Virus record (IMG/VR): IMGVR_UViG_3300026521_000466
Location: 100,798-164,797 of that record
DNA: 64,000 nt
From: a virus
Direction: 5' to 3' (one strand)
Part shown: positions 1-64,000 of the stretch, piece after piece
Layout of the letters: the number at the start of each line of letters is the position of its first letter
How positions within the stretch are numbered: the first letter of the stretch is position 1
The notes under the pieces: generated by a model
Database searches by the model: none
Told to the model about the DNA's origin: nothing
Seen by the model: the letters and a program-made list of their open reading frames with translations, nothing else
Made by a program: the position numbers and the translations under genes

Positions 1-216
1 TGTCTTAGGAGCATGTATCAATCTCCTTAGGAAGTTAACTGTCATATCATACTGTTGTATAGACGGATGTTCTGTGTATGCATTTTTAACAATCTCTTCA
101 AAGAGAGCTCCCTCAGTAAGTTCATCAATAGACTCTGCCTGCTTCCTGCTAATAGACTGTGCTATTTCTAATCGATTCAGCTCAGCCTCTATCAGTTTTC
201 TAGTTGCCTTATTCAT
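1..216 (-). CDS. Hypothetical protein, partial (runs off the window start)
   Basis: ATG at 216 preceded by GGA, overlapping the end of the 209..631 ORF; frame open to position 1 (MNKATRKLIEAELNRLEIAQ...). Confidence 0.6.
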   Translation of the reverse strand, partial: MNKATRKLIEAELNRLEIAQSISRKQAESIDELTEGALFEEIVKNAYTEHPSIQQYDMTVNFLRRLIHAPKT

Positions 217-631
217 CGTTTTGTCCAAATAGAGAATTAAGATCTTCTAGGGCATTCTTATTGTTATTAGCAATATTTATAAAATGCTGTATATCAGTTG
301 TAGGTTTACCGTAATTTTCAGCACCCACAGATGCATTAAACATTGCTCTTTGGCTATCCATCAGTTCCATTACGATAAAATTAATAGGAGCTGCTTCAAA
401 AGGATATGCAAACTCATCTCTTAATTTATCAACTTGTGTAGAGACTGTCTCTCTGGTAGCTTTATGTATGGCTGGTGTATTTATCGTAAGGTCTTCGTTC
501 AACATCATCTTTTGAATATTCTGCACTGCTTCTGTTTTAAATACCCTATCGGCGAGAACGAAAAAAGCCAACTCTTTTTTCGCACCGTTTGTATTGAAAT
601 ACTCATCTATTTTAAAATATTGTTTTGTCAT
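209..631 (-). CDS. Hypothetical phage protein
   Basis: 140 aa ORF with AAAGGA RBS, directly downstream of 644..2095. Confidence 0.75.
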   Translation of the reverse strand: MTKQYFKIDEYFNTNGAKKELAFFVLADRVFKTEAVQNIQKMMLNEDLTINTPAIHKATRETVSTQVDKLRDEFAYPFEAAPINFIVMELMDSQRAMFNASVGAENYGKPTTDIQHFINIANNNKNALEDLNSLFGQNDE

Positions 632-643
632 GGGTTATCCTTT

Positions 644-2095
644 TTATTTAAAAATTCTTTTGAAAGTTTCAGATCTGACATGCATGTCATTTTCCATCAA
701 CTCTTCTGCTGACATATAGAAATCAGAGATACCTACCTGTCTACGTCTCATAGTGAATAGATACTTTAGATTTGTAAATATTCCTCTATCCTCCTCTACT
801 TTCTCAATCAATTCCTCAATAGTGGAAATTTGAACCAATATATCGGACTTGTTTTTTGTACTTGTCTCTTTCATCTGTCTGATAAGATCATATTTAACAC
901 GTCTAAATCTCTGTTCTAAATCATCATAAATAGAATCAGTATCAAGCATTAATTCTCTTAACTTATTTGGATCTGTTACTCCGGCAACAGTGGAAACTTG
1001 TGCAAGTTGAACTAATGCAAAGATCATGTAGATTACCCAGAAGAGTATGTAAAAGAACATTGCGGCCATTGGGTTAGTCATTATTATAACTACTATAAGC
1101 ACTGCAATAGCTGTATACGTCATAAATAGAGCTAAAGAAAATGAATGGGAATCTGCTTTATTATCCTCAGCCCCTTCAAGATTACCTGTTATTCTAGCCA
1201 ATGCGGTGACTAGATCTTGTCCTAGACCGTGTCTTACAGCAAATTGATCAGCCATACTTTCATTGTTTTTAATAGCGTATACATTCCCATTTGTTTTATC
1301 ACTCATGTTAAAGATATCATAGAACAACTCCTTAACATCAGAAACATTACGACCGTCAATGGCAATAATATTATTGTAACTCTCTATAAGCTCTTTTTCA
1401 TTCTTTGATTCATACATTCCCTCCACAGCAGTATTGACTGTAGTAAAGTATTGATGCATATATGCCAATGAATTGAATCCATGTCCAAATTCATGGTAAG
1501 TGATTGCCATAATTTCACGTACGGTAAAGTTTGCTCTGAACAACTGTATAAATGGTATACCAACAAAAACAACAACATCTTTGTTTAGACCTTCTATTTT
1601 ACCCTTAGCAAAATCTATCTTTACTTTCTTGTTAAAGTATTGTTTTTCAATCTCGTTCATAGATTGTCCAAGAGTGGCATATAGATTAATAAGATCTTTG
1701 CTGCTCTTCAATGCTTTAATGTCTGTACTTTTATTATCTGGTCGTATCTTATATTTACGCATAACGTTTTTGATTATTTTACTAATCTCTGCGTTTTGAT
1801 GTGCTATGATATTGCTAGATGGTCCGGGAGGAACTATACAATGAGGTCCTGCGTTTGTGGAGTAGAATTTAAAATGTATTCCATACTCTACAAAGACTGC
1901 ATCTTCCAGTTCTTCAAATTTCTCCCTATACCCTTTCTGTTTTGTAATGTCGTCATTACTTTGAAATTTCAGCATGCCGTGTTCTGTCTTTAAATATGTA
2001 AACAACTCTTCCATTTTTTTCAAAGTTTTATTTTCAGTAACTGCTTGTATAGACTCCATATTGAAATCGTTTTTAAGTGTTAATCGCATCTTCAT
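644..2095 (-). CDS. Probable virion/ejection protein with zincin (HExxH) metallopeptidase motif and transmembrane hairpin
   Basis: TYHEFGHGF motif, downstream ExxAD (NESMADQF) typical of zincins, two hydrophobic helices at about aa 320-365, N-terminal FNMES putative head-protease site. Confidence 0.65.
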   Translation of the reverse strand: MKMRLTLKNDFNMESIQAVTENKTLKKMEELFTYLKTEHGMLKFQSNDDITKQKGYREKFEELEDAVFVEYGIHFKFYSTNAGPHCIVPPGPSSNIIAHQNAEISKIIKNVMRKYKIRPDNKSTDIKALKSSKDLINLYATLGQSMNEIEKQYFNKKVKIDFAKGKIEGLNKDVVVFVGIPFIQLFRANFTVREIMAITYHEFGHGFNSLAYMHQYFTTVNTAVEGMYESKNEKELIESYNNIIAIDGRNVSDVKELFYDIFNMSDKTNGNVYAIKNNESMADQFAVRHGLGQDLVTALARITGNLEGAEDNKADSHSFSLALFMTYTAIAVLIVVIIMTNPMAAMFFYILFWVIYMIFALVQLAQVSTVAGVTDPNKLRELMLDTDSIYDDLEQRFRRVKYDLIRQMKETSTKNKSDILVQISTIEELIEKVEEDRGIFTNLKYLFTMRRRQVGISDFYMSAEELMENDMHVRSETFKRIFK

Positions 2096-2149
2096 TGCAT
2101 AGTCCTTGTGTAAATTAATATATCAAGGAAAAGTTTATATTGTTAAATA

Positions 2150-2186
2150 AAGAAAAAAAGACAGTATGTAGGGATTCCCTACATAC
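2150..2186 (-). terminator. Rho-independent terminator
   Basis: TATGTAGGGA/CCCTACATA hairpin with a T tract on the minus strand. Confidence 0.7.
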
Positions 2187-2868
2187 CAAATTTAATATTG
2201 TTTACAATTGTTTTCTTTTCATCAACCATATCAGGATATGTTAATATTTGCAGGAGTGTGGCCATAAATACGTCCCTACCTGACATAGTTCTTAGTTCAT
2301 CCCCATACATGAAATTTATAGGCTCGTTATAGATCAACAGCGAGTAGACATTATCACTAACATCTATATCAAAGTTAGCTCTATAGAAATAGTTAAAGTT
2401 CATATATTCCTCAGTGAGCTCACTAATATTACTTCTGTTGAAGATGCTATTGAACGTATACAAATCTACATCGGCGTATGTTAATGACCTCAACATCTTG
2501 ATCTTATTATCCTTCCAATGTAATAGTCCTTCCCTAATATAGATGTCCGAGGTGTATTTTTCACCATTAAGCTTATCATCTATTGTGAAAAATGTTCTAC
2601 CAGAACCACTCTGCTTTGTCACCAATATATCAAAGATAGGACGAGTCAATCTTGTATACACCTCTTTATTTCTCTCCAATACTTTTGTGTAATCTATACC
2701 CGCTACATCTTTTATCTCATACCATATATCGTCATCGTCATGCAAGGCAAACTCTATTGTTGGCGTTATTTTACATTTACTCAACCATGCCTCTTCATAA
2801 AACTTCCCTTTAACTACCTCTCTGATAGAGGCTGCTAACTTATTAATCTCTTGTACTACTTCTGTCAT
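2179..2868 (-). CDS. Hypothetical protein
   Basis: 229 aa ORF with AAGGA RBS. Confidence 0.75.
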   Translation of the reverse strand: MTEVVQEINKLAASIREVVKGKFYEEAWLSKCKITPTIEFALHDDDDIWYEIKDVAGIDYTKVLERNKEVYTRLTRPIFDILVTKQSGSGRTFFTIDDKLNGEKYTSDIYIREGLLHWKDNKIKMLRSLTYADVDLYTFNSIFNRSNISELTEEYMNFNYFYRANFDIDVSDNVYSLLIYNEPINFMYGDELRTMSGRDVFMATLLQILTYPDMVDEKKTIVNNIKFGM

Positions 2869-3113
2869 TATTTGTTCCTTTTAATATTTGTTTCACTCTC
2901 ATTTATAGGTGATAGATATTCAGGGTATTCAGTTTTTAACGTATGACCAGACAACATTTTTCTCACGCGTATTAACTCATCACCATCATCTCCAAAGCAC
3001 GCATCGTAATCTACTCTAGTTTTACCTATGAACAACGCAACAGCTTCCTACACTCTCACCACACACCCATTAAAGACTGCGTAGAGTCCCTTTATGTTTT
3101 CTATTGTATACAT
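2868..3113 (-). pseudogene. Small early gene interrupted by one in-frame TAG
   Basis: AGGAGG RBS and ATG at 3113; 82-codon frame ending in a TAAtg overlap with the next start; single TAG at 3048-3050 (codon 22). Confidence 0.55.
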
Positions 3114-3150
3114 CACTACCTCCTAGTAGATTATTAATAGTTATTAAATA

Positions 3151-3190
3151 ACACCTAAAGCCCAATCCACTATAATAATATACAGATAAA
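3151..3190 (-). promoter_or_regulatory. Early-type phage promoter (TATATTAT) followed by TTAGGTG leader motif
   Basis: Minus strand reads GTATATTATTATAGTGG...CTTTAGGTGT; matches the repeated consensus in this window and resembles the phiKZ early TATATTAC element. Confidence 0.75.
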
Positions 3191-3244
3191 AAGAAATAGT
3201 AAAAGCACTACGCTATCGCCTGATGCTGGCGCTGCGTGCAATAA

Positions 3245-3407
3245 AAAAGATAATACCCTATAGGTACATACTGTGCGGGTCACTCCTAGGGTCGCGTCCC
3301 TTAGAGAGTTCCTACGGTCACTCTCTACCAGTATGATTGTATTTATATAATCCTCTCACTCAACCCCTCCTAGAAGGTTCCCCTTCTCTCTCTCCTTATA
3401 TTCACAT
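3245..3407 (-). ncRNA. Structured GGA-rich element, copy 1 (three-way junction)
   Basis: CATACTG/CAGTATG outer stem, TAGAGAGT/ACTCTCTA inner stem, two TCCTANGGTC loops, AGAAGG/CCTTCT hairpin; diverged copy near 62480-62635; strand inferred. Confidence 0.55.
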
Positions 3408-3444
3408 AATAGCAACCAAATAAAAAAATATAACAGAGAGGATA

Positions 3445-3960
3445 TTACTCCTCCCTGATGGTACTAAGCAGTGAGGAGTAATACTTAATATCCTCCTCTA
3501 CTGCATTAGCACCTGCATCATTATAGCCTCTTTTCTCTAGCATAGAAATCATGGCTATAATGATGCTTTCCCTAATGTCGTAATCAACATTAGGGTTTTC
3601 TATATCAAGTGGGGAGGCTTGATATACTACAGAGCCCTCTACTAACGAGGATTCACTCTCAATACCTGCTTCATTATACCCTGAGGTAATATGGCAGGCA
3701 TGTGCACCCACCCCATTTTTCAGCATCATGGCTGATCTAATGGTGCGGGTGTTAATGATGACAATGCTATGCTTGTCATCAATAGTAGCTATTGAAAAAT
3801 TATCAGGTGTCCCCATCGCTTGATAATTTCCTTTGGGATACGATAATACCAATGCTGGTTTGCCATCTACCCCACCTAGACTTAACCAACTGGCGGACTT
3901 GTCCATACCCGCCAGATGAATTTTGAAGTCATGCTTCAGAGCATTGTATGATTTTAACAC
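3445..3960 (-). CDS. Hypothetical protein
   Basis: 171 aa ORF with AGGAG RBS; terminator-like hairpin across its stop codon. Confidence 0.7.
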   Translation of the reverse strand: MLKSYNALKHDFKIHLAGMDKSASWLSLGGVDGKPALVLSYPKGNYQAMGTPDNFSIATIDDKHSIVIINTRTIRSAMMLKNGVGAHACHITSGYNEAGIESESSLVEGSVVYQASPLDIENPNVDYDIRESIIIAMISMLEKRGYNDAGANAVEEDIKYYSSLLSTIREE

Positions 3961-4187
3961 GTGATGCTCCTATGAAAATCAATCTGCATCTGAGAGAAGA
4001 ATCTCTCACTCTCTCTCAGATGCTCTTTAAAACAGAGGTTGTGATGGGCAGCGACAACCTCCCCTCGTTGCGGTTGGGAAATGTCGAGATTTCTCATCTC
4101 TTCCATCTCCCTCTCGACTTCTTCGAGTTTCTTGAAGAAGTCTTTCTCCGACGGAAATGGTCCATCGGTTAATGGTTTTAATGCCAT
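3954..4187 (-). CDS. Small hypothetical early protein
   Basis: Start moved to ATG 4187 (MALKPLT...), which follows AAGGAG and lies downstream of the promoter at about 4250. Confidence 0.65.
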   Translation of the reverse strand: MALKPLTDGPFPSEKDFFKKLEEVEREMEEMRNLDISQPQRGEVVAAHHNLCFKEHLRESERFFSQMQIDFHRSITC

Positions 4188-4228
4188 AATTATCTCCTTA
4201 CGATAATAAATAATTAGTATCATAGATA

Positions 4229-4263
4229 CACCTAAGCCTAAACCACTATAATAATATACAAAC
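4229..4263 (-). promoter_or_regulatory. Early-type promoter plus GGCTTAGGTGT leader motif
   Basis: Minus strand reads TTTGTATATTATTATAGTGGTTTAGGCTTAGGTGT. Confidence 0.8.
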
Positions 4264-4334
4264 ACTACGGCTTGCAATTTGATTTATTCTTTATAACTTA
4301 ATTATAGGATAAGAGAAATAATAAAGGGTGTGAT

Positions 4335-6086
4335 ATGAGTGATATATGTAAAGAGTTTAGGTTTGCTGTACACCTGCCTAATAGTGACGATGGCGATTAT
4401 CATTTAGTGAAATTCCTAAATCACTATCCTGATGGTAGACAAGAGCACTCTATAGAGTTAATAAAAGATTATAAAAGACCATTTTATGTAACTAAAAAGT
4501 TCTATAGAAATCATAAACAGAGGAAAGAAGCCGAGCATTTGAGTAGATTAGATAAGTTCATGTCTACAGAATCAGGATTAGCAAATAGCATATTTAAAGC
4601 ATTGGGGAAACCAAAATATAAGAAAGCAAAACTATACGAGGTAAGAAGAGATAGAGATAGTATCTATGTTTATGGTGCAGACATACCATCCACTACACTG
4701 CTCTCTATGGAGTATAAAAAGAAGTGTGATAAGATAACACCGTTTATCCCCGGTTTTCTCGATATTGAAAATGATGTAGATACAAAAGAGATATCCCTGA
4801 ATACATTCGTCTATACAGAAGATGGAATCGATAAGGTTTATACTTTTGTAAATAATAACCTTATTCCAAACCTGCCTGGATTGGAAGAGAGGATAATTAA
4901 TAAGTTATTAAAATCCTTACCTGATAAACTCCCATATGGACTAGATGTTGATAACTTAAAAATATCAATAACCAAGTGTAAAGATGAGAAAGAGTTAATA
5001 CAAAAATCATTTAGCAGAATACATCGCTCTGATATCGATATATTATCCGGATGGAACTTTGAATTTGATATCTCTACTATTGCAAAAAGATCTGTGGTAA
5101 ATGGATTAAGACCCGAAGATGTATTTTGTCATCCTGATATACCAAAAGAGCTCAGGTTCTTCGAGGTGATAGTAGGTAGGAGCGAGAAAGTGACTCAGGC
5201 AGGCAAGGTAACACCAGTACCGCCTGAAGAGAGGTGGCACGTAATGAAGAGTGCTGCTAAGTTCATAATGATGGATAGTATGTCACTCTATCGATATATT
5301 CGTTCACAAGATAAAAAGATACAAGGCGGGTATGGTTTAGATAACGTATTGGCAAAGTCTTTGAAGATAGGTAAACTTAAAACAGTTGATATTGAAGGTG
5401 TAACAAAATATGAGTGGCATAAAACCATGTCTAATAAACACCCTATTGATTACTCTGCATATAACATATGGGATTCACTAGGATTAAATTGTAAAAATAA
5501 AAAAGACCACGACCTAGATTACTCACTACCCCTATTGAGCGGACATACTACATTTTATAACTTTAACAGTAACCCCACTAAGATATATGAGGATATGTAT
5601 GAGTTCTATATGAAAGAGGATAAAGTACTGGCTATGTTTAAGAGTAAGGATGAGCAGGAGAGCAAATCTTTAGGCAGGGAATATTGGACAGTCACACTTA
5701 ACCTATGGAGAATAGATGAGAATTATAGCGTACCTATACTGGATGATGAGTATTATTTAAATACTACAGAGTTACAGGATAAGGCTGCGCAAATGGTAGC
5801 ATCACATTACAATACGCCAAGGCCATTAACTAAGACAAGAGCTTATATACTGGCCATGGACTTGGATGTTACCTCTGCTTATCCAACAGTTACTTATGTT
5901 TTGAATATCAGTAACGATACATGTGTAAGAGACCTATTTGATGTAGTGGGAGTAGAAAAAGAAACATTTAAACATGCCAATATTGATTTAATCACCGGTG
6001 TAATATCACATTTAGATTATGGTCATATTATGCATGAGTTACCTACATTGATAGAGGTGGATAGTATGATAGATGATTATTTATAA
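4335..6086 (+). CDS. Split B-family DNA polymerase, exonuclease plus motif A subunit (phiKZ gp82-like)
   Basis: ExoI LDIEND, ExoII GWNFEFDI, ExoIII YNIWDS, C-terminal PolB motif A DLDVTSAYP. Confidence 0.85.
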   Translation: MSDICKEFRFAVHLPNSDDGDYHLVKFLNHYPDGRQEHSIELIKDYKRPFYVTKKFYRNHKQRKEAEHLSRLDKFMSTESGLANSIFKALGKPKYKKAKLYEVRRDRDSIYVYGADIPSTTLLSMEYKKKCDKITPFIPGFLDIENDVDTKEISLNTFVYTEDGIDKVYTFVNNNLIPNLPGLEERIINKLLKSLPDKLPYGLDVDNLKISITKCKDEKELIQKSFSRIHRSDIDILSGWNFEFDISTIAKRSVVNGLRPEDVFCHPDIPKELRFFEVIVGRSEKVTQAGKVTPVPPEERWHVMKSAAKFIMMDSMSLYRYIRSQDKKIQGGYGLDNVLAKSLKIGKLKTVDIEGVTKYEWHKTMSNKHPIDYSAYNIWDSLGLNCKNKKDHDLDYSLPLLSGHTTFYNFNSNPTKIYEDMYEFYMKEDKVLAMFKSKDEQESKSLGREYWTVTLNLWRIDENYSVPILDDEYYLNTTELQDKAAQMVASHYNTPRPLTKTRAYILAMDLDVTSAYPTVTYVLNISNDTCVRDLFDVVGVEKETFKHANIDLITGVISHLDYGHIMHELPTLIEVDSMIDDYL

Positions 6087-6090
6087 TAAA

Positions 6091-6136
6091 GAAAAAAGAG
6101 AGTATGGGTTAAATTCCCATACTCTTAAATTTTTTG
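6091..6136. terminator. Bidirectional terminator between convergent genes
   Basis: AGAGTATGGG/CCCATACTCT hairpin flanked by A and T tracts. Confidence 0.75.
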
Positions 6137-6149
6137 TTTAATGCTGTCA

Positions 6150-6449
6150 TTAACCACCCCAATCATTGTCTGGGTCTAGTCCTTGCCTCTTTTCCCAATC
6201 CTCCAATGTTTTTCTCAATAACTTAATAGGACTATTATTTCCATCAATAGTTTTTGTTTTAGACATCCCACCGTGAGGAATTTGATCATGCGTTATAACT
6301 ATAATATACTCGCAAACGCCTTCATTAACAAGTTTACTAGAAAAATCATTCAATATTTTCTGTAGCTTATCTACTTTTTTTAGTTTTGTTATCATATAAT
6401 GTCCTTTTAATTTAATGTTTATTGCCCTAGTATGATCACATAACAACAC
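6150..6449 (-). CDS. Small hypothetical protein (true start probably MITKLKK)
   Basis: AAGGA RBS precedes an internal ATG. Confidence 0.6.
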   Translation of the reverse strand: MLLCDHTRAINIKLKGHYMITKLKKVDKLQKILNDFSSKLVNEGVCEYIIVITHDQIPHGGMSKTKTIDGNNSPIKLLRKTLEDWEKRQGLDPDNDWGG

Positions 6450-7648
6450 TACCTTTTTATATCTGTTATACTTATTGTATATATATATACTGCTATAATA
6501 ATCGTGCTGGATGATAAAACACCTCTAGTCTTTATACCAGTTACCTCTTTTACCATCTTGATTATTTTATTTTTGATATCTTGCATATCTTTATCTTTTA
6601 AACTACTGCTACTCCAATAGTTCTTTAAGAACTTGAATACTGCAATAAGTCTATCTGAATAAGGAGGATACATCTTCTCAACATAGAGATATCTGTTATT
6701 GATCTCTATGATCTTCACACACATATCTACCATCTCTTTACTTTCAAATGCTTTCTGCTGAATATGTTCTAATGTCTTCAACACAGCATCTATTTTTATT
6801 CTCGGATAGAGCTCAGATACAATGCTAAGAAGATCTTTATCTATAAAATCATCTTTAATATATATTTTTCTTTTGATGCTCTCAACATATACACTGTGTA
6901 TGTCATTAACCTCACGTACCCTCTCTTCATTATCTTCTCCGTCTCTTGCCACTGGAGAAGCGGTTCTTCTTAACTTATCCTCTTCTTGAACTTTTACTAA
7001 GACACTATACTGTTGTAGAATAAATGACTTTATCGTTGTATTTAAATTTGATACATAATAAAGAAATTTCATAGGCTTGTCTCTTTTTAATACCTTTGAC
7101 CAATTTCCACTTTCATATCTTGATATTGCATTATGCTCCAATACTTTATAATTCGACCCTAACCTTTTTATAATAAATTTTCTAGGAAGTCTCTCATATA
7201 GTGTCGTAGCCATATCTTTTGATACTGCATAGTTGAAGTATCTAAAATACATAGACGTAATCATCTTATATTGAAATATAATATTAAGATTAATGTAGAA
7301 GTCTCTTTTTATACTTTCGCTAACCTTGCTCTCTAATGCCTTGCGCAGATAAAGAGCACATACAACATTAAATGGGTCAGTAATAATATTCCAACTAGAT
7401 TTTACACCATCTAATTTCTTAATGTCATTTTTCAATTCAGTCTCATCTATATCCAATAGTAGATATAAGTTCTCTTTATCATTATCTCTAAAACGTATCT
7501 CATGTACTCCAAAATAGAAACTATTAAACCACTCCATAGAATCTTCTGTCCTAGTCATAATAGCTATTAGATACTGCTTCATCTTAACACTTAACTCTTT
7601 ACTTACAGGCACAGTTGCATGTTTCAACATCATCTCTTTAATATTCAT
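6449..7648 (-). CDS. Hypothetical protein in the jumbo-phage core region
   Basis: 399 aa helical ORF between the DNAP-exo and vRNAP subunit genes. Confidence 0.75.
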   Translation of the reverse strand: MNIKEMMLKHATVPVSKELSVKMKQYLIAIMTRTEDSMEWFNSFYFGVHEIRFRDNDKENLYLLLDIDETELKNDIKKLDGVKSSWNIITDPFNVVCALYLRKALESKVSESIKRDFYINLNIIFQYKMITSMYFRYFNYAVSKDMATTLYERLPRKFIIKRLGSNYKVLEHNAISRYESGNWSKVLKRDKPMKFLYYVSNLNTTIKSFILQQYSVLVKVQEEDKLRRTASPVARDGEDNEERVREVNDIHSVYVESIKRKIYIKDDFIDKDLLSIVSELYPRIKIDAVLKTLEHIQQKAFESKEMVDMCVKIIEINNRYLYVEKMYPPYSDRLIAVFKFLKNYWSSSSLKDKDMQDIKNKIIKMVKEVTGIKTRGVLSSSTIIIAVYIYTISITDIKR

Positions 7649-7697
7649 GGTAAAGCCTTCTTTTTTCTTATCAAATAAAAAGATGTACAGAGTGTTC

Positions 7698-8450
7698 TTA
7701 CGAACACTCTGCCATTACATAACCCATACCGATGAATTTTCCATAGAATTGATTTTTAATACCTGTTTTAGGCATATCTTTCAATTTCCCGTTTTGTTTA
7801 GCTGCCGCCATAGCAAGGACTGCGGTATATGCATCAAGAGACTCTCGATCTCCTGCCCAGATTTGAATTACAGTTCCTGCTTGCGCCATAAGTTTTTTAA
7901 TATTAGCCAAATGATCAAGTACATTATTAGCTATTTTTATCCTTACGGTAATATCTTCATCTTCATTTGAAAGTACAATGTTCATACCACTGATAAAGTT
8001 CAATGCCATATGAGCCTCTGCGGATGTTTTCTTTTTAGCAGAGATAGACTTTGAAATATCAGCCATCTCTTTAACAAGAGGGTGTGTTTTCTCTTCTTTT
8101 GATTCTTTTACTGTTGTATCTGTAGGAAATGATTTTTTTTCCTCGGATTGTGTCTTTTCAACCGGCTTGACTGGCTTCGTTTCATCGGTTGGTTTCTTTG
8201 CATCCTGTGCTGATTTCGGAGTTTCCTTAACCGGTTCTGTTTTTACAGGTGTTGGTTCTGGAACTTTTTCTTTTGCTTTAACTGGTGTCTTCTCTACTGT
8301 TTTTGTAGGTGTTTTTTCTTCAACGGCAGCTGTCTTTTCTACAGTCGTTGTGTCTTTTGTAGCAGCTGTTTTCTTTGCAGCTTTTGAGGAAGACCCAGAA
8401 GATCTAGTTTTTTTTGTCGTAGTGCTCTTTGTTGTTTCTTTACCTGACAT
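7698..8450 (-). CDS. Hypothetical protein with long K/T/E/P/S low-complexity N-terminus
   Basis: About 120 aa of repetitive VEKTP/KKT sequence followed by a helical domain; AAAGGA RBS; terminator at about 7676-7711. Confidence 0.75.
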   Translation of the reverse strand: MSGKETTKSTTTKKTRSSGSSSKAAKKTAATKDTTTVEKTAAVEEKTPTKTVEKTPVKAKEKVPEPTPVKTEPVKETPKSAQDAKKPTDETKPVKPVEKTQSEEKKSFPTDTTVKESKEEKTHPLVKEMADISKSISAKKKTSAEAHMALNFISGMNIVLSNEDEDITVRIKIANNVLDHLANIKKLMAQAGTVIQIWAGDRESLDAYTAVLAMAAAKQNGKLKDMPKTGIKNQFYGKFIGMGYVMAECS

Positions 8451-8483
8451 ATTTAGTCCTTTCTATATTAGTTCATTTAATAA

Positions 8484-9233
8484 TCAACCCTCTACAACGG
8501 AGGATAGATACTGTTCTAGTTCCATCATTGAATCATTAGAGCCAAGATTGAACACCCTGAAATCTAGTATAGTAGATAATCTAAGTATTTTAGATATATC
8601 AAATCCAAGTTCTTTAAACTTTACATCCTTTGACATTGCCGATGTTCCGCATGGAGTATATATAATCGCAAACTCTATCGGTGCGTTACAACCCTCGCCC
8701 AGAAGAAGATGTATAAAGTTTGCCCTGAATGCTTTAAAGAAGCTTTTCATATCGTTATACTTATCTGCATCTGATTTAAACAACTGTTTTTCAGTCCATA
8801 TAGCAACATTGTGCGCCATCTTAGTAGGTCTCTTAATGATGGGTTGAATGGATTTATTCATATCTGCCCATGGAAGAAAGACCTCTTTGTATGCTGCTTT
8901 TATAAAGGCGTGTTTTGCAATCTTGTTGTTTCTATCTTCCGGGTTGATTCGGAGCGTCCACTCTTTTAAGCTTAGTCGATCAATCACTCTATTGAGTGTC
9001 TCTTTTGCTTCATCCGGCACTTCCACTTCCGAATGTATGTAATAACATTTATTATTGCGTTGTAGTGTATCGACTTCAAGGTTGATTCCCTCATATACAG
9101 GCTCTTCAAAACGAGACCCACCGTTATTACTCTCCTGCGGCTTAGTTTCCACTTCACTTTTCAGCTGCTCTGGAGTTTTCTCCACCATATCATAAATATC
9201 TGACATATGTTTCCTTTTTGTTATATTGTTCAT
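8484..9233 (-). CDS. Degenerate DprA/SLOG-like phage protein
   Basis: KEVFLPW...N, LLG...P.EFAIIYTPCG and VFNL match phage DprA-like proteins, but the SGGAxGAD and GGT glycine motifs are absent. Confidence 0.5.
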   Translation of the reverse strand: MNNITKRKHMSDIYDMVEKTPEQLKSEVETKPQESNNGGSRFEEPVYEGINLEVDTLQRNNKCYYIHSEVEVPDEAKETLNRVIDRLSLKEWTLRINPEDRNNKIAKHAFIKAAYKEVFLPWADMNKSIQPIIKRPTKMAHNVAIWTEKQLFKSDADKYNDMKSFFKAFRANFIHLLLGEGCNAPIEFAIIYTPCGTSAMSKDVKFKELGFDISKILRLSTILDFRVFNLGSNDSMMELEQYLSSVVEG

Positions 9234-9248
9234 CTTAAATATGTAATA

Positions 9249-10511
9249 TTAAAATAAGTCATCTACTGTTAACTCTACCAAGTTATATGTAGTGGCATGG
9301 AATTTAGACATATTGAAATTTAGATATTCGCCACCTAATCCAATAGCTACGAGTAACATACCTTGTTCCACTTTCGATAATGAATCACCTGTGCATTTCT
9401 TACAGAATTTACCTCTTCCTGCCTTACAGAGATGAGGTAATCTCAAATCTACATACTTACCCACTAATGAATCTACTGTATCATTTGATATTCGTATGGT
9501 AGCGCCGTTCTTGAAATAATATTTACCTACCATTATCTCTTTATTATCTTCTGTTATTTTATATGGATATGACTCTTTGGTTTTACAATCATCCACATCA
9601 ATTAGATAAGCGAATAACATCTTCACCAGTATCTTTTCAAAATATCCAGAATCCTTTGTAGAGATACCCCTTTGTGCTGACCCATTGTATATGTTGTTTA
9701 CTATATCTGCAAACTTCTCCTTATCCAAAGGAGCGCCGCTCATTAAGGCTTCCTCTATAATAGCAAATGCCTTTTCTGGATCTAGTGTATCTATCAAACC
9801 TACTGCGACAAATCTCTTTTTCAAGGACTGTTCAACAATCTTTTTATCTGTGGTAATGCCATATGTGGGATCATCTTTCAAATACTCTTTATACCTTGTC
9901 ATTACTTCATTTTCATACTCAAGGTATATTTTGGAATCTTTTAATGCATCGTCCCCATACTTTTTGATATACTTTGCCTTTACCTCTTTTTTATAGCTAT
10001 CCAACCAGTCCGGTTTAAAATCCACCTTTTCGGTAGACGGTATGGTTACATAAACAGCAATAGGTCTCATAAAGACCACTACCTTTGCTGCTTTTTTATA
10101 ATCCGATATAGGTATCTTCTTCTCATTTACCAAAGGTATGAGTTTTTTCTCAATAGTTCCGAAATCAAACATTTCATTAATGTATTCAAACATAGCATTT
10201 GTGCCATACTCAATATATAGATAGTTATTTATTAACCGTCCTACAGTACTCTCCATTCTAGTTTTTACACACCTCATCATATCAGGAGTTACCACCACCT
10301 TATCATTGACTCTAAATACGGGGTCTCCCTTTTTCCTACTGAGAAAATAATCCTTGGATAGATGTAGTGTATAACCATTCTTTTCTATAGTGACTAATTT
10401 ATTATTCTTCCCTGGGGTAGATAGCAAGGTCTTTATATTATCCACATCATGCAGTATTTCGTTACTTACAATATCTTTCCATATTTCATCCATTATACTC
10501 TCCATGCACAA
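9249..10511 (-). CDS. Virion RNA polymerase beta-prime C-terminal subunit (phiKZ gp80-like)
   Basis: STVGRL, bridge helix TKDSGYFEK, zinc ligands DC...C...CxxC, trigger-loop MSKFH. Confidence 0.8.
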   Translation of the reverse strand: MCMESIMDEIWKDIVSNEILHDVDNIKTLLSTPGKNNKLVTIEKNGYTLHLSKDYFLSRKKGDPVFRVNDKVVVTPDMMRCVKTRMESTVGRLINNYLYIEYGTNAMFEYINEMFDFGTIEKKLIPLVNEKKIPISDYKKAAKVVVFMRPIAVYVTIPSTEKVDFKPDWLDSYKKEVKAKYIKKYGDDALKDSKIYLEYENEVMTRYKEYLKDDPTYGITTDKKIVEQSLKKRFVAVGLIDTLDPEKAFAIIEEALMSGAPLDKEKFADIVNNIYNGSAQRGISTKDSGYFEKILVKMLFAYLIDVDDCKTKESYPYKITEDNKEIMVGKYYFKNGATIRISNDTVDSLVGKYVDLRLPHLCKAGRGKFCKKCTGDSLSKVEQGMLLVAIGLGGEYLNFNMSKFHATTYNLVELTVDDLF

Positions 10512-11265
10512 ATCCGTTTACCTGTTCAATATACTCGTCTGGGATATGTATATATAAACGCTCTAAATTATCTGTCAGAGACGCTGTCATAAAGTTTACA
10601 GCAATAAGAACTCTTACTGCCCACTCATCTACATGCCCTGCAAAATCTCTAAATTTTGCAATGATTACATTATCAGTAATCGATAAACGAGATATCTCTC
10701 TAAGGAATGCAAGGTTGATATCTTTGATACTGTATTTTTCAATAAGCTCTTTTCGCTTCTTATTTATTCCATATATCTCTTCCATCTCATGGTCATCAAC
10801 ATCATCAGTAGAAAGAAACTCTTTGATAACAGATATGAAATCATCTTCAATATCTCCTATCAGATAATGCAAGTCTTCAGATATAACAAGGAAGTATTCG
10901 GACAGTAAATCATTTAGAGATTCTATATTATCCTCGCCATCCAATGCTAATAGCGCATCTTCTTTTAAACCAATATCGATATCCTCGAGCACGATTATAG
11001 CCTGAAGAATATCCAGAGCTTTTGATAATGAACACTCTTCGTTTACAGTAATACCAAAATTGCTCAATGTGTTTCGTATATTTCTTTCAAAGATGTCCAA
11101 TACCTCTGAGTGTATGTGATCTCCTTCATATATATTATTCGTTAATTCATTAAGCTCATCTGTGTAGATTGTTGTATTGAAATATTCAAGTACCTCCACA
11201 CATTTTGAAAATAATTCCCCTGCCATTGGATTTATTAATCTATGCTCGATCATATATCGTATCAT
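10486..11265 (-). CDS. Acidic hypothetical protein
   Basis: 259 aa ORF with AAGGA RBS, coupled to the RNAP subunit gene. Confidence 0.75.
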   Translation of the reverse strand: MIRYMIEHRLINPMAGELFSKCVEVLEYFNTTIYTDELNELTNNIYEGDHIHSEVLDIFERNIRNTLSNFGITVNEECSLSKALDILQAIIVLEDIDIGLKEDALLALDGEDNIESLNDLLSEYFLVISEDLHYLIGDIEDDFISVIKEFLSTDDVDDHEMEEIYGINKKRKELIEKYSIKDINLAFLREISRLSITDNVIIAKFRDFAGHVDEWAVRVLIAVNFMTASLTDNLERLYIHIPDEYIEQVNGFVHGEYNG

Positions 11266-11355
11266 CTTTTCATTCCTTATAGTTATATTATATTCAATTA
11301 AATTTTACTTTTACTATATTAATGAACAATACAAACAGTAAAAAAGGATAAGACA

Positions 11356-11763
11356 ATGAGTATTAACAGAAAGATAAGAAGAAAACAGGAACAAAACACA
11401 ATTAAAGACAAAGAGATCGACAGTGTTATAGCAAATGCTAAAAAGTTGATCATTACTGCCAAAGAGCCAAAAGCATTTTTAAGCGAATTGCTATATAATA
11501 TTGTGGAATCAGAGGAGACGAAAGATGATATTGCTTATGTCAAAGGTATATATAACGGCATAGAAAATGTCATTCCATCCATTGAGGAAAATATTAAAAA
11601 ACTAGAATTATTGGTTGGTGCAAAACGAACAGATAAGTTTATGCTTGATGCGGTTGAAACAATAATGGAAGTAAGTGAAAAATGTTTATTGTTGGAAGAT
11701 AATATACGAAAAGCTTACACGGTATTTAAAAGTCTTGAAGAAGCAGGTGAAAAAAATGAGTAA
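11356..11763 (+). CDS. Hypothetical coiled-coil protein
   Basis: AAGGA RBS; possible TATATTAAT promoter at about 11303-11324. Confidence 0.75.
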   Translation: MSINRKIRRKQEQNTIKDKEIDSVIANAKKLIITAKEPKAFLSELLYNIVESEETKDDIAYVKGIYNGIENVIPSIEENIKKLELLVGAKRTDKFMLDAVETIMEVSEKCLLLEDNIRKAYTVFKSLEEAGEKNE

Positions 11764-13219
11764 AGAAAAAAAGATGTTAGGTGAAATTGGAGAAAACGAT
11801 ATAGGTGTTTTTCTCCCCACAAATTATGTTAATGCATATAATGCAATGGCTGAAAAGTTTGAGGCAATAGAAAAAGCGGTGTATAATAGTAACGATCAAG
11901 AGGTTGTTTTAAAAACATTACAAGAGCAGTTGGCAAAATCTTTCTATGCTTTAAATTTCGGATATAATGTAAAACAAGAGTCAAAGTTAAATAACAAGAT
12001 CGAAATAGAGGCAAATGGGGACGTAAAACAACTTATAAATAAAGAGGCTACAGTAAAACCTAAAAGACAGGGTAAACTAAAAGGTACAGGTTTATCAGCT
12101 ATTGCTGCAAATGCAACAGGTGTTTCTGCAAAACAGACCAAGTGGCATCTTTACAATAGTGGATTTTGGATAACTATTAAACCTATGAGTTCAGATGATA
12201 AGATTGCATTAGAAGCAAGATTGGTTAATGAACTTGTTGAAGTAGGTATTAATACGTTAGGTTTAATATTCAGTAATGATGCAGCGGCATATCGCTCTAT
12301 TTTATTGGATTTTTTACGGCCATTTATAGATATGTCAAACAGTTCTCTAAAATTTGAAGAGGGCGATGACCCATATGATTATATCTCTGCTCTTGATACC
12401 GATATACTTATAGCTGCGCTTGTCTATAACATCTACCCGACAGGTTTTCCAATCACTCTCATCTGTAGAAACAATTTGGAGATTGAAGTGAATGGTGTGA
12501 AAAGTCGCGCTAAATGCGATAATGTATTGGAAGATACGGTGAATGCGTTGGAGTGCGTCTATGCGGACATGGATTCTCTTACCGAAGAGCAGATCAATAT
12601 TTTGGCCATGGGACGCGCCTCCGTATATAAAGGCACTGAGGAAGAGTATCAAAATGACAATGAAATAGGACTCTCCATATTGGACTACAAAAATGACATG
12701 GTAAATGTAAGAGAACTATCATATACAAACGGAAAATTCAATACAGCTATGGATATAAAATTGACAATAGGCGATACTACAGTAAATGATTTACTTAAGT
12801 CTGCCGATAAATTTATCATTGACTTGAAGACTAAAATAGACGATATCATTTTGGAGCTCTCCGATAAAACAGAAAAACAGGCAGTGATTGAGCAATTTAT
12901 GGATAACGTACTCTTGGGTAAATATATCCATTTCATAAAACGTCTTGAGATAGGCGGAAATTGGTCGGATGATATGTATGATATTTATGATGCTCTTAAT
13001 ACACTGCGCGAGAATGATGAACTTGCGGCTGATATTATCACAAAGATATCTGAGTTCATAGATGACACACTCAATTATGCCATAGGACATCCTAGATTTG
13101 AATGTAGTCAATGTAAAAAAGTAATGAATGAAGATAAAGTACTGCCAAACAAGAACCTTGAAAGTATCATACCATTTAACATACTATATGTTTTTACGAT
13201 TCTCCGTATTATGCCATAA
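11756..13219 (+). CDS. phiKZ-like core protein with C-terminal CxxC
   Basis: Start at ATG 11756 after GGTGA; LYNSGFWIT and ECSQC motifs recalled from a phiKZ-like core family. Confidence 0.7.
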   Translation: MSKEKKMLGEIGENDIGVFLPTNYVNAYNAMAEKFEAIEKAVYNSNDQEVVLKTLQEQLAKSFYALNFGYNVKQESKLNNKIEIEANGDVKQLINKEATVKPKRQGKLKGTGLSAIAANATGVSAKQTKWHLYNSGFWITIKPMSSDDKIALEARLVNELVEVGINTLGLIFSNDAAAYRSILLDFLRPFIDMSNSSLKFEEGDDPYDYISALDTDILIAALVYNIYPTGFPITLICRNNLEIEVNGVKSRAKCDNVLEDTVNALECVYADMDSLTEEQINILAMGRASVYKGTEEEYQNDNEIGLSILDYKNDMVNVRELSYTNGKFNTAMDIKLTIGDTTVNDLLKSADKFIIDLKTKIDDIILELSDKTEKQAVIEQFMDNVLLGKYIHFIKRLEIGGNWSDDMYDIYDALNTLRENDELAADIITKISEFIDDTLNYAIGHPRFECSQCKKVMNEDKVLPNKNLESIIPFNILYVFTILRIMP

Positions 13220-13350
13220 AAGAGAATGGCGAAGAAACTTCCCATCCTTTCATTAATGCGGAGACTATATACGGTCATAAACAGATTATTTATGGTAGTA
13301 GCGCTAACCTTAATCAAATACCACTCTTTGCAGATGTATTAAGAACCAAT

Positions 13351-13680
13351 GTGGATAACTATACGGATCTTAATATTGTGAAGAGGGCATCGTATAGACG
13401 AATATATGGTGAGATCAAAGAGAGTGAATTTTATAAAAAACTCTACCCTATCATGCAATCCAAGCTATTGGATTTGGGATATAACAAGACAAGGTATGAG
13501 ATGATGGAAATGTTTGTAATAAACAATATGCAAAAGAACTTAAATATTACATTTAAGGAGTTTATGGCACTTCCCATACTGGACGCTTTTGAGTTGGTGC
13601 ACTACACAATGAAGTTAAACAAAAAGATATTGGAATTGAAAAAGACAGGAACGCCAAATGAAAATGACAATATATACTGA
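13351..13680 (+). CDS. Hypothetical protein
   Basis: 109 aa ORF in the plus-strand operon; start uncertain. Confidence 0.65.
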   Translation: MDNYTDLNIVKRASYRRIYGEIKESEFYKKLYPIMQSKLLDLGYNKTRYEMMEMFVINNMQKNLNITFKEFMALPILDAFELVHYTMKLNKKILELKKTGTPNENDNIY

Positions 13681-14281
13681 GATAGATACTCTGTTTGACA
13701 CAAGACTCCCCATCGTGACAGAAGTTCACGATGTGGGAAAAAAGAGTTATATCAATAGGACAGATGACAATTTCGATTTTATCGGAGAAGATTCTTTTAA
13801 AATACTCTATAGTAAACGAGAGAGGTTTCATTTACATAAAGCAAAACCTACCCTTATGTTTGAAGAGATAGGTAATATGGCAAATAAAATGATTAAAGAG
13901 AATGAAGGAGTTAGCATTGAGTTGATTCTAAACATTTATCCTTATGAATTAATGCCTGTTGAAATATGTAACTTTATGGAGCTATTAGAAGAAACATATC
14001 CATTTTGCAAAATCACCATAGCTGATATAAAACCAACATATGAAATATTAAGTCGATATAATGTAACAGTATGTTATACAGGGATAGAGTTGTTAGAGGA
14101 TGCTTTTCGACACGGAGCTGATATACTATCATCTGATACGTCATTGGTCGTCCCTGCATTGGCTAGTCGGTATGCTAATGGTTTAGATATAGTGAATGGC
14201 TTCAAGGCAACCATGAAAGAGTTTGAACCAATAATAAACTTAGTTTACTACGATGCGATATATTGGTCTCATTATGAATAA
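13658..14281 (+). CDS. Jumbo-phage protein, possibly degenerate HAD-like fold
   Basis: N-terminal IYTEIDTLFDTRL and LNIYPYEL. Confidence 0.6.
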   Translation: MKMTIYTEIDTLFDTRLPIVTEVHDVGKKSYINRTDDNFDFIGEDSFKILYSKRERFHLHKAKPTLMFEEIGNMANKMIKENEGVSIELILNIYPYELMPVEICNFMELLEETYPFCKITIADIKPTYEILSRYNVTVCYTGIELLEDAFRHGADILSSDTSLVVPALASRYANGLDIVNGFKATMKEFEPIINLVYYDAIYWSHYE

Positions 14282-14371
14282 TATATTTATATGACTATAA
14301 ATGTTATGTAGTCAAAAATACCTATGATATGGTATTTGCAAATATCAAATTAACACAATAAAGGACATTTT

Positions 14372-15682
14372 ATGTTTACACTTAAATCTATGGTAACGGC
14401 TGCGGCTGAGCCAAATCTCGAAAGCCATCAACAAGACGATGGTGCAAAAGCATTTGTAACTGGTTATGAAGCTGGTATGATGGACGCTCAAGTTGAGCAA
14501 GGATTCTCTCTTCTTTCTGAAGCATGTGATGATATGGACAATATGAGCGAAGCAAGAGCAATTGTTGCAAGTAACCTTGAAAGCGGAACTGTTACAAATG
14601 AACTGCAAGAAGCATACCAATCTGTAATGTATCGCATGGAAGGTAAATATGGAATCACTGGTCTTGGTGATGTAAACCTTGAAAGTGGAGAAGCTGTAAA
14701 AGGATTCTTGAAAAACCTCGCTGCCGGCGCTGCACAAATCATTGCTAAGATCACTGCAATGGCTAAAAAAGTATGGCTTAACTTCTCTGCATGGCTTGCT
14801 ACTTCTGACGACAAAGTTAAATCTCTGAAGAAGAAACTTGAAAAAGCAAAAGAAGAAGGAAAAGAATTCAGAATCAAAGGTGAGAAAAAAGCCGATCAAT
14901 TTGCTACAATAGTTGCAAAAGCAGAACTGGTTGTTCCAAGCGAAAGCCTAATATACCAAGGTGATGACAAATTCAAGACTGACGGCCTAAAACCTTCTGA
15001 TGCTAAAACCGCCGTTGAAGCCGCACTTGCTGGCGAACTTGACACCAATGCAATTGCAGAAAATGGTAAATTGGGATATGCTAGACTAAATCTCCCAGTA
15101 GAAAAACTTGACATTTCAAATGAAAAAGATGAGTTCTTGTTGAAAGACAAAAATACAATAACATATCTTGTTGGAATGACTACAACTTCATTCTCTGTAC
15201 TCGCTATAAACACTGAGTTTACCCCAGAAGATTCTACTGAAGATCCATTCTATGTTGCAAAACTAATCTCCTTTAACAGAGAAGTTGATATTGAAGGTGA
15301 TCTGGATAAAACGAAAGAGGACCTCTTTGGTAAAACAAATATCGATGCTGATGAAGAAGTGAATGTGAAAAAAGATGATCTCCACGTTGAAAAGGTAATT
15401 ACACTATGTAATACTTTACCAAAAGCAAAAGATCTTCAGAACAGTATCAAAAAAGGTTTCAAAGGCCTTGATAAAACAGCAAAAGCTGTAGAAAAAACTT
15501 TCGGTAAAGTTGATGATTGGGAAGGTAAAGGTAAAGCTGCCGCTGCGAAGAAAACCGCATACGTTGCTGCATCCAGAGCACTCTACTCAAATGTAAAATG
15601 GAAACTTGACGTTTACAGATCTACATTGGCAATCGTAGAGTTTGTTGCAGGTAACCTCTCCAAACCAACAGAAACCAAATAA
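14372..15682 (+). CDS. Internal head/ejection protein with propeptide
   Basis: Acidic N-terminus with three NLES repeats (putative prohead-protease sites), then an amphipathic helix and coiled coil; AAGGA RBS; terminator follows. Confidence 0.7.
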   Translation: MFTLKSMVTAAAEPNLESHQQDDGAKAFVTGYEAGMMDAQVEQGFSLLSEACDDMDNMSEARAIVASNLESGTVTNELQEAYQSVMYRMEGKYGITGLGDVNLESGEAVKGFLKNLAAGAAQIIAKITAMAKKVWLNFSAWLATSDDKVKSLKKKLEKAKEEGKEFRIKGEKKADQFATIVAKAELVVPSESLIYQGDDKFKTDGLKPSDAKTAVEAALAGELDTNAIAENGKLGYARLNLPVEKLDISNEKDEFLLKDKNTITYLVGMTTTSFSVLAINTEFTPEDSTEDPFYVAKLISFNREVDIEGDLDKTKEDLFGKTNIDADEEVNVKKDDLHVEKVITLCNTLPKAKDLQNSIKKGFKGLDKTAKAVEKTFGKVDDWEGKGKAAAAKKTAYVAASRALYSNVKWKLDVYRSTLAIVEFVAGNLSKPTETK

Positions 15683-15687
15683 TACCA

Positions 15688-15736
15688 TATCCAGGTATAT
15701 TCAGTATGGCTCATGCCATACTGGATACTATCTTTT
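15688..15736 (+). terminator. Rho-independent terminator
   Basis: CAGTATGGC/GCCATACTG hairpin followed by a T tract. Confidence 0.7.
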
Positions 15737-15828
15737 AATTGTTTTATATTCCGTTGTTTATATTCTTTTTATATTGAAATATACACTAAACTGATTTTCT
15801 ATGATTATACTATAAAAAGGGAATAACT

Positions 15829-16806
15829 ATGTTTAATATTAAAGAAATGGTTAAAGATTATAAAGGACAGGAATACTTTGAACCAAACTATAATTTAGAA
15901 GATGATGCTGAAAAATATATGAGTGACACAGAAGATATAGCCAAACACTGTTTTGACAGATCTACACTTGGTGATATATATATGTCTCTTAAAGACGTTA
16001 ACATGGAAGGATTTGTAAAAAACACAGCAGATATTATCAAGAGTCTATGGATACGATTTAAAGAGATGTTGTCTAAAATACTCAATGTTGTAAAAAAAGC
16101 ATGGTTGCGAACAGTGATCTTCTTTGCAAAAAAAGATAAAGAGTTAACAAGGTATAAAGAAAGAGCCGGTAAAGCTATTATGATAGAGAGCACGAATAAG
16201 AATGCGCTGAAGGACCTCTTACAAAATTATGGTTTCAACTATAAATTAGGATTTATAACAAACGCAGACGTTGACTCAAGTGCATTGCATACAGATAAAG
16301 ACTATGATAGAATACGTGATATCATCAAGTATGTAAAGAAACCAAAATCTAAAACAGTAGATTATCTTATGGGGAAAAGCAATGCCTCTTTTATCGCTAT
16401 TGATAAAGATGCTGTATACTTGACATCAATAAGTAAAGAATCAAATAACGAAAAGTATGCTAGTATGTATAAAGAGATTGTGGATCATAAATATTATGAT
16501 GAAGCAAAGAAAAAAATGTACAAAGATATTGACGATGGTGATATTACAGAAGGTGTTAAGAGTCTATTTGCAAATATTGAACCATTTGACATTATCAAAA
16601 CAAAGCTTAACAAAGCATCATCTATGTTAGAAGGGTATGCCCATAGAATAGAAGCACTCATGAATGAGAATACAAGCGACACAAAGAGAGTACAGCTGCG
16701 TTATGAGACGTATAATACTGAAGTAAAGTATATTTACTATACTATTAAGTATATGATACGCCAAACTAAACTTGGACTCAATATGGGCGAGTTACTATTT
16801 GATTAA
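15829..16806 (+). CDS. Internal head protein, paralog of 14372..15682
   Basis: Similar N-terminus (MFxxKxMV), NLE/NME sites and KKxWL amphipathic helix. Confidence 0.65.
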   Translation: MFNIKEMVKDYKGQEYFEPNYNLEDDAEKYMSDTEDIAKHCFDRSTLGDIYMSLKDVNMEGFVKNTADIIKSLWIRFKEMLSKILNVVKKAWLRTVIFFAKKDKELTRYKERAGKAIMIESTNKNALKDLLQNYGFNYKLGFITNADVDSSALHTDKDYDRIRDIIKYVKKPKSKTVDYLMGKSNASFIAIDKDAVYLTSISKESNNEKYASMYKEIVDHKYYDEAKKKMYKDIDDGDITEGVKSLFANIEPFDIIKTKLNKASSMLEGYAHRIEALMNENTSDTKRVQLRYETYNTEVKYIYYTIKYMIRQTKLGLNMGELLFD

Positions 16807-16846
16807 AAAAAGATACACTCTGTAGGAGCATGTGCTCCTACAGAGA
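16806..16846. terminator. Terminator between convergent genes
   Basis: CTCTGTAGGAGCA/TGCTCCTACAGAG perfect hairpin. Confidence 0.75.
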
Positions 16847-17416
16847 TGTTTTAATCTCAGTGACGTCTTCTCCACTATTTATCTTTTTACAATATGCTGT
16901 ATAAACATCTTGTAACATAAGATAGTCGCTTATAGACAATCCTCCTGTTGGAGATGTATAGAAGCCACCCTCATGATCTGGTGTGGATCTACCTGCGTGT
17001 ATCTCTTTATAATCTATGGTATCTTTAATATCTTCCACTGCACCATAGTCAAAATCAAATCCAGCAATAACCTGATCTTCTTTTGCCTTGTACATTTCAT
17101 CAAGATACATAAGTCCATAAACCATATCCTCTGTAGGGTCGTAGAACTCTTCTAATAACTCAGGCATATATAGATCAAGAGTAAATATCTCTTCATAAAT
17201 ACCTGTTATATCATCATAGACATCATCTACAAGTTGTAGATACTCGTCTGATTCATAGAAGTCCACTACTCTCCTTGTATCAATCCATGCATCTCGCCCC
17301 ATGTCATTCAGCATACTACTGAACTTATCCATGCCGGAGCTCAATGATGAGATGTCCACCACCCTTCCCTCACGTTGTGCAAAGGCTTGATAGTTTAAAT
17401 AGGATGTATCTGCCAT
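16838..17416 (-). CDS. Acidic hypothetical protein downstream of nvRNAP beta-prime N
   Basis: 192 aa ORF with AAAGGA RBS. Confidence 0.75.
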   Translation of the reverse strand: MADTSYLNYQAFAQREGRVVDISSLSSGMDKFSSMLNDMGRDAWIDTRRVVDFYESDEYLQLVDDVYDDITGIYEEIFTLDLYMPELLEEFYDPTEDMVYGLMYLDEMYKAKEDQVIAGFDFDYGAVEDIKDTIDYKEIHAGRSTPDHEGGFYTSPTGGLSISDYLMLQDVYTAYCKKINSGEDVTEIKTSL

Positions 17417-17418
17417 AT

Positions 17419-18861
17419 TTATCCTTTCAGTAGTTTCTCTTGTTGATATATTGCATTAGAGATTGTCATAGTGGTAATATCAGGCACAGCTACTTTTCCG
17501 AAAACTTCACCTGGAGATGACGCACAACTTAATGATGTATTATGCGGCTTAAATACACTAAACATATCTGCTAACTTCTTATCTAGTGGAAGCGCTATAT
17601 TAAGTTGGTCACCGTCAACATCGGCATTTGGTAAAGGCATAACCATTAAAGACATACTCAGAGTCTCATCATAAACATTCTCCTTCACATATGTGATACG
17701 TTGAAGTAGTTCGGATGCATTGTTCTGCGATGGATTTCGTTGCAATAGTGCAGGTATACCATCTCCGGATTCCTTTAAGAGTATTTGTATCACATCCCAT
17801 ATTACATCCACCTTTTTAATCTCAGCTTCAAACAGAAGATCGGTGATCTCATTATATGAATAGTTCATGCGATTATACATAATATTTATTATGTGTAAAC
17901 GTAATACTACAATAGCTATCTTCCACGGTATGTGAAGCTCATCTATCTCATGCTTTCCTACAATAGGAGTAAGTACAGCTCTAAATGAGAAGTGAGCTCT
18001 AAATCCATAGAGATTCTTTCTCCACAACCCACTCTTTGAAGAGAGTAAATCATTGGTTATTCCAAGGTCGGCGTTTGCTAGTAATGAAATGATACGACCT
18101 GTAATCTTTTCATTATACTCTTTTTTATTTAAGTCTTTATACCTAATGTAGAGCAGTGCAGTATTGACAACCTCTGTAAGATACCCTTGGATAAATTGGC
18201 CTTTATTTGTCTTCTCCTGGATTACAAACCTCCTGTTTGGAAGGGGGAGTCTATCAGATAGAATAGTCTCCTTATGATTTCTATAGACATCTATGAGCTT
18301 ATTTATCCTAAGTCTCTTTTTCTTATCCGTGGTTACAGATGCAATTACGGAGAGTATCTTTACAAGGTTCTGTTGGAAGTACGTATAACTTCTTTCTAAA
18401 CCAGTAATAGACTTTACTGCATTCATTACCCTGCTAGTCACTGCATTGAGACGAATGTTGTATCTCTTATTACTGAACCATGTGATAAGAGAGAAGTTCC
18501 CATTTTGCAGGCCCAGTGTTTTATCCATCAGCAATATATAATGCGGAGAGATAAACTGTGGCATATTTGGAAATTTCTGTAACCAAGCAAAAGGCATATA
18601 GTCAGTATAGGCCTCTCTAACCTCTGTATTGCACGATTTACAGACGACACCTATATCTGCATTCTTCACCAACTCTCCGCAGTAGCAGGACGCTACAAGA
18701 GAGATAACATCATCATTGATGGTAGTCTTGATCGCCTTCTCCAGTATCTCTCTATCTTTTTGACTATTGTAGTCAAGTTTGGCAATATCCAAAATAAGCG
18801 ATGGGTCTATTGTATTGTATAGACTATCAATATCTGTCATTACAGCCTGTAACGATTTCAT
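17419..18861 (-). CDS. Non-virion RNA polymerase beta-prime N-terminal catalytic subunit (phiKZ gp55-like)
   Basis: Zinc ribbon CYCG...CKSC, KSGLWRKNLYGFR, RAVLTP, QRNPS, catalytic NADVDGD. Confidence 0.9.
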   Translation of the reverse strand: MKSLQAVMTDIDSLYNTIDPSLILDIAKLDYNSQKDREILEKAIKTTINDDVISLVASCYCGELVKNADIGVVCKSCNTEVREAYTDYMPFAWLQKFPNMPQFISPHYILLMDKTLGLQNGNFSLITWFSNKRYNIRLNAVTSRVMNAVKSITGLERSYTYFQQNLVKILSVIASVTTDKKKRLRINKLIDVYRNHKETILSDRLPLPNRRFVIQEKTNKGQFIQGYLTEVVNTALLYIRYKDLNKKEYNEKITGRIISLLANADLGITNDLLSSKSGLWRKNLYGFRAHFSFRAVLTPIVGKHEIDELHIPWKIAIVVLRLHIINIMYNRMNYSYNEITDLLFEAEIKKVDVIWDVIQILLKESGDGIPALLQRNPSQNNASELLQRITYVKENVYDETLSMSLMVMPLPNADVDGDQLNIALPLDKKLADMFSVFKPHNTSLSCASSPGEVFGKVAVPDITTMTISNAIYQQEKLLKG

Positions 18862-18885
18862 TTTTTCTCCTTTTTCTGTTTGGTT

Positions 18886-18908
18886 ACACTTTAATAATAT
18901 ATAAATAG
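18886..18908 (-). promoter_or_regulatory. Early-type promoter upstream of the nvRNAP subunit
   Basis: Minus strand reads TTTATATATTATTAAAGTG. Confidence 0.6.
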
Positions 18909-18911
18909 TAA

Positions 18912-21035
18912 TTACTCATATGTATCTTTTATCAAAATACCATCTCTTTTATTTACTCCCAACAAAGAAGCTACCATATAGATAGGTGACAACATATCTT
19001 CTACAGCTCTTACTCTATCATATATATCAAGTATCTCTTTTGGGAGTCCATTGTTTTTTATAATATCATAAGGGAGTAGAAAATTGGTATATTTAAATCT
19101 TTTGTTTCTTTTGTTGAAGTTTTCAAATTTGGCAGCCAGTGATTTGTCTTCCATATTATTTAGGTAGTTTGTACACTTTGATTTCTTATCAATACTAACA
19201 TTGACTTTCAGTGCAAGGTACGGCGGTTCTAGAACAGGGCCGTATTTATCTGCAAACACATCCCTCCATAACTTATAGTGTAAGAAGTTATTTGCATCTT
19301 CTCCATCCTTATATGTTTCAGCAGCATTGATATTAGAGAATTTACATGCTCCCACAGGATCTTCTTCTATAATGTTAAGTACAGCATTTTCCAGGTAGAC
19401 TATTTTATCAATAACCGTTCTAAGATCAATCCTTTTACCAGACTCCAATGAAGTAACAATGTACTCGACCAATTTATCCTTTTCATCATTAAACGCTTTA
19501 AGGATATTACCCGCAATAAGATTCACACCATGATATCCAAGTTCCATGTCTTTCATAATAGACATCTCTTTTACAAGAGTGTTTTCTATATAGTGTTTAG
19601 AGGCATGTGTTGGAAGGAATGATGAAAAGAAATACTCTGATTTCATATCTATATCACCTATACGGTCTTTATCAATATTCATATTGACACCTAATAACAT
19701 CAATATATTACGAATAGTCTCAGATACAAATATACCTGCCGCTGCTGCATACCCTACTGTTTTATCATTTACTACATAGAGGCCAAACCTCTCTTTAATA
19801 TAGTGCGTGTATGTTGATACTGTTGAATCAGTGTCTGAAAGAATAATGATTCTTCTATTGGCCAGCTTTATTTTTGAAACATTGGGAGGAACTACTTTTG
19901 ATTTAAAGAACGCATTTACCAATGGTGTAATTGCTTCCATAGTGCGGTCTATATTCTTCATTGTTCCCGTTACTTCTCTGCCTAGCTGCGTGTCTTTATA
20001 TTTATAAAGATCTTTATCTTTTCCGCGCAGTTGCTTTATCATAACGTGATAGAGTAGATTAAGTTTATAGTCAGATGATTTATATACATAGTCGATATCA
20101 GCATCAGCCTCTTTAACAGATGAAAGAGTACTTAACATATCCTCTATAAACTCTTTATTCAGTTTATGTAAATGGTATAGGTCGAATGTGTAATAGACAG
20201 ACATTCTTTCCAACTCATCAAGTGTCTCTATATAGTTATATATGATTTCAAAATACTTTTTATTTCTCCAATAGTAGTTGCTGTTATAGAGTACCAATAA
20301 TGCAATGTCTTTTACAGTAGGTACTTTTAAAGAATAAACCTCTTTAGCTTTCTGTATAGCTCCCCTATCCATATAGGTCACTAATGCATTTAAATGCCTC
20401 AGAACGTCCTCTGGAGTATAGTATAGGCGTGTTCCTGCGACAATAGACTCACTGATCGTATTTGCTGTACTGGTAAATATTCTGGTAGTAGATGTCAATG
20501 CATAGTGACTAGAATGGTGTGACAGAGGATATTTTTTCAATGCGTACATTCCGGAAAGTGAATTATTTTTTACTTTCTTAGCTACCTGTAATGTACCATA
20601 GATAATTGTATTGGTCTCATCGCCTGCATCATAATACTCTTTTGCTTTTTTCTTAAATACAGATCTCTCTTTTTTATTCACATCAGTCCACACACTGTGT
20701 ACCGAGTCCCACTTATTTCCCTCATAATCAACTTTTGTATAACAACTGAATGATGGAGCTATAGTTAATTTATCCCTCTGTATAGTTTTGACATAGGTAC
20801 TTAACCCCACTATAGTCTCTTCTCTATCCAGTGTTTTTAAATCCTTTTGATCTATAACTATCTTTCTCTCTTTAAATTTATCCTTAAATATCTTAACAGC
20901 TACTTCTCTTGCCTTCTCTTTTCCTATTCCTTTTTTCTTCATGATATAGGTGGTAACTTGCTCCACCCATCCGGATATATAGTCCAGATCAAAATCATAC
21001 TCTTCAAACTCTTTTACAAAAGGATTAATGCTCAT
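18912..21035 (-). CDS. Split B-family DNA polymerase, catalytic subunit (phiKZ gp50-like)
   Basis: Motif B KVKNNSLSG, motif C SDTDS, KHY; no motif A or exonuclease, which are in 4335..6086. Confidence 0.85.
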   Translation of the reverse strand: MSINPFVKEFEEYDFDLDYISGWVEQVTTYIMKKKGIGKEKAREVAVKIFKDKFKERKIVIDQKDLKTLDREETIVGLSTYVKTIQRDKLTIAPSFSCYTKVDYEGNKWDSVHSVWTDVNKKERSVFKKKAKEYYDAGDETNTIIYGTLQVAKKVKNNSLSGMYALKKYPLSHHSSHYALTSTTRIFTSTANTISESIVAGTRLYYTPEDVLRHLNALVTYMDRGAIQKAKEVYSLKVPTVKDIALLVLYNSNYYWRNKKYFEIIYNYIETLDELERMSVYYTFDLYHLHKLNKEFIEDMLSTLSSVKEADADIDYVYKSSDYKLNLLYHVMIKQLRGKDKDLYKYKDTQLGREVTGTMKNIDRTMEAITPLVNAFFKSKVVPPNVSKIKLANRRIIILSDTDSTVSTYTHYIKERFGLYVVNDKTVGYAAAAGIFVSETIRNILMLLGVNMNIDKDRIGDIDMKSEYFFSSFLPTHASKHYIENTLVKEMSIMKDMELGYHGVNLIAGNILKAFNDEKDKLVEYIVTSLESGKRIDLRTVIDKIVYLENAVLNIIEEDPVGACKFSNINAAETYKDGEDANNFLHYKLWRDVFADKYGPVLEPPYLALKVNVSIDKKSKCTNYLNNMEDKSLAAKFENFNKRNKRFKYTNFLLPYDIIKNNGLPKEILDIYDRVRAVEDMLSPIYMVASLLGVNKRDGILIKDTYE

Positions 21036-21084
21036 TGGAATTTCCTTATTATTTTATTCCCTTATCATTAATATTTGTCAAAAT

Positions 21085-21124
21085 AAAAAAGTTATCACAC
21101 CATGGGATTAATCCCATGATGTAA
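21085..21124 (-). terminator. Terminator after the chimallin-like gene
   Basis: CATGGGAT/ATCCCATG hairpin with a T tract on the minus strand. Confidence 0.7.
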
Positions 21125-21128
21125 TGTG

Positions 21129-22877
21129 TTACATAAAGTCGTCACCGAATCCGAATCCAGCTGTGCCGCTGAAGTCATCATCAATAAATCCACCAAATCC
21201 ATTATCGGAGAATCCGATGCTATCAAAGCTTGTAATGTCAGGCATTGCCAATCCACCACCCATATCTTCAACAGCAGGAATTTGTAGATTTATACCACAT
21301 TCACGAATTGCTCTAAATAGAGTCAATACGAATTCTGATGTTAAGAACACTCTCTCTTTTACGCCAGTGATTTTGATATCTGGCGATACCTTATTCATCA
21401 ATTTCAAGTAGAGATCCACTGAATTCATGGACTTGTCAAACAAACCATTGTCCAGCCTCATCTTGATGATTGCGTCTCTTACACCGAACTTTTTCAGTAC
21501 CATAAGGGTATCAATTTCATCCAGTGATCTTTCGCCTCGTCTGCCGTCTTTGAAATAGCCTGTAGGCATTGTAATAGACTGTCTTCCAAATATCTTTCTC
21601 TCCGGGAAGTTCAATGGAAATTTCCCATTCGTGAACTCATGAGCGCCTTTAACCAACTCTTTTAGATAAGGCTTGTTTGGATCTCCCTTACCGAATGCTT
21701 CTTTAGATGCTCTTAGTAGAGTAGTAAAGTGTACAGACTGAGACATAAATTTCGTTATGTCAAATGCTAACAATGGTGCGCCCTCTGCAAGATTAGATAG
21801 TAGATCCAATCTGTCTTCATATGGAATGGACTCATCAGCCAGGTTGATCTTCTTAGGTTCTTCATTACCAAGTGAATTTATGATCAGTTCCAGCTCGCCC
21901 GGGTTCTTGCCTGGTACACCCGCATTAGCCAATGCAATCTCCTTCCATCGTCCTTGTGCGGTGGCCGCTCCAGCAGCTGCAATGGTCATCAGTGTTGTCC
22001 CCAATGATGTTATAAACGCATCTTCCAATGCATTAACCACCATTACTGGGTGAGCTACAATCTTACCAGTTGCTTTCATTGCACGAGAAATCTTTGCATC
22101 AGCATGTGTTCTAATAGAAGCATTTCTACTAGACCCTGCCAAAAATTGGATGTTTCCGACTATTTTTCCAATTTGTACCGCTGTACCTTCATGATTTATT
22201 TCGTCGGAACCATCACCATCAATAGCTGTCATTGTGATTGAATACTCTACAAATTGCGGCATTCCATTTATAACATAGCCATCGTTTGCATTTATAATAG
22301 TAGGGTATGCCTTAATAGTTCTTGCATGCGCCAATAATTCACCGTATTGAGCTTCGGACCAACCGTTTTCATATTTAGCAGATACACTATTTATGAAGTT
22401 TGCCGCCAATGAACCATAGAATCGCACATTATTATCATCTGAAAGATCCACATTGGACCAGATGATATTTCCATCAATAGAGACCACTTTTATATCAGCG
22501 CCATATTTCTCTTTCAGGATAGTTGTTATTGCTTTACCTGCCCTAACGTTTAATGCGTTCGATGGAATAATTGGGGCACGTACGCCTCTATCAATCAATT
22601 CACTGTACTCTCTCGGCATGATTGCTTCTTTGTTTGTACATGCATAAACAAACAAGAAGTTTACAACTACATTGCCAACTTTTTTTGCCAAGATAGCTAT
22701 GTTATACGACAGATCATACTGTCCTTTTTCCAACGAAATCACAGTGATCTCTGAAAAAGCAGGTGTTTCTGCAAAGTAACTCTGGAGTTTATGGTTGAAT
22801 TCCTCAACCTCCGGATGTCTACCCTCGTTGGGGTCTACGAATGCTCGTTTTAAATCTGATAGGCTTTTTACTGCCAT
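21129..22877 (-). CDS. chmA: Probable chimallin (phage nuclear shell protein, phiKZ gp54-like)
   Basis: 582 aa, own early promoter, strong RBS and terminator, Gly/Phe/Asp-rich C-terminal tail, located next to DNAP and nvRNAP beta-prime N genes. Assignment rests on context and overall resemblance, not on a diagnostic motif. Confidence 0.65.
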   Translation of the reverse strand: MAVKSLSDLKRAFVDPNEGRHPEVEEFNHKLQSYFAETPAFSEITVISLEKGQYDLSYNIAILAKKVGNVVVNFLFVYACTNKEAIMPREYSELIDRGVRAPIIPSNALNVRAGKAITTILKEKYGADIKVVSIDGNIIWSNVDLSDDNNVRFYGSLAANFINSVSAKYENGWSEAQYGELLAHARTIKAYPTIINANDGYVINGMPQFVEYSITMTAIDGDGSDEINHEGTAVQIGKIVGNIQFLAGSSRNASIRTHADAKISRAMKATGKIVAHPVMVVNALEDAFITSLGTTLMTIAAAGAATAQGRWKEIALANAGVPGKNPGELELIINSLGNEEPKKINLADESIPYEDRLDLLSNLAEGAPLLAFDITKFMSQSVHFTTLLRASKEAFGKGDPNKPYLKELVKGAHEFTNGKFPLNFPERKIFGRQSITMPTGYFKDGRRGERSLDEIDTLMVLKKFGVRDAIIKMRLDNGLFDKSMNSVDLYLKLMNKVSPDIKITGVKERVFLTSEFVLTLFRAIRECGINLQIPAVEDMGGGLAMPDITSFDSIGFSDNGFGGFIDDDFSGTAGFGFGDDFM

Positions 22878-22906
22878 GGTATTCTCCTTTTTTAAATAAA
22901 CTTTAT

Positions 22907-22990
22907 GCTACCTAAGTAGCGCCTCATTCCAGCCGGCCGTGATGAGGTGTTATCCTACATCACTGTAATAATATACGTTTAAAAAAAAAC
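22907..22990 (-). promoter_or_regulatory. Early promoter and structured 5' UTR of the chimallin-like gene
   Basis: GTATATTATTACAGTG at 22961-22976; leader hairpins CACCTCAT/ATGAGGCG and GCTAC-TTAG-GTAGC. Confidence 0.7.
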
Positions 22991-23089
22991 GACTTGCAAT
23001 ATTTGTTATCCACTAACCGAAGTTAGCAGAGACATCTATTGTCATATAATAGGTTAAATAAAAAAATAGTAAGAGTGGACCTGCCACCC

Positions 23090-23482
23090 TTACCTTTTTG
23101 TTATATTAACGATACCCATTTTTAAACCATAAACATATTGAGCTACTAAGTCAGCCTCTTCTGCACTTAAATCAGTTACCGTAATATCTAATGTAGTCTT
23201 ATCAGAAGCTAGCACTATAGATTGTATGTTTATCCATTGCAGTGAGAATATATGTTTCTCATTTGTTATATTGTCCCTAAACTCTACAAATGTATCTTTG
23301 GACATATCTGTTATTGGAATGTTCCTGTCTACACATACCTGTGAGTTAATTGTATCAAGGTTTGGATCTTTGGTCAAAGCTGCTGTATAATTGATAATAT
23401 TCAATATAGTAACATTCTTATGCTCTAGCCCTATTACAGAACTAACTGTAGTAAAGTCATAATTTTTATATAGTTCAAACAT
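23090..23482 (-). CDS. Small phiKZ-like core protein (gp52-like)
   Basis: Start MFELYKNYDF after AAAGGA; pattern Y.F....IG....NV.IL.I..Y..A and WI recalled from this family. Confidence 0.6.
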   Translation of the reverse strand: MFELYKNYDFTTVSSVIGLEHKNVTILNIINYTAALTKDPNLDTINSQVCVDRNIPITDMSKDTFVEFRDNITNEKHIFSLQWINIQSIVLASDKTTLDITVTDLSAEEADLVAQYVYGLKMGIVNITKR

Positions 23483-23541
23483 ATTTTTCCTTTTGGGTTC
23501 TTTCTCATTAAAAAAATAAAGAAGACGGATCAACCGCCCCT

Positions 23542-23946
23542 TCACACACCATATATCATAGCGGATTCATTGTAATCCAACAAGTGTGGTATTCCATTAT
23601 CCTGAGTGTCTGTATGCCTGGCTAACACCACAGCAGTCAATGTATCTAAGAGCTTTGTGAAGATACGAAGTTCGTGCTTCTCCAATATCCTCATACCTCC
23701 AGACTTAGTATACATATTAATGAACTCATTGATAGAAAGAGCCATTCCTCTACCCGCCATGTACATTTTAATATCCTCATTGATATACTTCTTAATAAAA
23801 TCCTTTTCTACCTCTTTATTAAGAAATATGTCATTGCTATTATGGATTATCACCTTTAATGGATCAGGTGTTTTTCTATATATCAACATTTTATCTCCCT
23901 TAAAGATACATAATTCAGCGTTGCTGTCTGTACTGAACAGACACAC
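23542..23946 (-). CDS. Hypothetical protein (true start probably MLIYRK)
   Basis: GGGAG RBS before an internal ATG; part of a coupled operon. Confidence 0.65.
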   Translation of the reverse strand: MCLFSTDSNAELCIFKGDKMLIYRKTPDPLKVIIHNSNDIFLNKEVEKDFIKKYINEDIKMYMAGRGMALSINEFINMYTKSGGMRILEKHELRIFTKLLDTLTAVVLARHTDTQDNGIPHLLDYNESAMIYGV

Positions 23947-24257
23947 CCTAATGATTTAAATATGTTAATGAAGTACTTATAAAGATCCTCACACAGTTCA
24001 TTAAACGTAATCACTGCTTCTTCATCAAGTAGATCAATATCCATAATGCCTTCCATAAGATCACTGTATAGATAACACAGCAATTCATAATCAACGGCTG
24101 TATCAATATCCCCAAATGTTTCGCCTGTATTAATAAACCCATATATATCATCAACAATCTTATTGGACAAATCAACAAGATTTACCTGTATACCTATCCT
24201 GTTTCCAATCATGACTATATCAGAAAATGCTTTTGGGCTCTTACGCACAGTAGTCAT
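23883..24257 (-). CDS. Hypothetical protein
   Basis: AAGGAGG RBS and ATGA overlap. Confidence 0.7.
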   Translation of the reverse strand: MTTVRKSPKAFSDIVMIGNRIGIQVNLVDLSNKIVDDIYGFINTGETFGDIDTAVDYELLCYLYSDLMEGIMDIDLLDEEAVITFNELCEDLYKYFINIFKSLGCVCSVQTATLNYVSLREIKC

Positions 24258-24721
24258 ACACCCTCCTTTAATTTAATAAACAACTTACCATGCCTGAAGA
24301 AGAAATTACTTATTCCCATAGTATATAGTTTAGTCTGTCTGCAAAATTCGCAAAACACATAAATGGTATAATCTAACTCTTGAATAATAGTATCCTCTGT
24401 CTCCATATGTATTCTATCATAAAGTTTTGGTTTTTTATCACCGTCAATGTACCGATCTATATATTTACAATAATCCAAACCATTATAGTAGAGATCATCT
24501 ATTACAGAACTATGGATGTCATGTATACTCTCATCACTAATAATTCCTTTCTCTTCATGTTCGGCTATACTATAGACTATAGCCCTATCGAACAAAAGTT
24601 CGATAAACTCTAGTCCTGATTTTGCTGAACCGAAAACTATAGAGAACGCTCTTACCGCATCCCTTAATTCATTAGAAAACTCCATTACCATTACATTATT
24701 TATGATTTTTGGTTTTTCCAT
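24254..24721 (-). CDS. Hypothetical protein
   Basis: GGAG RBS, coupled operon. Confidence 0.7.
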   Translation of the reverse strand: MEKPKIINNVMVMEFSNELRDAVRAFSIVFGSAKSGLEFIELLFDRAIVYSIAEHEEKGIISDESIHDIHSSVIDDLYYNGLDYCKYIDRYIDGDKKPKLYDRIHMETEDTIIQELDYTIYVFCEFCRQTKLYTMGISNFFFRHGKLFIKLKEGV

Positions 24722-24723
24722 AA

Positions 24724-25146
24724 CTACTCCAACTCGAATATCTCCAGTATTGTGATATTCTTCTTATTTGTATCTAATATTTTGTGTAGCACAAAATTTG
24801 TATGCTCTCCAGCATTATGGAGAGCATCTATGCTGTGTTGCATTCGTTTTGCTGCATGTGCAATAATATCATTAAGTATATGAGCCTGTTTTAATACAAA
24901 CTCACGTATCTCTTCCTTACTACCGCTATATAGCACAGATGCAAATATCAAAGCCTCTTCATATCCATGAATGTTATAGGATTGCAAAACATCAATATCG
25001 CAAACGCCCATACCACCCACATCTATTTTTATAATATGAGTTCCTTTTACAGGCATATACTCTGTAATATTATTAAAATAGACCATAGCTATAGAATCAG
25101 CTATATCAGGATGAAAACTTCTTTTAAATAATTTTTGTTCCATCAA
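24724..25146 (-). CDS. Hypothetical protein
   Basis: AAGGAG RBS, coupled operon. Confidence 0.7.
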   Translation of the reverse strand: MMEQKLFKRSFHPDIADSIAMVYFNNITEYMPVKGTHIIKIDVGGMGVCDIDVLQSYNIHGYEEALIFASVLYSGSKEEIREFVLKQAHILNDIIAHAAKRMQHSIDALHNAGEHTNFVLHKILDTNKKNITILEIFELE

Positions 25147-25792
25147 ACACTCCTTTTATCTCATCCATATCTGCATTATGGATAGATACTGATTCAGCAC
25201 GTCGCTGATGCAACATATAATCATACCTCTCCTCTTTAAAAGAGTTACCCTTACTCATAGTGAGATAGTCGCCATCAACATTGATTGAATATGTGTAGTC
25301 TCTCTCAATTGGAAGGCTATCCACAAACCTAGCAATAGCATCATGTGCATCAATATCCACCTTACCATAATACTCCACAAATAGTTTATTTATTATACTA
25401 TCTAAATTACCCATGCCTCTATAATCTCTTTTAAGAATCGGTAGTGTGTTTCCAGAGATAGGACATGAGTAAATTAGTTGTTTATAGATAGACTTCACAT
25501 AGATAACGCCCTCTATAGCATCTTCTAATAATCTACCTAATGCAACAGGCATGGATGGTCTCGGAGTACAGTATTCAAAAATATGTCTATCGACACCCAA
25601 TCTCTTATCCTGTTTTATTACAGCAGTACTAAATTCTTTTTGTGTCATACCATACTCTTCGGCAGTCATTATAGAGAACCTCTTTCCTCTAGGATAAAGT
25701 CCCACCATATTATCCAACTTATGTCGTCCTACCATCATGTATACTTTAAGTAACATGTTTGAAATAGGTGCTGTTATTGTACTCATTACCAT
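25124..25792 (-). CDS. Hypothetical protein
   Basis: 222 aa ORF, coupled operon. Confidence 0.7.
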   Translation of the reverse strand: MVMSTITAPISNMLLKVYMMVGRHKLDNMVGLYPRGKRFSIMTAEEYGMTQKEFSTAVIKQDKRLGVDRHIFEYCTPRPSMPVALGRLLEDAIEGVIYVKSIYKQLIYSCPISGNTLPILKRDYRGMGNLDSIINKLFVEYYGKVDIDAHDAIARFVDSLPIERDYTYSINVDGDYLTMSKGNSFKEERYDYMLHQRRAESVSIHNADMDEIKGVFDGTKII

Positions 25793-26076
25793 CCTTTAAT
25801 TTTAATAATCATTCTATCATCCACTACTTCAAAAAGCAGCTCTACCTCTGTCCCATGCAATGACTGAATCATATGAATGTTCTTTAGTATGAAATCTGTT
25901 GCATATTTTCTCGCCATCATCTCGATATCATACGTTGGCCTTTTAAGAGATTGAAATTCGTTTCTGGACTTAAAAGACACCTTACTTATACCCAGTCTTA
26001 AGTTTAATAGAAAAGCTTCTATAAACATATAGTAGATGCTATTTAAATTATAGCCTTTACTATACACTTCAACCAT
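25786..26076 (-). CDS. Hypothetical protein
   Basis: AGGAGG RBS; early-type promoter at 26134-26160. Confidence 0.7.
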   Translation of the reverse strand: MVEVYSKGYNLNSIYYMFIEAFLLNLRLGISKVSFKSRNEFQSLKRPTYDIEMMARKYATDFILKNIHMIQSLHGTEVELLFEVVDDRMIIKIKGW

Positions 26077-26133
26077 ACCATCCTCCTTTTTTCATCATAT
26101 AAAAACAACCAATTGAATTAATCAACAGGCCTC

Positions 26134-26160
26134 TACTGTAATAATATACAAAAGAAAAAA
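26134..26160 (-). promoter_or_regulatory. Early-type promoter without the leader motif
   Basis: Minus strand reads TTTTTTCTTTTGTATATTATTACAGTAG. Confidence 0.75.
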
Positions 26161-26186
26161 TAGGCTAGTCAATATGGCTAAAGAGG

Positions 26187-26507
26187 CTATGAAACCTCTT
26201 TCAGCACCCCCTTTGCAAGGATATACGTTTCTATACCCATACCCGCTGAAATATTAGCAATTTGCTTAATTAAATCAGCATCGGCAAACTCTTCAGACAC
26301 GGCCAGAGCATCACCTGGAAGCAACATAGTTTTAAATTCGCTCACTGCATCTCTTCTGTTTCTTACATACGGCCTATATGTAGATAACTCATCCATATCC
26401 TCATCACTGATATCCAGCACCTCACATATAATGAATGTGTCACTATTATCATATTTATCCCTTAACTCTTTCAATGTTTGCATTGATATTCTTGTTATTA
26501 AACTCAT
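26187..26507 (-). CDS. Hypothetical protein
   Basis: AAGGAG RBS; promoter GTATATTATTATAGT at about 26533-26547. Confidence 0.7.
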   Translation of the reverse strand: MSLITRISMQTLKELRDKYDNSDTFIICEVLDISDEDMDELSTYRPYVRNRRDAVSEFKTMLLPGDALAVSEEFADADLIKQIANISAGMGIETYILAKGVLKEVS

Positions 26508-26579
26508 GCATACTCTCCTTTTTAGTTATTATACTATAATAATATACCAATGAGTAAAAATGAAAGAGACAGTATAGGA

Positions 26580-27377
26580 TTAGTATCCTATACTGAATGT
26601 GTGTTTCATCAATCTGTCCATGGCACGCTCATCTGTCATGAAAAGTTGTTTAGGCAGAGTGTTATTCAACTCTTCCAAATAAGTTTGATAACTATCGCTG
26701 TATTCGTTTATTATATTCTCTATAATAGATAACTCCTGACCGTTATACAGTCCTGACTGAGCTACCCTAACCACACCTTCGTTATATAGATATGCCTTGT
26801 ATGCGTGGAGTCCTATCTCTGCGATCTTTGGGTAGTATGCAGGGTGTATCTCTGTAAAGTTTTCACTATACGACACTAATACTCTTATAGATTTACCCAT
26901 GACCATATTGATATTCTCGTATACAATCACTTCATCATGACTTATCTTCTCTAATTGCGCTGTTGATACTGGAGTGGCTTCTGACATAGAAGCAGCCATA
27001 TAATCGGCAGCAACAATAGGTGTCTTCTGAATATTGTTTAATTGTGGGTTTCCTAATCCAGTTCTATCAAACGTTTTTTCAGATAACTCCAAGGCACTAA
27101 TAATATTTCTTCCATTTCTTAAATTGGAAGGTATCTTATATAAAAGTACATTATCAGATATAGTTATTGGAGTAATATCATCTAATGGTATCTCTAACTC
27201 TACGCCACGCACCATATTCATATCGAGAAAAAGAGTAGGCTCTAATGCTCTGATATCTATTTTTTGTAATAAAGACATATTTCTATCGTCAAAGTCCCTG
27301 CGGTCCATGATGAGTGCCGCCACTGCTCTAGGCACATATCTATTTACAAAGTTTACTGCATAGTTTCTAAAATTCAT
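26580..27377 (-). CDS. phiKZ-like core protein, probably virion-associated
   Basis: 265 aa; KAYLYN...G.YNGQELS...Y.D....Y.E.L pattern recalled from the gene block following PhuZ. Confidence 0.65.
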   Translation of the reverse strand: MNFRNYAVNFVNRYVPRAVAALIMDRRDFDDRNMSLLQKIDIRALEPTLFLDMNMVRGVELEIPLDDITPITISDNVLLYKIPSNLRNGRNIISALELSEKTFDRTGLGNPQLNNIQKTPIVAADYMAASMSEATPVSTAQLEKISHDEVIVYENINMVMGKSIRVLVSYSENFTEIHPAYYPKIAEIGLHAYKAYLYNEGVVRVAQSGLYNGQELSIIENIINEYSDSYQTYLEELNNTLPKQLFMTDERAMDRLMKHTFSIGY

Positions 27378-28489
27378 TTTTTACCCTTCAAAAATAATAT
27401 TAAGTCCTCAACCTCTTCTGTATATTTTTCCATAAATGTAATATCATATGTATCCATTCGAGATGTTATCCCGTATTTATAAAATGTGAGATAATAGGAG
27501 AGTTGGTTTCTATTGTATCTCTTTGCGGATTTATTCATCAATGAAAGTATTTTCTCTATGTAATGTCCATATATATAAAGATATGGTTTTATATTATTTC
27601 CATTAAATGTTTGAAATATTAGTGATACCGCATCAAGAAGTGTACCGTGAGTAGTCTCTATTGAGAGAAATATATCCTTCACTAACGTAGTTCGTCGCAT
27701 TATATCATGCCTATACTTCTTAAATATCTTATATACAGAAGTATTGAAATCAATAATTGCGAACGGGTGAGGGTTTTTATAATGGTTGTTTGTGTCATTA
27801 ACTAACCTGTTAAACATAGCCAACGAGTTAAAGTTCGGTATTGCATTAGTGTATATATAACGATAAACAAATTCCTGAATACCAACCCCGTTACTTAGAG
27901 GACTTCTAAGGAAATAGAAGTATTGGATAGCCAATAATTTTATATCTATAGCATAGACTACATTTGTAAATTTCTCAGGATGATCCATTAAGAGACTATC
28001 ATATTCTGTAAGTACGGGACGAAGAGGGATAAAATTTTCCCAATCTGTAGAAAAGTATAGTTCATCATCCTCCTCTACAATGTAATAATTGTCATTAGTC
28101 TCTTTACCTTTACTTTTAGTAGATATAAGATTAAAATGCCTAACTAATTGTCCCATAGACATATCTATCAATTCCATAATATAATAGATATCCATATCTT
28201 CTCGAATACTGAGGAACTTCAATATCCTCACAATAAGATCATCTGTTGAAACGTTTCTTGACTTATATCTATAATAGGATAAAACTTTTTCCTCATTAAT
28301 CTTCATCATCCTATTGATATTATGTAGTTCGTATGGTGCTTTTATACCGGTCGTATTTCTAACTTCTGTGTGTTTTCTAAATATATCCAACATACGACGC
28401 CTTTCATTTTTTATTCTATCAAATAAAAAAAGTAATGAGGTAGATGGAAATTTCCATCTACCTGTTAAGTCATTAACCATCCACTTCAA
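27374..28489 (-). CDS. Hypothetical protein downstream of PhuZ (true start may be MLDIF at 28393)
   Basis: Long ORF with ATGA overlap to the next gene. Confidence 0.7.
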   Translation of the reverse strand: MKWMVNDLTGRWKFPSTSLLFLFDRIKNERRRMLDIFRKHTEVRNTTGIKAPYELHNINRMMKINEEKVLSYYRYKSRNVSTDDLIVRILKFLSIREDMDIYYIMELIDMSMGQLVRHFNLISTKSKGKETNDNYYIVEEDDELYFSTDWENFIPLRPVLTEYDSLLMDHPEKFTNVVYAIDIKLLAIQYFYFLRSPLSNGVGIQEFVYRYIYTNAIPNFNSLAMFNRLVNDTNNHYKNPHPFAIIDFNTSVYKIFKKYRHDIMRRTTLVKDIFLSIETTHGTLLDAVSLIFQTFNGNNIKPYLYIYGHYIEKILSLMNKSAKRYNRNQLSYYLTFYKYGITSRMDTYDITFMEKYTEEVEDLILFLKGKK

Positions 28490-28560
28490 TTTTTCTCATC
28501 TGGTTCCCTTTCATGTCAATTTTTTCAGTCTTTATAATCACTAGAATATGTAAATGATGA

Positions 28561-29613
28561 TTATAAAAAATCATCCTCTTCAGCAACTTCATCCACTTTG
28601 TTAGCTTCAATAGGTGTCTTTAACTCTTCAAGTCTGTTGTCAAGATCCTCTATAATAGTGTTGATCTCACTAGCAGATGCAGTAATAACAAACGGATTGA
28701 TCTTCTCTTTCTCCATCATATTCACTAAATACTCAGAATATGGAATTCCATACCTTGGGTTCTTTGCGCTCAATGTAGGTAGTTTATCCTTAGAAAGTGA
28801 TAGTATACGTGCAGAGACAATATTGTTTAAGTGTGAGAAGTCCTCTTCACCGACAAAGTAATCGTATATGTAGATACCTCTTGGAAGTCGACCTACTTCA
28901 GACTCTAGTCTGACAGGATTTAAGAAAACAGCTATCTCTGTCTCATCTATCTGCATGTTATTACCGGAGATGAAGACAGCAAAGTTCTGTATGGCGTTAA
29001 CCATTAAGATATTTGTTGCTTCAATGTTATCCATTACATCTGTGACAGATACGTTGCCTTTGTTGTTTGCATTCTCATTAACATAGTAGAGTGTTAAGGC
29101 CCTATCCTGTCTAACCGCTGATGTATTATATAACTGTAGTGTCTTCTTTGTGTTAGATGCGTTAAGCATACTGCAATCATCACCTGAAGCAATAACCAAC
29201 ACATTCCTGTTCTCCTGCATCAACATATTAGCAACAATAGGTCCAATGGTAGAACCACTACCCCCGCCTAATGACCCAACAACCACATAGAATGTTCTCT
29301 TTGGATCATCATTCACTACAGAGACATCATTGAGAAACTTCACCACTCCATCTTTTACATCCGAAGCAACGTCTTTTCTAAGACCACCTGCCCCTGATAG
29401 CTTATCTCCTCCTACAGACTTTTTAGATATATGGTGAAAATAGACATCATTGTCATCTGCATGTCTTTTATTCGATTCACTGGTATCTATTACCAGGTAT
29501 TGCACTTCTGGAATGATTCCTTTGTTTTCAAGATTACCGAGTACCTTTTTAGTCTCTTCTACTAAAATAGCACCTGTGCCACCCACTCCAATGATTACCA
29601 TCTTATTGCTCAT
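28561..29613 (-). CDS. phuZ: PhuZ phage tubulin/FtsZ-family GTPase
   Basis: IIGVGGTG, IDTS, GAGG.R, tubulin signature SLGGGSGS, acidic C-terminal tail EEDDFL. Confidence 0.92.
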   Translation of the reverse strand: MSNKMVIIGVGGTGAILVEETKKVLGNLENKGIIPEVQYLVIDTSESNKRHADDNDVYFHHISKKSVGGDKLSGAGGLRKDVASDVKDGVVKFLNDVSVVNDDPKRTFYVVVGSLGGGSGSTIGPIVANMLMQENRNVLVIASGDDCSMLNASNTKKTLQLYNTSAVRQDRALTLYYVNENANNKGNVSVTDVMDNIEATNILMVNAIQNFAVFISGNNMQIDETEIAVFLNPVRLESEVGRLPRGIYIYDYFVGEEDFSHLNNIVSARILSLSKDKLPTLSAKNPRYGIPYSEYLVNMMEKEKINPFVITASASEINTIIEDLDNRLEELKTPIEANKVDEVAEEDDFL

Positions 29614-30752
29614 TATCCTCTCCTTATAAGTTCAAGTTCACTTTTATAGAAGCTATAGTTCGGTTTACCATCATACAGCGTATTCTCACCATCTTCTACT
29701 ATATTGTCAATTTTATAATAGCAATCCTCTGCACCTTTTACATGCACTATATCACCTAGTTTAAAATCAATCGGTTGTGAAACGGCCTCGGTAATAGAAT
29801 CATGTATCATCTTCATTTGTCGTTCAGTCTGTTCTTCTGTAAGAACTCTTTTATGCACTACCAAATTTGATATGTCTGTAAGAGGCAGTCTAAATCCAGA
29901 TGCGTGTTTGTGCCCACCCCCTCCAAATTTCCTTGCTAACTCAAAGACATCTACGTCACCTATAGAGCGGAGAGAAACTATAATTTCCCTAATCCCTTCA
30001 TTGTTGGTGGCTATGAACCATTGAGCACATATATTATGCTCCCATCTCTCCGATACAAGATTTCCAACTTCGCTGATAAACATACGGTTGTTTAATGTAG
30101 GTATTTCCACACCGCCAAATGACACAACTGTAATATTTTCAGGTTTTGTTATAGAATCTACCAACTCATTCTTATACGCGATTCTTTCTGTAGTAGCCTC
30201 TGTAATAAAAGGAGTAACATCATATACAGAAAATCTATCCAGTGATGATAAGTCGTTCATATCAACTTCTTTACGAAAACCTTCAGTGAACGCATGTGTG
30301 TCAGGGAGTTTAAACAGCCATAGATCACGATCTTTTATATATTGCAAACATATAGGTATATCAGACATACCCATCAATGCCTTCCATGTAATTGTTGCAC
30401 CGGACTCATTCATATCAAATATGATATTAGGCAGTCCATCTAACTCTTTCTCTGCCGATGCATGATGGTCCAATACAACCACCTCTTTTGCGGCTTCGAT
30501 CATTTTCTTCATCTCATCTCTTTTAAGAGAGAAGTCTGTGAACAACACAAAACAACCACCATACTGTTCAAAATCAATAGCATCGCCGTACTGGACAAAC
30601 TCCACAAATGGTGCAAGTTCACTTGGAGTAATTGCCAATGCTGTTGAGATTGCCCATGCGGACCCCATGCCATCGGGACAGTTCTTGTGTGTAATTACCC
30701 TTAATGTTTTATTCTCGTATGCCTCATTTACTTTCTTAAATAGTTCTGTCAT
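29613..30752 (-). CDS. DHH/DHHA1 family phosphoesterase (NrnB-like)
   Basis: H.NCPDG, TDFS, LDHH, SGA, DRDLW, SLRS, GGGGHKHASGF. Confidence 0.88.
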   Translation of the reverse strand: MTELFKKVNEAYENKTLRVITHKNCPDGMGSAWAISTALAITPSELAPFVEFVQYGDAIDFEQYGGCFVLFTDFSLKRDEMKKMIEAAKEVVVLDHHASAEKELDGLPNIIFDMNESGATITWKALMGMSDIPICLQYIKDRDLWLFKLPDTHAFTEGFRKEVDMNDLSSLDRFSVYDVTPFITEATTERIAYKNELVDSITKPENITVVSFGGVEIPTLNNRMFISEVGNLVSERWEHNICAQWFIATNNEGIREIIVSLRSIGDVDVFELARKFGGGGHKHASGFRLPLTDISNLVVHKRVLTEEQTERQMKMIHDSITEAVSQPIDFKLGDIVHVKGAEDCYYKIDNIVEDGENTLYDGKPNYSFYKSELELIRRG

Positions 30753-30766
30753 CTCTTTTTCCTTTT

Positions 30767-31051
30767 TTATTTAATATAGAGTACATCTACTGGTTTCAGT
30801 AGAATAATATCGTTTGATTCCAATAGCCTTCTACCTCTTCGCCTTCTTACAGCAATGATAGAGACAGGAAACTCTTTGTCTGTAACTAGAACATTAGTTG
30901 CTATGACAGTGTCCGTATCTGTATTATACACAGTGACATGTCTATCGTCTTTTCCAACTACTATTGTTGCTTTATTTAACAAACCTCTATCCATAACAGT
31001 AACATCATACTTCTTAGCAAATCGTCTAAGAATAGCTGACAACTTCTTCAT
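30767..31051 (-). CDS. Hypothetical protein
   Basis: AAGGA RBS. Confidence 0.65.
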   Translation of the reverse strand: MKKLSAILRRFAKKYDVTVMDRGLLNKATIVVGKDDRHVTVYNTDTDTVIATNVLVTDKEFPVSIIAVRRRRGRRLLESNDIILLKPVDVLYIK

Positions 31052-31061
31052 TTTTTTCCTT

Positions 31062-31391
31062 TTACTTTTTAATTTCTTCTGGAGTTCTTACCAGATGCGC
31101 GCTTCCATCTACCGTAGGGATATCTTCAATAGGCAAGTCTCTATCTACTAATACATCAAGATGTCGTTGTTCGTATAAGGAAAGCGCTTTCCTGATATGA
31201 AAAATTATCTCCTTATTATACGGATGATGTTTCTCTGCTTCCAGAACCTTTGTTCTATCTATTGCAACACGCAATAGCTCTTGGGTAATTGTCCCGTCTA
31301 TGCCCGCTTTATTATCGATAAACTTAATTATCTGTCCGCCTCTATGTTTGTTATCCACTCGATATACAAACCCCGCTTTTATAACATCCAT
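31062..31391 (-). CDS. Tad1/Acb2-like cyclic-nucleotide sponge candidate
   Basis: IKF...GT.TQELLRVAIDR..L......N...I.H...AL....QR resembles the Tad1 helical hairpin (G..NEDL....IDRL..FQ...CREN..AIT.LEEAL.WL..RT). Confidence 0.55.
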   Translation of the reverse strand: MDVIKAGFVYRVDNKHRGGQIIKFIDNKAGIDGTITQELLRVAIDRTKVLEAEKHHPYNKEIIFHIRKALSLYEQRHLDVLVDRDLPIEDIPTVDGSAHLVRTPEEIKK

Positions 31392-31401
31392 CCCATATCC
31401 C

Positions 31402-31881
31402 TCATTTTATTCTATAGATAACAGTATCATCATTTTTAATCATCTCTATAGTCTCTGCTGTAGCTATTAATATACCATGTCTGTCTCTCATATTAAGCCT
31501 GTCGTCAAGAACACCCATATCTTTATCGTACCCTAACCTAATCAAATCTCCTTTCATACGATCTGCGAAAGGCACTTCAACTAACGTTCTTCCATAGAAC
31601 TCTTTTTTAAATATGTTCAATGTCAGTATAGACGCAAGAGAAAAACCAAATGGGAACCCAATTAGCAATGCGATGTCCATAGCTAAGTTGAACCAATTTG
31701 TTTTAAAGTCGTCTTTTATCATATCAATGATATCTATAATGCCTTCTTTGAAACGCTTAATAGTAAACATGTCAGAAACATTCAAAACCATAATTATAAC
31801 AAACGCCATAACTATACCACTAACAACCAATGTTATAACAAAACTTAACAGTGAGTATAGTGTAAATATATCCATTCCCAT
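31402..31881 (-). CDS. Membrane protein
   Basis: Two hydrophobic helices. Confidence 0.7.
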   Translation of the reverse strand: MGMDIFTLYSLLSFVITLVVSGIVMAFVIIMVLNVSDMFTIKRFKEGIIDIIDMIKDDFKTNWFNLAMDIALLIGFPFGFSLASILTLNIFKKEFYGRTLVEVPFADRMKGDLIRLGYDKDMGVLDDRLNMRDRHGILIATAETIEMIKNDDTVIYRIK

Positions 31882-31885
31882 CTTA

Positions 31886-32386
31886 TCACTCCTTCTCTAC
31901 ATACATTAGAGTCATTAGGTACTCATATGCTTCATCTCTATGGATTTTAGGAAGATTTCCACATGACTTACTCTCTCGATCAGCTATATCCTCTTCACCC
32001 ATACCTCTCTCATTATATACTTTTTCAGGATCGTACTTTGCCACCAGTTCAATAGCAATCACCTCCACATCAGTGCCGTCAAATATCTCTTTAACTGCTT
32101 TGATATCTTTTGACGATAAAAAAGAGACAACAGAGTCTTTATCTGTATCTCTAAGATGATATCCATAATGATTCCCATCACCAGTCTCCATATGATGGAA
32201 AAATTTCCCTTCCATATAAAACTTATTAAACATCCCTTTACTTACATGTATGTAGTAATAAGGATCATCTTGACGACCTGTTCGTGTAGTATATATGGTC
32301 ACTGGCTGTATTCCAGCATCCACCAATTTTCTCTCTAAGGTAGTTTTACCCACTCCACTCTTACCGCATAAAACAATAAGTTTCAT
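31886..32386 (-). CDS. Guanylate kinase-like P-loop protein (paralog 1)
   Basis: GKSGVGKTT, YTTR..R, Y..VS...F, GNHYG. Confidence 0.8.
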   Translation of the reverse strand: MKLIVLCGKSGVGKTTLERKLVDAGIQPVTIYTTRTGRQDDPYYYIHVSKGMFNKFYMEGKFFHHMETGDGNHYGYHLRDTDKDSVVSFLSSKDIKAVKEIFDGTDVEVIAIELVAKYDPEKVYNERGMGEEDIADRESKSCGNLPKIHRDEAYEYLMTLMYVEKE

Positions 32387-32513
32387 TACTCTTCTCCTTT
32401 TTACTCTTTTACATCATATACTATAGAGCACACTTTCACTTTTCTGAAAGGTTTCAATAGATTAACTAAAATAAATTTTAGCATAGGTGTTTTATAACAA
32501 TAGATTGCTGGTT

Positions 32514-32798
32514 TCACCGCTCACCTCCTTGATATTGATTACTGATTTCTGCCATATGATCGATGAGTTTATAAATAAAATTCTTCACTCTCGGTCCTTT
32601 ACAGAATACTGTTACTTTCGTATTATGTTGTTGACTAACTTCAACCATTGGATACATGTTATAGAAGTTTTCTTCATTGATGTATGTTCCCAATTTAGAA
32701 TTTATCCTCGCAATATATGAAGGTTTCTCTTCATCCGCGAGTGAAGATTTTTCAATCTCATAGATAAAACCTTTTCGTTTGCCTTTAATTATCCACAT
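32514..32798 (-). CDS. Hypothetical early protein
   Basis: AAGGA RBS downstream of the promoter. Confidence 0.65.
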   Translation of the reverse strand: MWIIKGKRKGFIYEIEKSSLADEEKPSYIARINSKLGTYINEENFYNMYPMVEVSQQHNTKVTVFCKGPRVKNFIYKLIDHMAEISNQYQGGER

Positions 32799-32825
32799 AG
32801 TGGTTCCTTCACTGTATAAATTTTA

Positions 32826-32879
32826 ATAGCTATTAAAGCACCTAAACCTAACCACTATAATAATATACAAAAGAAAAAA
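32826..32879 (-). promoter_or_regulatory. Early-type promoter plus leader motif
   Basis: Minus strand reads TTTTTTCTTTTGTATATTATTATAGTGGTTAGGTTTAGGTGCTTTAATAGCTAT. Confidence 0.8.
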
Positions 32880-32906
32880 CGTACCCTAGACCGTAGTCTA
32901 GGATAG

Positions 32907-33449
32907 TTAGTATCGCTCATATACATTATAGATAAGTTGTGCTTTATCCATACTTCCATAGTCACGTATCTTTTCACATGCAGTTGACGCATCCACAGCA
33001 AGCTCTTTCAAAAGTCTGGTTGAGCTGTAAGTCACAGCTTCTCCTGCCTTATAATGCGGTCTCAATACTTTATCCATAATCTGCGCAGACCTTAATAGAT
33101 TCCAACAAGATGCTTTAACTTCGCCATACAACCAAGATCTTTTACCATCATACATTTTAAGATATTGATCCCAATAAAGAACTCGCCTAGCCTTTGCTTT
33201 AAATGATCTTGATCTAGGAGTGTCTCTATAACCACACTCTATCATTACATTCTTTGCCGCATCCAAATCATTAGGGATAAATCTGGGATACCCAACCTTA
33301 TATGCAGCACCGTAAAACTTGTTCAGTTTTAACAGTGCATCCAATTCGTAAATAGCTGCTGCGCAACTATCAATATTAGCACTTAATGCACTAGCGAATA
33401 TTGCCATAATAAGAATAATCTTTTTCACTTCTTCTCCTTTATTCTTCAT
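32907..33449 (-). CDS. Secreted/periplasmic hypothetical protein
   Basis: Signal peptide (V)KKIILIMAIFASALSA after AAGGAG; two cysteine pairs; CTTAGGTGT leader motif at 33467-33475. Confidence 0.7.
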   Translation of the reverse strand: MKNKGEEVKKIILIMAIFASALSANIDSCAAAIYELDALLKLNKFYGAAYKVGYPRFIPNDLDAAKNVMIECGYRDTPRSRSFKAKARRVLYWDQYLKMYDGKRSWLYGEVKASCWNLLRSAQIMDKVLRPHYKAGEAVTYSSTRLLKELAVDASTACEKIRDYGSMDKAQLIYNVYERY

Positions 33450-33529
33450 AATTAATGTCTATTGACACACCTAAGTATACTCTACATAATAATCATATAT
33501 AAAAGAAAAAACTTGCTAGGGTCAATACC

Positions 33530-33895
33530 CTAGCAAGCATTCATAAGTTTATAATTTCTTATCTCCCTAAACATCAAAGCACTATCAAACTTTTGATCAT
33601 ACATCCCTATTACATCAATAGGATTGGTCAATACCGGTGTATAATCTAATTTCATCTCCTGTAAGTGAAAGTCCAATATGCGCTTAGTGTCATCTTTTTC
33701 TTGGTCCCCATAAATGGTTAAAGAAACAGGTATTTTTACCGATCCCTTATATATGCCTAACAGATATACATCTATCCTGTTTTGTGTTATGGATATTGTA
33801 TTATGTCCTGCAATTATGCGAACCTCCGTCTCCTCCGATGTTTTATTATGTATAATTTTCAATACTCTGTTTATGTAGTTATTTTTTAAAACCAC
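33530..33895 (-). CDS. Hypothetical protein
   Basis: 121 aa ORF with AAGGA RBS. Confidence 0.6.
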   Translation of the reverse strand: MVLKNNYINRVLKIIHNKTSEETEVRIIAGHNTISITQNRIDVYLLGIYKGSVKIPVSLTIYGDQEKDDTKRILDFHLQEMKLDYTPVLTNPIDVIGMYDQKFDSALMFREIRNYKLMNAC

Positions 33896-33924
33896 GTTAA
33901 GTCCTTCTGTTTAATGTCAGTAAA

Positions 33925-35826
33925 TTAATTTAAATGTTTAACTGCCATTAACTGCACCTTATCATCTATCTCAATAGTATAAGAGAAACTTACTTTTTCC
34001 CCGGGGTTATGACCGAATGATTTAAAATAGATCATCTCAGAATCTGTCTCTTCAAACCATAGTTTTGTTATTTTACCATAACTCTTTACCTTATGTATTG
34101 TAAAGGTACTTTCGTATATCGGATATGGATTACCTTGTCCATATGGTCTATTTTTCTCTATAGTAACAACCTCTTTTTGTATCTCTCTTGGATCTATTTT
34201 TATAGTCTCCTCTTCATCAGTGTATCCGATATTATTATCCTCAATATATTTCTCAAAATACTTTACAAAATCTTTTATTGCATCAGAGGTACCATTTATG
34301 GATACTCCACATGCGGCATGGTGCCCTCCGTAATGCAGTATTGAATCTGAGTTATCATTGATATATTGAAGTATATCTATAAGAGGTATCTTTTGTATAG
34401 CTCTAGCAGATCCTTTAAATGTATTGCCCACTCTGGTCAATACGAATGTAGGTGTATTTATTTCATTGCCTATTCTTCCTGCTACCAGCCCGTTAAAGGA
34501 CGTGGTATCCATGGGGTTCAATAACACCATCACATTCTTAAATAGCTTAGCATTGGCAGTCAGTTGCTTTAGAAGAACCGAGTATAATGAATTAGTTTGA
34601 TTCTTTCTATCCTTATTCATAAATGACATTTCGGATATCTTTGAAATATCTCCCATGAGAAACTCAAAAGCTATATTAGGTTTGGCTAGCCTATGAGTGG
34701 AATTTATTAATGGCCCTACATTCATAGATAGCCATCTGTCGTGCATGCGTTTCTTATAAGTGACTTTCAATAACTTATTGAATAGTTCAGACTCTTTTAT
34801 ATACTCCATAGCCTCATAATATGTTTTTCTATTCTCCTCATCTGCCATACTCATCTGATCTATTATATTTGCCATTGCCACAATAGGTAATAGTTCCTTT
34901 CTTAACTCCTTTGTAATAAACGGAGCAAGTAACCTAAAGAGCACATTGCATCCACTAAATGCTTTGTTAAGATTGCATTTACTATAGTGTGGGTTAATAA
35001 TGTGATCTACAGCATTTTCCAATGCAGATTCATTATCTACAAGGTGATGGTCTGTCATCACTATAACAACATTGGGCCTGTCATTTCTTAATCTATTAAA
35101 TCTTTCAGCGTCAGAAGAACCGTGATCCGCCGTAAGAAAAACAAATCTTTCAAACTTGTCGGTAATGGCTATTGTTCTATTAATAGTCTCATCAGAGACA
35201 CCTCTCGGATGCTCATTGTTTAAAAGGATGTGGTGTATCTTTTTATTCATGGACTTTAATACTTTCATACCAACTACTGATGATGAAATGCCATCTGCAT
35301 CATAATCAGTATTCACTACTACAGAGTCAATAGTCTGTAGCGGTACTCTAGCCTCTTCAAGAAGATTCCTCTCAGGAAAAACATCCCCTCGCAACACCAT
35401 CAGTATTCTACCTAAATGGTTATAACCAACACCTCGGCAAACTCCAAAATAGGTATCATTCCAAAAGTTATCTTCTACTATTCTTCCATCTATCTTTCTT
35501 AATTTATCCAACAACTCTTGATGTTGTGTAAACTTCAAACAGACTACCGCCTCCATAATTTCGCGTTTTATAGAATCCCAATCACTTCTTAACTTAATAT
35601 CTCTGCTTGCTTTCTTTACTTTACGCGGATTCTCTTCAGACAGGATAAACTCTCTCCATTTCGGATCATCTGATTTCATTGCCATATACGCATGTTCAGA
35701 TGTCGGATAAATAGTGTTATCGAATACTACATTAGGATACTTCTTCTTAAACTCTTCATCAGCTACCATTGTTACTGTAGCCGGATACATATTGGATAAA
35801 AATCCATACTCATCTTTAAATAACAT
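33925..35826 (-). CDS. NADAR (YbiA-like) domain fused to a RecJ-like DHH ssDNA exonuclease
   Basis: aa 1-148: FLSNMYP, SEHAYMAMK, R.DW, KF.QH, EDNFWNDTYFG, G.NHLGRILM.LR. aa 165-633: DYDADG, DHGS, TDHH, INP, SGC.V, GPLINS..RL, GSAR, YGGHHAACG. Confidence 0.88.
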   Translation of the reverse strand: MLFKDEYGFLSNMYPATVTMVADEEFKKKYPNVVFDNTIYPTSEHAYMAMKSDDPKWREFILSEENPRKVKKASRDIKLRSDWDSIKREIMEAVVCLKFTQHQELLDKLRKIDGRIVEDNFWNDTYFGVCRGVGYNHLGRILMVLRGDVFPERNLLEEARVPLQTIDSVVVNTDYDADGISSSVVGMKVLKSMNKKIHHILLNNEHPRGVSDETINRTIAITDKFERFVFLTADHGSSDAERFNRLRNDRPNVVIVMTDHHLVDNESALENAVDHIINPHYSKCNLNKAFSGCNVLFRLLAPFITKELRKELLPIVAMANIIDQMSMADEENRKTYYEAMEYIKESELFNKLLKVTYKKRMHDRWLSMNVGPLINSTHRLAKPNIAFEFLMGDISKISEMSFMNKDRKNQTNSLYSVLLKQLTANAKLFKNVMVLLNPMDTTSFNGLVAGRIGNEINTPTFVLTRVGNTFKGSARAIQKIPLIDILQYINDNSDSILHYGGHHAACGVSINGTSDAIKDFVKYFEKYIEDNNIGYTDEEETIKIDPREIQKEVVTIEKNRPYGQGNPYPIYESTFTIHKVKSYGKITKLWFEETDSEMIYFKSFGHNPGEKVSFSYTIEIDDKVQLMAVKHLN

Positions 35827-35895
35827 ACCATATCCTTTTTAATTTATACTCTATTGAATTAAATAAAAATGAGAAAAGGTGACGGGATAAACCCA

Positions 35896-36312
35896 TCACA
35901 CTTTAAAACCACTCTTCATATTTTCCGCAACCTCCTTAGCAGACGATTCACTAATCTTTTTAAGGAGACTTAGATAACTTATCTTCTCAAGAACTGTATT
36001 ATTCTCTAAAAGATAAACATATTTTTCATTATAGTGCGCGCTTCTACCACTATTTAATTTCTTATAATGTTTACAAAAGTCACGAATCGATATCTCATCA
36101 GCAACGCGGCCCTCTATGTAATCTATAACGCCCTGTATATCACGATCATCCCTTACATATCTAAAGTGGGCGAAGTCCACTAATCGAAATATAGTTACTA
36201 TCTCTCTATCACCCACCATACTTCTGCATATAACCATATCGCGTAAAATGGTCAAGTATTGTGATTTCATCAGTGCGTTTACTCTGTTTATAAGTTCTAT
36301 AGTGCTAATCAT
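35896..36312 (-). CDS. Hypothetical protein
   Basis: GGAGAGG RBS, overlapping start. Confidence 0.7.
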   Translation of the reverse strand: MISTIELINRVNALMKSQYLTILRDMVICRSMVGDREIVTIFRLVDFAHFRYVRDDRDIQGVIDYIEGRVADEISIRDFCKHYKKLNSGRSAHYNEKYVYLLENNTVLEKISYLSLLKKISESSAKEVAENMKSGFKV

Positions 36313-37072
36313 AAAGATACCTCTCCTCTAAAAATACATTCAGTCTCATAAGATAATACTTCTCATCCAAGTATTCATCTAAGCCAAGACGTATAAAGTT
36401 CTTAATGAACTCTTTTTTAACCTCTTCTCCAAGATCACTCTTTTTAATAATAGTATTATGTATATGCTGATACAACTCACCCTTGACGCTTTCATCAATT
36501 AGTTGTAACTTATTTATAAAGTCACGCGCATGCATGGAATGGAAGTTGTAGTAATTATATCCATATCTTAAAAAGAGAGCAGGTAGAATAGCACTACAGT
36601 CAAATGATGATAATCTCAATGAGCAACTTATGTTACTATTAAATGCTAACTTAGTACCGTAGTGTTTATAAGATGCCATTATTAAATTAGCATCAGCATC
36701 CTTTATAGCCTTATGAAAAACAGTAAGTTCATATGGTATTACATCCATGCCCAATCTCTTAATAAGATAATAGATGAAATCTACATGCTCCATAGAGTCG
36801 CATTCAAAATTTAATCTGTTGTTCACAATAACACCAAACATCTTTTTAATAGTACTCTGGTCTAAATCAATATTATCATACTTTAATAGTGAATTCCATA
36901 ATATAAATAGATCATCTATATCTCCTTCATCAACGATATAAGCAACCAAAGCATTAATAGAGAATCTGTTATTTATATCACCCATATAATCTTTATATAC
37001 AGTGGCCGGTGCTTCCTCCATAAGATAAAGTAGTGTTTCAAATGTTATATCTTTATATATTGTAGTTCTCAT
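36305..37072 (-). CDS. Hypothetical helical protein
   Basis: 255 aa ORF with AAGGA RBS. Confidence 0.7.
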   Translation of the reverse strand: MRTTIYKDITFETLLYLMEEAPATVYKDYMGDINNRFSINALVAYIVDEGDIDDLFILWNSLLKYDNIDLDQSTIKKMFGVIVNNRLNFECDSMEHVDFIYYLIKRLGMDVIPYELTVFHKAIKDADANLIMASYKHYGTKLAFNSNISCSLRLSSFDCSAILPALFLRYGYNYYNFHSMHARDFINKLQLIDESVKGELYQHIHNTIIKKSDLGEEVKKEFIKNFIRLGLDEYLDEKYYLMRLNVFLEERYLYD

Positions 37073-37122
37073 TCTTTTTTTCCTTATTATTCTAGTTATA
37101 TAAGTAAATACAGGAGAAAAAA

Positions 37123-37872
37123 ATGAATAGATTTATCTTTACAAGTTATTATGCGAACCCGACTAAAGCACTGAAAGAGAAGTATTCCATATCAAATATC
37201 ACACCTAAATGGTTTGAAGTTGACGGAACAATAGAAGAACTATACCCTGATAAAGAATCTGTTTTTGATTATAAGAAAGGAATAATAACAACAGCGGAGT
37301 TTATAAACATATATAGAAAGAAACTACACGGGCTAGATAAGGACCTAATCAATAGCTTATACGGAAAATCTTTATTCTGTTACGAAAAACCATCGGATTT
37401 CTGCCATAGACATCTGCTCCGTGAATACTTACAGTTGCGAGGCGAAATATGTATAGAAATACCAAATACCAAACTTCCTTCTATTGGAGCGGTCGGGTCA
37501 AGAGGCTTCAATGATAAAGAGATACTTTATAGTATAATGGATGAATTATCCGATATGTTTGATTATAAAGTGATATCCGGCGGAGCACGCGGCGCAGATA
37601 GTTTAGGAGAGAAATATGCGGTGGAGAATAAGAAAGAAACTTTAATTCATCTTCCTGATTGGGAAAAACATGGTAAGCCGGCAGCCTTTATACGAAACAA
37701 AAACATAGTGGATGATTCGGATATAATATTGGCATTCTGGGATGGCGAATCAAGAGGTACAAAAAATACTATTGATATAGCCTACAGACAACATAAGCAA
37801 ATAATTATATATGACTACAAAGAAAAAAGGTTATATTTACATACAATGAAAAAATACCTTTATAAGAAGTGA
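37123..37872 (+). CDS. DUF488-like domain fused to a SLOG (DUF2493/YspA-like) domain
   Basis: N-terminal FTSYY and LFCYEKPSDFCHRHLL; C-terminal VGSRGF, ISGGARGADSLG, PDW..HG..A..IRN..IV, AFWDGESRGT. Confidence 0.82.
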   Translation: MNRFIFTSYYANPTKALKEKYSISNITPKWFEVDGTIEELYPDKESVFDYKKGIITTAEFINIYRKKLHGLDKDLINSLYGKSLFCYEKPSDFCHRHLLREYLQLRGEICIEIPNTKLPSIGAVGSRGFNDKEILYSIMDELSDMFDYKVISGGARGADSLGEKYAVENKKETLIHLPDWEKHGKPAAFIRNKNIVDDSDIILAFWDGESRGTKNTIDIAYRQHKQIIIYDYKEKRLYLHTMKKYLYKK

Positions 37873-37901
37873 GAGTAGTGTGGGATATCCCACACTACTC
37901 T
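37871..37901. terminator. Long perfect hairpin between convergent genes
   Basis: AGAGTAGTGTGGGA/TCCCACACTACTCT. Confidence 0.75.
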
Positions 37902-38113
37902 ATTTTAACTCTATGTCCAGAATCTGTTAGGTAATTTGCCCAAACATATACGTCATTTATAGGATCATACTCGATACATTTTTTATCAATCAAATCATCC
38001 TTGACATCGTCAAGCATAACTTTAAACAGTATACTCATTGTAATAATTGCTACTACAACACCACATATAAAAGACCATGCCAAAACAGTACGTTGTCCTT
38101 TATTAAACTCCAT
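37895..38113 (-). CDS. Small membrane-anchored protein
   Basis: One transmembrane helix; AAGGAG RBS. Confidence 0.65.
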   Translation of the reverse strand: MEFNKGQRTVLAWSFICGVVVAIITMSILFKVMLDDVKDDLIDKKCIEYDPINDVYVWANYLTDSGHRVKIE

Positions 38114-38128
38114 ATTATCTCCTTTCGA

Positions 38129-38662
38129 CTATATATAGTCATTAAATACAGACATAGCAGATTCAAATGAATTATCTCTATTAAACGTAATAATATTAAT
38201 GCTCTTATCAAGTTTATCATAGTTTCCAGCAATACCCAAAGATTGTCTATTAACATACTCTATATGAGAACGTGATCTCTCTTTTACTGCATTGTCGTCC
38301 ACATTATTATCCTGAAATATAGCATAAGTTACCTTGAACCCTGCCTTAATGGCAATGTGAGATATATCAAATGCGTTTCCATGGTAAATAAATGAGACTA
38401 CATAATTACCATTCTCTTTTGGAAGCGTATATCCATATACTCTATCATTCACCTCAGTATGAAAAGAAAAATCAAATTCACCGTGCATCTGCATGTCGTA
38501 AAATTCTTCAGCGCTGACATAATTGTAACTAGAAACATCGTCCTTACGTCGTTCTCTATCTGTATAAATAGGAACTCCGACAACACCGTGATTCATTAAT
38601 TTTCTTTCCAGTGTGGTTTTACCCACTCCACTCTTACCAACTATAACTAATAATTTTTTCAT
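38129..38662 (-). CDS. Guanylate kinase-like P-loop protein (paralog 2)
   Basis: GKSGVGKTTLERKL identical to paralog 1; YT.R.RR, Y.YVS.EEF, YGY. Confidence 0.8.
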   Translation of the reverse strand: MKKLLVIVGKSGVGKTTLERKLMNHGVVGVPIYTDRERRKDDVSSYNYVSAEEFYDMQMHGEFDFSFHTEVNDRVYGYTLPKENGNYVVSFIYHGNAFDISHIAIKAGFKVTYAIFQDNNVDDNAVKERSRSHIEYVNRQSLGIAGNYDKLDKSINIITFNRDNSFESAMSVFNDYI

Positions 38663-38681
38663 GTGTCCTCCCAGAGGTCTT

Positions 38682-38918
38682 TCATAGACCTCTTTTATTA
38701 TATTCTTTCTCTAATCTTTTAAACACCTTTCGGTATTTCTTACCATTATCCATTGCTAACTCCCATATAGTTCCAGCATTAACAATAGATATTATCAACT
38801 GCTCCCTTGCTCTCTGATGGAGATCCATCGCATAGAGTCTTTCGGTTCTTTTATTAATGAACTCTCTATCTTTATCAGAGAGATATTTTTTTAACGGATG
38901 CGGTATATTGAAATACAT
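38682..38918 (-). CDS. Hypothetical protein
   Basis: 78 aa ORF directly downstream of the RNAP subunit gene. Confidence 0.6.
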   Translation of the reverse strand: MYFNIPHPLKKYLSDKDREFINKRTERLYAMDLHQRAREQLIISIVNAGTIWELAMDNGKKYRKVFKRLEKEYNKRGL

Positions 38919-38919
38919 A

Positions 38920-40620
38920 CTAACCCCTCACCGCTGAATCAATAATATCGTCTAACCCATCAGATGACGGTTTATATAAATTACTGATGTTGTGATCAAT
39001 AAAGCGTATCTCAGCTTTATCTTGTTCTGTTAACACTATTTTACCTGCCTCGTTGAATCGCGCAAATGGATTAAGTGTACTCAGCGGACTTGGACAGTTT
39101 GCTTTCATATGCCCAAAGTTACCCATGAATATATCACCGCCTCTAAGTTTACGCACCTCATAAGGGAATGGATTTACCTCTTTTTGACTGGCCACCAACA
39201 CACCCTTACCACGAGATTGTAGCTCTATCTGAGATGTAACCTTAAAAAATCTGTTATCATTACTAACATTTACCAATAGCGCTGAGAGTATCTTACTACT
39301 GCTTTTAATAATATCAAGCACTAAATTATGTCTTACTTTATTACCAGTCAATATTTTATGCACACTTTGAAATGTAGCAGTACCCTGTGTCACCTGTTTT
39401 CTGATATCAGAAAACATCTTATTAAAAGACTCAATGATGTTATAACTTACATAATACATCACTTCAAGTTTTTTATCTTCGATATTATGTTCGTTCTTTA
39501 ACCCTTTCGCCTTTAAAGATGTGTATGCATTGATAACTTCATAGATCACATCAAAGAAATCCTCCACCTTATAGCCTAATGCATTGATTTCTCTTCTATT
39601 CACCAAATCTATATGGTTACCTACCTGTTCAAGATGATCGTCTATTGCCTCTATTCGACCCATTTGACTAAACATCTTTTTAAATAAAATATTGGCAAGC
39701 ATCATTTTAAAGAGCATCTTTTTCATATCATCAGTAGTAACAGCATCATACTCCTTTACCATTTCAGGTAGTATAGAGAAACCATACACAATACTGACCG
39801 CTACTTGTTTTACGGTGTATGAAGCATCTGCGTTAACTACTACAGCTACATTTTCCTCAACCGGTCTGAATCTGAGTCCTCTTATCTTCTCACCGGATGA
39901 TTGGTATACTATATAATTTGGATCTGCAATAAACTCTCCAAACTCATCTTGATCTGTCAGTACAGTTATTTCTGACCTAGGCTCGTATTTCTGTATAAAA
40001 CCATCTATTCCGTACTTAGCCAATAGATATAATGACAGTGGAGTTTCTGGGGTTCCAAAAGATGGATTCTTAAGGTTCTTATTGTTATATAATTTTGCCA
40101 TATAATTAATATTTTCATGTGATAATTCCCCATCCACATAGACAGTATACGGAAAATCTTTCATCGCATTTTTCATACTAAAAAGTTTGATAAACACATG
40201 ATTTCTATGCGGGTATATCACAGGATCGGTAATAACTGGCATAATATAGTACTCTGTCCCCGTCATCTCTATAAGCCCATTATTCTTTACTGCCAATACA
40301 TAGAAATGTTTATAAATACTCTCTCCCTCGTATTGAAACTCCAAAAGTATCTTTCTAATAGATGTCTCTCTTATCTCAAACCACACATCTTGAGTTTTCA
40401 CGGTCCCTCTATTTGTTTTTAACATAGAATCAAACTCCTCAAATGGATCGAGTCGTTTATATCCAATATATTTAAAACCTGGTATACGAGCAGAAGGAGA
40501 TCCAAGTACTTCATTAAGATACCTATCCATCTCTCTCAACTCATCCCTAGCCCTACCTACAAGTACTTCTTTACTAAACTCAATATCGTCAAAGGCGATT
40601 GCCTTAAAATATTTATTCAT
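38920..40620 (-). CDS. Non-virion RNA polymerase beta N-terminal subunit (phiKZ gp123-like)
   Basis: Y+..VL...PGFKY.GY.R..P.EEF N-terminus, G.EYYIMPVITD, P.PLS.LNPF C-terminus recalled from the gp123 family; own early promoter. Confidence 0.72.
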   Translation of the reverse strand: MNKYFKAIAFDDIEFSKEVLVGRARDELREMDRYLNEVLGSPSARIPGFKYIGYKRLDPFEEFDSMLKTNRGTVKTQDVWFEIRETSIRKILLEFQYEGESIYKHFYVLAVKNNGLIEMTGTEYYIMPVITDPVIYPHRNHVFIKLFSMKNAMKDFPYTVYVDGELSHENINYMAKLYNNKNLKNPSFGTPETPLSLYLLAKYGIDGFIQKYEPRSEITVLTDQDEFGEFIADPNYIVYQSSGEKIRGLRFRPVEENVAVVVNADASYTVKQVAVSIVYGFSILPEMVKEYDAVTTDDMKKMLFKMMLANILFKKMFSQMGRIEAIDDHLEQVGNHIDLVNRREINALGYKVEDFFDVIYEVINAYTSLKAKGLKNEHNIEDKKLEVMYYVSYNIIESFNKMFSDIRKQVTQGTATFQSVHKILTGNKVRHNLVLDIIKSSSKILSALLVNVSNDNRFFKVTSQIELQSRGKGVLVASQKEVNPFPYEVRKLRGGDIFMGNFGHMKANCPSPLSTLNPFARFNEAGKIVLTEQDKAEIRFIDHNISNLYKPSSDGLDDIIDSAVRG

Positions 40621-40644
40621 CTCTTTCTCCTTTTATTATTTCTT

Positions 40645-40675
40645 ACCTAATTAATAATATACAAAAGAAAAAAAG
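40645..40675 (-). promoter_or_regulatory. Early-type promoter with TTAGGT directly downstream
   Basis: Minus strand reads TTTTTTTCTTTTGTATATTATTAATTAGGT. Confidence 0.75.
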
Positions 40676-40748
40676 AGCCTAAGTTAATCGTTATTATATT
40701 TACTAAAAAATAAATAGTGGGTCAAGTCACGGAATTCCGTGACCCGAC

Positions 40749-41162
40749 CTATTTTTTATAGAGATTAACATTCTCCAAATTTTTATACAACTTCTCAATA
40801 TGCGCAAGCTCTGAGACTGTTGGATATGAACTAGCATAAATATCCACACACACCCCACACTCTGTAATAATTTCGCGTCGCACGCGCGTGGTGTTGAGGG
40901 ATATTATATTTTCAGGACTAATGTCGTCACCAAATGTACCAAGCACAACAATATTTTTGTTTTTATCAATTTTCATTATAACTGTTACAAATTGCACACC
41001 TGTGGTTGAAACGACTAATTCTTTATCTATAATTACACCACCTGGCTCAACCATAGTTCTCACAGATAAATCTTGCACTAAAAATGTAGACCCTCTCTTT
41101 TTTATATATTTTTTAAACTCGTGACTCCTATATTCTTGCTTATACACATGCTCTATCATCAC
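40749..41162 (-). CDS. Hypothetical protein
   Basis: Overlaps the nrdB stop; followed by GTCACGGA/TCCGTGAC terminator hairpin. Confidence 0.65.
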   Translation of the reverse strand: MMIEHVYKQEYRSHEFKKYIKKRGSTFLVQDLSVRTMVEPGGVIIDKELVVSTTGVQFVTVIMKIDKNKNIVVLGTFGDDISPENIISLNTTRVRREIITECGVCVDIYASSYPTVSELAHIEKLYKNLENVNLYKK

Positions 41163-42622
41163 AGCCTCTTTGGAGAAAACTTATACTCTATATCATAATT
41201 GCAATATGCGTCGCCGATAACTGAAAGATGTCTATCGTCCAGTTTAAATGGAGATGTCACTGTAACATAACTATCTAGTGCAGGTATCTCATAAGTATGG
41301 ATCGGCGAACTTAACAACTCGAACCCCTCTAGGTTAAACGTCAATGCAGATACTGTTAGTATACTCTCCTCTTTATTAACAAAGGAAACTATCAGTAATC
41401 TGTCATCGCCTGTGTTGGAAAGCACTGTATCACGCTCTACCAACAGATAGTTGTCAGGAGCAGGCCTCTCATCTCGTATGTCCTCTACGTGATATTCACC
41501 AAGAGCATCCTGATAAAGACAATACTCATTAACAGATTTAATTATAACTCTACCATCTTCAAATTTGAAACCGTAGTCAGAATCAGCAACAACTCCCATA
41601 GAGTAATCTGTAGATTCATCTTCCAAGAACCCGGCCTTTACATCATTAACGCGAGAATAGTGTTTTACCCATTTCATGTTATTATTTATAGCTTCAGGAT
41701 AGAGAATATCAATTCCTGTACCGACACACACCTTATTCGTAAGGTACTTGATATAGTGCTCCAAATTGTTTTCGTTAAGCCCCACTCTATCATTAGTAAG
41801 TAGTATTTTTTTACCCCACTCTGTCTCTAGCTTACATGCATGATCCAGTATCTCTCTGGAATGTTCAATAATACGATTGTTCTTCAGATATGGCCTCTCT
41901 TTAAATGTTGACCTGATCATCTGTCTAAATAGGGCAGTGTGGTTGTTCTCGTCCCTATTGATGTACTTAATCATGTTGGTTGTGCCTGGCATCAACTTAT
42001 TCACAGAAAGAGAATAGAATCCTAGGAATGCACTATTAAAGTAGATAGCTTCCAATGCTTGATTTGCAAACATGGCATAGACAAACGTCTCTTCTGTAAC
42101 GTGCTCCGCTAATGATTCGTAAGTATCAACAATGATGTCATTCTTATGTTTAAGTTCTTGATCTGTAGAGCTCAAAAGATAGATATCATCAGCCGCATCC
42201 CCACATACAGAATCAATAATCCACCCATACGAAAATGCGTGTAATGATTCATCAAAAGCTTGCCTCGTCAACGCATGTGAAATCATAGGGTCTGTAACAT
42301 ATTCAATAATGTTAATAGAAAGATTCTTGGATTGAAAACTATCCATAGAAAATATCTGCGCTAATGATCTATTATAAGAATCTCTGGTCTCATCACTTAG
42401 CTCTTTGTACTGTTTAGCATCTTCTACAAGCGATACTCTTTTAGGAGTCCATTCGCACTCTAACATGCGCTCGAAAGTAGCTTTAGACCACCCATACTTA
42501 ATATCTTTAAAGTTTACGTCACTTGGAGGGTTGCCCCCAAATATCTTTCTCTCCTCAATAGGTTCACTGTCCTCTGATGTTGGATTGTATATGTTCGCCT
42601 TATTTAATACTTTGTATTCCAT
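41159..42622 (-). CDS. nrdB: Ribonucleotide reductase class Ia beta subunit with ~140 aa C-terminal extension
   Basis: W.P..V.L.ED, D84-equivalent MDSFQ, ESLHAFSY (radical Tyr), LEAIYFNSAF, INRDENNH, FLE...TDYS. Confidence 0.92.
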   Translation of the reverse strand: MEYKVLNKANIYNPTSEDSEPIEERKIFGGNPPSDVNFKDIKYGWSKATFERMLECEWTPKRVSLVEDAKQYKELSDETRDSYNRSLAQIFSMDSFQSKNLSINIIEYVTDPMISHALTRQAFDESLHAFSYGWIIDSVCGDAADDIYLLSSTDQELKHKNDIIVDTYESLAEHVTEETFVYAMFANQALEAIYFNSAFLGFYSLSVNKLMPGTTNMIKYINRDENNHTALFRQMIRSTFKERPYLKNNRIIEHSREILDHACKLETEWGKKILLTNDRVGLNENNLEHYIKYLTNKVCVGTGIDILYPEAINNNMKWVKHYSRVNDVKAGFLEDESTDYSMGVVADSDYGFKFEDGRVIIKSVNEYCLYQDALGEYHVEDIRDERPAPDNYLLVERDTVLSNTGDDRLLIVSFVNKEESILTVSALTFNLEGFELLSSPIHTYEIPALDSYVTVTSPFKLDDRHLSVIGDAYCNYDIEYKFSPKRL

Positions 42623-42664
42623 GTTGTTCCTTTATTTATTTTAGTCAGATAAGAAATTTTAAAA

Positions 42665-42803
42665 AATAAAAAAATGACACCATCCTGGACGGGGATATCC
42701 AGGAGGCATGCATTGATAGATAAATCTCGTGAGCATACCATATTTTGGCTTAGGTGTCTTGTAGCTATGTAAAAGGAGGAAAATAACTACTGGTATGCTC
42801 ATA
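42665..42803 (-). ncRNA. Candidate ~130 nt small RNA antisense to the early-leader motif and Shine-Dalgarno
   Basis: TATATATTATT promoter at 42806-42816; 11-bp stem 42730-42740/42791-42801 enclosing UUCCUCCUUUUACAUAGCUACAAGACACCUAAGCC; TCCTGGA/TCCAGGA hairpin and U tract at about 42661-42705. Confidence 0.7.
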
Positions 42804-42828
42804 TCAATAATATATAATTAAAAATTTA

Positions 42829-45800
42829 TCATTGGCAACCTGAACAGGTAACAAAGTCATCCTGTGTCAATTCATCTATCTCTTCCGGGGATTTGCCTCT
42901 TGCATAGTAAATGCTTGATACACCTAAGTGTCTTGCATAATGATAGAGAATTCCCAAATCTCTTGTTGAGTTACTAATACCTGTATCTGGGAATAGGTTT
43001 CCGGATGGTGCTTGGTCAATCCATTGCTGCACCACAGCTAGGTTTTGAATAACTTTCATCTGATCTATCTCATATGCTGATTTATAGAACTTGATAGTGT
43101 TGATATTCAGGTCAGGTACCACTGATCTAAATTCACCAACGCTGGTCTTATCAGTATATACTCTTTTAAAGATAGGTTCTATGGACGGAGTAGTATTCGT
43201 GATAACAGCAATATTTGTAGTTGGAGCCACTGCCATAACATAAAGGTTTCTCATGCCTTTACTGGTTTTCTCTCTCAGTTGGTCCCAATCCATACTCCAT
43301 GGTCTATCCACTATCTTCTTGATATTCTCATTGGCAAAATCTACAGGCAATACTCCTTTTTCCCATTCACTGCCTTTGAATCCTGGGGCGACTCCTTTTT
43401 CAACAGCTAGATCGGCTGATGCCTGATATGCATAATAAGATACCCACTCCATAATCTGGTCAATACGTTGAAGTGCCTCTTTTGAACCAAACTCAAGTCC
43501 CTCTTTGGCAAGTAGATGATGCTCGCCCATAACACCAAGACCGATAGCTCTTGTCTTCATTGCATGTCTGAATGCACCGCCAACAGGATAGTAATTTATA
43601 TCGATGATATTATCGAGTGCTCTGATCATAATAGGTACAACTCTCTTAATATCCTCTTCAGTGTTTATCTTGGATATATTTAAAGAAGCAAGAGTACAGA
43701 CGAATATTTCATCATCTTCTATTTTATTCTCTGTGTACCCAATATTCACTCCTTTATAGAAATCATTTGGGGCCAGTTTGCTATATGGCCTTCCACTCTC
43801 TGATATATCACTGCCAAGCTCTTTACCTAAAAGTTTACCTTCCCTGTCATAAACGTATGTATAGAGCTCTCCTGCTTTCGCATACTGGCTTATTTCACAA
43901 CAGAGATTAGAACTATAGATAGTTCCGAGGTGTTTATTCATATGCCTCCTGTTCATCTCATCTTTATCAACGCAGTAAGGCTCACCGGATGTCAATGCTA
44001 TAGACATAATGCTGGTATAGAGATCAGCTGCTTTCACCACCTCTTTACTAATGGAACTTGAACGTTCATAATGTTCATACCTCTCTTTGAATTCATCTCC
44101 ATAGAGATCCAACAGATCGGTAACATCATGCGGATCAAACAGCGTCCATGTTTCATTGTTTCTAACTCTCTCCATGAAGAGTTTGTTCTCCCACATAGCA
44201 ATATTCATATCGTATGCTCTACGTCTTACATCACCTGTAGGTTTATGTAGCTCCAAGAACTCTTTAAAATCTTTGTTCCATGGCTCAAGATAGACTGCTA
44301 TTGCACCCTTTCTTGTATTGTGGGTTAGAAGATATCTATCTTTTCCTTCGTCTACACCAACATGCACGAAATAGTTATTATTATGTTCGATTGTATAGTC
44401 CACAAACACCTCATCACTATCACCACCTACTGTAAATATAACTTTCTCTTCACCAAGATTGGATATTGTAACTTCACCTTCTACCACCTCGTCAGCTCGC
44501 TTATATACAATATTACTATTCTCAACAATCGGAGTAGGATGCCATGCACTGGTAGTATAAGAACCAAGTGTCGTTGTGATTTCAGTTTGTGCTAGGGAAG
44601 GTACTCTTACGGTATGTTTAGAGACTAACTTCCTTACCTCTTTTTTACCAGTCTCATTGTTTAAAGACAACGCTAACATACCAGGTTCAATTTCAGAATG
44701 GTATAGAGGAATATATGTAATTGCACTTTCAATATCATCCATTGCATTTACAATATTGATAAGTTCTTCAATAGTTGGTTTATCTGCATTGTTGATATCT
44801 ATTTTCTCTGTTACTATAGTGAGATTTTTTAGATTGACATTATGGGTATTATTGTCTTTATGATAAACAAGTCCCTTTTCATATCCGAGATAAGTCAATG
44901 CCATAACTGTAGCAATGTAATACTTTTTCTCATCAATGCTTGCAGTCAATACTTTACCGCCTTTTGATAGTTTAGCAGGTACTGTTGCAAGAGTATATCT
45001 ATTTATCATAAGTCCAAACTCATTGATCATATAGTCTTCTAGTCCTTTAACTTTTATATCCGTAAACCCTTTTGGAAGATATCTACCATTAATTGCATTT
45101 GCTAACTCAGGAACATCCGCATCTATGGATCTGCCACATAGATATTTTTCTATCTTAAGCATCTTTTCATTATAATTTTCATCATTTTCATCAAGGATTT
45201 CACTTACTATATCAGATACGTAGTTATCTCTAGCATCGCTATATTTGACATAATATTTTTCTTCCCGCACATTGTATGTCACGCCATCAACTGTGATAGT
45301 ATCAATAATAGCAATACGACTATTACTAGAGACACACCCCAACTGGTCAAACTCTAACTGAATAGCATTCGTTGTAACTGCCAATGGAACAACACCGCCT
45401 GATGCTCCCGGTATACCATCAACTACAGAACCGTCAGTCCTGACAAAACCATCTGACCAACCGATGCCACCACCGAATTTACTAAGTATAGCCATTACAG
45501 TTCTTGAGTGCATGATTCCCTCTGCACTATCATGTGTTACACCGCCATAACAGCTATTCAGCTGACATCTGATACTTCTGGCATTTGCCAGCGTCGGAGT
45601 ACTGTGCATAAAGTTAAACTGAGATACTTCACTATAGTGTTGTTCTGCATAGTGTTCTTTAAGTCCGTCTGGTTCATTCTGCATTAAAACCATTGCTACC
45701 GACATAAAGACGAACTGTGGTAACTCAAAAGGCTCTTCGTTCACAGATTTAATATATCTCTGTCTAAATGTATAAGCACCTACATAACTGAACTGATCAT

Positions 45801-46203
45801 CTCTGTCATGTTTAATAGCTTTTGCCAATCTATCAAGGTCATAGCTCAAAAGAACTTTATCAAAGATGCCGTGTTCAACCCCATACTCTATATACTTTCT
45901 AAACGAAAGACCACCCAATGTTTTAGTAACTTGATGTCTAAGATCATAAAGAAACAATCTCCCTGCTAATACTGCATTGTCAACTGCATCAATATCAATA
46001 TCCAAAACAATGATCATAATCAGTGTTTGATGTATCTGCTCCGTAGTCATACCATCTTTGATATTCTCCATGAACTTTTTCATTATTGATGTCTTATCGA
46101 CATTTAGTTCATTAGAAGCATACTCTAAGAAACCATAGATTTTGTCTATGTTAAATGGTTCTACTCTACCATCCCTCTTTATTACATTGATTTTCTCTTT
46201 CAA
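42829..46203 (-). CDS. nrdA: Ribonucleotide reductase class Ia alpha subunit with intein
   Basis: ATP cone VIKRDG, STPTLANA, LNSCY, SKFGGGIG, RKGAIAVYLEPW, SSNLCCEI, CTLASLN, APT, YY.R, C-terminal CSGC; TTG start. Confidence 0.95.
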   Translation of the reverse strand: MKEKINVIKRDGRVEPFNIDKIYGFLEYASNELNVDKTSIMKKFMENIKDGMTTEQIHQTLIMIIVLDIDIDAVDNAVLAGRLFLYDLRHQVTKTLGGLSFRKYIEYGVEHGIFDKVLLSYDLDRLAKAIKHDRDDQFSYVGAYTFRQRYIKSVNEEPFELPQFVFMSVAMVLMQNEPDGLKEHYAEQHYSEVSQFNFMHSTPTLANARSIRCQLNSCYGGVTHDSAEGIMHSRTVMAILSKFGGGIGWSDGFVRTDGSVVDGIPGASGGVVPLAVTTNAIQLEFDQLGCVSSNSRIAIIDTITVDGVTYNVREEKYYVKYSDARDNYVSDIVSEILDENDENYNEKMLKIEKYLCGRSIDADVPELANAINGRYLPKGFTDIKVKGLEDYMINEFGLMINRYTLATVPAKLSKGGKVLTASIDEKKYYIATVMALTYLGYEKGLVYHKDNNTHNVNLKNLTIVTEKIDINNADKPTIEELINIVNAMDDIESAITYIPLYHSEIEPGMLALSLNNETGKKEVRKLVSKHTVRVPSLAQTEITTTLGSYTTSAWHPTPIVENSNIVYKRADEVVEGEVTISNLGEEKVIFTVGGDSDEVFVDYTIEHNNNYFVHVGVDEGKDRYLLTHNTRKGAIAVYLEPWNKDFKEFLELHKPTGDVRRRAYDMNIAMWENKLFMERVRNNETWTLFDPHDVTDLLDLYGDEFKERYEHYERSSSISKEVVKAADLYTSIMSIALTSGEPYCVDKDEMNRRHMNKHLGTIYSSNLCCEISQYAKAGELYTYVYDREGKLLGKELGSDISESGRPYSKLAPNDFYKGVNIGYTENKIEDDEIFVCTLASLNISKINTEEDIKRVVPIMIRALDNIIDINYYPVGGAFRHAMKTRAIGLGVMGEHHLLAKEGLEFGSKEALQRIDQIMEWVSYYAYQASADLAVEKGVAPGFKGSEWEKGVLPVDFANENIKKIVDRPWSMDWDQLREKTSKGMRNLYVMAVAPTTNIAVITNTTPSIEPIFKRVYTDKTSVGEFRSVVPDLNINTIKFYKSAYEIDQMKVIQNLAVVQQWIDQAPSGNLFPDTGISNSTRDLGILYHYARHLGVSSIYYARGKSPEEIDELTQDDFVTCSGCQ
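44317..45336 (-). mobile_element. Intein (340 aa) in NrdA with NUMOD4/HNH-like insert
   Basis: DQLG|CVSSNS...TTSAWHP...FVDYTIEHNNNYFV...LLTHN|TRKGA; removing it restores DQLGTRKGA; insert contains YHKDNNTHNVNLKNL. Confidence 0.9.
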
Positions 46204-46364
46204 GATTTGTCCTTTTTTAAAATTATTTTGTAGACAACTTTGTGTCAGATAAATCCATTACAATATTTTTTAATAAAAGTTAAGAAAATAGTATCTAAAA
46301 TAATACCTATTGACATAAACTATTTTTAAATTTATTGATTAAATCAAAACATTAAAGGATACAC

Positions 46365-46928
46365 ATGATAGCAGCAATAAGTTTACTGGTAAAAGATCTC
46401 ATAGGTGCAGGACTAACAGAGTTAGCAGACGCAATATTTGATAAAGGTGAAGATTTTGTTAAAGATAAAGTAAAAGAAGCAACAGGCATCGAGTTGAAAG
46501 ACAGAGTAACAAAAGATGAGTTGAAGACACTAAAAAATAAATATGAGGATATTCTACCCCTTTTACAAGAGAAGAATAGACATGTAGAAAAGGTACTTGC
46601 TTTTAAAGAGCACATTGAAGGTGAAAAAACAAATAGAAGAAAACTCTCAACCGAGAAATATATTAAAACAGATCACAAAGTAGCAGATGAGATAGCAAGA
46701 AAAATTATTCGCGAAAACATGATCTATATCGTTATCTGTATATTGATAGAACTAGCTTCTATTGTATACTTACAGAATAACGGAAATCTACTAGCTATTA
46801 TCACAGGTATTTTTGGGAGTGTTATAACAAATCTTTACCAAGAGAGACAATCTGTTATAAACTTTCACTTCGGGTCTTCCTTGGGCAGTAAAATGAAAGA
46901 CAATGCCATAATTAATAAAGGCAAGTAA
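46365..46928 (+). CDS. Holin-like membrane protein
   Basis: Two C-terminal transmembrane helices, FHFGSS.GSK.K tail, immediately upstream of the endolysin. Confidence 0.65.
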   Translation: MIAAISLLVKDLIGAGLTELADAIFDKGEDFVKDKVKEATGIELKDRVTKDELKTLKNKYEDILPLLQEKNRHVEKVLAFKEHIEGEKTNRRKLSTEKYIKTDHKVADEIARKIIRENMIYIVICILIELASIVYLQNNGNLLAIITGIFGSVITNLYQERQSVINFHFGSSLGSKMKDNAIINKGK

Positions 46929-47803
46929 TGAAGTTTCTAAGGAACAATAAGTATATCAAATATGTATGGGATAGAGGCAATGAAACATTAGCCAACCATC
47001 TCATCTATATGATAGAAAAAGGACTCATAGATGACTTACAACTGTATTTAAATAATAAATATGGTACTAAGTTAATAGTGGATGGTATTTTCGGAATGAA
47101 TACACTTGTTGCAATAGACACAGCAATGAGAAAAGACCACGGCGTAATAGATAATTTCATTACATTAAACACTCCAAAGAAACCAACTATCAAAAAGATG
47201 GTATTGACTTTCCTTGCAGATGCCGAGGGTACAATAGTCCATTTTAATAAAAAAACGGAAACATCTTATACTGCCCCATATGGAATATATAGAAAAGTAT
47301 TCCCTAATGCCACTGTAATAAAATATATTGACAGTCTATATAGGAAATATAATTTAAATATAGAGTCTCCAAAAGACGCCAGAAGAATTAATTACCTAAT
47401 GACCAATGATGAAAAAGAACTGGCTAGAGAACTAGCATGGGAATTTTATAAAAAATACTTCATAGCAAAACCATTACTAGATATATTGGATACCAGCAGT
47501 TTTCTTACATATTTCAGTATCTCTGTAAATGGAGGAAAAAAAAGAGGGGGGAAGGCTATACAACACACGATACACGCAAAAGCTGATGGTGCAATTGGAC
47601 CAAGCACTATAAAACATATTAAAGACTTCCTGTTGCAAAAAGATTTTACGCGGTTAAATTTCGGTATGTTGGAATACATGTATAATTTCTACCGAAGACT
47701 TATCTCTATGCATAGCGAATACAGCATATATAAAAACGGATGGTATAACAGACTATTGAAAACATCTTGCGGACTATTCCAAAGAAAATATAGATCATTG
47801 TGA
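46928..47803 (+). CDS. Endolysin, GH108-like lysozyme with peptidoglycan-binding motifs
   Basis: LQ..LN...VDGIFGMNT, AEG, T.PYGI, SVNGG, DGAIGPST, GWYNRL. Confidence 0.8.
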   Translation: MKFLRNNKYIKYVWDRGNETLANHLIYMIEKGLIDDLQLYLNNKYGTKLIVDGIFGMNTLVAIDTAMRKDHGVIDNFITLNTPKKPTIKKMVLTFLADAEGTIVHFNKKTETSYTAPYGIYRKVFPNATVIKYIDSLYRKYNLNIESPKDARRINYLMTNDEKELARELAWEFYKKYFIAKPLLDILDTSSFLTYFSISVNGGKKRGGKAIQHTIHAKADGAIGPSTIKHIKDFLLQKDFTRLNFGMLEYMYNFYRRLISMHSEYSIYKNGWYNRLLKTSCGLFQRKYRSL

Positions 47804-47821
47804 TGGGATTCCCATCACAAT
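47797..47821. terminator. Hairpin between convergent genes
   Basis: ATTGTGATGGG/CCCATCACAAT. Confidence 0.7.
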
Positions 47822-48264
47822 GTCGGTCTTTTTACTCTGTCGCGCAAGGAAACAATAACGTCACTGCTCTTTATCCTTCTACTATATATAACAAGCGCTA
47901 AATAACAAATTCGTATATTGTCAGTCGGAATATCTCTGACAATAGTGTCCTTGACTGCATTTACAACTTCAAATGTATTTTTGATAGTATCAAAATATAT
48001 AGACATGTAATTGTTGATATAATCAACACATCCATTTATGGATAAATAATGATACATATCAGTAAGAAAATATATATTCTCCCAACTCATTTCATATGCT
48101 GGCTTTACACTGATCACGCCGTCCACACAATCTGTAAGTGTGGAATTTGTGATTGCTAATATCATATTATATATATTATTAAATACATCTCCGCTGGCGT
48201 CATCTAGGTATATAGAAGACTGTAAGAATATTGTCATATGCTCATGAAATTCTTCACTCTTCAT
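47815..48264 (-). CDS. Hypothetical protein
   Basis: 149 aa ORF overlapping the upstream stop. Confidence 0.65.
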   Translation of the reverse strand: MKSEEFHEHMTIFLQSSIYLDDASGDVFNNIYNMILAITNSTLTDCVDGVISVKPAYEMSWENIYFLTDMYHYLSINGCVDYINNYMSIYFDTIKNTFEVVNAVKDTIVRDIPTDNIRICYLALVIYSRRIKSSDVIVSLRDRVKRPTL

Positions 48265-49408
48265 CTTCTTCGCCCCATAAACGGACCACTACATCATCAC
48301 CATTAAAAAGACCCGAATCTTCAACTTGCACAGTCTCTACATTAATTGGGGTTTCCACCAACTCAAAATCATCGTCTTTGTTATCCTCATGGCTTGCAAA
48401 GTCTCTGTATTTATTTTCCGGAATAGATTCAATATCTTCGGAAGTGGGTTTTTGAGGTTTAACATCAGGGACATATTCTTGAAGATAGTCAGCCTCCACA
48501 TCAGCGGAATTGTCTTCACTGTCGAGAAAAAGGAAGTCTTCACCAGACTCTTCAATTATAACTATGCCTGATGTATTATCATCAGTAAGCCCAATACACA
48601 ATGACGGATGTTCTGTCAATTCAAAGTCATCAACCTCTATTTCTACATCAGCATGATCAGAAACATTATCTTCCGATCTCTCAATGCTCTCTGCATCACA
48701 CTCAGTCGATACATCAGAACTATTTTCTTCACTCGTTTGTTCTTCAACATCTACATCACAAAGCTCTCCTAGCACTTCATCTTCATCATTACATACACCG
48801 GATTCTTCAGCCGTTTCTTCTACGGCCTCTTCTGCATTGTCGCCTGGTTCTTCCTGCACAAGTTGGAACTCATCAGATGTCCCGTTTGCAGCAATGAATG
48901 TAGCACCAGCCTCGAGAAGAACTATAATGGTAGCATCGCTAAGTTTCTCCTCGATAATAAAATGACTGAATCCTTTTTCAAGGAGTTCAGTTGCTCTTTT
49001 AGGATGCAACTGTTTGAGTTTCTTTGTGGTAGTCTCTTTAACTGCTTCCTCTTGCGGCTTTCCCGCAAATCTACCCTCTTCCATAGCGCCAGTTGACTGG
49101 GCACCCCAGATCTTTTTCATCTGTTTTTCCATTTTTATACTCTCCTTATCTATTGTTTTAAGAACAGAAGCATTGTTGCTCAATGCCTTGATATCCTCAT
49201 AGAACTTATCAACTCTCTCTTTTGAAATAGCGTACTTTTTTGCCAATCTTGTCCATGTCTTCACAAACTCTTTTAGAAGAAGAGTGTCTATCTCTCCCTC
49301 TGTTTTAAGAGCTAACTCAGCCTCATCAATACCATCGAGAGCATCGTTGTATACGCTCTCAATGTACCGACTATCCATATAGATGACCATACTGTCTTTG
49401 ATACCCAT
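48254..49408 (-). CDS. Protein with highly acidic, low-complexity C-terminal half
   Basis: D/E-rich from about aa 180; AAGGAG RBS. Confidence 0.75.
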   Translation of the reverse strand: MGIKDSMVIYMDSRYIESVYNDALDGIDEAELALKTEGEIDTLLLKEFVKTWTRLAKKYAISKERVDKFYEDIKALSNNASVLKTIDKESIKMEKQMKKIWGAQSTGAMEEGRFAGKPQEEAVKETTTKKLKQLHPKRATELLEKGFSHFIIEEKLSDATIIVLLEAGATFIAANGTSDEFQLVQEEPGDNAEEAVEETAEESGVCNDEDEVLGELCDVDVEEQTSEENSSDVSTECDAESIERSEDNVSDHADVEIEVDDFELTEHPSLCIGLTDDNTSGIVIIEESGEDFLFLDSEDNSADVEADYLQEYVPDVKPQKPTSEDIESIPENKYRDFASHEDNKDDDFELVETPINVETVQVEDSGLFNGDDVVVRLWGEEDEE

Positions 49409-49420
49409 ATTTATCTCTCC

Positions 49421-49849
49421 TTACACAAGTATTTTTCTATTTACCAACACCCAGTCATTAGCGTGCATGTCATCTACAGTAGGAACATATATCGTATCCC
49501 AGTATTTACAGGACCTGATAATATTTCCGCTTGACTCTCTTACAGCAAATTCATTGGGGAACCATCCTTCTCTAGCAACTAGAAGATTAGTATCATTTAT
49601 AAAAGTCATCGCCTGTTCATAATTGAATGGCTCAAAGTCAACTTGTTGGTCAAACGCCTTTTTGATAATTTTTTTCATCTTATCAATATCTGCGCTCACT
49701 GGTATATCCACATATACCTTTTTATCATTCATAACTGCAATAACACTAAAATAGTTATCACTAAACGCTACTTGCTTATTTATAAATAAGTAAATCCCAT
49801 CGCCTATCAGTTTAGCATAGGCCTTTAACTCTTCAATTTCAACTATCAT
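49421..49849 (-). CDS. DUF2829 / Tad2-like domain protein with N-terminal extension
   Basis: FNYEQAM.......VAREGW...YVPTVDDMHANDWVLV matches the DUF2829 pattern F..AL.......VAR.GW...PS..D.LA.DW..V. Confidence 0.75.
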   Translation of the reverse strand: MIVEIEELKAYAKLIGDGIYLFINKQVAFSDNYFSVIAVMNDKKVYVDIPVSADIDKMKKIIKKAFDQQVDFEPFNYEQAMTFINDTNLLVAREGWFPNEFAVRESSGNIIRSCKYWDTIYVPTVDDMHANDWVLVNRKILV

Positions 49850-49887
49850 CTTTTTCCTTTCGTTTAATTAATATTTTTTAACTTTTT

Positions 49888-50277
49888 TTATCTGGATATG
49901 TTAATGTGTACAAGTTCGTCTATTGTAATCCGATATTCCTCAGTCTCTTCTACATTCGAGAATACCAGTTTGTTATTTTCAACTATATATGCTGAATTTT
50001 GAGATGGGGCTATAATGGCTATGGGCTTAGAACCCATATCTTTTACAAAATACCCTATTAACTCAACATCCTCAACCTGCCCATAGATAACAAAAGTATT
50101 ATCTGTAACAATAACCGGCTTACCCTTAACTGTAGGTGATACTATAGTCTTCTTAAAAACACCTTTCTGCATCTTAGCATTTAATGTCGATACAGTGAAC
50201 GATTCAAGTCCATATGGGTTATGGACCTCGAGCAAGTCACACCTCTGATTGTTTGTTTTATTTGCTTGGATTCTCAT
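49888..50277 (-). CDS. Hypothetical protein
   Basis: GGAG RBS. Confidence 0.65.
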   Translation of the reverse strand: MRIQANKTNNQRCDLLEVHNPYGLESFTVSTLNAKMQKGVFKKTIVSPTVKGKPVIVTDNTFVIYGQVEDVELIGYFVKDMGSKPIAIIAPSQNSAYIVENNKLVFSNVEETEEYRITIDELVHINISR

Positions 50278-50758
50278 TGAGCTCTCCTTCTACTGTATTC
50301 TCTTTTGCGTCTACACATACCTCTTTTGTAATAATACTATCGATATGTGATTTAAATGGCACCAGCTCTTTGTTAACATCAGTGAGCTTCAAGTCGCCAT
50401 CTTTTACCTCGAACAACATGCCATTACTGATAAGTACATCACCCTCTCTGAATAACACACCATAAACATACGAATTTTTCATATATGATTTTGGAGTTAA
50501 TATTTTCATTACAGTGAGCATGTTATTATCTGCACCGACCATCGTATCAGAGTCAACAATGACCAACATTGAATCAATGTATTCTCCACGGACATCAAAT
50601 ACAAGTTGTTTATCATGTCCGTTAATTGCATCTATGGCAATGGTGTTTTCACCAATCACACCTTTTAAAACGGGCTTTCCATAAGCCTTTAGGTCTTGGA
50701 CACCATCTAGTTTAAACGCTGGATGCGTCTCGAATATTTTCACGTTATTATATGTCAT
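50258..50758 (-). CDS. Hypothetical early protein
   Basis: AAGGAGG RBS; first gene after the promoter. Confidence 0.7.
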   Translation of the reverse strand: MTYNNVKIFETHPAFKLDGVQDLKAYGKPVLKGVIGENTIAIDAINGHDKQLVFDVRGEYIDSMLVIVDSDTMVGADNNMLTVMKILTPKSYMKNSYVYGVLFREGDVLISNGMLFEVKDGDLKLTDVNKELVPFKSHIDSIITKEVCVDAKENTVEGELNENPSK

Positions 50759-50784
50759 ACCTAACCTCCTTATGACTTTTTAGT

Positions 50785-50837
50785 TAGCTTTACAGCACCT
50801 AAGCGTATCCATTATAATAATATATAAAAGAAAAAAA
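50785..50837 (-). promoter_or_regulatory. Early-type promoter plus leader motif
   Basis: Minus strand reads TTTTTTTCTTTTATATATTATTATAATGGATACGCTTAGGTGCTGTAAAGCTA. Confidence 0.8.
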
Positions 50838-50853
50838 CCCTCTCAGGCATTAT

Positions 50854-51303
50854 ATGATACTTAACAACAAACAAGAAATATTAATTGATATTAAAAAAGG
50901 GAAAAACATGAAAATTAAATTTGTTTATAAAATTATACCAGTTGCAGTGTTCTATACAGATTTCCTAGTCGATAAGAACCTTGATGGGAAAAACCTCGGT
51001 CTCTTTATAGTCATACGTCCAAGATGTAAAGATGATATCCAATTATTAAACCATGAACTTATACATACTAAACAGTTATTTAGAATGGGTTTAACATCAT
51101 GGATATTTATGGCACTTAGCGAAAAATGGAGAATTAAATTAGAATTAGAAGCATACCTAAATACTCTTGGATGTAATAGACACATGCAAAGATTTATAAC
51201 CAATACTCTTAGCAAAAACTATAAAATAAAAAAATACACAAAAGATGATATAAAAAAAATTATAAAAGAAGAATGTGAAAAGATGAAGTTGTGTGGGAAA
51301 TAA
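50854..51303 (+). CDS. Small HExxH zincin-like protein (true start probably MKIKF)
   Basis: LNHELIHTKQ and ELEAY; CACACAAC terminator hairpin follows. Confidence 0.65.
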   Translation: MILNNKQEILIDIKKGKNMKIKFVYKIIPVAVFYTDFLVDKNLDGKNLGLFIVIRPRCKDDIQLLNHELIHTKQLFRMGLTSWIFMALSEKWRIKLELEAYLNTLGCNRHMQRFITNTLSKNYKIKKYTKDDIKKIIKEECEKMKLCGK

Positions 51304-51319
51304 CCCACACAACTCAATA

Positions 51320-52156
51320 TTATTTTTTTCTAAGTATAACTTTGGTTATACTAGATAAGTCTATATCATTATCTGTAAGATATTCAATAGTTAAACTTGC
51401 AAATAAATATTTGCTATATCTTCCCTTTCCTTCTAACATAACTATATTTTTAAATATATGATTTGGGAAGTACGCCCAATCACCAGTGAGCTCCCACAAA
51501 TTACTGCCACATGATGCAACAAAATATTCATCAGATTTCTTTTCAATAATAAAATCGTCATGACATGTTCCTGCTGAATCAAAAACGATAAGAGTATTAT
51601 CATTTACAGAAAATGAAAGCTCCTTTTGCAATTTATACTTGACAGCCGTTGCCCGTTTCCTAATTGTTTTAATAACACTCTTCTTCTGCTTTTTATCCCT
51701 AGTCCTCTTCTCTTTCTTAATGACCAATCTTGAACTAGGGTATGATACATCAAGTTCCTTACATAGTAATTCTGATATGCTTAACACAATAGGCGCATAC
51801 TTATTGCATCTTACCTCATTTATTTCATCTGGAATATACTGCTTAGCATGAAACAGCTTAAAATGGTCCGATGGAGGTATTGTAGATGCTAACAGAAAGA
51901 TAAACTCATCCACTACATCTTCTATCTTTAAACTGCCTCCTGTTGACTCTGACCATATTTTTTTAGTTAGTTCAGTTACTTTCTTCAAAGACTTATTTCC
52001 AACTTTTACTTCAAAACCTCTTATTCCAGAACCATATTTCCTAGCATAATATTTTGATTTATCGGTATGTTCATCTACATTATCTAGTATAGTCTTCATC
52101 AATATAGCAAGCACCATATGATGTCTTACATATTTTGGTATTTTTTCATATTTCAT
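51320..52156 (-). CDS. Hypothetical protein
   Basis: 278 aa ORF with a basic linker. Confidence 0.7.
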   Translation of the reverse strand: MKYEKIPKYVRHHMVLAILMKTILDNVDEHTDKSKYYARKYGSGIRGFEVKVGNKSLKKVTELTKKIWSESTGGSLKIEDVVDEFIFLLASTIPPSDHFKLFHAKQYIPDEINEVRCNKYAPIVLSISELLCKELDVSYPSSRLVIKKEKRTRDKKQKKSVIKTIRKRATAVKYKLQKELSFSVNDNTLIVFDSAGTCHDDFIIEKKSDEYFVASCGSNLWELTGDWAYFPNHIFKNIVMLEGKGRYSKYLFASLTIEYLTDNDIDLSSITKVILRKK

Positions 52157-52157
52157 A

Positions 52158-52937
52158 CTATCCCCTATTTAATTCCTTTTTAGTTATTACACAACTAAGC
52201 TTACCTCCAGAGATATATACCACATTCTTTTTATTGTAGAGTAGACGCTCTGAATTACTGACTATAAGCTCTCCGCTATCCTCTCGCTCTCTTTTTTTAA
52301 GCATGTCCCATATAACAATGGCTAACTTATCATACTGATGGTCAAGGTAGATATGTGGCAAACAAAACGACCTAAATATCACACTGATATCGCCCTCTAA
52401 GTCATCGGTTGAGATACCTTTTTTAGGAATGTAACTATTAAACAGTCCAATATGATGAAAACGTTCAATCTGTTGCATGGTAGCTCCATTATACAATAGA
52501 TTGACAATCATCTTTTCTTCATACGATAATTGCCCAGCGACATCTATGACATAGATTTTATGTAATGTCGGTATGTGTAGGTCGCACATCATTGATAACT
52601 CATCAGCACCGGACATTCCAGTAAATGATTGAGTGTATGAAGAAGAATCACCTGAATTATCAACCTTATCGTCTGTCAATTCAACATCATTACTATCAGA
52701 TTCATTGCTCACATCAGCAATAGACTTTTCAAGTTTATATATTGTATTAATAACAGTGCCAACATCCGGTTTAACTGTATCATAATCATCATATCCATTA
52801 GATACCTCTCTGTTTATCTCCACCATACCACTATTATATCTCAACATGACATTGTCAAGATATAAATCATCTACCTCTAATCCACAGTTTATCGAGTATA
52901 TCCAATCAGCCACATGTTTTATATCTGTATTTTTCAT
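52158..52937 (-). CDS. Hypothetical protein
   Basis: 259 aa ORF with GAGGAG RBS. Confidence 0.7.
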   Translation of the reverse strand: MKNTDIKHVADWIYSINCGLEVDDLYLDNVMLRYNSGMVEINREVSNGYDDYDTVKPDVGTVINTIYKLEKSIADVSNESDSNDVELTDDKVDNSGDSSSYTQSFTGMSGADELSMMCDLHIPTLHKIYVIDVAGQLSYEEKMIVNLLYNGATMQQIERFHHIGLFNSYIPKKGISTDDLEGDISVIFRSFCLPHIYLDHQYDKLAIVIWDMLKKREREDSGELIVSNSERLLYNKKNVVYISGGKLSCVITKKELNRG

Positions 52938-53935
52938 TTCTTCTCCTCTATTTTAAATTTATGCTTTGGTTTCCCTATTTTATAATAATCCATCATATCA
53001 TCAATGACATTGGACAGATTATCATATTCATCATCCATGTTAAATTTCTTAACGATGTCTTGGAGTGAATATGCCATAGATAAATTATAATGCTTAAGTA
53101 TATTCACATATAATGTATCACTGTAATCTGTGCCGTACCCAACTTGAAATTCAAACAGACCTAAATCACCATCGTCTGTAATATAAAAATCAAACGAGAG
53201 GGATGCAGCCATTGTATTGTTGTACATATATCTGTTTATACGGTCTATTATCTCTAACATCTGTTTACGATAATACAGTGGTAATTTATTAGTCAATTCC
53301 TCAAAACCATCATACTCGGTGCGACTTGTCGTTACGTCACTGCCTTTCAATTTTTGAGATATATAACCATGTCTTATATCACCGCACATATACCGCGCAT
53401 CCGATCTAAACGTTATCACCCGATACTCTTCTTTTATTGGTAGTATCTCTTGAATAACACCTTTCAATTCGCTAAAACTTCTAATGCCTGATTCATCATA
53501 CTCACCCACTGACTTGCCCTTAAGAGATTCTTCCAACTCACTTATGCTATAATTATAACTATTGTATAAAAATTTCGCATCTATCTTAAAGATATCTTCT
53601 GAGTTAGCAGAGTCAAACGGTTTAAATAGAAATTCTCTATCTTCAAAATAGTTAGAGATTGTTAATATATCTGATCTCTGACGAACAGTGAATGTGGTCG
53701 GAATAGGTATTTTCAAATGATGCATTAAAGAGTACATCTTCTCTTTAGCATAATATTGCAAATCCCCAATATACACCAAAAACGGATGGTGTCCATCTGA
53801 AAAGATAACCTCTCCAGACTTTTGATTATTTGGAATTGCATTATTATTTAATTCCATAAAATACCTTGTATCTAAAAAGTACAGCCAATTCGACCCAGCT
53901 AAACCAATGATCTTTATTTTATTAAATCCTGACAT
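52934..53935 (-). CDS. ATP-grasp fold protein (RimK-like, divergent)
   Basis: K...Y..M....IPIPTTF, LFKP, VIQEIL...EEYRV, SFDFY..DDG....FE. Confidence 0.7.
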   Translation of the reverse strand: MSGFNKIKIIGLAGSNWLYFLDTRYFMELNNNAIPNNQKSGEVIFSDGHHPFLVYIGDLQYYAKEKMYSLMHHLKIPIPTTFTVRQRSDILTISNYFEDREFLFKPFDSANSEDIFKIDAKFLYNSYNYSISELEESLKGKSVGEYDESGIRSFSELKGVIQEILPIKEEYRVITFRSDARYMCGDIRHGYISQKLKGSDVTTSRTEYDGFEELTNKLPLYYRKQMLEIIDRINRYMYNNTMAASLSFDFYITDDGDLGLFEFQVGYGTDYSDTLYVNILKHYNLSMAYSLQDIVKKFNMDDEYDNLSNVIDDMMDYYKIGKPKHKFKIEEKK

Positions 53936-53963
53936 AAAACTCTCCTTTCATTTTATATGTCTC

Positions 53964-54006
53964 ACACCTAAGTAGTGTCTATTATAATAATATACAAAAG
54001 AAAAAA
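53964..54006 (-). promoter_or_regulatory. Early-type promoter plus leader motif
   Basis: Minus strand reads TTTTTTCTTTTGTATATTATTATAATAGACACTACTTAGGTGT. Confidence 0.8.
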
Positions 54007-54020
54007 CTTATAAGAGGGAG

Positions 54021-54539
54021 TTACTTCTCCCTCCTCATCGCTTTTAAAACTTCTTCTTCCGAGGCTCCCAAAAATTTTAAAAGAGAGAACCTAGTATTTA
54101 TAGTCTTTTTAATTATATCAAAAGGTTCAATCTCCCTAATATTAAAATCAAGAATATCACTTATTTTAATATCGTTCTTTAACTCCTTTATTGAATTTTT
54201 GCCCGGACTTTGAAGTAGGTCTATATATTCAGACTCACTACATCTACGCTTAAACTTTTTATACTCCTTAGCATTCATATCCAATGCCATACAATTAAAA
54301 TCACGGCATATGTTTGGTCTATGATCATAAATACTACACATACCATCATCCATCATCATAGGGCATATGATTCTATTATTCTGAAACGAATCAATCATAA
54401 CATACTCTACATCGCCTACTGTAGAGTGCGCCATTGGAACATCCACCTTTGCATCCCTAAATCTTTTGATATCTTCAAGCACCAATTCAACAGGTTGTAG
54501 ACAACAACCTTTTAACGTGCACTTATCACATGTAAACAT
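54021..54539 (-). CDS. YkgJ-family (CxxCxxxxCC) cysteine-cluster protein
   Basis: FTCDKCTLKGCC ... CPMM..DG.CSIYDHRPNICRDF. Confidence 0.82.
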   Translation of the reverse strand: MFTCDKCTLKGCCLQPVELVLEDIKRFRDAKVDVPMAHSTVGDVEYVMIDSFQNNRIICPMMMDDGMCSIYDHRPNICRDFNCMALDMNAKEYKKFKRRCSESEYIDLLQSPGKNSIKELKNDIKISDILDFNIREIEPFDIIKKTINTRFSLLKFLGASEEEVLKAMRREK

Positions 54540-54582
54540 TTTACACTCCTTTTATTTGTATACGCCATAATAATATGCAAAT

Positions 54583-54620
54583 AAAAAAAGATACAGAACC
54601 CTCACTAGAGAGTCCTGTAT
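54583..54620 (-). terminator. Terminator closing the ncRNA/tRNA unit
   Basis: Minus strand reads ATACAGGACTCTC-TAGT-GAGGGTTCTGTAT-CTTTTTTT. Confidence 0.75.
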
Positions 54621-54650
54621 GTATTGTCCATGGGTAGAGATAAATCTCTG

Positions 54651-54707
54651 TGGAGGAGCATATGTTGCTATACCCTAACTGGTCATCTGCAACGCCGGGC
54701 TCCTCCA
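54651..54707 (-). ncRNA. Small structured RNA candidate
   Basis: TGGAGGAGC/GCTCCTCCA outer stem and GTTGC/GCAAC inner stem. Confidence 0.45.
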
Positions 54708-54722
54708 TCAAAATTTATTAAT

Positions 54723-54823
54723 AGGATGTCCAGAGTCAATTCTCTGGTTAGGCAATTTATATCGCGTGTGCCTTACGGTCACGGGACGCTCCCTGCGAGT
54801 TGGGTTCCTATCTCCCACATCCT
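54723..54823 (-). ncRNA. Cloverleaf-like structured RNA candidate
   Basis: AGGATGT/ACATCCT closing stem with arms GGG/CCC, GGGA/TCCC, AGGCA/TGCCT and CCAGAG/CTCTGG. Confidence 0.5.
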
Positions 54824-54974
54824 TATAACAACCGCTTGTAGCTAGCGGCCATTACCGGCTATTAGTGTATCAGCTACTTTCACTCTGCAACTACTAAACC
54901 GAAGTTTTCAATCACCACTCCACAACATATTAATAAATATGTAATATCTATGTAGTGAAACATCAGTATTTCAT

Positions 54975-55025
54975 CGGGCCTCCCGATGGAATCGAACCAT
55001 CTTTGCGATACGACCTTGAGGAGGC
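54975..55025 (-). ncRNA. Minimal tRNA-like RNA (acceptor stem plus T arm only)
   Basis: GCCTCCT/GGGAGGC acceptor stem, GATGG-TTCGATT-CCATC T arm, 17-nt linker in place of the D and anticodon arms. Confidence 0.6.
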
Positions 55026-55031
55026 ATAAAT

Positions 55032-55108
55032 TGGTGGGTTGTCAGAGACTCGAACTCTGGACCGCCCGGTTATGAGCCGGGAGCTCTGACCAACTGAGCT
55101 AACAACCC
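55032..55108 (-). tRNA. tRNA with CAU anticodon (elongator Met or Ile2), encoded CCA
   Basis: GGGTTGT-TAGCTCAGTTGGTCAGAGC-T-CCCGG-CTCATAA-CCGGG-CGGTC-CAGAG-TTCGAGT-CTCTG-ACAACCC-ACCA; G1-C72 pair argues against initiator. Confidence 0.95.
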
Positions 55109-55132
55109 AAAAAATAAGAACGGCTGTATTCT

Positions 55133-55553
55133 CCTAAGTCGGAGGTCACATATACACACCGTCGATGCATATGCCAAGTCATGTATTTAACCTTATAACG
55201 TACCAATCTTCTAACACTCATGACAATATGCGCGATTGGATTATTACGTGCCTCGGGACAACACCAATTGTCCATTACGTACCCTCCGAGTTTTTACCCG
55301 AGAAATCAGGAGGGTTTACGACGCCTAGTGTCATAGATACAATATCTATTATAATCACGAGTTACCTCAATGACCTTTTCGACTACTGAACAACAAGTGT
55401 ATTTCGCCGAACACCAGGAATTTTGCGTGCATCCGCACTACCACGTTTTCACATGGAGGAACTCACGATATCCCAAATGATAAACTTATACACAATGTGA
55501 TTTCGCTTATCATTCCCATAGACTGCTCACCATATCTATATAATAGACTTAGG
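55133..55553 (-). ncRNA. Large (~420 nt) multi-helix structured RNA candidate
   Basis: Long-range CCTAAGTC/GACTTAGG and GTCG.AGGTCA/TGACCT..TCGAC pairings, many local stems, no convincing ORF. Confidence 0.55.
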
Positions 55554-55639
55554 CTTCTTTGTGTTTTACATATCTCTCCCTATGGCGAGTAGATATAACC
55601 ATTTTAAGTATTGGAACTAAACATACCTACATATGTTCA

Positions 55640-55662
55640 CATTAATAATATACAAATAAAAA
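55640..55662 (-). promoter_or_regulatory. Early-type promoter heading the ncRNA/tRNA unit
   Basis: Minus strand reads TTTTTATTTGTATATTATTAATG. Confidence 0.7.
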
Positions 55663-55679
55663 TATTTGTAAATTAAAAC

Positions 55680-57311
55680 TTATTCTCCGCCTGCTGCGCT
55701 ATACAGGACCAGACCATACTTACTAAGGTTATCCAATTCTAAAGAATCTCCTGCTGTAGAATAAGCTGATACAGCATCTCCATCACCATCGTACGTCACA
55801 AATCTACAATCAACTACACTAAAACCATCAATGTTGATCTGTTGAGTACTATCACCGCTCATAGTAACTTGGCCTAAAGTAACTTTTGACCCTCCTGTTG
55901 CTTGAACAAGAATTGCGCCTGGAGTCATATCCATACCAACCAAGGTAACAGTTGAGTTATTTACTTCCATAAATGTAGCCTCGCCATCACCCACTGTGGC
56001 TGGGAAAGAACCTTCCATATTAATATTTGAATTATTAGCTAGTATCATCTTAGAAGTAGGACCAAATTTAAGAGACATATCACCGCGACTCCCATGGACA
56101 TGACATGATTGTAATACCAATAACTCATAACCAGAAGTATTACTTATCGATGTTTTTATGCTACTTACAAAATCAATTACAGATAATTCACCATAAATAA
56201 ATCTTTGATCAGACAAAGCAGCACTTGGATTGACCAATGTCATTGTTGATTTTTTCAATAAGATATCATATGAACCATTATAATCACCGTTAGTCTCTAC
56301 AGAAGAATCCTCATACGTGATATAACTATTCACTGCAAATATTGAACCAGCGGCATTTTCTGTTTTGAAAATACAAGAATCAATACTTACATCTCTTGCA
56401 GAATAATAATTAAGTGCGTAAGCGGAATCTGAATTATCGGTAGATTTTATAATGCAGTTACTAAAGTTACAAGCGGCTTTATATGCCTGACATGATATAT
56501 CTAATGTAATACCTTCAAACGCAACATCTGAAAATGCATATATTAAAGATCCTCTTCCATAGATAGTCACGTTTTCTGGATCTCCACTTTCAGAATAGAT
56601 TGATAATGCCCCACCCTCACCAATTGAAGGCTGCACATAAAATATATTTATATCACTAACATCTGAAACATCATAAGTGCCATCTGCTAAATATATATCA
56701 ACTGGATATTTAAGTATTTTACTATTTATAGAATCTATTGCCCTAATAAAACTGTCGGTATCGGAAACCATAATCTCGTCTGATCCTGTATAATATGCAG
56801 ACTCACCACCAGATCCACCTGCTGAAGCCTCTTCTTTGATCATTACAAAAATGTTATTCCCATTAGAATAAATAAGTTTAACATGAGTGAATTCCTTTAT
56901 ATCACCTTGTTCCAAATCTGCAAATCCGTCAAAATCACCAGCGTTATCGCGCAGTATCTTTCTTACAGGAACAACTGGGCCATTGTTAACTTTAATAGTT
57001 ACAGGTCCGTTATTACTAGAGGTTGTTAAAAAATCAACTTGCATAAAGTCTGTATATGTACTTCCTCCCGATATATTGTTAAGCACAATATAATCCTCTG
57101 TTGAATCATCACCGAGAACATAATGGTTGTGTGAAGATAACATTTGAAGGGTTTTTCTTAACTTTTTATTATCCTCAACATTTTCAATTCCTGCACCAGG
57201 AAACTCTACAGCATAACTTAGATTTCCTGTAACAAGATTTACAAGACTATCTTGCACAGTACCTTGTGACCCAGGATAGTTATTGATTTTTTGCTCAATA
57301 TCTAAAATCAT
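55680..57311 (-). CDS. Probable tail fibre/spike with parallel beta-helix (pectin-lyase-like) domain
   Basis: N.GPVTI.VN...V.V.K head domain, SAGGSGG linker, IYLADGTY start of the beta-helix, S/N/G/I-rich repeats. Confidence 0.65.
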   Translation of the reverse strand: MILDIEQKINNYPGSQGTVQDSLVNLVTGNLSYAVEFPGAGIENVEDNKKLRKTLQMLSSHNHYVLGDDSTEDYIVLNNISGGSTYTDFMQVDFLTTSSNNGPVTIKVNNGPVVPVRKILRDNAGDFDGFADLEQGDIKEFTHVKLIYSNGNNIFVMIKEEASAGGSGGESAYYTGSDEIMVSDTDSFIRAIDSINSKILKYPVDIYLADGTYDVSDVSDINIFYVQPSIGEGGALSIYSESGDPENVTIYGRGSLIYAFSDVAFEGITLDISCQAYKAACNFSNCIIKSTDNSDSAYALNYYSARDVSIDSCIFKTENAAGSIFAVNSYITYEDSSVETNGDYNGSYDILLKKSTMTLVNPSAALSDQRFIYGELSVIDFVSSIKTSISNTSGYELLVLQSCHVHGSRGDMSLKFGPTSKMILANNSNINMEGSFPATVGDGEATFMEVNNSTVTLVGMDMTPGAILVQATGGSKVTLGQVTMSGDSTQQINIDGFSVVDCRFVTYDGDGDAVSAYSTAGDSLELDNLSKYGLVLYSAAGGE

Positions 57312-57380
57312 ATTTGTCCTTTTTTAATTAATATAAACTTTATAAACTTATCATGGAAAAAAGAAATATAACGGCCCATC

Positions 57381-57581
57381 TCACATGAGATGAACCAGTT
57401 GACCTACATATATAAATTCAATACTAACAGTTGGCAAATATAACTCTGCTTTTAATCCAGTTAAAAGTTGCAATGCAGCCTCTTTCCACGCCACTATATC
57501 CTTTACAAATTCAGTATCTGCTACACCAGATATTGTTATTGATTTTTCCCTTTCTGATGTTGTATGTTTCAAGCCCTCCAT
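57381..57581 (-). CDS. Small hypothetical protein
   Basis: AAGGAG RBS. Confidence 0.55.
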   Translation of the reverse strand: MEGLKHTTSEREKSITISGVADTEFVKDIVAWKEAALQLLTGLKAELYLPTVSIEFIYVGQLVHLM

Positions 57582-57583
57582 AA

Positions 57584-57796
57584 TTACTCCTTATTACCTA
57601 ATGAATGTTTGGTTACATAAATAGCAATAAACTCCTCATCAAACTGAGACTCCCATTTACAATCAGGGCAAGAAAACTGTTTGCCCGTAAAGAAAGTTCT
57701 AGGTGTTGTTCTGCATTTAAGATTACCACAGTATGGTGTATAAGTAGAATCATTTAGCAGGTTCATTCTTACCAAAGATGTTGTATTATTACCCAT
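57584..57796 (-). CDS. Small zinc-finger-like protein
   Basis: YTPYCG...C...PRT...QFSCPDC.W. Confidence 0.6.
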   Translation of the reverse strand: MGNNTTSLVRMNLLNDSTYTPYCGNLKCRTTPRTFFTGKQFSCPDCKWESQFDEEFIAIYVTKHSLGNKE

Positions 57797-58028
57797 TGCT
57801 CACCTCCTCCTTTACGATAACTAAACCAGAACACATATTGTTCTTTTTAAAATACTGGATGTATTTCTTTTTAACTATGTCCGGACACTCATCCTGTTTA
57901 ACAACTACACCGTATGAATTACATCTTTTACAAATAAATTCTCTATGGCCAGGAATAATGCTTAATGGAAAGTACAGCCTATTTTTTTCTTTATGTTTAC
58001 AAAACAATCGCGTTATCTGTCTAATCAC
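57789..58028 (-). CDS. Small cysteine-containing protein
   Basis: LFCKH and CKRC motifs; GGAG RBS. Confidence 0.6.
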   Translation of the reverse strand: MIRQITRLFCKHKEKNRLYFPLSIIPGHREFICKRCNSYGVVVKQDECPDIVKKKYIQYFKKNNMCSGLVIVKEEVSNG

Positions 58029-58040
58029 TTTATCTCTCCT

Positions 58041-58670
58041 CTATACGATCCATGGATCTTCTTTATTAATAACTTGATAATGATAAACATCGTCGTCAGT
58101 AACATTATATCTTTTCTTTATCTCTGAACTTAGACTATATCTATCACGAAAATAAATTGTAGTGATATATTTATCTTTCTTTCTAGTTATAAACACACCA
58201 ATGTATTCATCTTTCATGGTAAGTCTATCAACAATGTCAAATCCTCTTCCCTTTATATCAACCGCGTATATTTCAGTGCCTATGACAGGAAGACTATCGT
58301 TATCACTTATCATTCTCGATGGCACTGTCGGTTTAATATTAATTTTTACCAAATGCCTCACGCCACAATGATCGGAGATATCTTTAGCTAATTGCTCTAT
58401 ATTCTTTCCACCGGCACCTATAAAATGAGAGATGACATCCAATGGAACACGCACAGTAACAGTTTTATCTTTTGGTGTTAAATCAACCCACATTACCAAT
58501 GAAGTCCCCACCATAATCATTTTATAACCAGTCATTCTTTCAGTATCCCGATGAAGATCCATAATAAAAATCGGAGCTCTTCTAGGCATATATAGCCATA
58601 ATAGTGTGGCTGAATTTGGCACCATCAACCATTTTTGTTTCTCCTTTATATATTCCAACACCTCTTTCAT
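58041..58670 (-). CDS. KH-domain RNA-binding protein (paralog 1)
   Basis: VTVRVPLDVISHFIGAGGKNIEQL, a type I KH GxxG loop. Confidence 0.75.
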   Translation of the reverse strand: MKEVLEYIKEKQKWLMVPNSATLLWLYMPRRAPIFIMDLHRDTERMTGYKMIMVGTSLVMWVDLTPKDKTVTVRVPLDVISHFIGAGGKNIEQLAKDISDHCGVRHLVKINIKPTVPSRMISDNDSLPVIGTEIYAVDIKGRGFDIVDRLTMKDEYIGVFITRKKDKYITTIYFRDRYSLSSEIKKRYNVTDDDVYHYQVINKEDPWIV

Positions 58671-58903
58671 CTCAATCCCCTTATATTTTTAAAATAGATA
58701 TTCCTCTGTTTAAAACGAATTCCGACATCACTAATGATAGTGACAAGCATTTTAACATGTGCTTCTTTATCGAATTTATCAATATGCTTTTTAGGGAGCT
58801 CTTTTAAAATCTTTACATATAGCCCAATAATCAACTCTCTTATATCACTGAAATCAACGCTGTTATTGCGAAACACATACTGCCTCATATCCATAGTTCC
58901 CAT
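58667..58903 (-). CDS. Small hypothetical protein
   Basis: 78 aa ORF with ATGA overlap. Confidence 0.5.
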   Translation of the reverse strand: MGTMDMRQYVFRNNSVDFSDIRELIIGLYVKILKELPKKHIDKFDKEAHVKMLVTIISDVGIRFKQRNIYFKNIRGLR

Positions 58904-58972
58904 ATATGGTGGCGTTGCATTAACATCACCACAACAATAATCAAAAGGGATACCGGGCAGTTGCCCAGCACC

Positions 58973-59596
58973 CTATAATCGGTAACACCATTTATGGTCA
59001 CACTCAACAGTCTGATAAAGATTTATATTATTTTCATTAATTTTCAATGTATCTTCAAAAGTCGCTTTCATACTATCTCTATCTTTGAAATATGCTGAGA
59101 GTAGATACTTTCCATATCTTTTATTATATCCTGCATAAACACAATCATTATGGCCATTCAGCCCTGCTATCATTGTATCAACAATAAGACGCTCATCAAA
59201 GGACATATTGATTACATAGAGCTCATCACCATCGGTGCATTCATTACATGTAAACAACGGCTGTATGTTAACAACAGCATTCCGTTTTAAACCAAACATC
59301 TTTGTCAATCTGCGACGCACTCTTTTTATATTGTGTCCTTGTATTCCAATAAACTGTTGTCTTACATAAGGAGGCACTTTTATATTGAATTGGTGTCCTA
59401 TTACTTGTGAAGGGTCAATTACACATGCGCCTGCTTGTCCAGCACTTATAAGTTTATACCCTGTCATCTTCTCTATATGATCACTGTATTTTCCTATATT
59501 TACACAATCATTATTGATCATTAATTTATGAGCTATCAAATGCCCATGTTTAAATAGTGTATCTTTATTTTTTTTAATATATTCTAAAATATCCAT
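58973..59596 (-). CDS. KH-domain RNA-binding protein (paralog 2)
   Basis: FNIKVPPYVRQQFIGIQGHNIKRV; shares ILEYIK, EKMTGYK and YF.DR.S with 58041..58670; start moved to ATG 59596 after AAAGGA. Confidence 0.72.
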   Translation of the reverse strand: MDILEYIKKNKDTLFKHGHLIAHKLMINNDCVNIGKYSDHIEKMTGYKLISAGQAGACVIDPSQVIGHQFNIKVPPYVRQQFIGIQGHNIKRVRRRLTKMFGLKRNAVVNIQPLFTCNECTDGDELYVINMSFDERLIVDTMIAGLNGHNDCVYAGYNKRYGKYLLSAYFKDRDSMKATFEDTLKINENNINLYQTVECDHKWCYRL

Positions 59597-59772
59597 CCAT
59601 ATTCCTTTATATAATTGTTTAGTCATCAAAGTAGCTATACTAAGACTCAAAAAAGGAAGAAAGGGGACTCACTCCCCTTTCTGTTTGTTGTCGTAGTACA
59701 TATAATATCTTAACAGTGCCGTCCATACTATACCGACTATTATTAAAAATAGCCCAAACTCTTTTTGCTCTA

Positions 59773-60351
59773 TCATATGTGATCCAAGATTATTCCCAAT
59801 AGCACAAAATCCATCAGGAGCCCATATAATATCTCACCAATACACCACGTACACCCCACATACTCGCCATCAAAGTCTTCATATTTAGTAATGCGATTTG
59901 ATAATGCAAATGCCATAGGAAAGCCAATACTCAACACCAATACACTTAATACCATAAAACCAATAGTTATATGTTCCCTATACCAGAGCAGTAATAATAG
60001 AGGTAAGAACCAATAGAGACCACGTATTGCTAATGCTACTGTATTAAATAAAAATGGATTCTCTTCTCTATCTATGAATACTGCTGTTATCCATGTAATA
60101 CCTGTTCCCTTGGCCTCATCTTCAACATATCCCCGCTTTACTCTTTCTGCAATATTATCAAAAGCCACTGTGGAGAGCCAAAACCCCCAACAGAATGACT
60201 CACCGACCACATAGAGTAATCCTGCTATAACACTATAAAATATATTCCCGTCTATCAGATAGAACCCTGCACCAATCAGTAATGCAGTCACCCACAAATA
60301 AGGTATCTTCGTATCCATGCCTCTTAATCTGTTCAATATAGTAAACATCAC
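59773..60351 (-). CDS. Multi-pass membrane protein
   Basis: LNRLRG N-terminus and 4-5 hydrophobic helices. Confidence 0.7.
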   Translation of the reverse strand: MMFTILNRLRGMDTKIPYLWVTALLIGAGFYLIDGNIFYSVIAGLLYVVGESFCWGFWLSTVAFDNIAERVKRGYVEDEAKGTGITWITAVFIDREENPFLFNTVALAIRGLYWFLPLLLLLWYREHITIGFMVLSVLVLSIGFPMAFALSNRITKYEDFDGEYVGCTWCIGEILYGLLMDFVLLGIILDHI

Positions 60352-60412
60352 TCTCTCCTAAAAAATAAAAAAAGTAGCAGTGCTGTAGAGTATCCACAGC
60401 TTACTGCCTTCA

Positions 60413-61078
60413 TTAAACTAAAGACCTGGCATAGAATCCAGCAAAATCCATGTCAAAAATATCTTCATTAGCTGAACCCGAAACAACTTTAGCCATAGAT
60501 ACCAATACCCTATCATCTATATCATTATCAACGGACACCACCACGTGAGGTATTACTAGATTGTATAGATAGTTATATATCTCCTTTTTACAGATGGTTT
60601 CGATGCCTGCCGCTCCCACTGACCCTTCTCTATTTCTCACTACTTCATACTCTACAGTGTAGTGACCCTCATCCTTTTCACCAATGGTTATCCTAGCTAA
60701 TTTGGACATATTGAGAAGACTGTTGAAATCGATATTCTTGAAATCTCCCTCATCTATTCTGGAAAAATAATCATCTGCAATGCGGTAGTTTAGTAACTCT
60801 ATCACTTTCAATATGGCTTTATAAACAGTCATGTCTACTTCTACCATACTTGTATTCTTCACAGACACGCTATAAATATTATTTTCAAACTTCACAGTAT
60901 ACATAGAGGAGGTCACATTATACTTTTTGGAAACAGCAGATACATTTATTGTGTCATATGTCGGCCTCATACCCGTATGGTGTTCTTCTTGCTCTACACT
61001 GGTCATAAACCTATACTCTTTATACTCCTCACCACCTACCTCTTTATTCAACTCACTCAGAAACATATACATGATCAC
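60413..61078 (-). CDS. Hypothetical protein
   Basis: AAGGAG RBS. Confidence 0.7.
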   Translation of the reverse strand: MIMYMFLSELNKEVGGEEYKEYRFMTSVEQEEHHTGMRPTYDTINVSAVSKKYNVTSSMYTVKFENNIYSVSVKNTSMVEVDMTVYKAILKVIELLNYRIADDYFSRIDEGDFKNIDFNSLLNMSKLARITIGEKDEGHYTVEYEVVRNREGSVGAAGIETICKKEIYNYLYNLVIPHVVVSVDNDIDDRVLVSMAKVVSGSANEDIFDMDFAGFYARSLV

Positions 61079-61563
61079 TCCTTCTCATTTATTTTTGCCA
61101 TTAGCGCATATCTGTTTACTTTAGACAATTCACTCATTAGATCATCAAGTACTATTTTAGACGCATGATCTGTTGAATCTAGCAATTGCCTACCAAACTT
61201 TATAATAAGTTTATCAGCCTCCTTTTGAGGAGTAAGAGTGTACAACTCTTGCAATAGGCGATGAACCAACTTAATATCAGCATTGTAATACATCGCAATG
61301 CCCAACTCCATCAAATCACCATCCAACTGATTAATCAATATTTCAGCACCTTTAAGATCATGATGTTTTATCAATAATACCAATGCTGCCAATTCATCTA
61401 TTGTTGTTATCTTTATATTATCACTATTGGATATGAAGGATTTTATATCCAATGTATATGCAGAAAGATTATTCAGTATGCTTGTGGCCATAATTGATTT
61501 TTTCATTCCAGTCACGCCATATTCCCTATCAGAAGGTAGTTTAACACCATCTAAATATTCCAT
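61075..61563 (-). CDS. Hypothetical protein
   Basis: 162 aa ORF. Confidence 0.7.
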   Translation of the reverse strand: MEYLDGVKLPSDREYGVTGMKKSIMATSILNNLSAYTLDIKSFISNSDNIKITTIDELAALVLLIKHHDLKGAEILINQLDGDLMELGIAMYYNADIKLVHRLLQELYTLTPQKEADKLIIKFGRQLLDSTDHASKIVLDDLMSELSKVNRYALMAKINEKE

Positions 61564-61583
61564 TGTTCGCCCCTTACCATCAC

Positions 61584-61865
61584 TTATCTTTTCTCACTTC
61601 TATTGAAAATACTCTTTAGGAACTCCTCTGTGATCATTCCTTTCTGATAATCATATATAGGTATTGTTTTACCGTTATAGAAAAGAGCCTCGGTCCATGT
61701 CACCTTTCCATTTTCATAAAGGTAAATCATCGCTCCGGTATGCTCGTTAAATATATCATCCGCATCAAACCCAACGATCCATCCGTGCTCACGCAACTCT
61801 CTGATCAAATTAACCAAATCTCTTTTATTATACCCTGCATCTATCACCACTACCTGATTCATCAT
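61584..61865 (-). CDS. Hypothetical early protein
   Basis: AAGGAG RBS downstream of the promoter at about 61889-61923. Confidence 0.7.
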   Translation of the reverse strand: MMNQVVVIDAGYNKRDLVNLIRELREHGWIVGFDADDIFNEHTGAMIYLYENGKVTWTEALFYNGKTIPIYDYQKGMITEEFLKSIFNRSEKR

Positions 61866-61888
61866 TCACTCCTTCTTTTTTATTAGTA

Positions 61889-61923
61889 CACCTAACCAGT
61901 GTCTACAGTAATAATATACAAAT
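61889..61923 (-). promoter_or_regulatory. Early-type promoter plus leader motif
   Basis: Minus strand reads TTTGTATATTATTACTGTAGACACTGGTTAGGTGT. Confidence 0.75.
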
Positions 61924-61931
61924 CAACTATT

Positions 61932-62249
61932 TCACCCACCCACTCTATACAGACTAGACAAGCTGACCTCCCTCATCTCTTTTACTATCTTAAATGTCAT
62001 AGCACAATACTTATCAACCACTTTACTCTCCACTACCTCTATCCCCGTATCTCCACAAGCCAAAAGAAATCTCTCATGCACATAGAGTAAACACCATAAA
62101 CTATGAAATTCATCAGGTATATCTCCTATGTTCATCTTCACCACAGCATTACACTCCACAGACATCAACACCTCCATCACACTATCTACATAATTATCTA
62201 TCTTCTCCCTACACACGTCACTCGTATTATTCATAGGCATATAGACCAT
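61932..62249 (-). CDS. Hypothetical protein
   Basis: GAGGAG RBS. Confidence 0.6.
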   Translation of the reverse strand: MVYMPMNNTSDVCREKIDNYVDSVMEVLMSVECNAVVKMNIGDIPDEFHSLWCLLYVHERFLLACGDTGIEVVESKVVDKYCAMTFKIVKEMREVSLSSLYRVGG

Positions 62250-62464
62250 CTTATCTCTCCTCTCTCTCTAAAAATTATTTGTTACTCTATCTAACTAACT
62301 CATATTCAAATACCCGTAAAAAGAAAAAAGAAGCAAAAAAGAAAATCTCTCCCCATACAGAGGAGAAGATATTAAAAAAGAGAAAATACTCATTATATCA
62401 ATATAAGAGATACCATGGTGTGCTGCACTCCCGTGAGAGACTCACGTTACGCACACCCAAAGAA

Positions 62465-62635
62465 AAAAGGGATACCACTACACTGTAGCCAATAGGTACA
62501 TACTGCCGGCATACTCCTAAGGTCGTATACCTAGAGAGTTCCTACGGTCACTCTCTACAGTATGTCTGTATTAATAGACTCTCATCATCCCCTCTCCCTA
62601 GAAGGGTTCTCCCCTTCTTCTCTCATGACTTCATA
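62465..62635 (-). ncRNA. Structured GGA-rich element, copy 2
   Basis: Same architecture as copy 1; identical TAGAGAGTTCCTACGGTCACTCTCTA core; strand inferred. Confidence 0.55.
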
Positions 62636-62694
62636 TAAATACTATTGAAATAAAAAAATATATAGAGAATAAAAGAGGAGAGAGGTAGGTAGTA

Positions 62695-63054
62695 TTACCT
62701 ACGTTTTCCTGTGCCAGGTGCACCACCCTGATACACTCCAGGTCTCTTAGAGACCTTTATCTTCTTTGTGAAGACCTCTCTCTTTAACTTAGCCAATCTG
62801 GCTTCCTCTTTCCATTCATCACGGTCTCCCCTCTCCCATGATTTACTTACCCCTTCAGCTCTTCTTTTGTTGAGATCTTTCAATCTCTCGAACTTGAGAG
62901 ATGCTCTAGTGATTAGAGCTGCATCCTCATCACTAAGATCTTTGTCGTTATATACAAAGATGACCATTTTTACAAATGCTCTCTCTGACCTATTTATCTT
63001 AGAGATAGATTTCTCTAAGAATAACTCCACTTGTGATCTTTCGTGCTCGTTCAT
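62695..63054 (-). CDS. Basic hypothetical protein
   Basis: C-terminal VYQGGAPGTGKRR; AAGGAG RBS; early promoter at 63099-63126. Confidence 0.7.
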   Translation of the reverse strand: MNEHERSQVELFLEKSISKINRSERAFVKMVIFVYNDKDLSDEDAALITRASLKFERLKDLNKRRAEGVSKSWERGDRDEWKEEARLAKLKREVFTKKIKVSKRPGVYQGGAPGTGKRR

Positions 63055-63083
63055 TTCAACTCCTTTTATTATATATAACTAAT

Positions 63084-63126
63084 GACACTAAGCTTAAACC
63101 ACTATAATAATATACAAAAGAAAAAA
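63084..63126 (-). promoter_or_regulatory. Early-type promoter plus variant leader motif (GCTTAG-TGTC)
   Basis: Minus strand reads TTTTTTCTTTTGTATATTATTATAGTGGTTTAAGCTTAGTGTC. Confidence 0.75.
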
Positions 63127-63655
63127 ACCTCGTTCGCACGGGGAGTTTGCCTCGCGCACGCGCGCGCGTATAATAAGTACTGGTTCATCTTTTTACTTGC
63201 TAATTTTTTAACTCTCTTTTTTTAAATACTTTTTTACCCGAGAGATTTGTAGAGACGTAGTTCTACTACGAAGTCTCTACAAATTTATCTCTCTATTTTT
63301 CATACCTTTTTTGGATTATGTATTTAATGAACGAGTGAAAACGAGTGAATTAAATAGATAATCTTTTTTGGTCTATAAATATAACAACTTTTGGGGGAAA
63401 GGGGGTTAATTTTAGGAGGAGAGATGGGGTCTGGGGAAGAGAGGAACCCTTTTATCAGGGGGAAAGGGAAAAACAAAAAAAAGAAATAGACTAGGGACTT
63501 AATCTTAATCTGTAATGAGTGCAAACCCATACTGCACAATGAACTCATCCCTTTTAAGAGAAAGTATATTCTTATACTCCATATACCATGCCGTTATCTC
63601 TTTACTAATCATTGTTCTACTCCATTAATCTTATTTTTAGATCTGTATATATACT

Positions 63656-63853
63656 CTACATCTCATCGACTGTATTTCGATGTAGTCTATCTTCTATTGA
63701 GGATACCTCAGCAAGAACATCCTTTGCCCTCTGTAAAAACGCCGTTCTTAGCGGCCTATTGCTCTTATGCATGTCTGCTGACTCTGCAAGGTATTTCATT
63801 TCCTCTAACAGCAATAATATTTTTGCAATTTCTTGTTTAGTATTCATGATCAC
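63656..63853 (-). CDS. Small hypothetical early protein
   Basis: AAAGGAG RBS downstream of the promoter. Confidence 0.6.
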   Translation of the reverse strand: MIMNTKQEIAKILLLLEEMKYLAESADMHKSNRPLRTAFLQRAKDVLAEVSSIEDRLHRNTVDEM

Positions 63854-63877
63854 TCCTTTATCTTAATTAATACCGAT

Positions 63878-63918
63878 GACACTAGCCTAATCCATGTTAA
63901 TAATATACAAAAGAAAAA
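63878..63918 (-). promoter_or_regulatory. Early-type promoter plus variant leader motif (GGCTAG-TGTC)
   Basis: Minus strand reads TTTTTTCTTTTGTATATTATTAACATGGATTAGGCTAGTGTC. Confidence 0.7.
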
Positions 63919-64000
63919 ATCTATTGGTAGAGACTTAAGCCCCTACCTTAAAGTATTTATTATACGCGTACCATCCATAGAATGACTCAATAGTGCCTAT

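What the first reader, a model, noticed from the sequence alone, without database searches (positions are those of the whole stretch)
3151..63918. Conserved (C)UUAGGUG motif in the 5' leaders downstream of early promoters
Seen: about 17 copies of TTTTCTTTTGTATATTATTA-type promoters occur, nearly all on the minus strand. About 11 are followed by TTAGGT(G) or a close variant (3152, 4229, 22910, 32839, 33468, 40645, 50796, 53965, 61889, variants at 63084 and 63878), while others lack it (18891, 26140, 26540, 54570). In several leaders UUAG sits in a hairpin loop with different stems: GCUAC-UUAG-GUAGC (chmA), ACAC-UACUUAG-GUGU, ACAC-UGGUUAG-GUGU, UAUAC-UUAG-GUGUG. Spacing from the promoter varies from ~3 to ~50 nt, which suggests an RNA-level element and not a promoter element. 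Inference: a shared cis-element read by the sRNA above, by a protein, or used as an mRNA export or stability signal.
Basis: partly seen in the sequence, partly recalled or inferred. Interest (0 to 1): 0.75.

Follow-up and report, generated by a model that had tools for sequence, protein, structure and literature searches.

The report
Shared 5' tag on early mRNAs
About ten of the 27 predicted early transcripts of this uncultured nucleus-forming-type phage carry the same short RNA tag (UUAGGUG) 9-12 bases from their predicted 5' end, and a small RNA gene of the same phage displays its exact complement, so the tag most likely lets one RNA control a set of early accessory genes together; this is inferred from sequence only.

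Summary
The motif is real and far above chance. TTAGGTG occurs 21 times on both strands of the 164.8-kb genome, and 8 copies lie within 35 nt downstream of the 27 early-type promoters (expected 0.04). All 27 promoters are on the minus strand. In the 8 exact copies and 3 degenerate ones the box starts 12-15 nt after the TATATTATTA core. By analogy with AR9 and phiKZ promoters, that is RNA position +9 to +12. The 40645 copy straddles the start site. The chmA copy is a separate hairpin-loop variant at +47.

The box is a primary-sequence element with no shared fold. It sits in 39-57-nt leaders, mostly in front of ORFan genes. Box-less leaders are either very short or begin with a 5'-terminal hairpin. 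Relatives (DNA polymerase 36-49% identical) keep the promoter but not the box.

The best reading is an RNA tag paired by the phage small RNA at 42660-42800. That RNA exposes an 11-nt perfect complement plus an anti-Shine-Dalgarno loop. Rivals are a ribosome-binding mini-ORF or 5' stabiliser, a protein site, and a cassette relic. No covariation test was possible. The scan has noted similar tag/anti-tag pairs in other jumbo phages.

The parts
61889..61932 (-). Early promoter (core 61909-61918, predicted TSS 61904) with box TTAGGTG at 61889-61895 (RNA +10)
   Evidence: the box sits partly in an ACAC/GUGU hairpin
53965..54008 (-). Early promoter (core 53985-53994, TSS 53980) with box at 53965-53971 (RNA +10)
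50796..50838 (-). Early promoter (core 50815-50824, TSS 50810) with box at 50796-50802 (RNA +9), followed by a 3-bp hairpin with a GUAA loop
33468..33513 (-). Early promoter (core 33490-33499, TSS 33485) with box at 33468-33474 (RNA +12), then a UGUC/GACA hairpin
32839..32881 (-). Early promoter (core 32858-32867, TSS 32853) with box at 32839-32845 (RNA +9). This leader aligns with the antisense of the small RNA over 33 nt.
4229..4272 (-). Early promoter (core 4249-4258, TSS 4244) with box at 4229-4235 (RNA +10). It is the best predicted partner of the small RNA (duplex -22 kcal/mol).
3152..3196 (-). Early promoter (core 3173-3182, TSS 3168) with box at 3152-3158 (RNA +11)
63080..63128 (-). 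Early promoter (core 63105-63114, TSS 63100) with a degenerate box (UUAGUGUC, one G missing)
63875..63921 (-). Early promoter (core 63898-63907, TSS 63893) with a degenerate box (CUAGUGUC)
55620..55666 (-). Early promoter of the tRNA/ncRNA unit (core 55643-55652, TSS 55638) with a weak box variant GUAGGUA in a hairpin loop. It is not a predicted partner of the small RNA.
22909..22989 (-). chmA promoter (core 22966-22975, TSS 22961). The leader begins with a hairpin at +1.
40645..40675 (-). Early promoter (core 40652-40661, TSS 40647). The TTAGGT here overlaps the start site and is not a leader box.
42660..42828 (-). Small RNA gene: weak early-type promoter (core 42805-42814, PWM 16.4), TSS 42800, 10-bp closing stem, hairpin with an anti-SD loop (42769-42782), internal loop with the anti-box ACACCUAAGCC (42747-42757), and a terminator hairpin with a T-run ending near 42660

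Best explanation
UUAGGUG is a lineage-specific RNA tag in the first 20 nt of about ten early transcripts made by the phage's virion RNA polymerase. Eight copies are exact and two have lost one base. The tagged genes are mostly ORFan accessory genes, plus a GroEL-like gene.

The tag, together with 2-8 flanking nt, is the pairing site for the phage's own roughly 130-nt small RNA (42660-42800, minus strand). That RNA holds the exact complement in a 20-nt open internal loop and a CCUCC anti-Shine-Dalgarno sequence in a hairpin loop. The tag would supply specificity and the anti-SD loop would supply the effect on translation, so one RNA would regulate a set of unlinked early mRNAs.

Shown by sequence and computation: the enrichment, the fixed position, the complementarity and the accessibility. 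Inferred: the start sites, the expression of the small RNA, the pairing in vivo, and the direction of control. Repression or shut-off is the more likely direction. Protection of the 5' end by duplex formation is the alternative.
For: - Enrichment and position: 8 of the 21 genomic copies lie within 35 nt after promoter cores (P about 4e-17), always at RNA +9 to +12.
- Start site: the AR9 early consensus is TATATTAT-(6N)-G+1, and phiKZ and phiR1-37 also start 6 nt downstream (PMC5312081). The same rule lands on the most conserved G here. In four orthologous chmA leaders a hairpin with different stems begins exactly at that G.
- Selection on the 7-mer: it is invariant in at least four unrelated upstream contexts, while the sequence after it diverges.
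- The small RNA: its promoter falls in the same score class as the others (16.4, with nothing between 12 and 14). It folds at -40.2 kcal/mol (z -5.2) and has a terminator. The anti-box costs only 0.6 kcal/mol to open.
- Predicted pairing: duplexes with 10 leaders are -13.6 to -22 kcal/mol, against -6.4 or weaker for the other 16. After accessibility correction, 9 box leaders are at -8.1 or lower. None of 129 control 5'UTRs is below -7.4.
- Uniqueness of the anti-SD word: T[TC]CCTCCT occurs only once on the sense strand of the genome.
Against: - No relative carries the box, and the small RNA locus could not be recovered in relatives, so there is no covariation test.
- The antisense of the small RNA is homologous to a leader module. 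The complementarity may therefore come from an inverted duplication and not from selection for pairing.
- The energy tests are partly circular, because the RNA contains the complement of the consensus.
- Plain co-folding hardly separates box leaders from box-less ones: mean -8.6 against -7.1.
- The small RNA has an early-type promoter, which is odd for a shut-off factor.
- The GUG of the box opens a 2-7-codon mini-ORF in all 8 leaders, which points to ribosomes as a reader.
- There are no expression data.
Confidence: 0.45

Rival explanations
1. The box is a 5'-proximal ribosome-binding element. AGGUG pairs with the CACCU part of the 16S 3' end, and the GUG starts a 2-7-codon mini-ORF. A ribosome parked near the 5' end would protect the mRNA from 5'-end-dependent decay or act as a standby site. 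This would resemble STAB-SD and ribosome-stall 5' stabilisers of Firmicutes.
For: - In all 8 leaders the GUG frame reaches a stop after 1-6 further codons. Other frames have a median of 7.5 and box-less leaders 8 (P about 7e-4, or about 0.02 if paralogous leaders are merged).
- In the 7 short box-less leaders the true SD occupies the same distance from the 5' end (+13 to +20).
- Long box-less leaders instead carry 5'-terminal hairpins. This suggests three alternative ways of covering the 5' end.
- In four leaders an upstream (U)AGG lies 5-6 nt before the GUG.
- STAB-SD and related stabilisers are established (references listed in PMC3997798).
Against: - Only 5 of the 7 invariant bases can pair with the anti-SD. 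The invariant UUA is unexplained.
- True SDs in this phage are AAGGAG-type, so varied SD-like words would be expected here, not one 7-mer.
- The host and its RNases are unknown.
- The stop-codon result is post hoc, and the leaders are not independent.
Confidence: 0.2
2. The box is the site of a sequence-specific protein. One form is an RNA-binding factor for processing, nut/put-like antitermination, or handling by a nucleus-associated protein. The other form is a DNA operator at +9 to +18 that blocks early transcription.
For: - The 7-mer is invariant and always in the same orientation.
- In six leaders it is preceded by a similar half-site (UUAGG-N-UUAGG).
- In six leaders it is directly followed by a 3-5-bp hairpin, a box-plus-hairpin layout.
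- Most early promoters are flanked by terminators, which read-through control would act on.
- ChmC of chimalliviruses binds phage mRNAs near start codons (PMC11077065).
Against: - No candidate protein was identified.
- ChmC shows no sequence motif.
- The tandem half-site and the adjacent hairpin are not present in all copies.
- This reading does not explain why an exposed exact complement sits in a structured RNA gene.
Confidence: 0.15
3. The box has no function of its own. It is a remnant of repeated duplication of promoter-leader cassettes in front of accessory genes, as with the PeSL cassettes of T4-type phages. The small RNA region would then be an inverted relic of one such cassette.
For: - Six leaders share the whole +1 to +16 module and others fall into pairs.
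- Box promoters mostly precede ORFans.
- Promoters are fused to terminator hairpins as in PeSLs (PMC2839356).
- The box is absent from relatives.
Against: - The 7-mer is perfectly kept (56 of 56 positions) in at least four different upstream contexts, while neighbouring positions vary and the downstream sequence is unrelated.
- The position is fixed.
- The inverted copy is framed by a 10-bp closing stem, has its own promoter and terminator, and folds far better than shuffles (z -5.2).
Confidence: 0.12
4. The box is a downstream promoter or initially-transcribed element read by the virion RNA polymerase, setting promoter strength or promoter escape.
For: - It lies close to the promoter with only 4 nt of positional jitter.
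- The promoter consensus does extend to the start site (nnGT-G).
Against: - It is absent from 16 of 27 promoters, including some of the best-scoring, and shows no relation to promoter score.
- It is absent from relatives with the same promoter.
- It is not part of the AR9 or phiKZ early consensus.
- Jitter of 4 nt is unusual for a polymerase contact.
Confidence: 0.06

Closest known systems
c4 antisense RNA of phages P1/P7 and its target sites in the icd-ant leader (also the P4 CI RNA with seqA/seqC, from memory)
   Same: A small phage-encoded RNA pairs through short exposed segments with matching short boxes in the leader of phage transcripts, including the ribosome-binding region, and so blocks expression (PMC8198154; the details of two-site pairing are from my own knowledge).
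   Different: c4 and CI act on one operon of a temperate phage, for immunity. Here about ten unlinked early transcripts of a lytic, chimallin-encoding phage share the box, and the box lies at the extreme 5' end, 20-40 nt from the SD. There is no sequence or Rfam relation.
STAB-SD and ribosome-stall 5' stabilisers of Bacillus (cryIIIA, ermC, SP82 polypurine element)
   Same: An SD-like word near the 5' end of a long leader, away from the real start codon. Short leaders would be covered by the initiating ribosome itself (references in PMC3997798; PMC5737220 abstract).
   Different: The box is one invariant 7-mer with only 5 nt of anti-SD complementarity, and it contains a GUG with a mini-ORF. 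The host is unknown and stabilisation is untested.
AR9/phiKZ-type early promoters of the virion RNA polymerase
   Same: The promoters in front of the box share the TATATTAT core, the conserved start 6 nt downstream and an upstream T/A-rich tract. The phage encodes split beta/beta' subunits.
   Different: No conserved element downstream of +1 has been reported for AR9, phiKZ or 201phi2-1, whose motif searches used -50 to -1/+1. The box is an addition specific to this phage.
PeSL cassettes of T4-type phages
   Same: Repeated terminator-stem-loop plus early-promoter modules flank small ORFan genes (PMC2839356).
   Different: PeSLs use host sigma-70-type promoters and have no described conserved leader box or matching antisense RNA.
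Leader-tag/anti-tag RNAs noted by this scan in other uncultured jumbo phages (unchecked AI notes, e.g. e1-5392721, e1-5649890)
   Same: A private short tag on many early-gene leaders, with its exact complement in exposed loops of a small phage RNA.
   Different: Those tags are described as part of the ribosome-binding site, and covariation between lineages is claimed. Here the tag is at the 5' end, separate from a canonical SD. The RNA has one anti-tag plus one anti-SD, and no covariation could be tested.

Membership tests
phiKZ/AR9-type virion-RNAP early promoter (for the promoters) | Extended AT-rich conserved core containing TATATTAT | tested here: met
   27 sites with core TATATTATTA, of which 5 differ from it at one base, and a T-rich tract at -12 to -2. 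AR9 consensus from PMC5312081.
phiKZ/AR9-type virion-RNAP early promoter (for the promoters) | Conserved start nucleotide 6 nt downstream of the core | tested here: inconclusive
   A conserved G (1.37 bits) lies exactly 6 nt after TATATTAT, and chmA hairpins start there in 4 phages. No transcript 5' ends are available.
phiKZ/AR9-type virion-RNAP early promoter (for the promoters) | The phage encodes split multisubunit RNA polymerase subunits | tested here: met
   phrog_2987 at 4e-86 (17419-18861) and phrog_3295 at 4e-112 (genome 80428-82509).
Promoter element (is the box part of the promoter?) | Present in all or most promoters of the class and conserved in phages that share the promoter | tested here: not met
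   The box is absent from 16 of 27 promoters and from all 18 promoter-like sites (PWM score 11 or more) in loci L001-L007 of the relatives.
Antisense-RNA target box (P1 c4 / P4 CI type) | The exact complement is present in an exposed part of a small RNA encoded by the same phage | tested here: met
   An 11-nt perfect complement sits in a 20-nt internal loop with an opening cost of 0.6 kcal/mol.
Antisense-RNA target box (P1 c4 / P4 CI type) | The boxes lie in accessible leader regions of the regulated transcripts | tested here: met
   Boxes are at +9 to +18, with mean unpaired probability 0.29-0.69 in the seven leaders where the scored box is the +9 to +12 copy. Net energies are -7.3 to -16.6 kcal/mol.
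Antisense-RNA target box (P1 c4 / P4 CI type) | Box and anti-box co-vary between related phages | tested here: inconclusive
   Relatives lack the box. The nrdA-nrdB locus was not found in relatives. Pattern scans gave only chance hits.
Antisense-RNA target box (P1 c4 / P4 CI type) | The small RNA is expressed and changes target expression | not testable with these tools
   Only a promoter-like site and a terminator are predicted.
STAB-SD / 5' stabiliser | A leader sequence complementary to the 3' end of 16S rRNA, away from the start codon | tested here: inconclusive
   Only AGGUG (5 nt) is complementary to the canonical anti-SD. The host 16S is unknown. The location fits: it is 5'-proximal and 20-40 nt upstream of the real SD.
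STAB-SD / 5' stabiliser | Increases the half-life of the downstream mRNA | not testable with these tools
   No expression system or data.
Any Rfam family | Match to a curated covariance model | tested here: not met
   Only a tRNA hit in the window at gathering score. Nothing meaningful at E<=1 around the small RNA.

The most novel reading that the evidence does not exclude
A lytic, chimallin-encoding phage runs a post-transcriptional regulon of its own. A private 5' tag marks a subset of early accessory mRNAs. A single phage small RNA, built from an inverted copy of such a leader, reads the tag with one loop and blocks the Shine-Dalgarno with another. This switches those genes off (or protects them) as a group. 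Different lineages would evolve different private tags: the relatives show another shared 5' motif.
Probability: 0.35. Interest if true: 0.8.

Novelty: new variant of a known kind. Interest (0 to 1): 0.6.

Why it matters
How nucleus-forming and related giant phages time and shut off their early genes after the virion polymerase has fired is largely unknown. Published transcriptome studies looked only upstream of start sites for motifs.

A short, position-fixed 5' tag shared by about ten early mRNAs, together with a matching small RNA, would be a simple and testable post-transcriptional switch. It would also suggest that sRNA regulons with private target tags exist in lytic phages.

The tag also gives a practical handle, in the form of reporter fusions and compensatory mutations. 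It marks which ORFan early genes are co-regulated.

Tried and rejected
- **Close relatives by DNA.** An exact 22-nt promoter word in IMG/VR gave 0 hits. The promoter-plus-box pattern gave 50 single hits in IMG/VR and at least 118 in metagenomes. None had a proper promoter context or a second promoter, so all are chance.
- **Relatives by protein.**
  - The chimallin-like protein has no relative in IMG/VR, in the phage collection or in the 5.8-billion-protein set.
  - The DNA polymerase gave relatives at 36-49% identity. Their loci (L001-L007) keep the promoter but have no box.
  - NrdB homologues come from unrelated contigs, so the small RNA locus of relatives was not reached.
- **Consensus fold.** A consensus fold of the four chmA leaders failed on the alignment. 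Single folds were used instead.
- **Co-folding.** Plain co-folding of the small RNA with whole leaders discriminates poorly, because it cannot model loop-to-strand pairing inside a closed stem. It was replaced by duplex energy plus opening costs.
- **Shared hairpin.** The idea of one hairpin that presents UUAG was rejected as a general rule, because contexts differ.
- **Universal export signal.** Rejected as stated, because 16 of 27 early leaders lack the box.
- **Promoter strength.** No relation was seen between the box and the promoter score.
Full report
**Setting.** The window is the last 64 kb of a single 164,797-bp contig with 35% G+C.
- It encodes a chimallin-like protein (21129-22877, phrog_4795, 1e-13), a divergent family-B DNA polymerase, split RNA polymerase subunits and ribonucleotide reductase.
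- No isolate is close. The best DNA polymerase match among sequenced phages is 29%. The chimallin-like protein has no relative in any set searched.
- This is therefore an orphan, uncultured phage of the phiKZ/AR9 transcription type.

**The promoters.** A weight matrix built from 22 clear copies finds 27 sites in the genome. All are on the minus strand and all score 14.1 or more, with nothing else above 12. Seventeen lie in the window.
- The consensus is a T-tract (-12 to -2), then G, then TATATTATTA, then nnGT, then G. That last G is as conserved as the core (1.37 bits).
- AR9 early promoters read TATATTAT-(6N)-G+1, and phiKZ and phiR1-37 also start 6 nt after their core (PMC5312081). The same rule puts the start at this G.
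- Independent support comes from the chmA leaders of this phage and of three relatives. In each, a hairpin with a different stem begins exactly at that G.
- The start sites remain inferred.

**The observation.**
- TTAGGTG occurs 21 times on both strands of the genome. Eight copies lie within 35 nt after a promoter core, against 0.04 expected (P about 4e-17). One more is the plus-strand image of the small RNA. The other 12 are in coding sequence.
- The box starts at RNA +9 to +12 in all eight.
- Two leaders (63114 and 63907) carry a copy lacking one G. Leader 55652 has GUAGGUA.
- The 40645 copy overlaps the start site. The chmA copy (TTAGGTA) is at +47 in a hairpin loop, and a paralogous leader exists at genome 14298.
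- The motif and its enrichment are therefore confirmed. The stated 3-50-nt spacing is not.

**Context.**
- Box leaders are 39-57 nt long.
- Seven box-less leaders are only 22-30 nt long, with the real SD at +13 to +20.
- The other box-less leaders start with a hairpin at +1 to +4.
- There is no common fold. In six leaders the last G of the box opens a 3-5-bp hairpin and UUAGG is single-stranded. In two leaders, UUAG lies in a 7-nt loop.
- The 7-mer is invariant in at least four unrelated upstream contexts, and the sequence after it is unrelated.
- First genes behind box promoters are seven ORFans and a GroEL-like gene. Box-less promoters drive RNA polymerase subunits, a helicase, a polymerase-like gene and chmA.

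**Relatives.** Metagenomic contigs with DNA polymerase 36-49% identical keep the promoter, but none of their leaders has the box. L001, L002 and L006 share a different motif at +1. Pattern scans for promoter plus box found only chance hits. The box is lineage-specific, and covariation cannot be tested.

**The matching small RNA.** The gap between the two ribonucleotide reductase genes has three features.
- It holds a weak promoter of the same class (score 16.4).
- It encodes an RNA that folds at -40.2 kcal/mol (z -5.2).
- It ends in a terminator.

A 10-bp closing stem frames two elements:
- a hairpin whose 14-nt loop carries CCUCC, a word that occurs once on the sense strand of the genome;
- a 20-nt open loop with ACACCUAAGCC, the perfect complement of the extended box.

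Pairing predictions:

| Measure | Box or variant leaders | Comparison |
|---|---|---|
| Duplex energy | -13.6 to -22 kcal/mol (10 leaders) | -6.4 or weaker (the other 16 leaders) |
| With opening costs | -8.1 or lower (9 leaders) | never below -7.4 (129 control 5'UTRs) |

The anti-SD loop pairs with nearly every ribosome-binding site, at -6 to -7.5 kcal/mol. Specificity would therefore come from the box.

The antisense of this RNA aligns with leader 32867 over 33 nt (score 26, against a null maximum of 25 in 3000 trials). It probably arose as an inverted leader copy. That weakens the argument from complementarity alone.

**Rival signal.** The GUG of the box is followed by an in-frame stop after 1-6 codons in all eight leaders, far sooner than in other frames. 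AGGUG is SD-like. A ribosome-binding mini-ORF or 5' stabiliser is therefore a serious alternative. It could also be the primary function that the small RNA masks.

**Verdict.** The element is real, position-fixed and at the RNA level. Its most likely reader is the phage's own small RNA (0.45). The closest analogues are the c4 and CI antisense systems of P1 and P4, and STAB-SD-type stabilisers. No Rfam family matches. Unchecked notes of this scan describe similar tag/anti-tag pairs in other jumbo phages. I treat these as leads only.

Noticed in passing
window 63921-63960, 54591-54625, 54008-54045, 33513-33545, 32881-32915 and others (minus strand): At least 12 of the 27 early promoters sit directly behind a strong, non-repeated hairpin whose T-run is the promoter's own T-tract. 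These look like fused terminator-promoter cassettes, PeSL-like.
   Followed up: partly
window 22941-22961 (-); L003:8051-8065; L005:7439-7452; L007:3428-3442: The chmA mRNA begins with a hairpin exactly at the predicted +1. It has an AUAAC-type loop, and the stems differ between phages. This is a conserved 5'-terminal hairpin.
   Followed up: partly
L001:1689, 5691, 6844; L002:5509; L006:2641: Relatives share another motif at +1 of early leaders (GUAWUUGAAUURC). It is not a stable hairpin and may be their own leader tag.
   Followed up: partly
L007:6913-9060: The DNA polymerase of one relative translates only with TGA read as W, which hints at a host or phage with an altered genetic code.
   Followed up: no
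window 42829-46203 (-): The 1124-aa ribonucleotide reductase large subunit carries an HNH endonuclease stretch at residues about 383-472 between RNR segments. It may be an intein or a homing insert.
   Followed up: no
window 3048-3116 (-): The first ORF with an SD behind promoter 3182 is only about 21 codons long. The next is 55 codons.
   Followed up: no
genome 14298 (outside the window) and window 22975: Two promoter-leader cassettes are paralogous: same cagtGATGT start, a 5' hairpin, and a second hairpin with a CUUAGG loop at about +45.
   Followed up: no
whole genome: All 27 early-type promoters are on the minus strand, although about a quarter of the genes are on the plus strand.
   Followed up: partly

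Follow-up and report, generated by a model that had tools for sequence, protein, structure and literature searches.

What does the gap between the ribonucleotide reductase genes nrdA and nrdB of this phage carry? It occupies positions 42623-42828 of the window (the whole 64-kb stretch of DNA analysed here), and both of its flanking genes lie on the minus strand. An earlier note, made from the letters of this DNA, had placed in the gap a candidate small RNA complementary to the leaders and Shine-Dalgarno (SD) sequences of many early genes. The features on which that proposal turns are collected in Table 1.

The source phage and the setting of the gap

The window is the final part of a linear IMG/VR record of 164,797 bp (G+C 35%), whose completeness is ~61% by CheckV. 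Two RNA-polymerase (RNAP) beta-like ORFs are found on the record. The best isolated-phage matches of the 693-aa RNAP beta-like ORF are to Bacillus phage AgentSmith and phiKZ at ~25% identity, while its two closest metagenomic relatives are 34-36% identical and both have a PhiKZ-type major capsid gene adjoining RNAP beta. From these polymerase matches and the PhiKZ-type capsid gene beside the polymerase of its relatives, the source is a jumbo phage of the phiKZ/AR9-like type, very divergent and equipped with two multisubunit RNA polymerases. The SD sequences of the phage are Firmicutes-style.

There are no close relatives of this phage in the collections searched. Megablast and tblastn against phage records returned no nrdB above 33% identity, IMG/VR searched with nrdB peptides gave no relatives, and a search of 5.8 billion proteins retrieved the phage's own nrdB followed by bacterial nrdB at 42% identity. 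Promoter and promoter-plus-leader DNA patterns run against IMG/VR and metagenome contigs gave isolated chance matches only, and none of 115 metagenome loci aligned with the genome by blastn. For comparison we used a more distant relative, IMGVR_UViG_3300037333_000013 (hereafter G001; 34% identity), of which 62% is available.

Both reductase genes are enlarged: the barrel domain of nrdA is interrupted by an insertion of ~400 aa that has no Pfam match at E < 0.001, and nrdB continues past its small-chain domain in a C-terminal extension of ~170 aa, likewise without a match. Between the two genes we found no credible ORF on either strand, and none with a usable ribosome site; tiny ORFs (47, 45 and 32 aa; MLISIIYN) were considered and rejected, as all of them lack an SD at a workable distance. 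The nrdA stop codon lies 15 nt upstream of the minus-strand promoter core described below. The sequence holds no terminator between that stop codon and the gap hairpin, and the gap sequence therefore doubles as the 3' UTR of the nrdA mRNA.

Closer to nrdB, downstream of the gap terminator, lies the sequence TTATCTGAC, 29 nt upstream of the nrdB start. A second copy (46244-46252, minus strand) lies 48 nt upstream of the nrdA start, and these two are the only exact intergenic copies that point toward a gene. The sequence may be a TATG-like promoter for the non-virion RNA polymerase, or an nrd-specific operator. If it is the promoter of nrdB, then nrdB is independent of the gap promoter and the promoter-to-terminator unit in the gap stands alone. 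Variants of it (TTATATGAC / TTATCTGAA) also occur ahead of a few other genes, at 23049, 14287 (+) and contig position ~89827 (+).

Table 1. Positions, in window coordinates, of the gap features, the flanking genes and the predicted target leaders.
Feature	Position	Strand	Basis or remark
nrdA, ribonucleotide reductase (RNR) large subunit, 1124 aa, large insertion	42829-46203	-	Pfam ATP-cone, Ribonuc_red_lgN, Ribonuc_red_lgC
nrdB, RNR small subunit, 487 aa	41159-42622	-	Pfam Ribonuc_red_sm
Early-type (virion RNAP) promoter core TATATTAT	42807-42814	-	exact AR9 rule, TATATTAT-N6-G+1
N6 spacer TGATAT	42801-42806	-	sequence
Predicted transcription start G, first base of outer stem	42800	-	from the N6 spacing
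Outer stem 5' arm, RNA nt 1-10, GAGCAUACCA	42791-42800	-	repeat and fold
Inner stem 5' arm, nt 11-18, GUAGUUAU	42783-42790	-	MFE and centroid folds
Apical loop UUUCCUCCUUUUAC, nt 19-32, 14 nt, anti-SD block	42769-42782	-	unpaired probability ~0.9
Inner stem 3' arm, nt 33-40, AUAGCUAC	42761-42768	-	fold
Internal loop AAGACACCUAAGCCAAAAUA, nt 41-60, 20 nt, anti-leader block	42741-42760	-	unpaired probability 0.4-0.9
Outer stem 3' arm, nt 61-70, UGGUAUGCUC	42731-42740	-	repeat and fold
Intrinsic terminator, extended hairpin nt 87-128, then U7-A-U6	42661-42714	-	fold, sequence
TTATCTGAC, candidate nrdB promoter, downstream of terminator	42644-42652	-	predicted function
Predicted target leader, +1 3168	3152-3168	-	
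Predicted target leader, +1 4244, GGUUUAGGCUUAGGUGU	4228-4244	-	15/16 positions complementary to internal loop from nt +2
Predicted target leader, +1 32853	32839-32853	-	best accessibility-corrected energy, -15.7 kcal/mol
Predicted target leader, +1 33485	33467-33485	-	
Predicted target leader, +1 50810, GCUUAGGUG plus AAGGAGG	50796-50810	-	
Predicted target leader, +1 53980	53964-53980	-	
Predicted target leader, +1 61904	61888-61904	-	
Predicted target, variant leader GCUUAGUGUC	63084-63100	-	
Predicted target, second variant leader	63878-63893		

A predicted transcription unit within the gap

The early promoter motif of this phage, ttttttcttttG-TATATTAT-TAtagt-G(G), occurs in ~30 copies, nearly all of them intergenic and on the minus strand; 33 of the 68 exact TATATTAT cores fall in intergenic DNA, which makes up 9.5% of the contig. 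In phage AR9 the early promoter was mapped experimentally as AAATATATATTAT-N6-G(+1), and its reader is the virion RNA polymerase (PMC5312081). The motif found here fits that rule, with TATATTAT as the core and the +1, usually G, after N6.

The minus-strand early-type promoter that the earlier note had described in the gap is indeed there: 42806-42816 reads AATAATATATA on the plus strand, i.e. TATATATTATT on the minus strand, with a canonical core, T at -1 and G at +1. Its score on the matrix of the extended consensus (T-run, G, TATATTATTA) is 11.4 bits, compared with 15-42 bits for clear promoters, and as shuffled genomes yield ~8 matches above 8 bits, it stands near noise level. The gap promoter is without the upstream T-run and G and has TTG in place of TTA; the T-run is also absent from several plausible promoters (4244, 18887, 61904). 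The AR9 virion polymerase is reported to be intolerant of some single deviations (PMC5312081). Among the other intergenic TATATTATT-N5-purine sites listed, each is promoter-like with a leader behind it, and a variant identical to that of the gap promoter, TATATTATTGATATG, lies ahead of a gene in G001. A sigma-70-like sequence (TTGCCA-18-TATATT) overlaps the gap promoter core, and such matches are common in this DNA (9 vs. 5.1 expected).

A 135-nt RNA from 42800 has a predicted folding energy of -40.2 kcal/mol (z = -5.86), and 0 of 200 shuffles were as stable. The MFE and centroid folds concur on a two-tier hairpin, with a 10-bp outer and an 8-bp inner stem, followed by the terminator, and both loops are unpaired in the ensemble. 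The structural elements that the earlier note had reported were recovered: its 11-nt inverted repeat (42730-42740 / 42791-42801) is 100% complementary with arms 50 nt apart, the loop sequence that it quoted occurs in the minus-strand RNA, and its terminator corresponds to a hairpin at 42673-42714 followed by U7-A-U6. This hairpin is G+C-rich and stands directly before the U tract, as in an intrinsic terminator, which would end the small RNA and the nrdA mRNA alike. Rfam, the C4 family (RF01695) included, gave no family at gathering score in the window, and a search of 42560-42900 at E up to 10 returned noise only.

Each of the two loops displays a block complementary to part of an early leader. 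The internal loop AAGACACCUAAGCCAAAAUA complements GGCUUAGGUGU(C) plus upstream U's, the anti-leader seed in the predicted RNA being ACACCUAAGCC, and the apical loop pairs with the AAAGGAGG-type SDs of many genes. The apical anti-SD loop is generic in that it pairs with any strong SD, so that specificity rests on the anti-leader block. The order of the blocks, anti-SD 5' and anti-leader 3', suits an antiparallel two-site clamp on a leader.

Early leaders and their complementarity to the predicted RNA

Eight early transcripts, their +1 set by the AR9 spacing rule, open with GGnUUaGGCUUAGGUGU or a close form, and two further leaders are variants (GCUUAGUGUC / GGCUAGUGUC). The leader block spans +2 to +18 and lies at a nearly fixed distance from +1. 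The window holds 13 copies of the heptamer TTAGGTG from this block, 11 of these on the minus strand; the bare count is not significant (13 vs. 8.1 +/- 3.1), and in gene-upstream regions the heptamer is enriched 9-fold. Seven copies have a TATATTATTATA-type promoter 10-13 nt upstream as well as an SD and start codon downstream. The blocks that early leaders had been said to share were confirmed in the sequence at all coordinates, and so was the flipped orientation of the gap copy, in which TTAGGTG (42750-42756) lies on the plus strand, opposite to local transcription. The phrase 'many early genes' in the earlier note, on the other hand, has to be narrowed: it stands for eight exact and two variant leaders, among ~28-30 predicted early promoters in the 61% of the genome that is available.

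The genes behind the motif leaders are small ORFs, and the eight tested had no Pfam match. A 530-aa ORF that also lies behind a motif leader (contig 31359-32951, minus strand; window -69438 to -67846) has, judged by eye, a GroEL-like N-terminus (..MGPGGANV..TKDGVTVA..); a chaperonin of the GroEL-like kind is known in the phiKZ-like phage EL. In several leaders (3168, 4244, 32853, 33485, 50810, 53980, 61904 and contig position 33006) the motif forms the 5' half of a two-tier hairpin, consisting of UUAG, a GUG bulge, a variable stem-loop and YUAA, with inner stems that vary by leader (GUAUC/GAUAC, GUUAU/AUAAC, UGUC/GACA, GCU/AGC); the pattern resembles a conserved RNA structure and is perhaps a protein-binding site. 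Across early transcripts, 14 of 29 start a hairpin within 3 nt of +1, a modest enrichment over the 30% of shifted controls. A different leader of 84-88 nt, structured and G+C-richer, is common to the early transcripts with +1 at 22961 (minus strand) and contig position 14284; it has a GAUGU...CAUC 5' hairpin followed by GGCGC..CUUAGG.., and the pair looks like a paralogous cis-regulatory RNA.

Pairing energies were obtained by scoring the two loops block-wise, with the opening energies of both partners included. This scoring replaced the RNAcofold ddG, in which long SD duplexes, or loop-enclosed pairs beyond the reach of co-folding, prevailed. On the motif leaders the anti-leader block reached -7 to -16 kcal/mol, giving ranks 1, 2, 4, 5, 6, 7, 9 and 19 of 179 start regions, a test that is partly circular, in that the motif is defined by the complementary word, and that adds the accessibility of the sites on both partners. 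Seven early leaders reached -8 kcal/mol or better with the real anti-leader block; 60 shuffles of the block averaged 0.65 such leaders and never exceeded 4. After accessibility correction the anti-leader block singles out the motif-bearing early leaders; plain co-folding puts strong-SD genes without the motif first. With regard to the anti-leader block, then, the predicted RNA has an accessible seed whose complementarity to its predicted target mRNAs is beyond chance. The anatomy of the locus, its fold, accessibility and complementarity, and the specificity against shuffles were all computed here.

The kinship of the gap to the leader family can also be seen on the plus strand. When the 50 nt between the repeat arms were aligned with the leader family (sum of the three best Smith-Waterman scores), only one of 3000 random genomic 50-mers matched or beat them, and the gap locus is the contig's strongest antisense-oriented leader copy. 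A leader profile HMM was underpowered, scoring family members at 5.6-15 bits and the gap copy at 4.9 bits. The plus strand cannot act as an ordinary leader, having neither a plus-strand early promoter nor a start codon 5-10 nt past the SD. As to a late-promoter motif that might serve a plus-strand transcript, k-mer enrichment gave only SD and leader words; ATTGATA was rejected as such a motif, being merely a frequent coding word. An invertible segment (11-bp repeats with 50 bp between) was likewise rejected as too short for known invertases; moreover, a flip yields no better gene, the SD-to-ATG distance being 15 nt in both orientations. We also noted a sense copy of the motif, AGACACUUAGGUGUAUC, within the nrdA coding region (42913-42930, minus strand), ~110 nt upstream of the small-RNA start, which could form 9 bp with the anti-leader loop inside one nrdA transcript.

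In the relative G001 the TATATTAT core was found at 27 sites, all but one of which lie on one strand. At least eight of its early transcripts share a +1 leader block of their own, GTAATTGAATTGCTGTGC with variants; the conserved block from +1, written GUAAUUGAAUUGCUGUGC, lies at ~12 early promoters (e.g. 12484, 19522, 75188, 94689, 159640) and differs from that of the phage studied here. Blocks of this kind, each specific to its phage, may therefore be a general trait of 5' leaders in the clade. No antisense copy of the G001 leader block was found on the transcribed strand in the available 62%, and the G001 nrdA-nrdB gap is empty at 35 nt, its nrd genes being 23-25% identical to those of our phage. 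This result argues against a clade-wide system and says little on this phage. In G001, moreover, at least four copies of an ~80-nt element (GUAAUUGAAUUAC..AUAGUCAGGCA..hairpin..CAUAGxCCUGUAxCxGGUAAUGC; no Rfam match) lie directly after early promoters in loci L263-L271 (+1 at 5341, 44123, 60353 and 117109), and the element occurs also at position 158 of locus L122, so that two phages, with RNAP beta 34% and 36% identical to that of the phage studied here, share it in conserved form.

A possible repressor of early messages and its alternatives

The observation of the earlier note is confirmed, and its interpretation is supported in part. Our best but tentative reading, somewhat less likely than not, is that the locus specifies a trans-acting repressor of motif-bearing early messages. 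The gap would encode a self-contained ~130-nt non-coding RNA on the minus strand, transcribed by the virion RNA polymerase from the early-type promoter and ended by the intrinsic terminator, and every nrdA transcript would carry the same sequence once more as its 3' UTR, nrdA being a message that is probably read later than the early programme. The RNA would begin at the base of the two-tier hairpin (10 + 8 bp) and expose two single-stranded blocks, of which the apical loop would target the SD and the internal loop the +2 to +18 block common to 8-10 early mRNAs. Since the order of the blocks matches that of their targets when the partner runs antiparallel, a single RNA could clamp each message at both its 5' end and its ribosome-binding site; the clamp would block initiation and/or give rise to double-stranded RNA as a substrate for decay, so that expression of this early subset would be limited or ended. 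The use of the promoter, the site of +1, the discrete RNA and the whole of the regulation are here predicted from the sequence. The locus has the anatomy to be expected of a small-RNA gene, the AR9 spacing puts +1 exactly at the stem foot and the complementary blocks both lie in predicted loops, which speaks for a repressor; against it, the RNA would share its early-type promoter class, and hence its timing, with its targets. The fuller scheme, in which a small RNA from its own early-type promoter and from the nrdA 3' UTR clamps the 5' end and SD of 8-10 early mRNAs, shuts them off and so times the early programme, we regard as rather doubtful.

The structure could instead be an inert relic, left when an early leader was duplicated in inverted orientation, or copied by template switching, into the gap, in which case the hairpin and terminator would merely finish and stabilise the nrdA mRNA and the complementarity to other leaders would reflect common ancestry without function. 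Such an origin, which we consider somewhat unlikely, would fit the alignment of the gap plus strand as a member of the leader family, the low score of the gap promoter and the lack of an equivalent in G001, and the ~30 promoter-leader-terminator cassettes in the genome are an obvious substrate for recombination. At the least, the structure is nrdA 3' UTR, since no terminator precedes the hairpin. However, a decaying copy should erode evenly, yet GGCTTAGGTGT (11/11) and AAAGGAGG are intact where the spacer has diverged; the two blocks both remain unpaired, in the loops of a highly stable fold, and the exact promoter core stands at the sole spacing that gives a +1 at the stem foot. An improbable alternative is that the unit, which shares the strand of nrdB and sits immediately ahead of it, is a cis-acting leader: the early-type promoter would drive nrdB, the 179-nt 5' UTR would attenuate read-through, and the anti-SD loop, able to pair at 10 of 13 positions in the start region of nrdB, may hide the ribosome site of that gene. 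There is some precedent, as eight of the 11 short sRNAs of 201phi2-1 are 5'-UTR premature-termination products (PMC11512511), and GACACC in the internal loop can pair with GGUGUC of the terminator 3' arm as a possible antiterminator. These alternative pairings, however, are short (6 bp) and absent from the MFE and centroid folds, so that exclusive terminator and antiterminator folds of comparable stability, as in an attenuator or riboswitch, were not found in the gap. The terminator stem, moreover, is long and followed by U7, the TTATCTGAC sequence downstream of it, as at nrdA, suggests a separate promoter for nrdB, and a cis-acting leader offers no reason for a loop that matches the 5' block of unrelated early leaders.

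It is also conceivable, if very unlikely, that a protein or the polymerase recognises the leader motif, which would then be an operator, a downstream promoter element or a site for an RNA-binding protein, and that the gap copy is one more binding site on DNA or yields a plus-strand decoy RNA. The near-constant distance of the motif from +1 and the phage-specific block conserved from +1 in G001 too would suit such a role, as would the two-tier leader hairpin, which with its variable inner stem resembles protein-binding RNA hairpins. But the gap copy is inverted and ~45 nt from the promoter, and its plus strand lacks the two-tier hairpin of the leaders. Nor is there a plus-strand early promoter to make a decoy; a sigma-70-like TTGATA-17-TACCAT does lie just upstream on the plus strand, but matches of this type are, as counted above, frequent here, and phages of the phiKZ/AR9 type do not depend on host RNAP (PMC5312081).

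Returning to a trans-acting repressor, its closest analogues by mechanism would be the loop-displayed antisense RNAs c4 and sar and, by architecture, the short RNAs of 201phi2-1 and phiKZ. The c4 antisense RNA of phages P1/P7 is 77 nt long (PMC12197685). It is likewise a phage small RNA with complementary sequences in its loops that targets the ribosome-binding site on a same-strand phage mRNA and blocks translation, but c4 is processed from the operon of its single target, ant, and serves lysogenic immunity, whereas the gap RNA would have its own promoter, 8-10 dispersed early targets and a second block at the extreme 5' end, in a virulent-type jumbo phage; the two share no sequence or Rfam similarity. 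The sar RNA of phage P22 is 68/69 nt long and is listed as trans in a review table (PMC12197685). Like the predicted gap RNA, it is a short, terminator-ended phage RNA, and it represses translation by pairing with the region of a ribosome-binding site. Sar is encoded opposite its single target, whereas the gap RNA is antisense to nothing at its own locus. In Firmicutes, 3'-UTR anti-SD elements and C-rich-loop sRNAs (the icaR 3' UTR of S. aureus, RsaE/RoxS) likewise use pyrimidine-rich unpaired loops to pair with the SD, and the gap element too lies in an mRNA 3' UTR, that of nrdA. Those elements are bacterial and carry UCCC-type motifs, whereas the gap loop nearly reproduces the anti-SD end of 16S rRNA and is joined to a phage-specific second seed. 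The RegB endoribonuclease of T4, an early phage protein, acts at the SD of some of the phage's own early mRNAs and inactivates them; the analogy is one of function only, RegB being a protein nuclease and the predicted gap product an RNA.

Short sRNAs are also known within this broad phage group: 201phi2-1 has 11, of unknown function (PMC11512511), and the reports on these phages describe no validated phiKZ sRNA (PMC8244752, PMC11512511). The short RNAs of these phages resemble the gap unit in having a promoter and then a terminator within 250 nt or less, in intergenic or 5' UTR positions; they were seen experimentally and have no known targets, whereas the gap RNA is predicted and comes with an explicit target set. 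At ~25% identity in RNAP beta, phiKZ is too distant from our phage for a comparison of RNA homology. The remark in the earlier note that no such system had been described in jumbo phages agrees with the reports on phiKZ and 201phi2-1, which describe no post-transcriptional control of early messages (PMC8244752, PMC11512511).

If the repressor reading is false, the locus is simply the 3' end of nrdA, made out of a reused leader cassette. As it stands, the predicted RNA offers a short, explicit list of predicted targets together with two defined seeds. If the reading is true, phiKZ/AR9-like phages would gain their first self-regulatory sRNA that acts in trans on several targets; an antisense RNA directed by a phage at several of its own messages would join the means by which phages time their genes, and the phage-specific 5' blocks of early leaders, which G001 has too, would be suggested as regulatory handles.

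Follow-up and report, generated by a model that had tools for sequence, protein, structure and literature searches.

When more than half a kilobase of phage DNA without a convincing gene lies between a promoter and a tRNA gene, the question arises whether it encodes a structured RNA with a function of its own or is simply the leader of a tRNA precursor. Such a stretch is found at 55110-55640 of the window analysed here, which forms the terminal 64 kb of an IMG/VR contig of 164.8 kb (GC 34.9%). The original prediction was that it forms a closed domain of ~420 nt and represents a large structured non-coding RNA, perhaps of a new class. The contig encodes a chimallin-like shell protein, split DNA polymerase and RNA polymerase genes and a ribonucleotide reductase, and on these grounds the phage is a distant phiKZ-like jumbo phage, AT-rich and chimallin-encoding. 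Jumbo phages of the phiKZ type build a nucleus-like compartment, and this phage, too, probably has a nucleus-forming lifestyle. Its DNA polymerase is at most ~30% identical to that of any cultured phage and 49% identical to the best metagenomic protein; in the nearest IMG/VR record (here G001) the DNA polymerase identity is 45%.

The stretch is part of a gap at 54540-55679 (1140 nt, GC 0.407), longer than any other gene-free stretch of the contig, and the minus strand is the sense of every element in the gap, of the tRNA and of the flanking genes. A chimeric assembly at the tRNA was considered and rejected, because the promoter motif and the style of the genes are the same on both sides. In an independent Logan assembly (SRR7968103) the sequence between promoter and tRNA (below, the leader) is identical, and there is therefore no variation to analyse.

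Read along the minus strand, the elements follow one another in the order promoter, 9-bp hairpin, leader, tRNA, truncated tRNA-like element, ~350-nt trailer and terminator. The promoter, at 55643-55662, is a phage motif composed of a T-rich tract and TTTGTATATTATTA, in keeping with the claim that the stretch directly follows an early promoter. This motif is repeated: the window holds 13 copies where chance would give 0.37, and each of the 13 is on the minus strand. The contig as a whole has 27, of which 24 are minus-strand copies, and the 16 in G001 are again exclusively on the minus strand. The window copies examined are positioned 29-63 nt upstream of start codons. In phiKZ the early motif combines an extended −10 box with an upstream element rich in T (PMC8244752), and the motif found here resembles this type of early promoter. 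A 9-bp hairpin (55617-55639, minus strand; MFE −7.1 kcal/mol, z −4.3, with 0 of 200 shuffles as good) is situated at, or adjoins, the putative transcription start. It is followed by the untranslated 5′ leader of ~528 nt (55109-55636, minus strand), which has no coding potential, matches no Rfam family and leads into the tRNA (55108-55032), so that the stretch does lie upstream of a tRNA on the same strand, as had been stated. The unit ends at an intrinsic terminator with a 13-bp stem, a 4-nt loop and a run of seven T residues (T7; 54581-54620, minus strand). Directly after this terminator comes the next copy of the promoter motif (54568-54584), which precedes a gene for a 172-aa protein with a CxxCxxCC domain.

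Scans for terminators and for the promoter motif detected neither a terminator-like site nor a further promoter between 55640 and the tRNA, and the U6 tract that precedes the tRNA has no abutting hairpin. The leader is thus placed as expected of a tRNA-precursor leader, that is, between a promoter and a tRNA of the same strand with nothing intervening. Since no terminator or promoter interrupts this interval, the flagged stretch would be the leader of a predicted non-coding transcription unit of ~1.05 kb that has its own promoter and its own terminator. By the same token, a stretch located between a repeated promoter motif and a same-strand tRNA, without a terminator, is very probably transcribed as RNA.

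The absence of a convincing ORF, which was part of the original prediction, is borne out by codon usage. With a log-odds score trained on 94 long ORFs, real gene segments of 58 codons have a mean of 0.417 (sd 0.122), whereas the best 50-codon window in all six frames of 55110-55640 reaches only 0.118, far below the codon usage of genes. The claim of a GC content above that of the flanks also holds: the genome has a GC of 0.349, whereas 55110-55640 has 0.395, which is the 93rd percentile among 531-nt windows, and 55133-55553 has 0.413. Other long intergenic gaps have a GC of 0.33-0.375, with a single exception (0.402) that forms part of a second non-coding unit; a GC similar to that of the leader is also found in many coding regions. 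The second unit (contig 78,005-78,480) likewise runs from promoter to terminator and folds with a z of −3.36, and it shows no similarity to the tRNA unit and no match in Rfam.

Known RNA families do not account for the leader. The 4227 covariance models of Rfam 15, applied at gathering thresholds to the whole window and at E<=10 to 54400-55800, recovered only the tRNA, together with noise at E<=10. Within 54400-55800, neither GOLLD (RF01998) nor ROOL (RF03087) gave a match even at this permissive level, which agrees with the initial failure to assign the stretch to either. The same search found no RNase P RNA, tmRNA, group I or group II intron, 6S RNA, Y-RNA-like RNA or member of any other Rfam family, and ARAGORN found no tmRNA. 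As Rfam 15 matched the tRNA only, GOLLD, ROOL, RNase P RNA, tmRNA and group I introns, the families against which a check had been proposed, are excluded. Remnants of tRNA genes were also sought in 55110-55640, and none was detected by RF00005 at E<=10 (a search that covered the whole contig), by ARAGORN at its 80% threshold or by a scan for T-loops.

Whether the leader is structured is a matter of degree. On the minus strand it folds with an MFE of −149.4 kcal/mol and a z of −2.59, a value equalled by 2 of 100 shuffles; the plus-strand fold of the same region has a z of −2.01. Five coding controls of equal length and strand gave z-scores of −0.33, +1.71, −0.83, −1.04 and −0.56, and the values for four further intergenic regions were −0.37, −4.12, −1.27 and −1.60. 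The z-score of the leader is therefore below those of all five coding controls and of three of the four intergenic ones, from which it follows that the leader is more structured than coding sequence and within the spread of the intergenic regions of this genome. The centroid structure (−140.8 kcal/mol) is almost the same as the MFE structure (−149.4 kcal/mol). Windows of 150 nt inside the leader have z-scores from about 0 to −2.1, and perfect local stems of at least 6 bp are marginally enriched, numbering 7 against 3.3 ± 1.9 in shuffles (P=0.05). Hence the proposal of a structured non-coding RNA stands in part: the stretch is non-coding and folds better than its shuffles, but the signal is moderate and does not leave the intergenic range.

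The same cannot be said of the closed domain of ~420 nt. The complementary segments on which this claim was based are present in the sequence, both those of the closing stem (CCTAAGTC at 55133-55140 and GACTTAGG at 55546-55553) and those of the overlapping long-range stem (GTCGGAGGTCA at 55138 and TGACCTTTTCGAC at 55371). However, long-range complementary 8-mers occur at chance level (3 against 1.8 ± 1.8 in shuffles, P=0.27), the helices depend on context, and in the fold of the whole 1046-nt transcript both of them, the closing helix included, are lost while the local modules persist. The local stems that had been listed (CCAATC/GATTGG, GGACAA/TTGTCC, CCCTCC/GGAGGG, ATAGATA/TATCTAT and AATGATAA/TTATCATT) are likewise all present, and the folds place several of the better-defined elements of the leader on the minus strand. 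A long hairpin with the core AAUGAUAA/UUAUCAUU (55474-55516) is stable in every context tried, that is, in the MFE and centroid structures of 531-, 1046- and 135-nt folds. Module D (55322-55418) is predicted to be a cloverleaf-shaped four-way junction, with a z of −2.56 and 3 of 200 shuffles as good; it persists in the whole-transcript fold and is, by these models, the best-supported sub-domain of the leader. The remaining module z-scores are −1.71, −1.25 and −1.94. The first belongs to the CCCUCC/GGAGGG hairpin domain which, with the GGACAA/UUGUCC hairpin, occupies 55256-55319 in the leader, whole-transcript and module folds, and the second to a long irregular hairpin, module F (55141-55254), that takes the same fold in the leader and in the whole transcript.

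The downstream half of the unit is informative in this regard. The tRNA (55032-55108, minus strand; ARAGORN; RF00005, 69.3 bits) has the anticodon CAT, which would specify Met, or Ile2 if modified, and its CCA end is encoded. This tRNA-Met(CAU) is the sole tRNA of the contig and has a GC of 0.58. Its body is 88-92% identical to tRNAs in Campylobacterota genomes, which suggests a host in that lineage. Only 6 nt after the intact tRNA begins a truncated tRNA-like element (54975-55025, minus strand), identified by its sequence, a T-loop scan and its fold, in which a 7-bp acceptor stem and a canonical T arm are present and the D and anticodon arms are missing. It is succeeded by the 3′ trailer of ~350 nt (54621-54974, minus strand), which is non-coding and strongly structured. 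The region 54591-54974 folds with a z of −5.65 (0 of 100 shuffles as good), far better than the leader, and includes a multi-arm module of 101 nt at 54723-54823 (z −3.55). As judged from these folds, it is the trailer and not the leader that is the stronger candidate for a structured RNA within the unit.

Relatives of the unit were sought by several routes. In a blastn search with 54540-55680 against 50,697 phage records, only the tRNA was matched. The flanking proteins (543 aa and 172 aa), compared with 5.8 billion clusters, retrieved only themselves; they form single-member clusters in a collection that includes JGI data, so that variant strains are unlikely to occur among its metagenome contigs. 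A 333-aa protein encoded two genes downstream retrieved, from 1.84 billion representatives, itself and two marginal partial matches. When the two flanking proteins and the DNA polymerase were each scanned singly against IMG/VR, none gave a match, and no identical copy of a 32-mer from the tRNA occurs there. Aligned relatives of the DNA polymerase led to 67 related IMG/VR loci, and in the 55 whole records that were then searched by BLAST the unit matched only promoter motifs and tRNAs. A single-sequence covariance model of module D found, in 37 related records, nothing but itself (121 bits). On the host side, a scan of prokaryote genomes with 22-mers of the tRNA selected Campylobacterota as the best-matching phylum, and among the matches listed from a BLAST search of 401 genomes of this phylum the unit again found only the tRNA. 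Synteny with G001 ends at window position ~47,800; for the remaining 16 kb, to which the tRNA unit belongs, G001 has no counterpart. Within the collections searched, the leader is accordingly a singleton, an orphan sequence, and because no second member was found a new RNA class is a possibility only.

A positional analogue is present in one relative, G452 (IMGVR_UViG_3300028549_000365; L217), whose DNA polymerase is 29% and whose tRNA-Met is 82% identical to those of this phage. Here, too, the tRNA-Met resides in extended non-coding DNA closed off by a terminator, and a well-folding segment of ~520 nt precedes it. The non-coding DNA of G452 amounts to 2.3 kb and holds five degenerate or insert-bearing tRNA-like elements as well as a duplicated partial tRNA, and the ~520 nt of non-coding sequence ahead of this array fold with a z of −3.55. 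The two leaders are not similar to one another, their Smith-Waterman score being equal to the mean of shuffles, and the G452 leader has no homolog in 54 relatives and no close IMG/VR relative by a 24-mer scan. Several degenerate tRNAs are still recognisable in G452, whereas the present phage has a single tRNA plus the minihelix. In two other relatives the tRNA clusters are compact and lack a long leader. The comparison cuts both ways, in that long, well-folding leaders recur at tRNA loci of this lineage and that tRNAs are visibly duplicated and decaying at such loci. Together with the truncated element that adjoins the intact tRNA, the degenerate elements of G452 suggest that tRNA genes have been decaying at this locus.

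The explanation that we prefer, and to which we give an even chance, is that the leader is a lineage-specific tRNA-precursor leader that is cut by RNase P and has, at most, a role in cis. The RNA polymerase of the phage would start at ~55636, just downstream of the TTTGTATATTATTA motif, would read the leader, the tRNA (CAU), the minihelix and the structured trailer, and would stop at the hairpin and T7 run at 54620-54581. Host RNase P would then cut at the 5′ end of the tRNA (55108/55109) and free the leader as a separate RNA. The leader itself would be a fast-evolving sequence with a few stable local hairpins and one cloverleaf-shaped module, and its most likely role would be restricted to cis, as the precursor segment that joins the sole promoter to the tRNA. 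In this scheme we infer the transcription start, the processing by RNase P and the lack of an independent function. The leader may, in origin, be what is left of tRNA-array DNA that was acquired or has decayed; against this particular origin is the fact that no recognisable tRNA remnant is contained in it. Several observations also weigh against a plain leader. A GC of 0.40-0.41 maintained over 500 nt is unlike the neutral drift of an old spacer, the z-score falls below those of all the coding and three of the four intergenic controls with modules that are independent of context, and the unrelated ~520-nt segment of G452 also folds well. Moreover, phage genomes are compact, and yet the promoter stands 528 nt from the tRNA.

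These same observations can be read as signs of a functional, stand-alone structured RNA, the first of an undescribed class, matured by tRNA punctuation. Cleavage by RNase P, together with processing of 3′ ends at tRNA and minihelix, would free a 5′ RNA of ~0.5 kb and a 3′ RNA of ~0.35 kb, and these would act in trans early in infection as a scaffold, a decoy or a regulator. This reading, the main rival, which we regard as possible but doubtful, would agree with the raised GC in an AT-rich genome, with a z of −2.59, a well-defined ensemble and context-independent modules, with seven local hairpins where 3.3 are expected, and with the dedicated promoter and terminator. The strongly folding trailer (z −5.65) would be co-transcribed, the phage has its second promoter-to-terminator non-coding unit (z −3.36), G452 supplies a positional analogue, and GOLLD and ROOL are often found near phage tRNAs with which they may be co-transcribed (PMC5737381). 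What speaks against it is that the searches yielded no homolog, and hence no conservation or covariation, that the region is absent from the nearest relative, G001, and that the G452 analogue shares no sequence with it. Furthermore, the long-range helices are at chance level, module z-scores range from just −1.3 to −2.6, and the overall z is inside the ordinary intergenic spread. The truncated tRNA 6 nt after the intact one, and the company of five degenerate or insert-bearing elements and a duplicated partial tRNA that the tRNA-Met keeps in G452, could instead mean that the leader is a purely neutral relic, either of several tRNA genes or of higher-GC DNA acquired along with the tRNA, and that its hairpins are decaying stems. 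The 88-92% identity of the tRNA body to Campylobacterota tRNAs points to a host origin, and the GC of the leader is intermediate between those of the tRNA (0.58) and the genome (0.349). We nevertheless hold a purely neutral relic to be improbable, as nothing tRNA-like was matched in the leader by Rfam at E<=10, ARAGORN at 80% or the T-loop scan, and the flanks of the tRNA have no match in the 401 genomes of the candidate host phylum.

Two further possibilities are less likely still. It might encode one or two small proteins, since a 58-aa ORF (55275-55099) has GGAGGG 6-7 nt upstream of its ATG and a 27-aa ORF (55358-55278) has GAGG 6 nt upstream, both Shine-Dalgarno-like sequences at good spacing, and the codon score of the shorter ORF (0.519) is gene-like. 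That score, however, stems from an AT-rich hairpin and is founded on just 27 codons, the 58-aa ORF scores −0.11, below every sampled segment of a real gene, and runs 10 nt into the tRNA so that its stop codon is inside it, and no 50-codon window in the six frames attains the level of genes; coding is thus highly improbable. An element acting at the level of DNA, such as a replication origin, a packaging site or a recombination site, or a retroelement RNA (retron, DGR), could be expected in the longest gene-free gap of the contig. We consider this just as far-fetched, given that the gap has no iterons and no significant direct repeats, none like those of replication origins or CRISPR arrays, that the cumulative GC skew has no turning point, that the contig encodes no reverse transcriptase, and that a promoter on one side and a terminator on the other frame the gap as they would a transcription unit.

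Taken at its most far-reaching, a functional reading would have a nucleus-forming jumbo phage, probably of Campylobacterota, make a single early transcript of 1.05 kb, punctuated by a tRNA, from which the tRNA-processing enzymes of the host free two orphan structured RNAs (~0.5 kb from the 5′ side and ~0.35 kb from the 3′ side) that act in trans during takeover. We view this as a speculative and rather unlikely scenario. If the leader is, as we prefer, a mere precursor segment, the value of the finding is one of annotation: a single tRNA would be expressed from a promoter that is of the phiKZ early type and lies at a distance, and the 1-kb non-coding unit that holds it is part of a hypervariable accessory region. 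Were the leader to prove a stable RNA, or the trailer, which is more plausible, the chimallin-encoding phages would gain a large tRNA-linked RNA; in these phages RNA has to pass between phage nucleus and cytoplasm, and few non-coding RNAs have, to our knowledge, been described.

Precedents exist for the individual features of such a unit. In the tRNA cluster of phage T4, the stable RNAs known as species 1 and 2 (~120-140 nt), which are conserved among T-even phages, are co-transcribed with the tRNAs, and mitochondrial transcripts are subject to tRNA punctuation. In both cases tRNA-processing enzymes free RNAs that are not tRNAs, whereas processing at the present locus is only predicted. [quoted passage not shown] They resemble the leader in being several hundred nucleotides long and in occurring in phages and prophages, often beside tRNAs and possibly co-transcribed with them (PMC5737381). 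The difference is that they are conserved across many genomes, whereas the present RNA is a singleton with moderate folding evidence that neither model matches. A precedent for the reading as a tRNA-precursor leader is given by the jumbo phage 201phi2-1 and by PAK_P3, in which a 5′UTR-derived RNA is located directly upstream of a tRNA (PMC11512511), and phiKZ itself, in which transcription start sites are associated with tRNAs (PMC8244752). With 201phi2-1 the present phage shares a non-coding RNA between a phage promoter and a tRNA, as well as membership of the phiKZ-like, chimallin-encoding lineage. The RNAs of 201phi2-1 and PAK_P3 are, however, shorter than 250 nt and arise by premature termination before the tRNA, whereas the leader described here is ~528 nt long and has no terminator at that point. 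A relationship in sequence between those RNAs and the leader is not to be expected.

The non-coding stretch flagged by the original prediction is the probable leader of the tRNA unit (55109-55636, minus strand; fold z -2.59), and as a structured-RNA candidate it is outranked by the trailer of the same unit, which lies 3' of the tRNA (54591-54974, minus strand). When folded against shuffled controls the trailer is stable far beyond chance, with a z of -5.65 and none of 100 shuffles equalling it, and it encloses a multi-arm module of 101 nt (54723-54823) with a z of -3.55. An Rfam search with the trailer gave no match, and no homolog was found in phage records, related IMG/VR records or Campylobacterota genomes. 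Within the leader, a minus-strand ORF of 27 codons (55278-55358) has a GTG start, a GAGG motif 6 nt upstream and a gene-like codon usage of 0.519; this gene-like appearance is probably artefactual, arising from an AT-rich hairpin.

The same phage carries a second non-coding unit of approximately 475 nt outside the window (positions 78005-78480 of the whole contig, minus strand; L002:106-580), bounded by a promoter and a terminator of its own, with a GC content of about 0.45 and a fold z of -3.36. It has no match in Rfam and no similarity to the tRNA leader. This unit is flanked by an RNA-polymerase beta'-like gene on one side and a helicase gene on the other, and in the nearest relative phage, G001, no more than about 30 nt separates the corresponding two genes. 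The final 16 kb of the contig (window ~47,800-64,000) is absent from G001, although the two phages are otherwise syntenic. It is populated by orphan genes preceded by copies of a repeated promoter motif, and looks like a hypervariable accessory region. Separately, the intergenic region 62250-62694 (minus strand), which includes the GGA-rich junction element noted in two copies from sequence alone, has a z of -4.12, and none of 100 shuffles folds as well.

This phage was also assembled independently, as the Logan contig SRR7968103_17637, which is 99.98% identical to window 55058-60311, the sole mismatch being coding (60283). This contig ends inside the tRNA, probably through an assembly break at host-like sequence. 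The tRNA itself (55032-55108) is 88-92% identical to Campylobacterota tRNAs (from one Helicobacteraceae MAG and one Nitratifractor MAG), which hints at a host in that lineage. Its G1-C72 pair argues against an initiator identity; it may be either Met or Ile2 (lysidine).

Six nucleotides past the CCA of this intact tRNA begins a truncated tRNA-like element (54975-55025, minus strand). In it, 17 nt link an acceptor stem of 7 bp to a canonical T arm, and the D and anticodon arms are missing. The element may have arisen from a tRNA by deletion, or may be a minihelix acting as a processing signal. In a related jumbo phage (IMGVR_UViG_3300028549_000365, L217:565-2848), the tRNA-Met is surrounded by 2.3 kb of non-coding DNA with a partial tRNA in tandem duplication and five tRNA-like elements that are weak or odd, scoring 21-47 bits. 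Two of these elements carry inserts of ~35 nt, and two were assigned 2-nt anticodons by ARAGORN; that array appears to be either decaying or home to unusual tRNAs.
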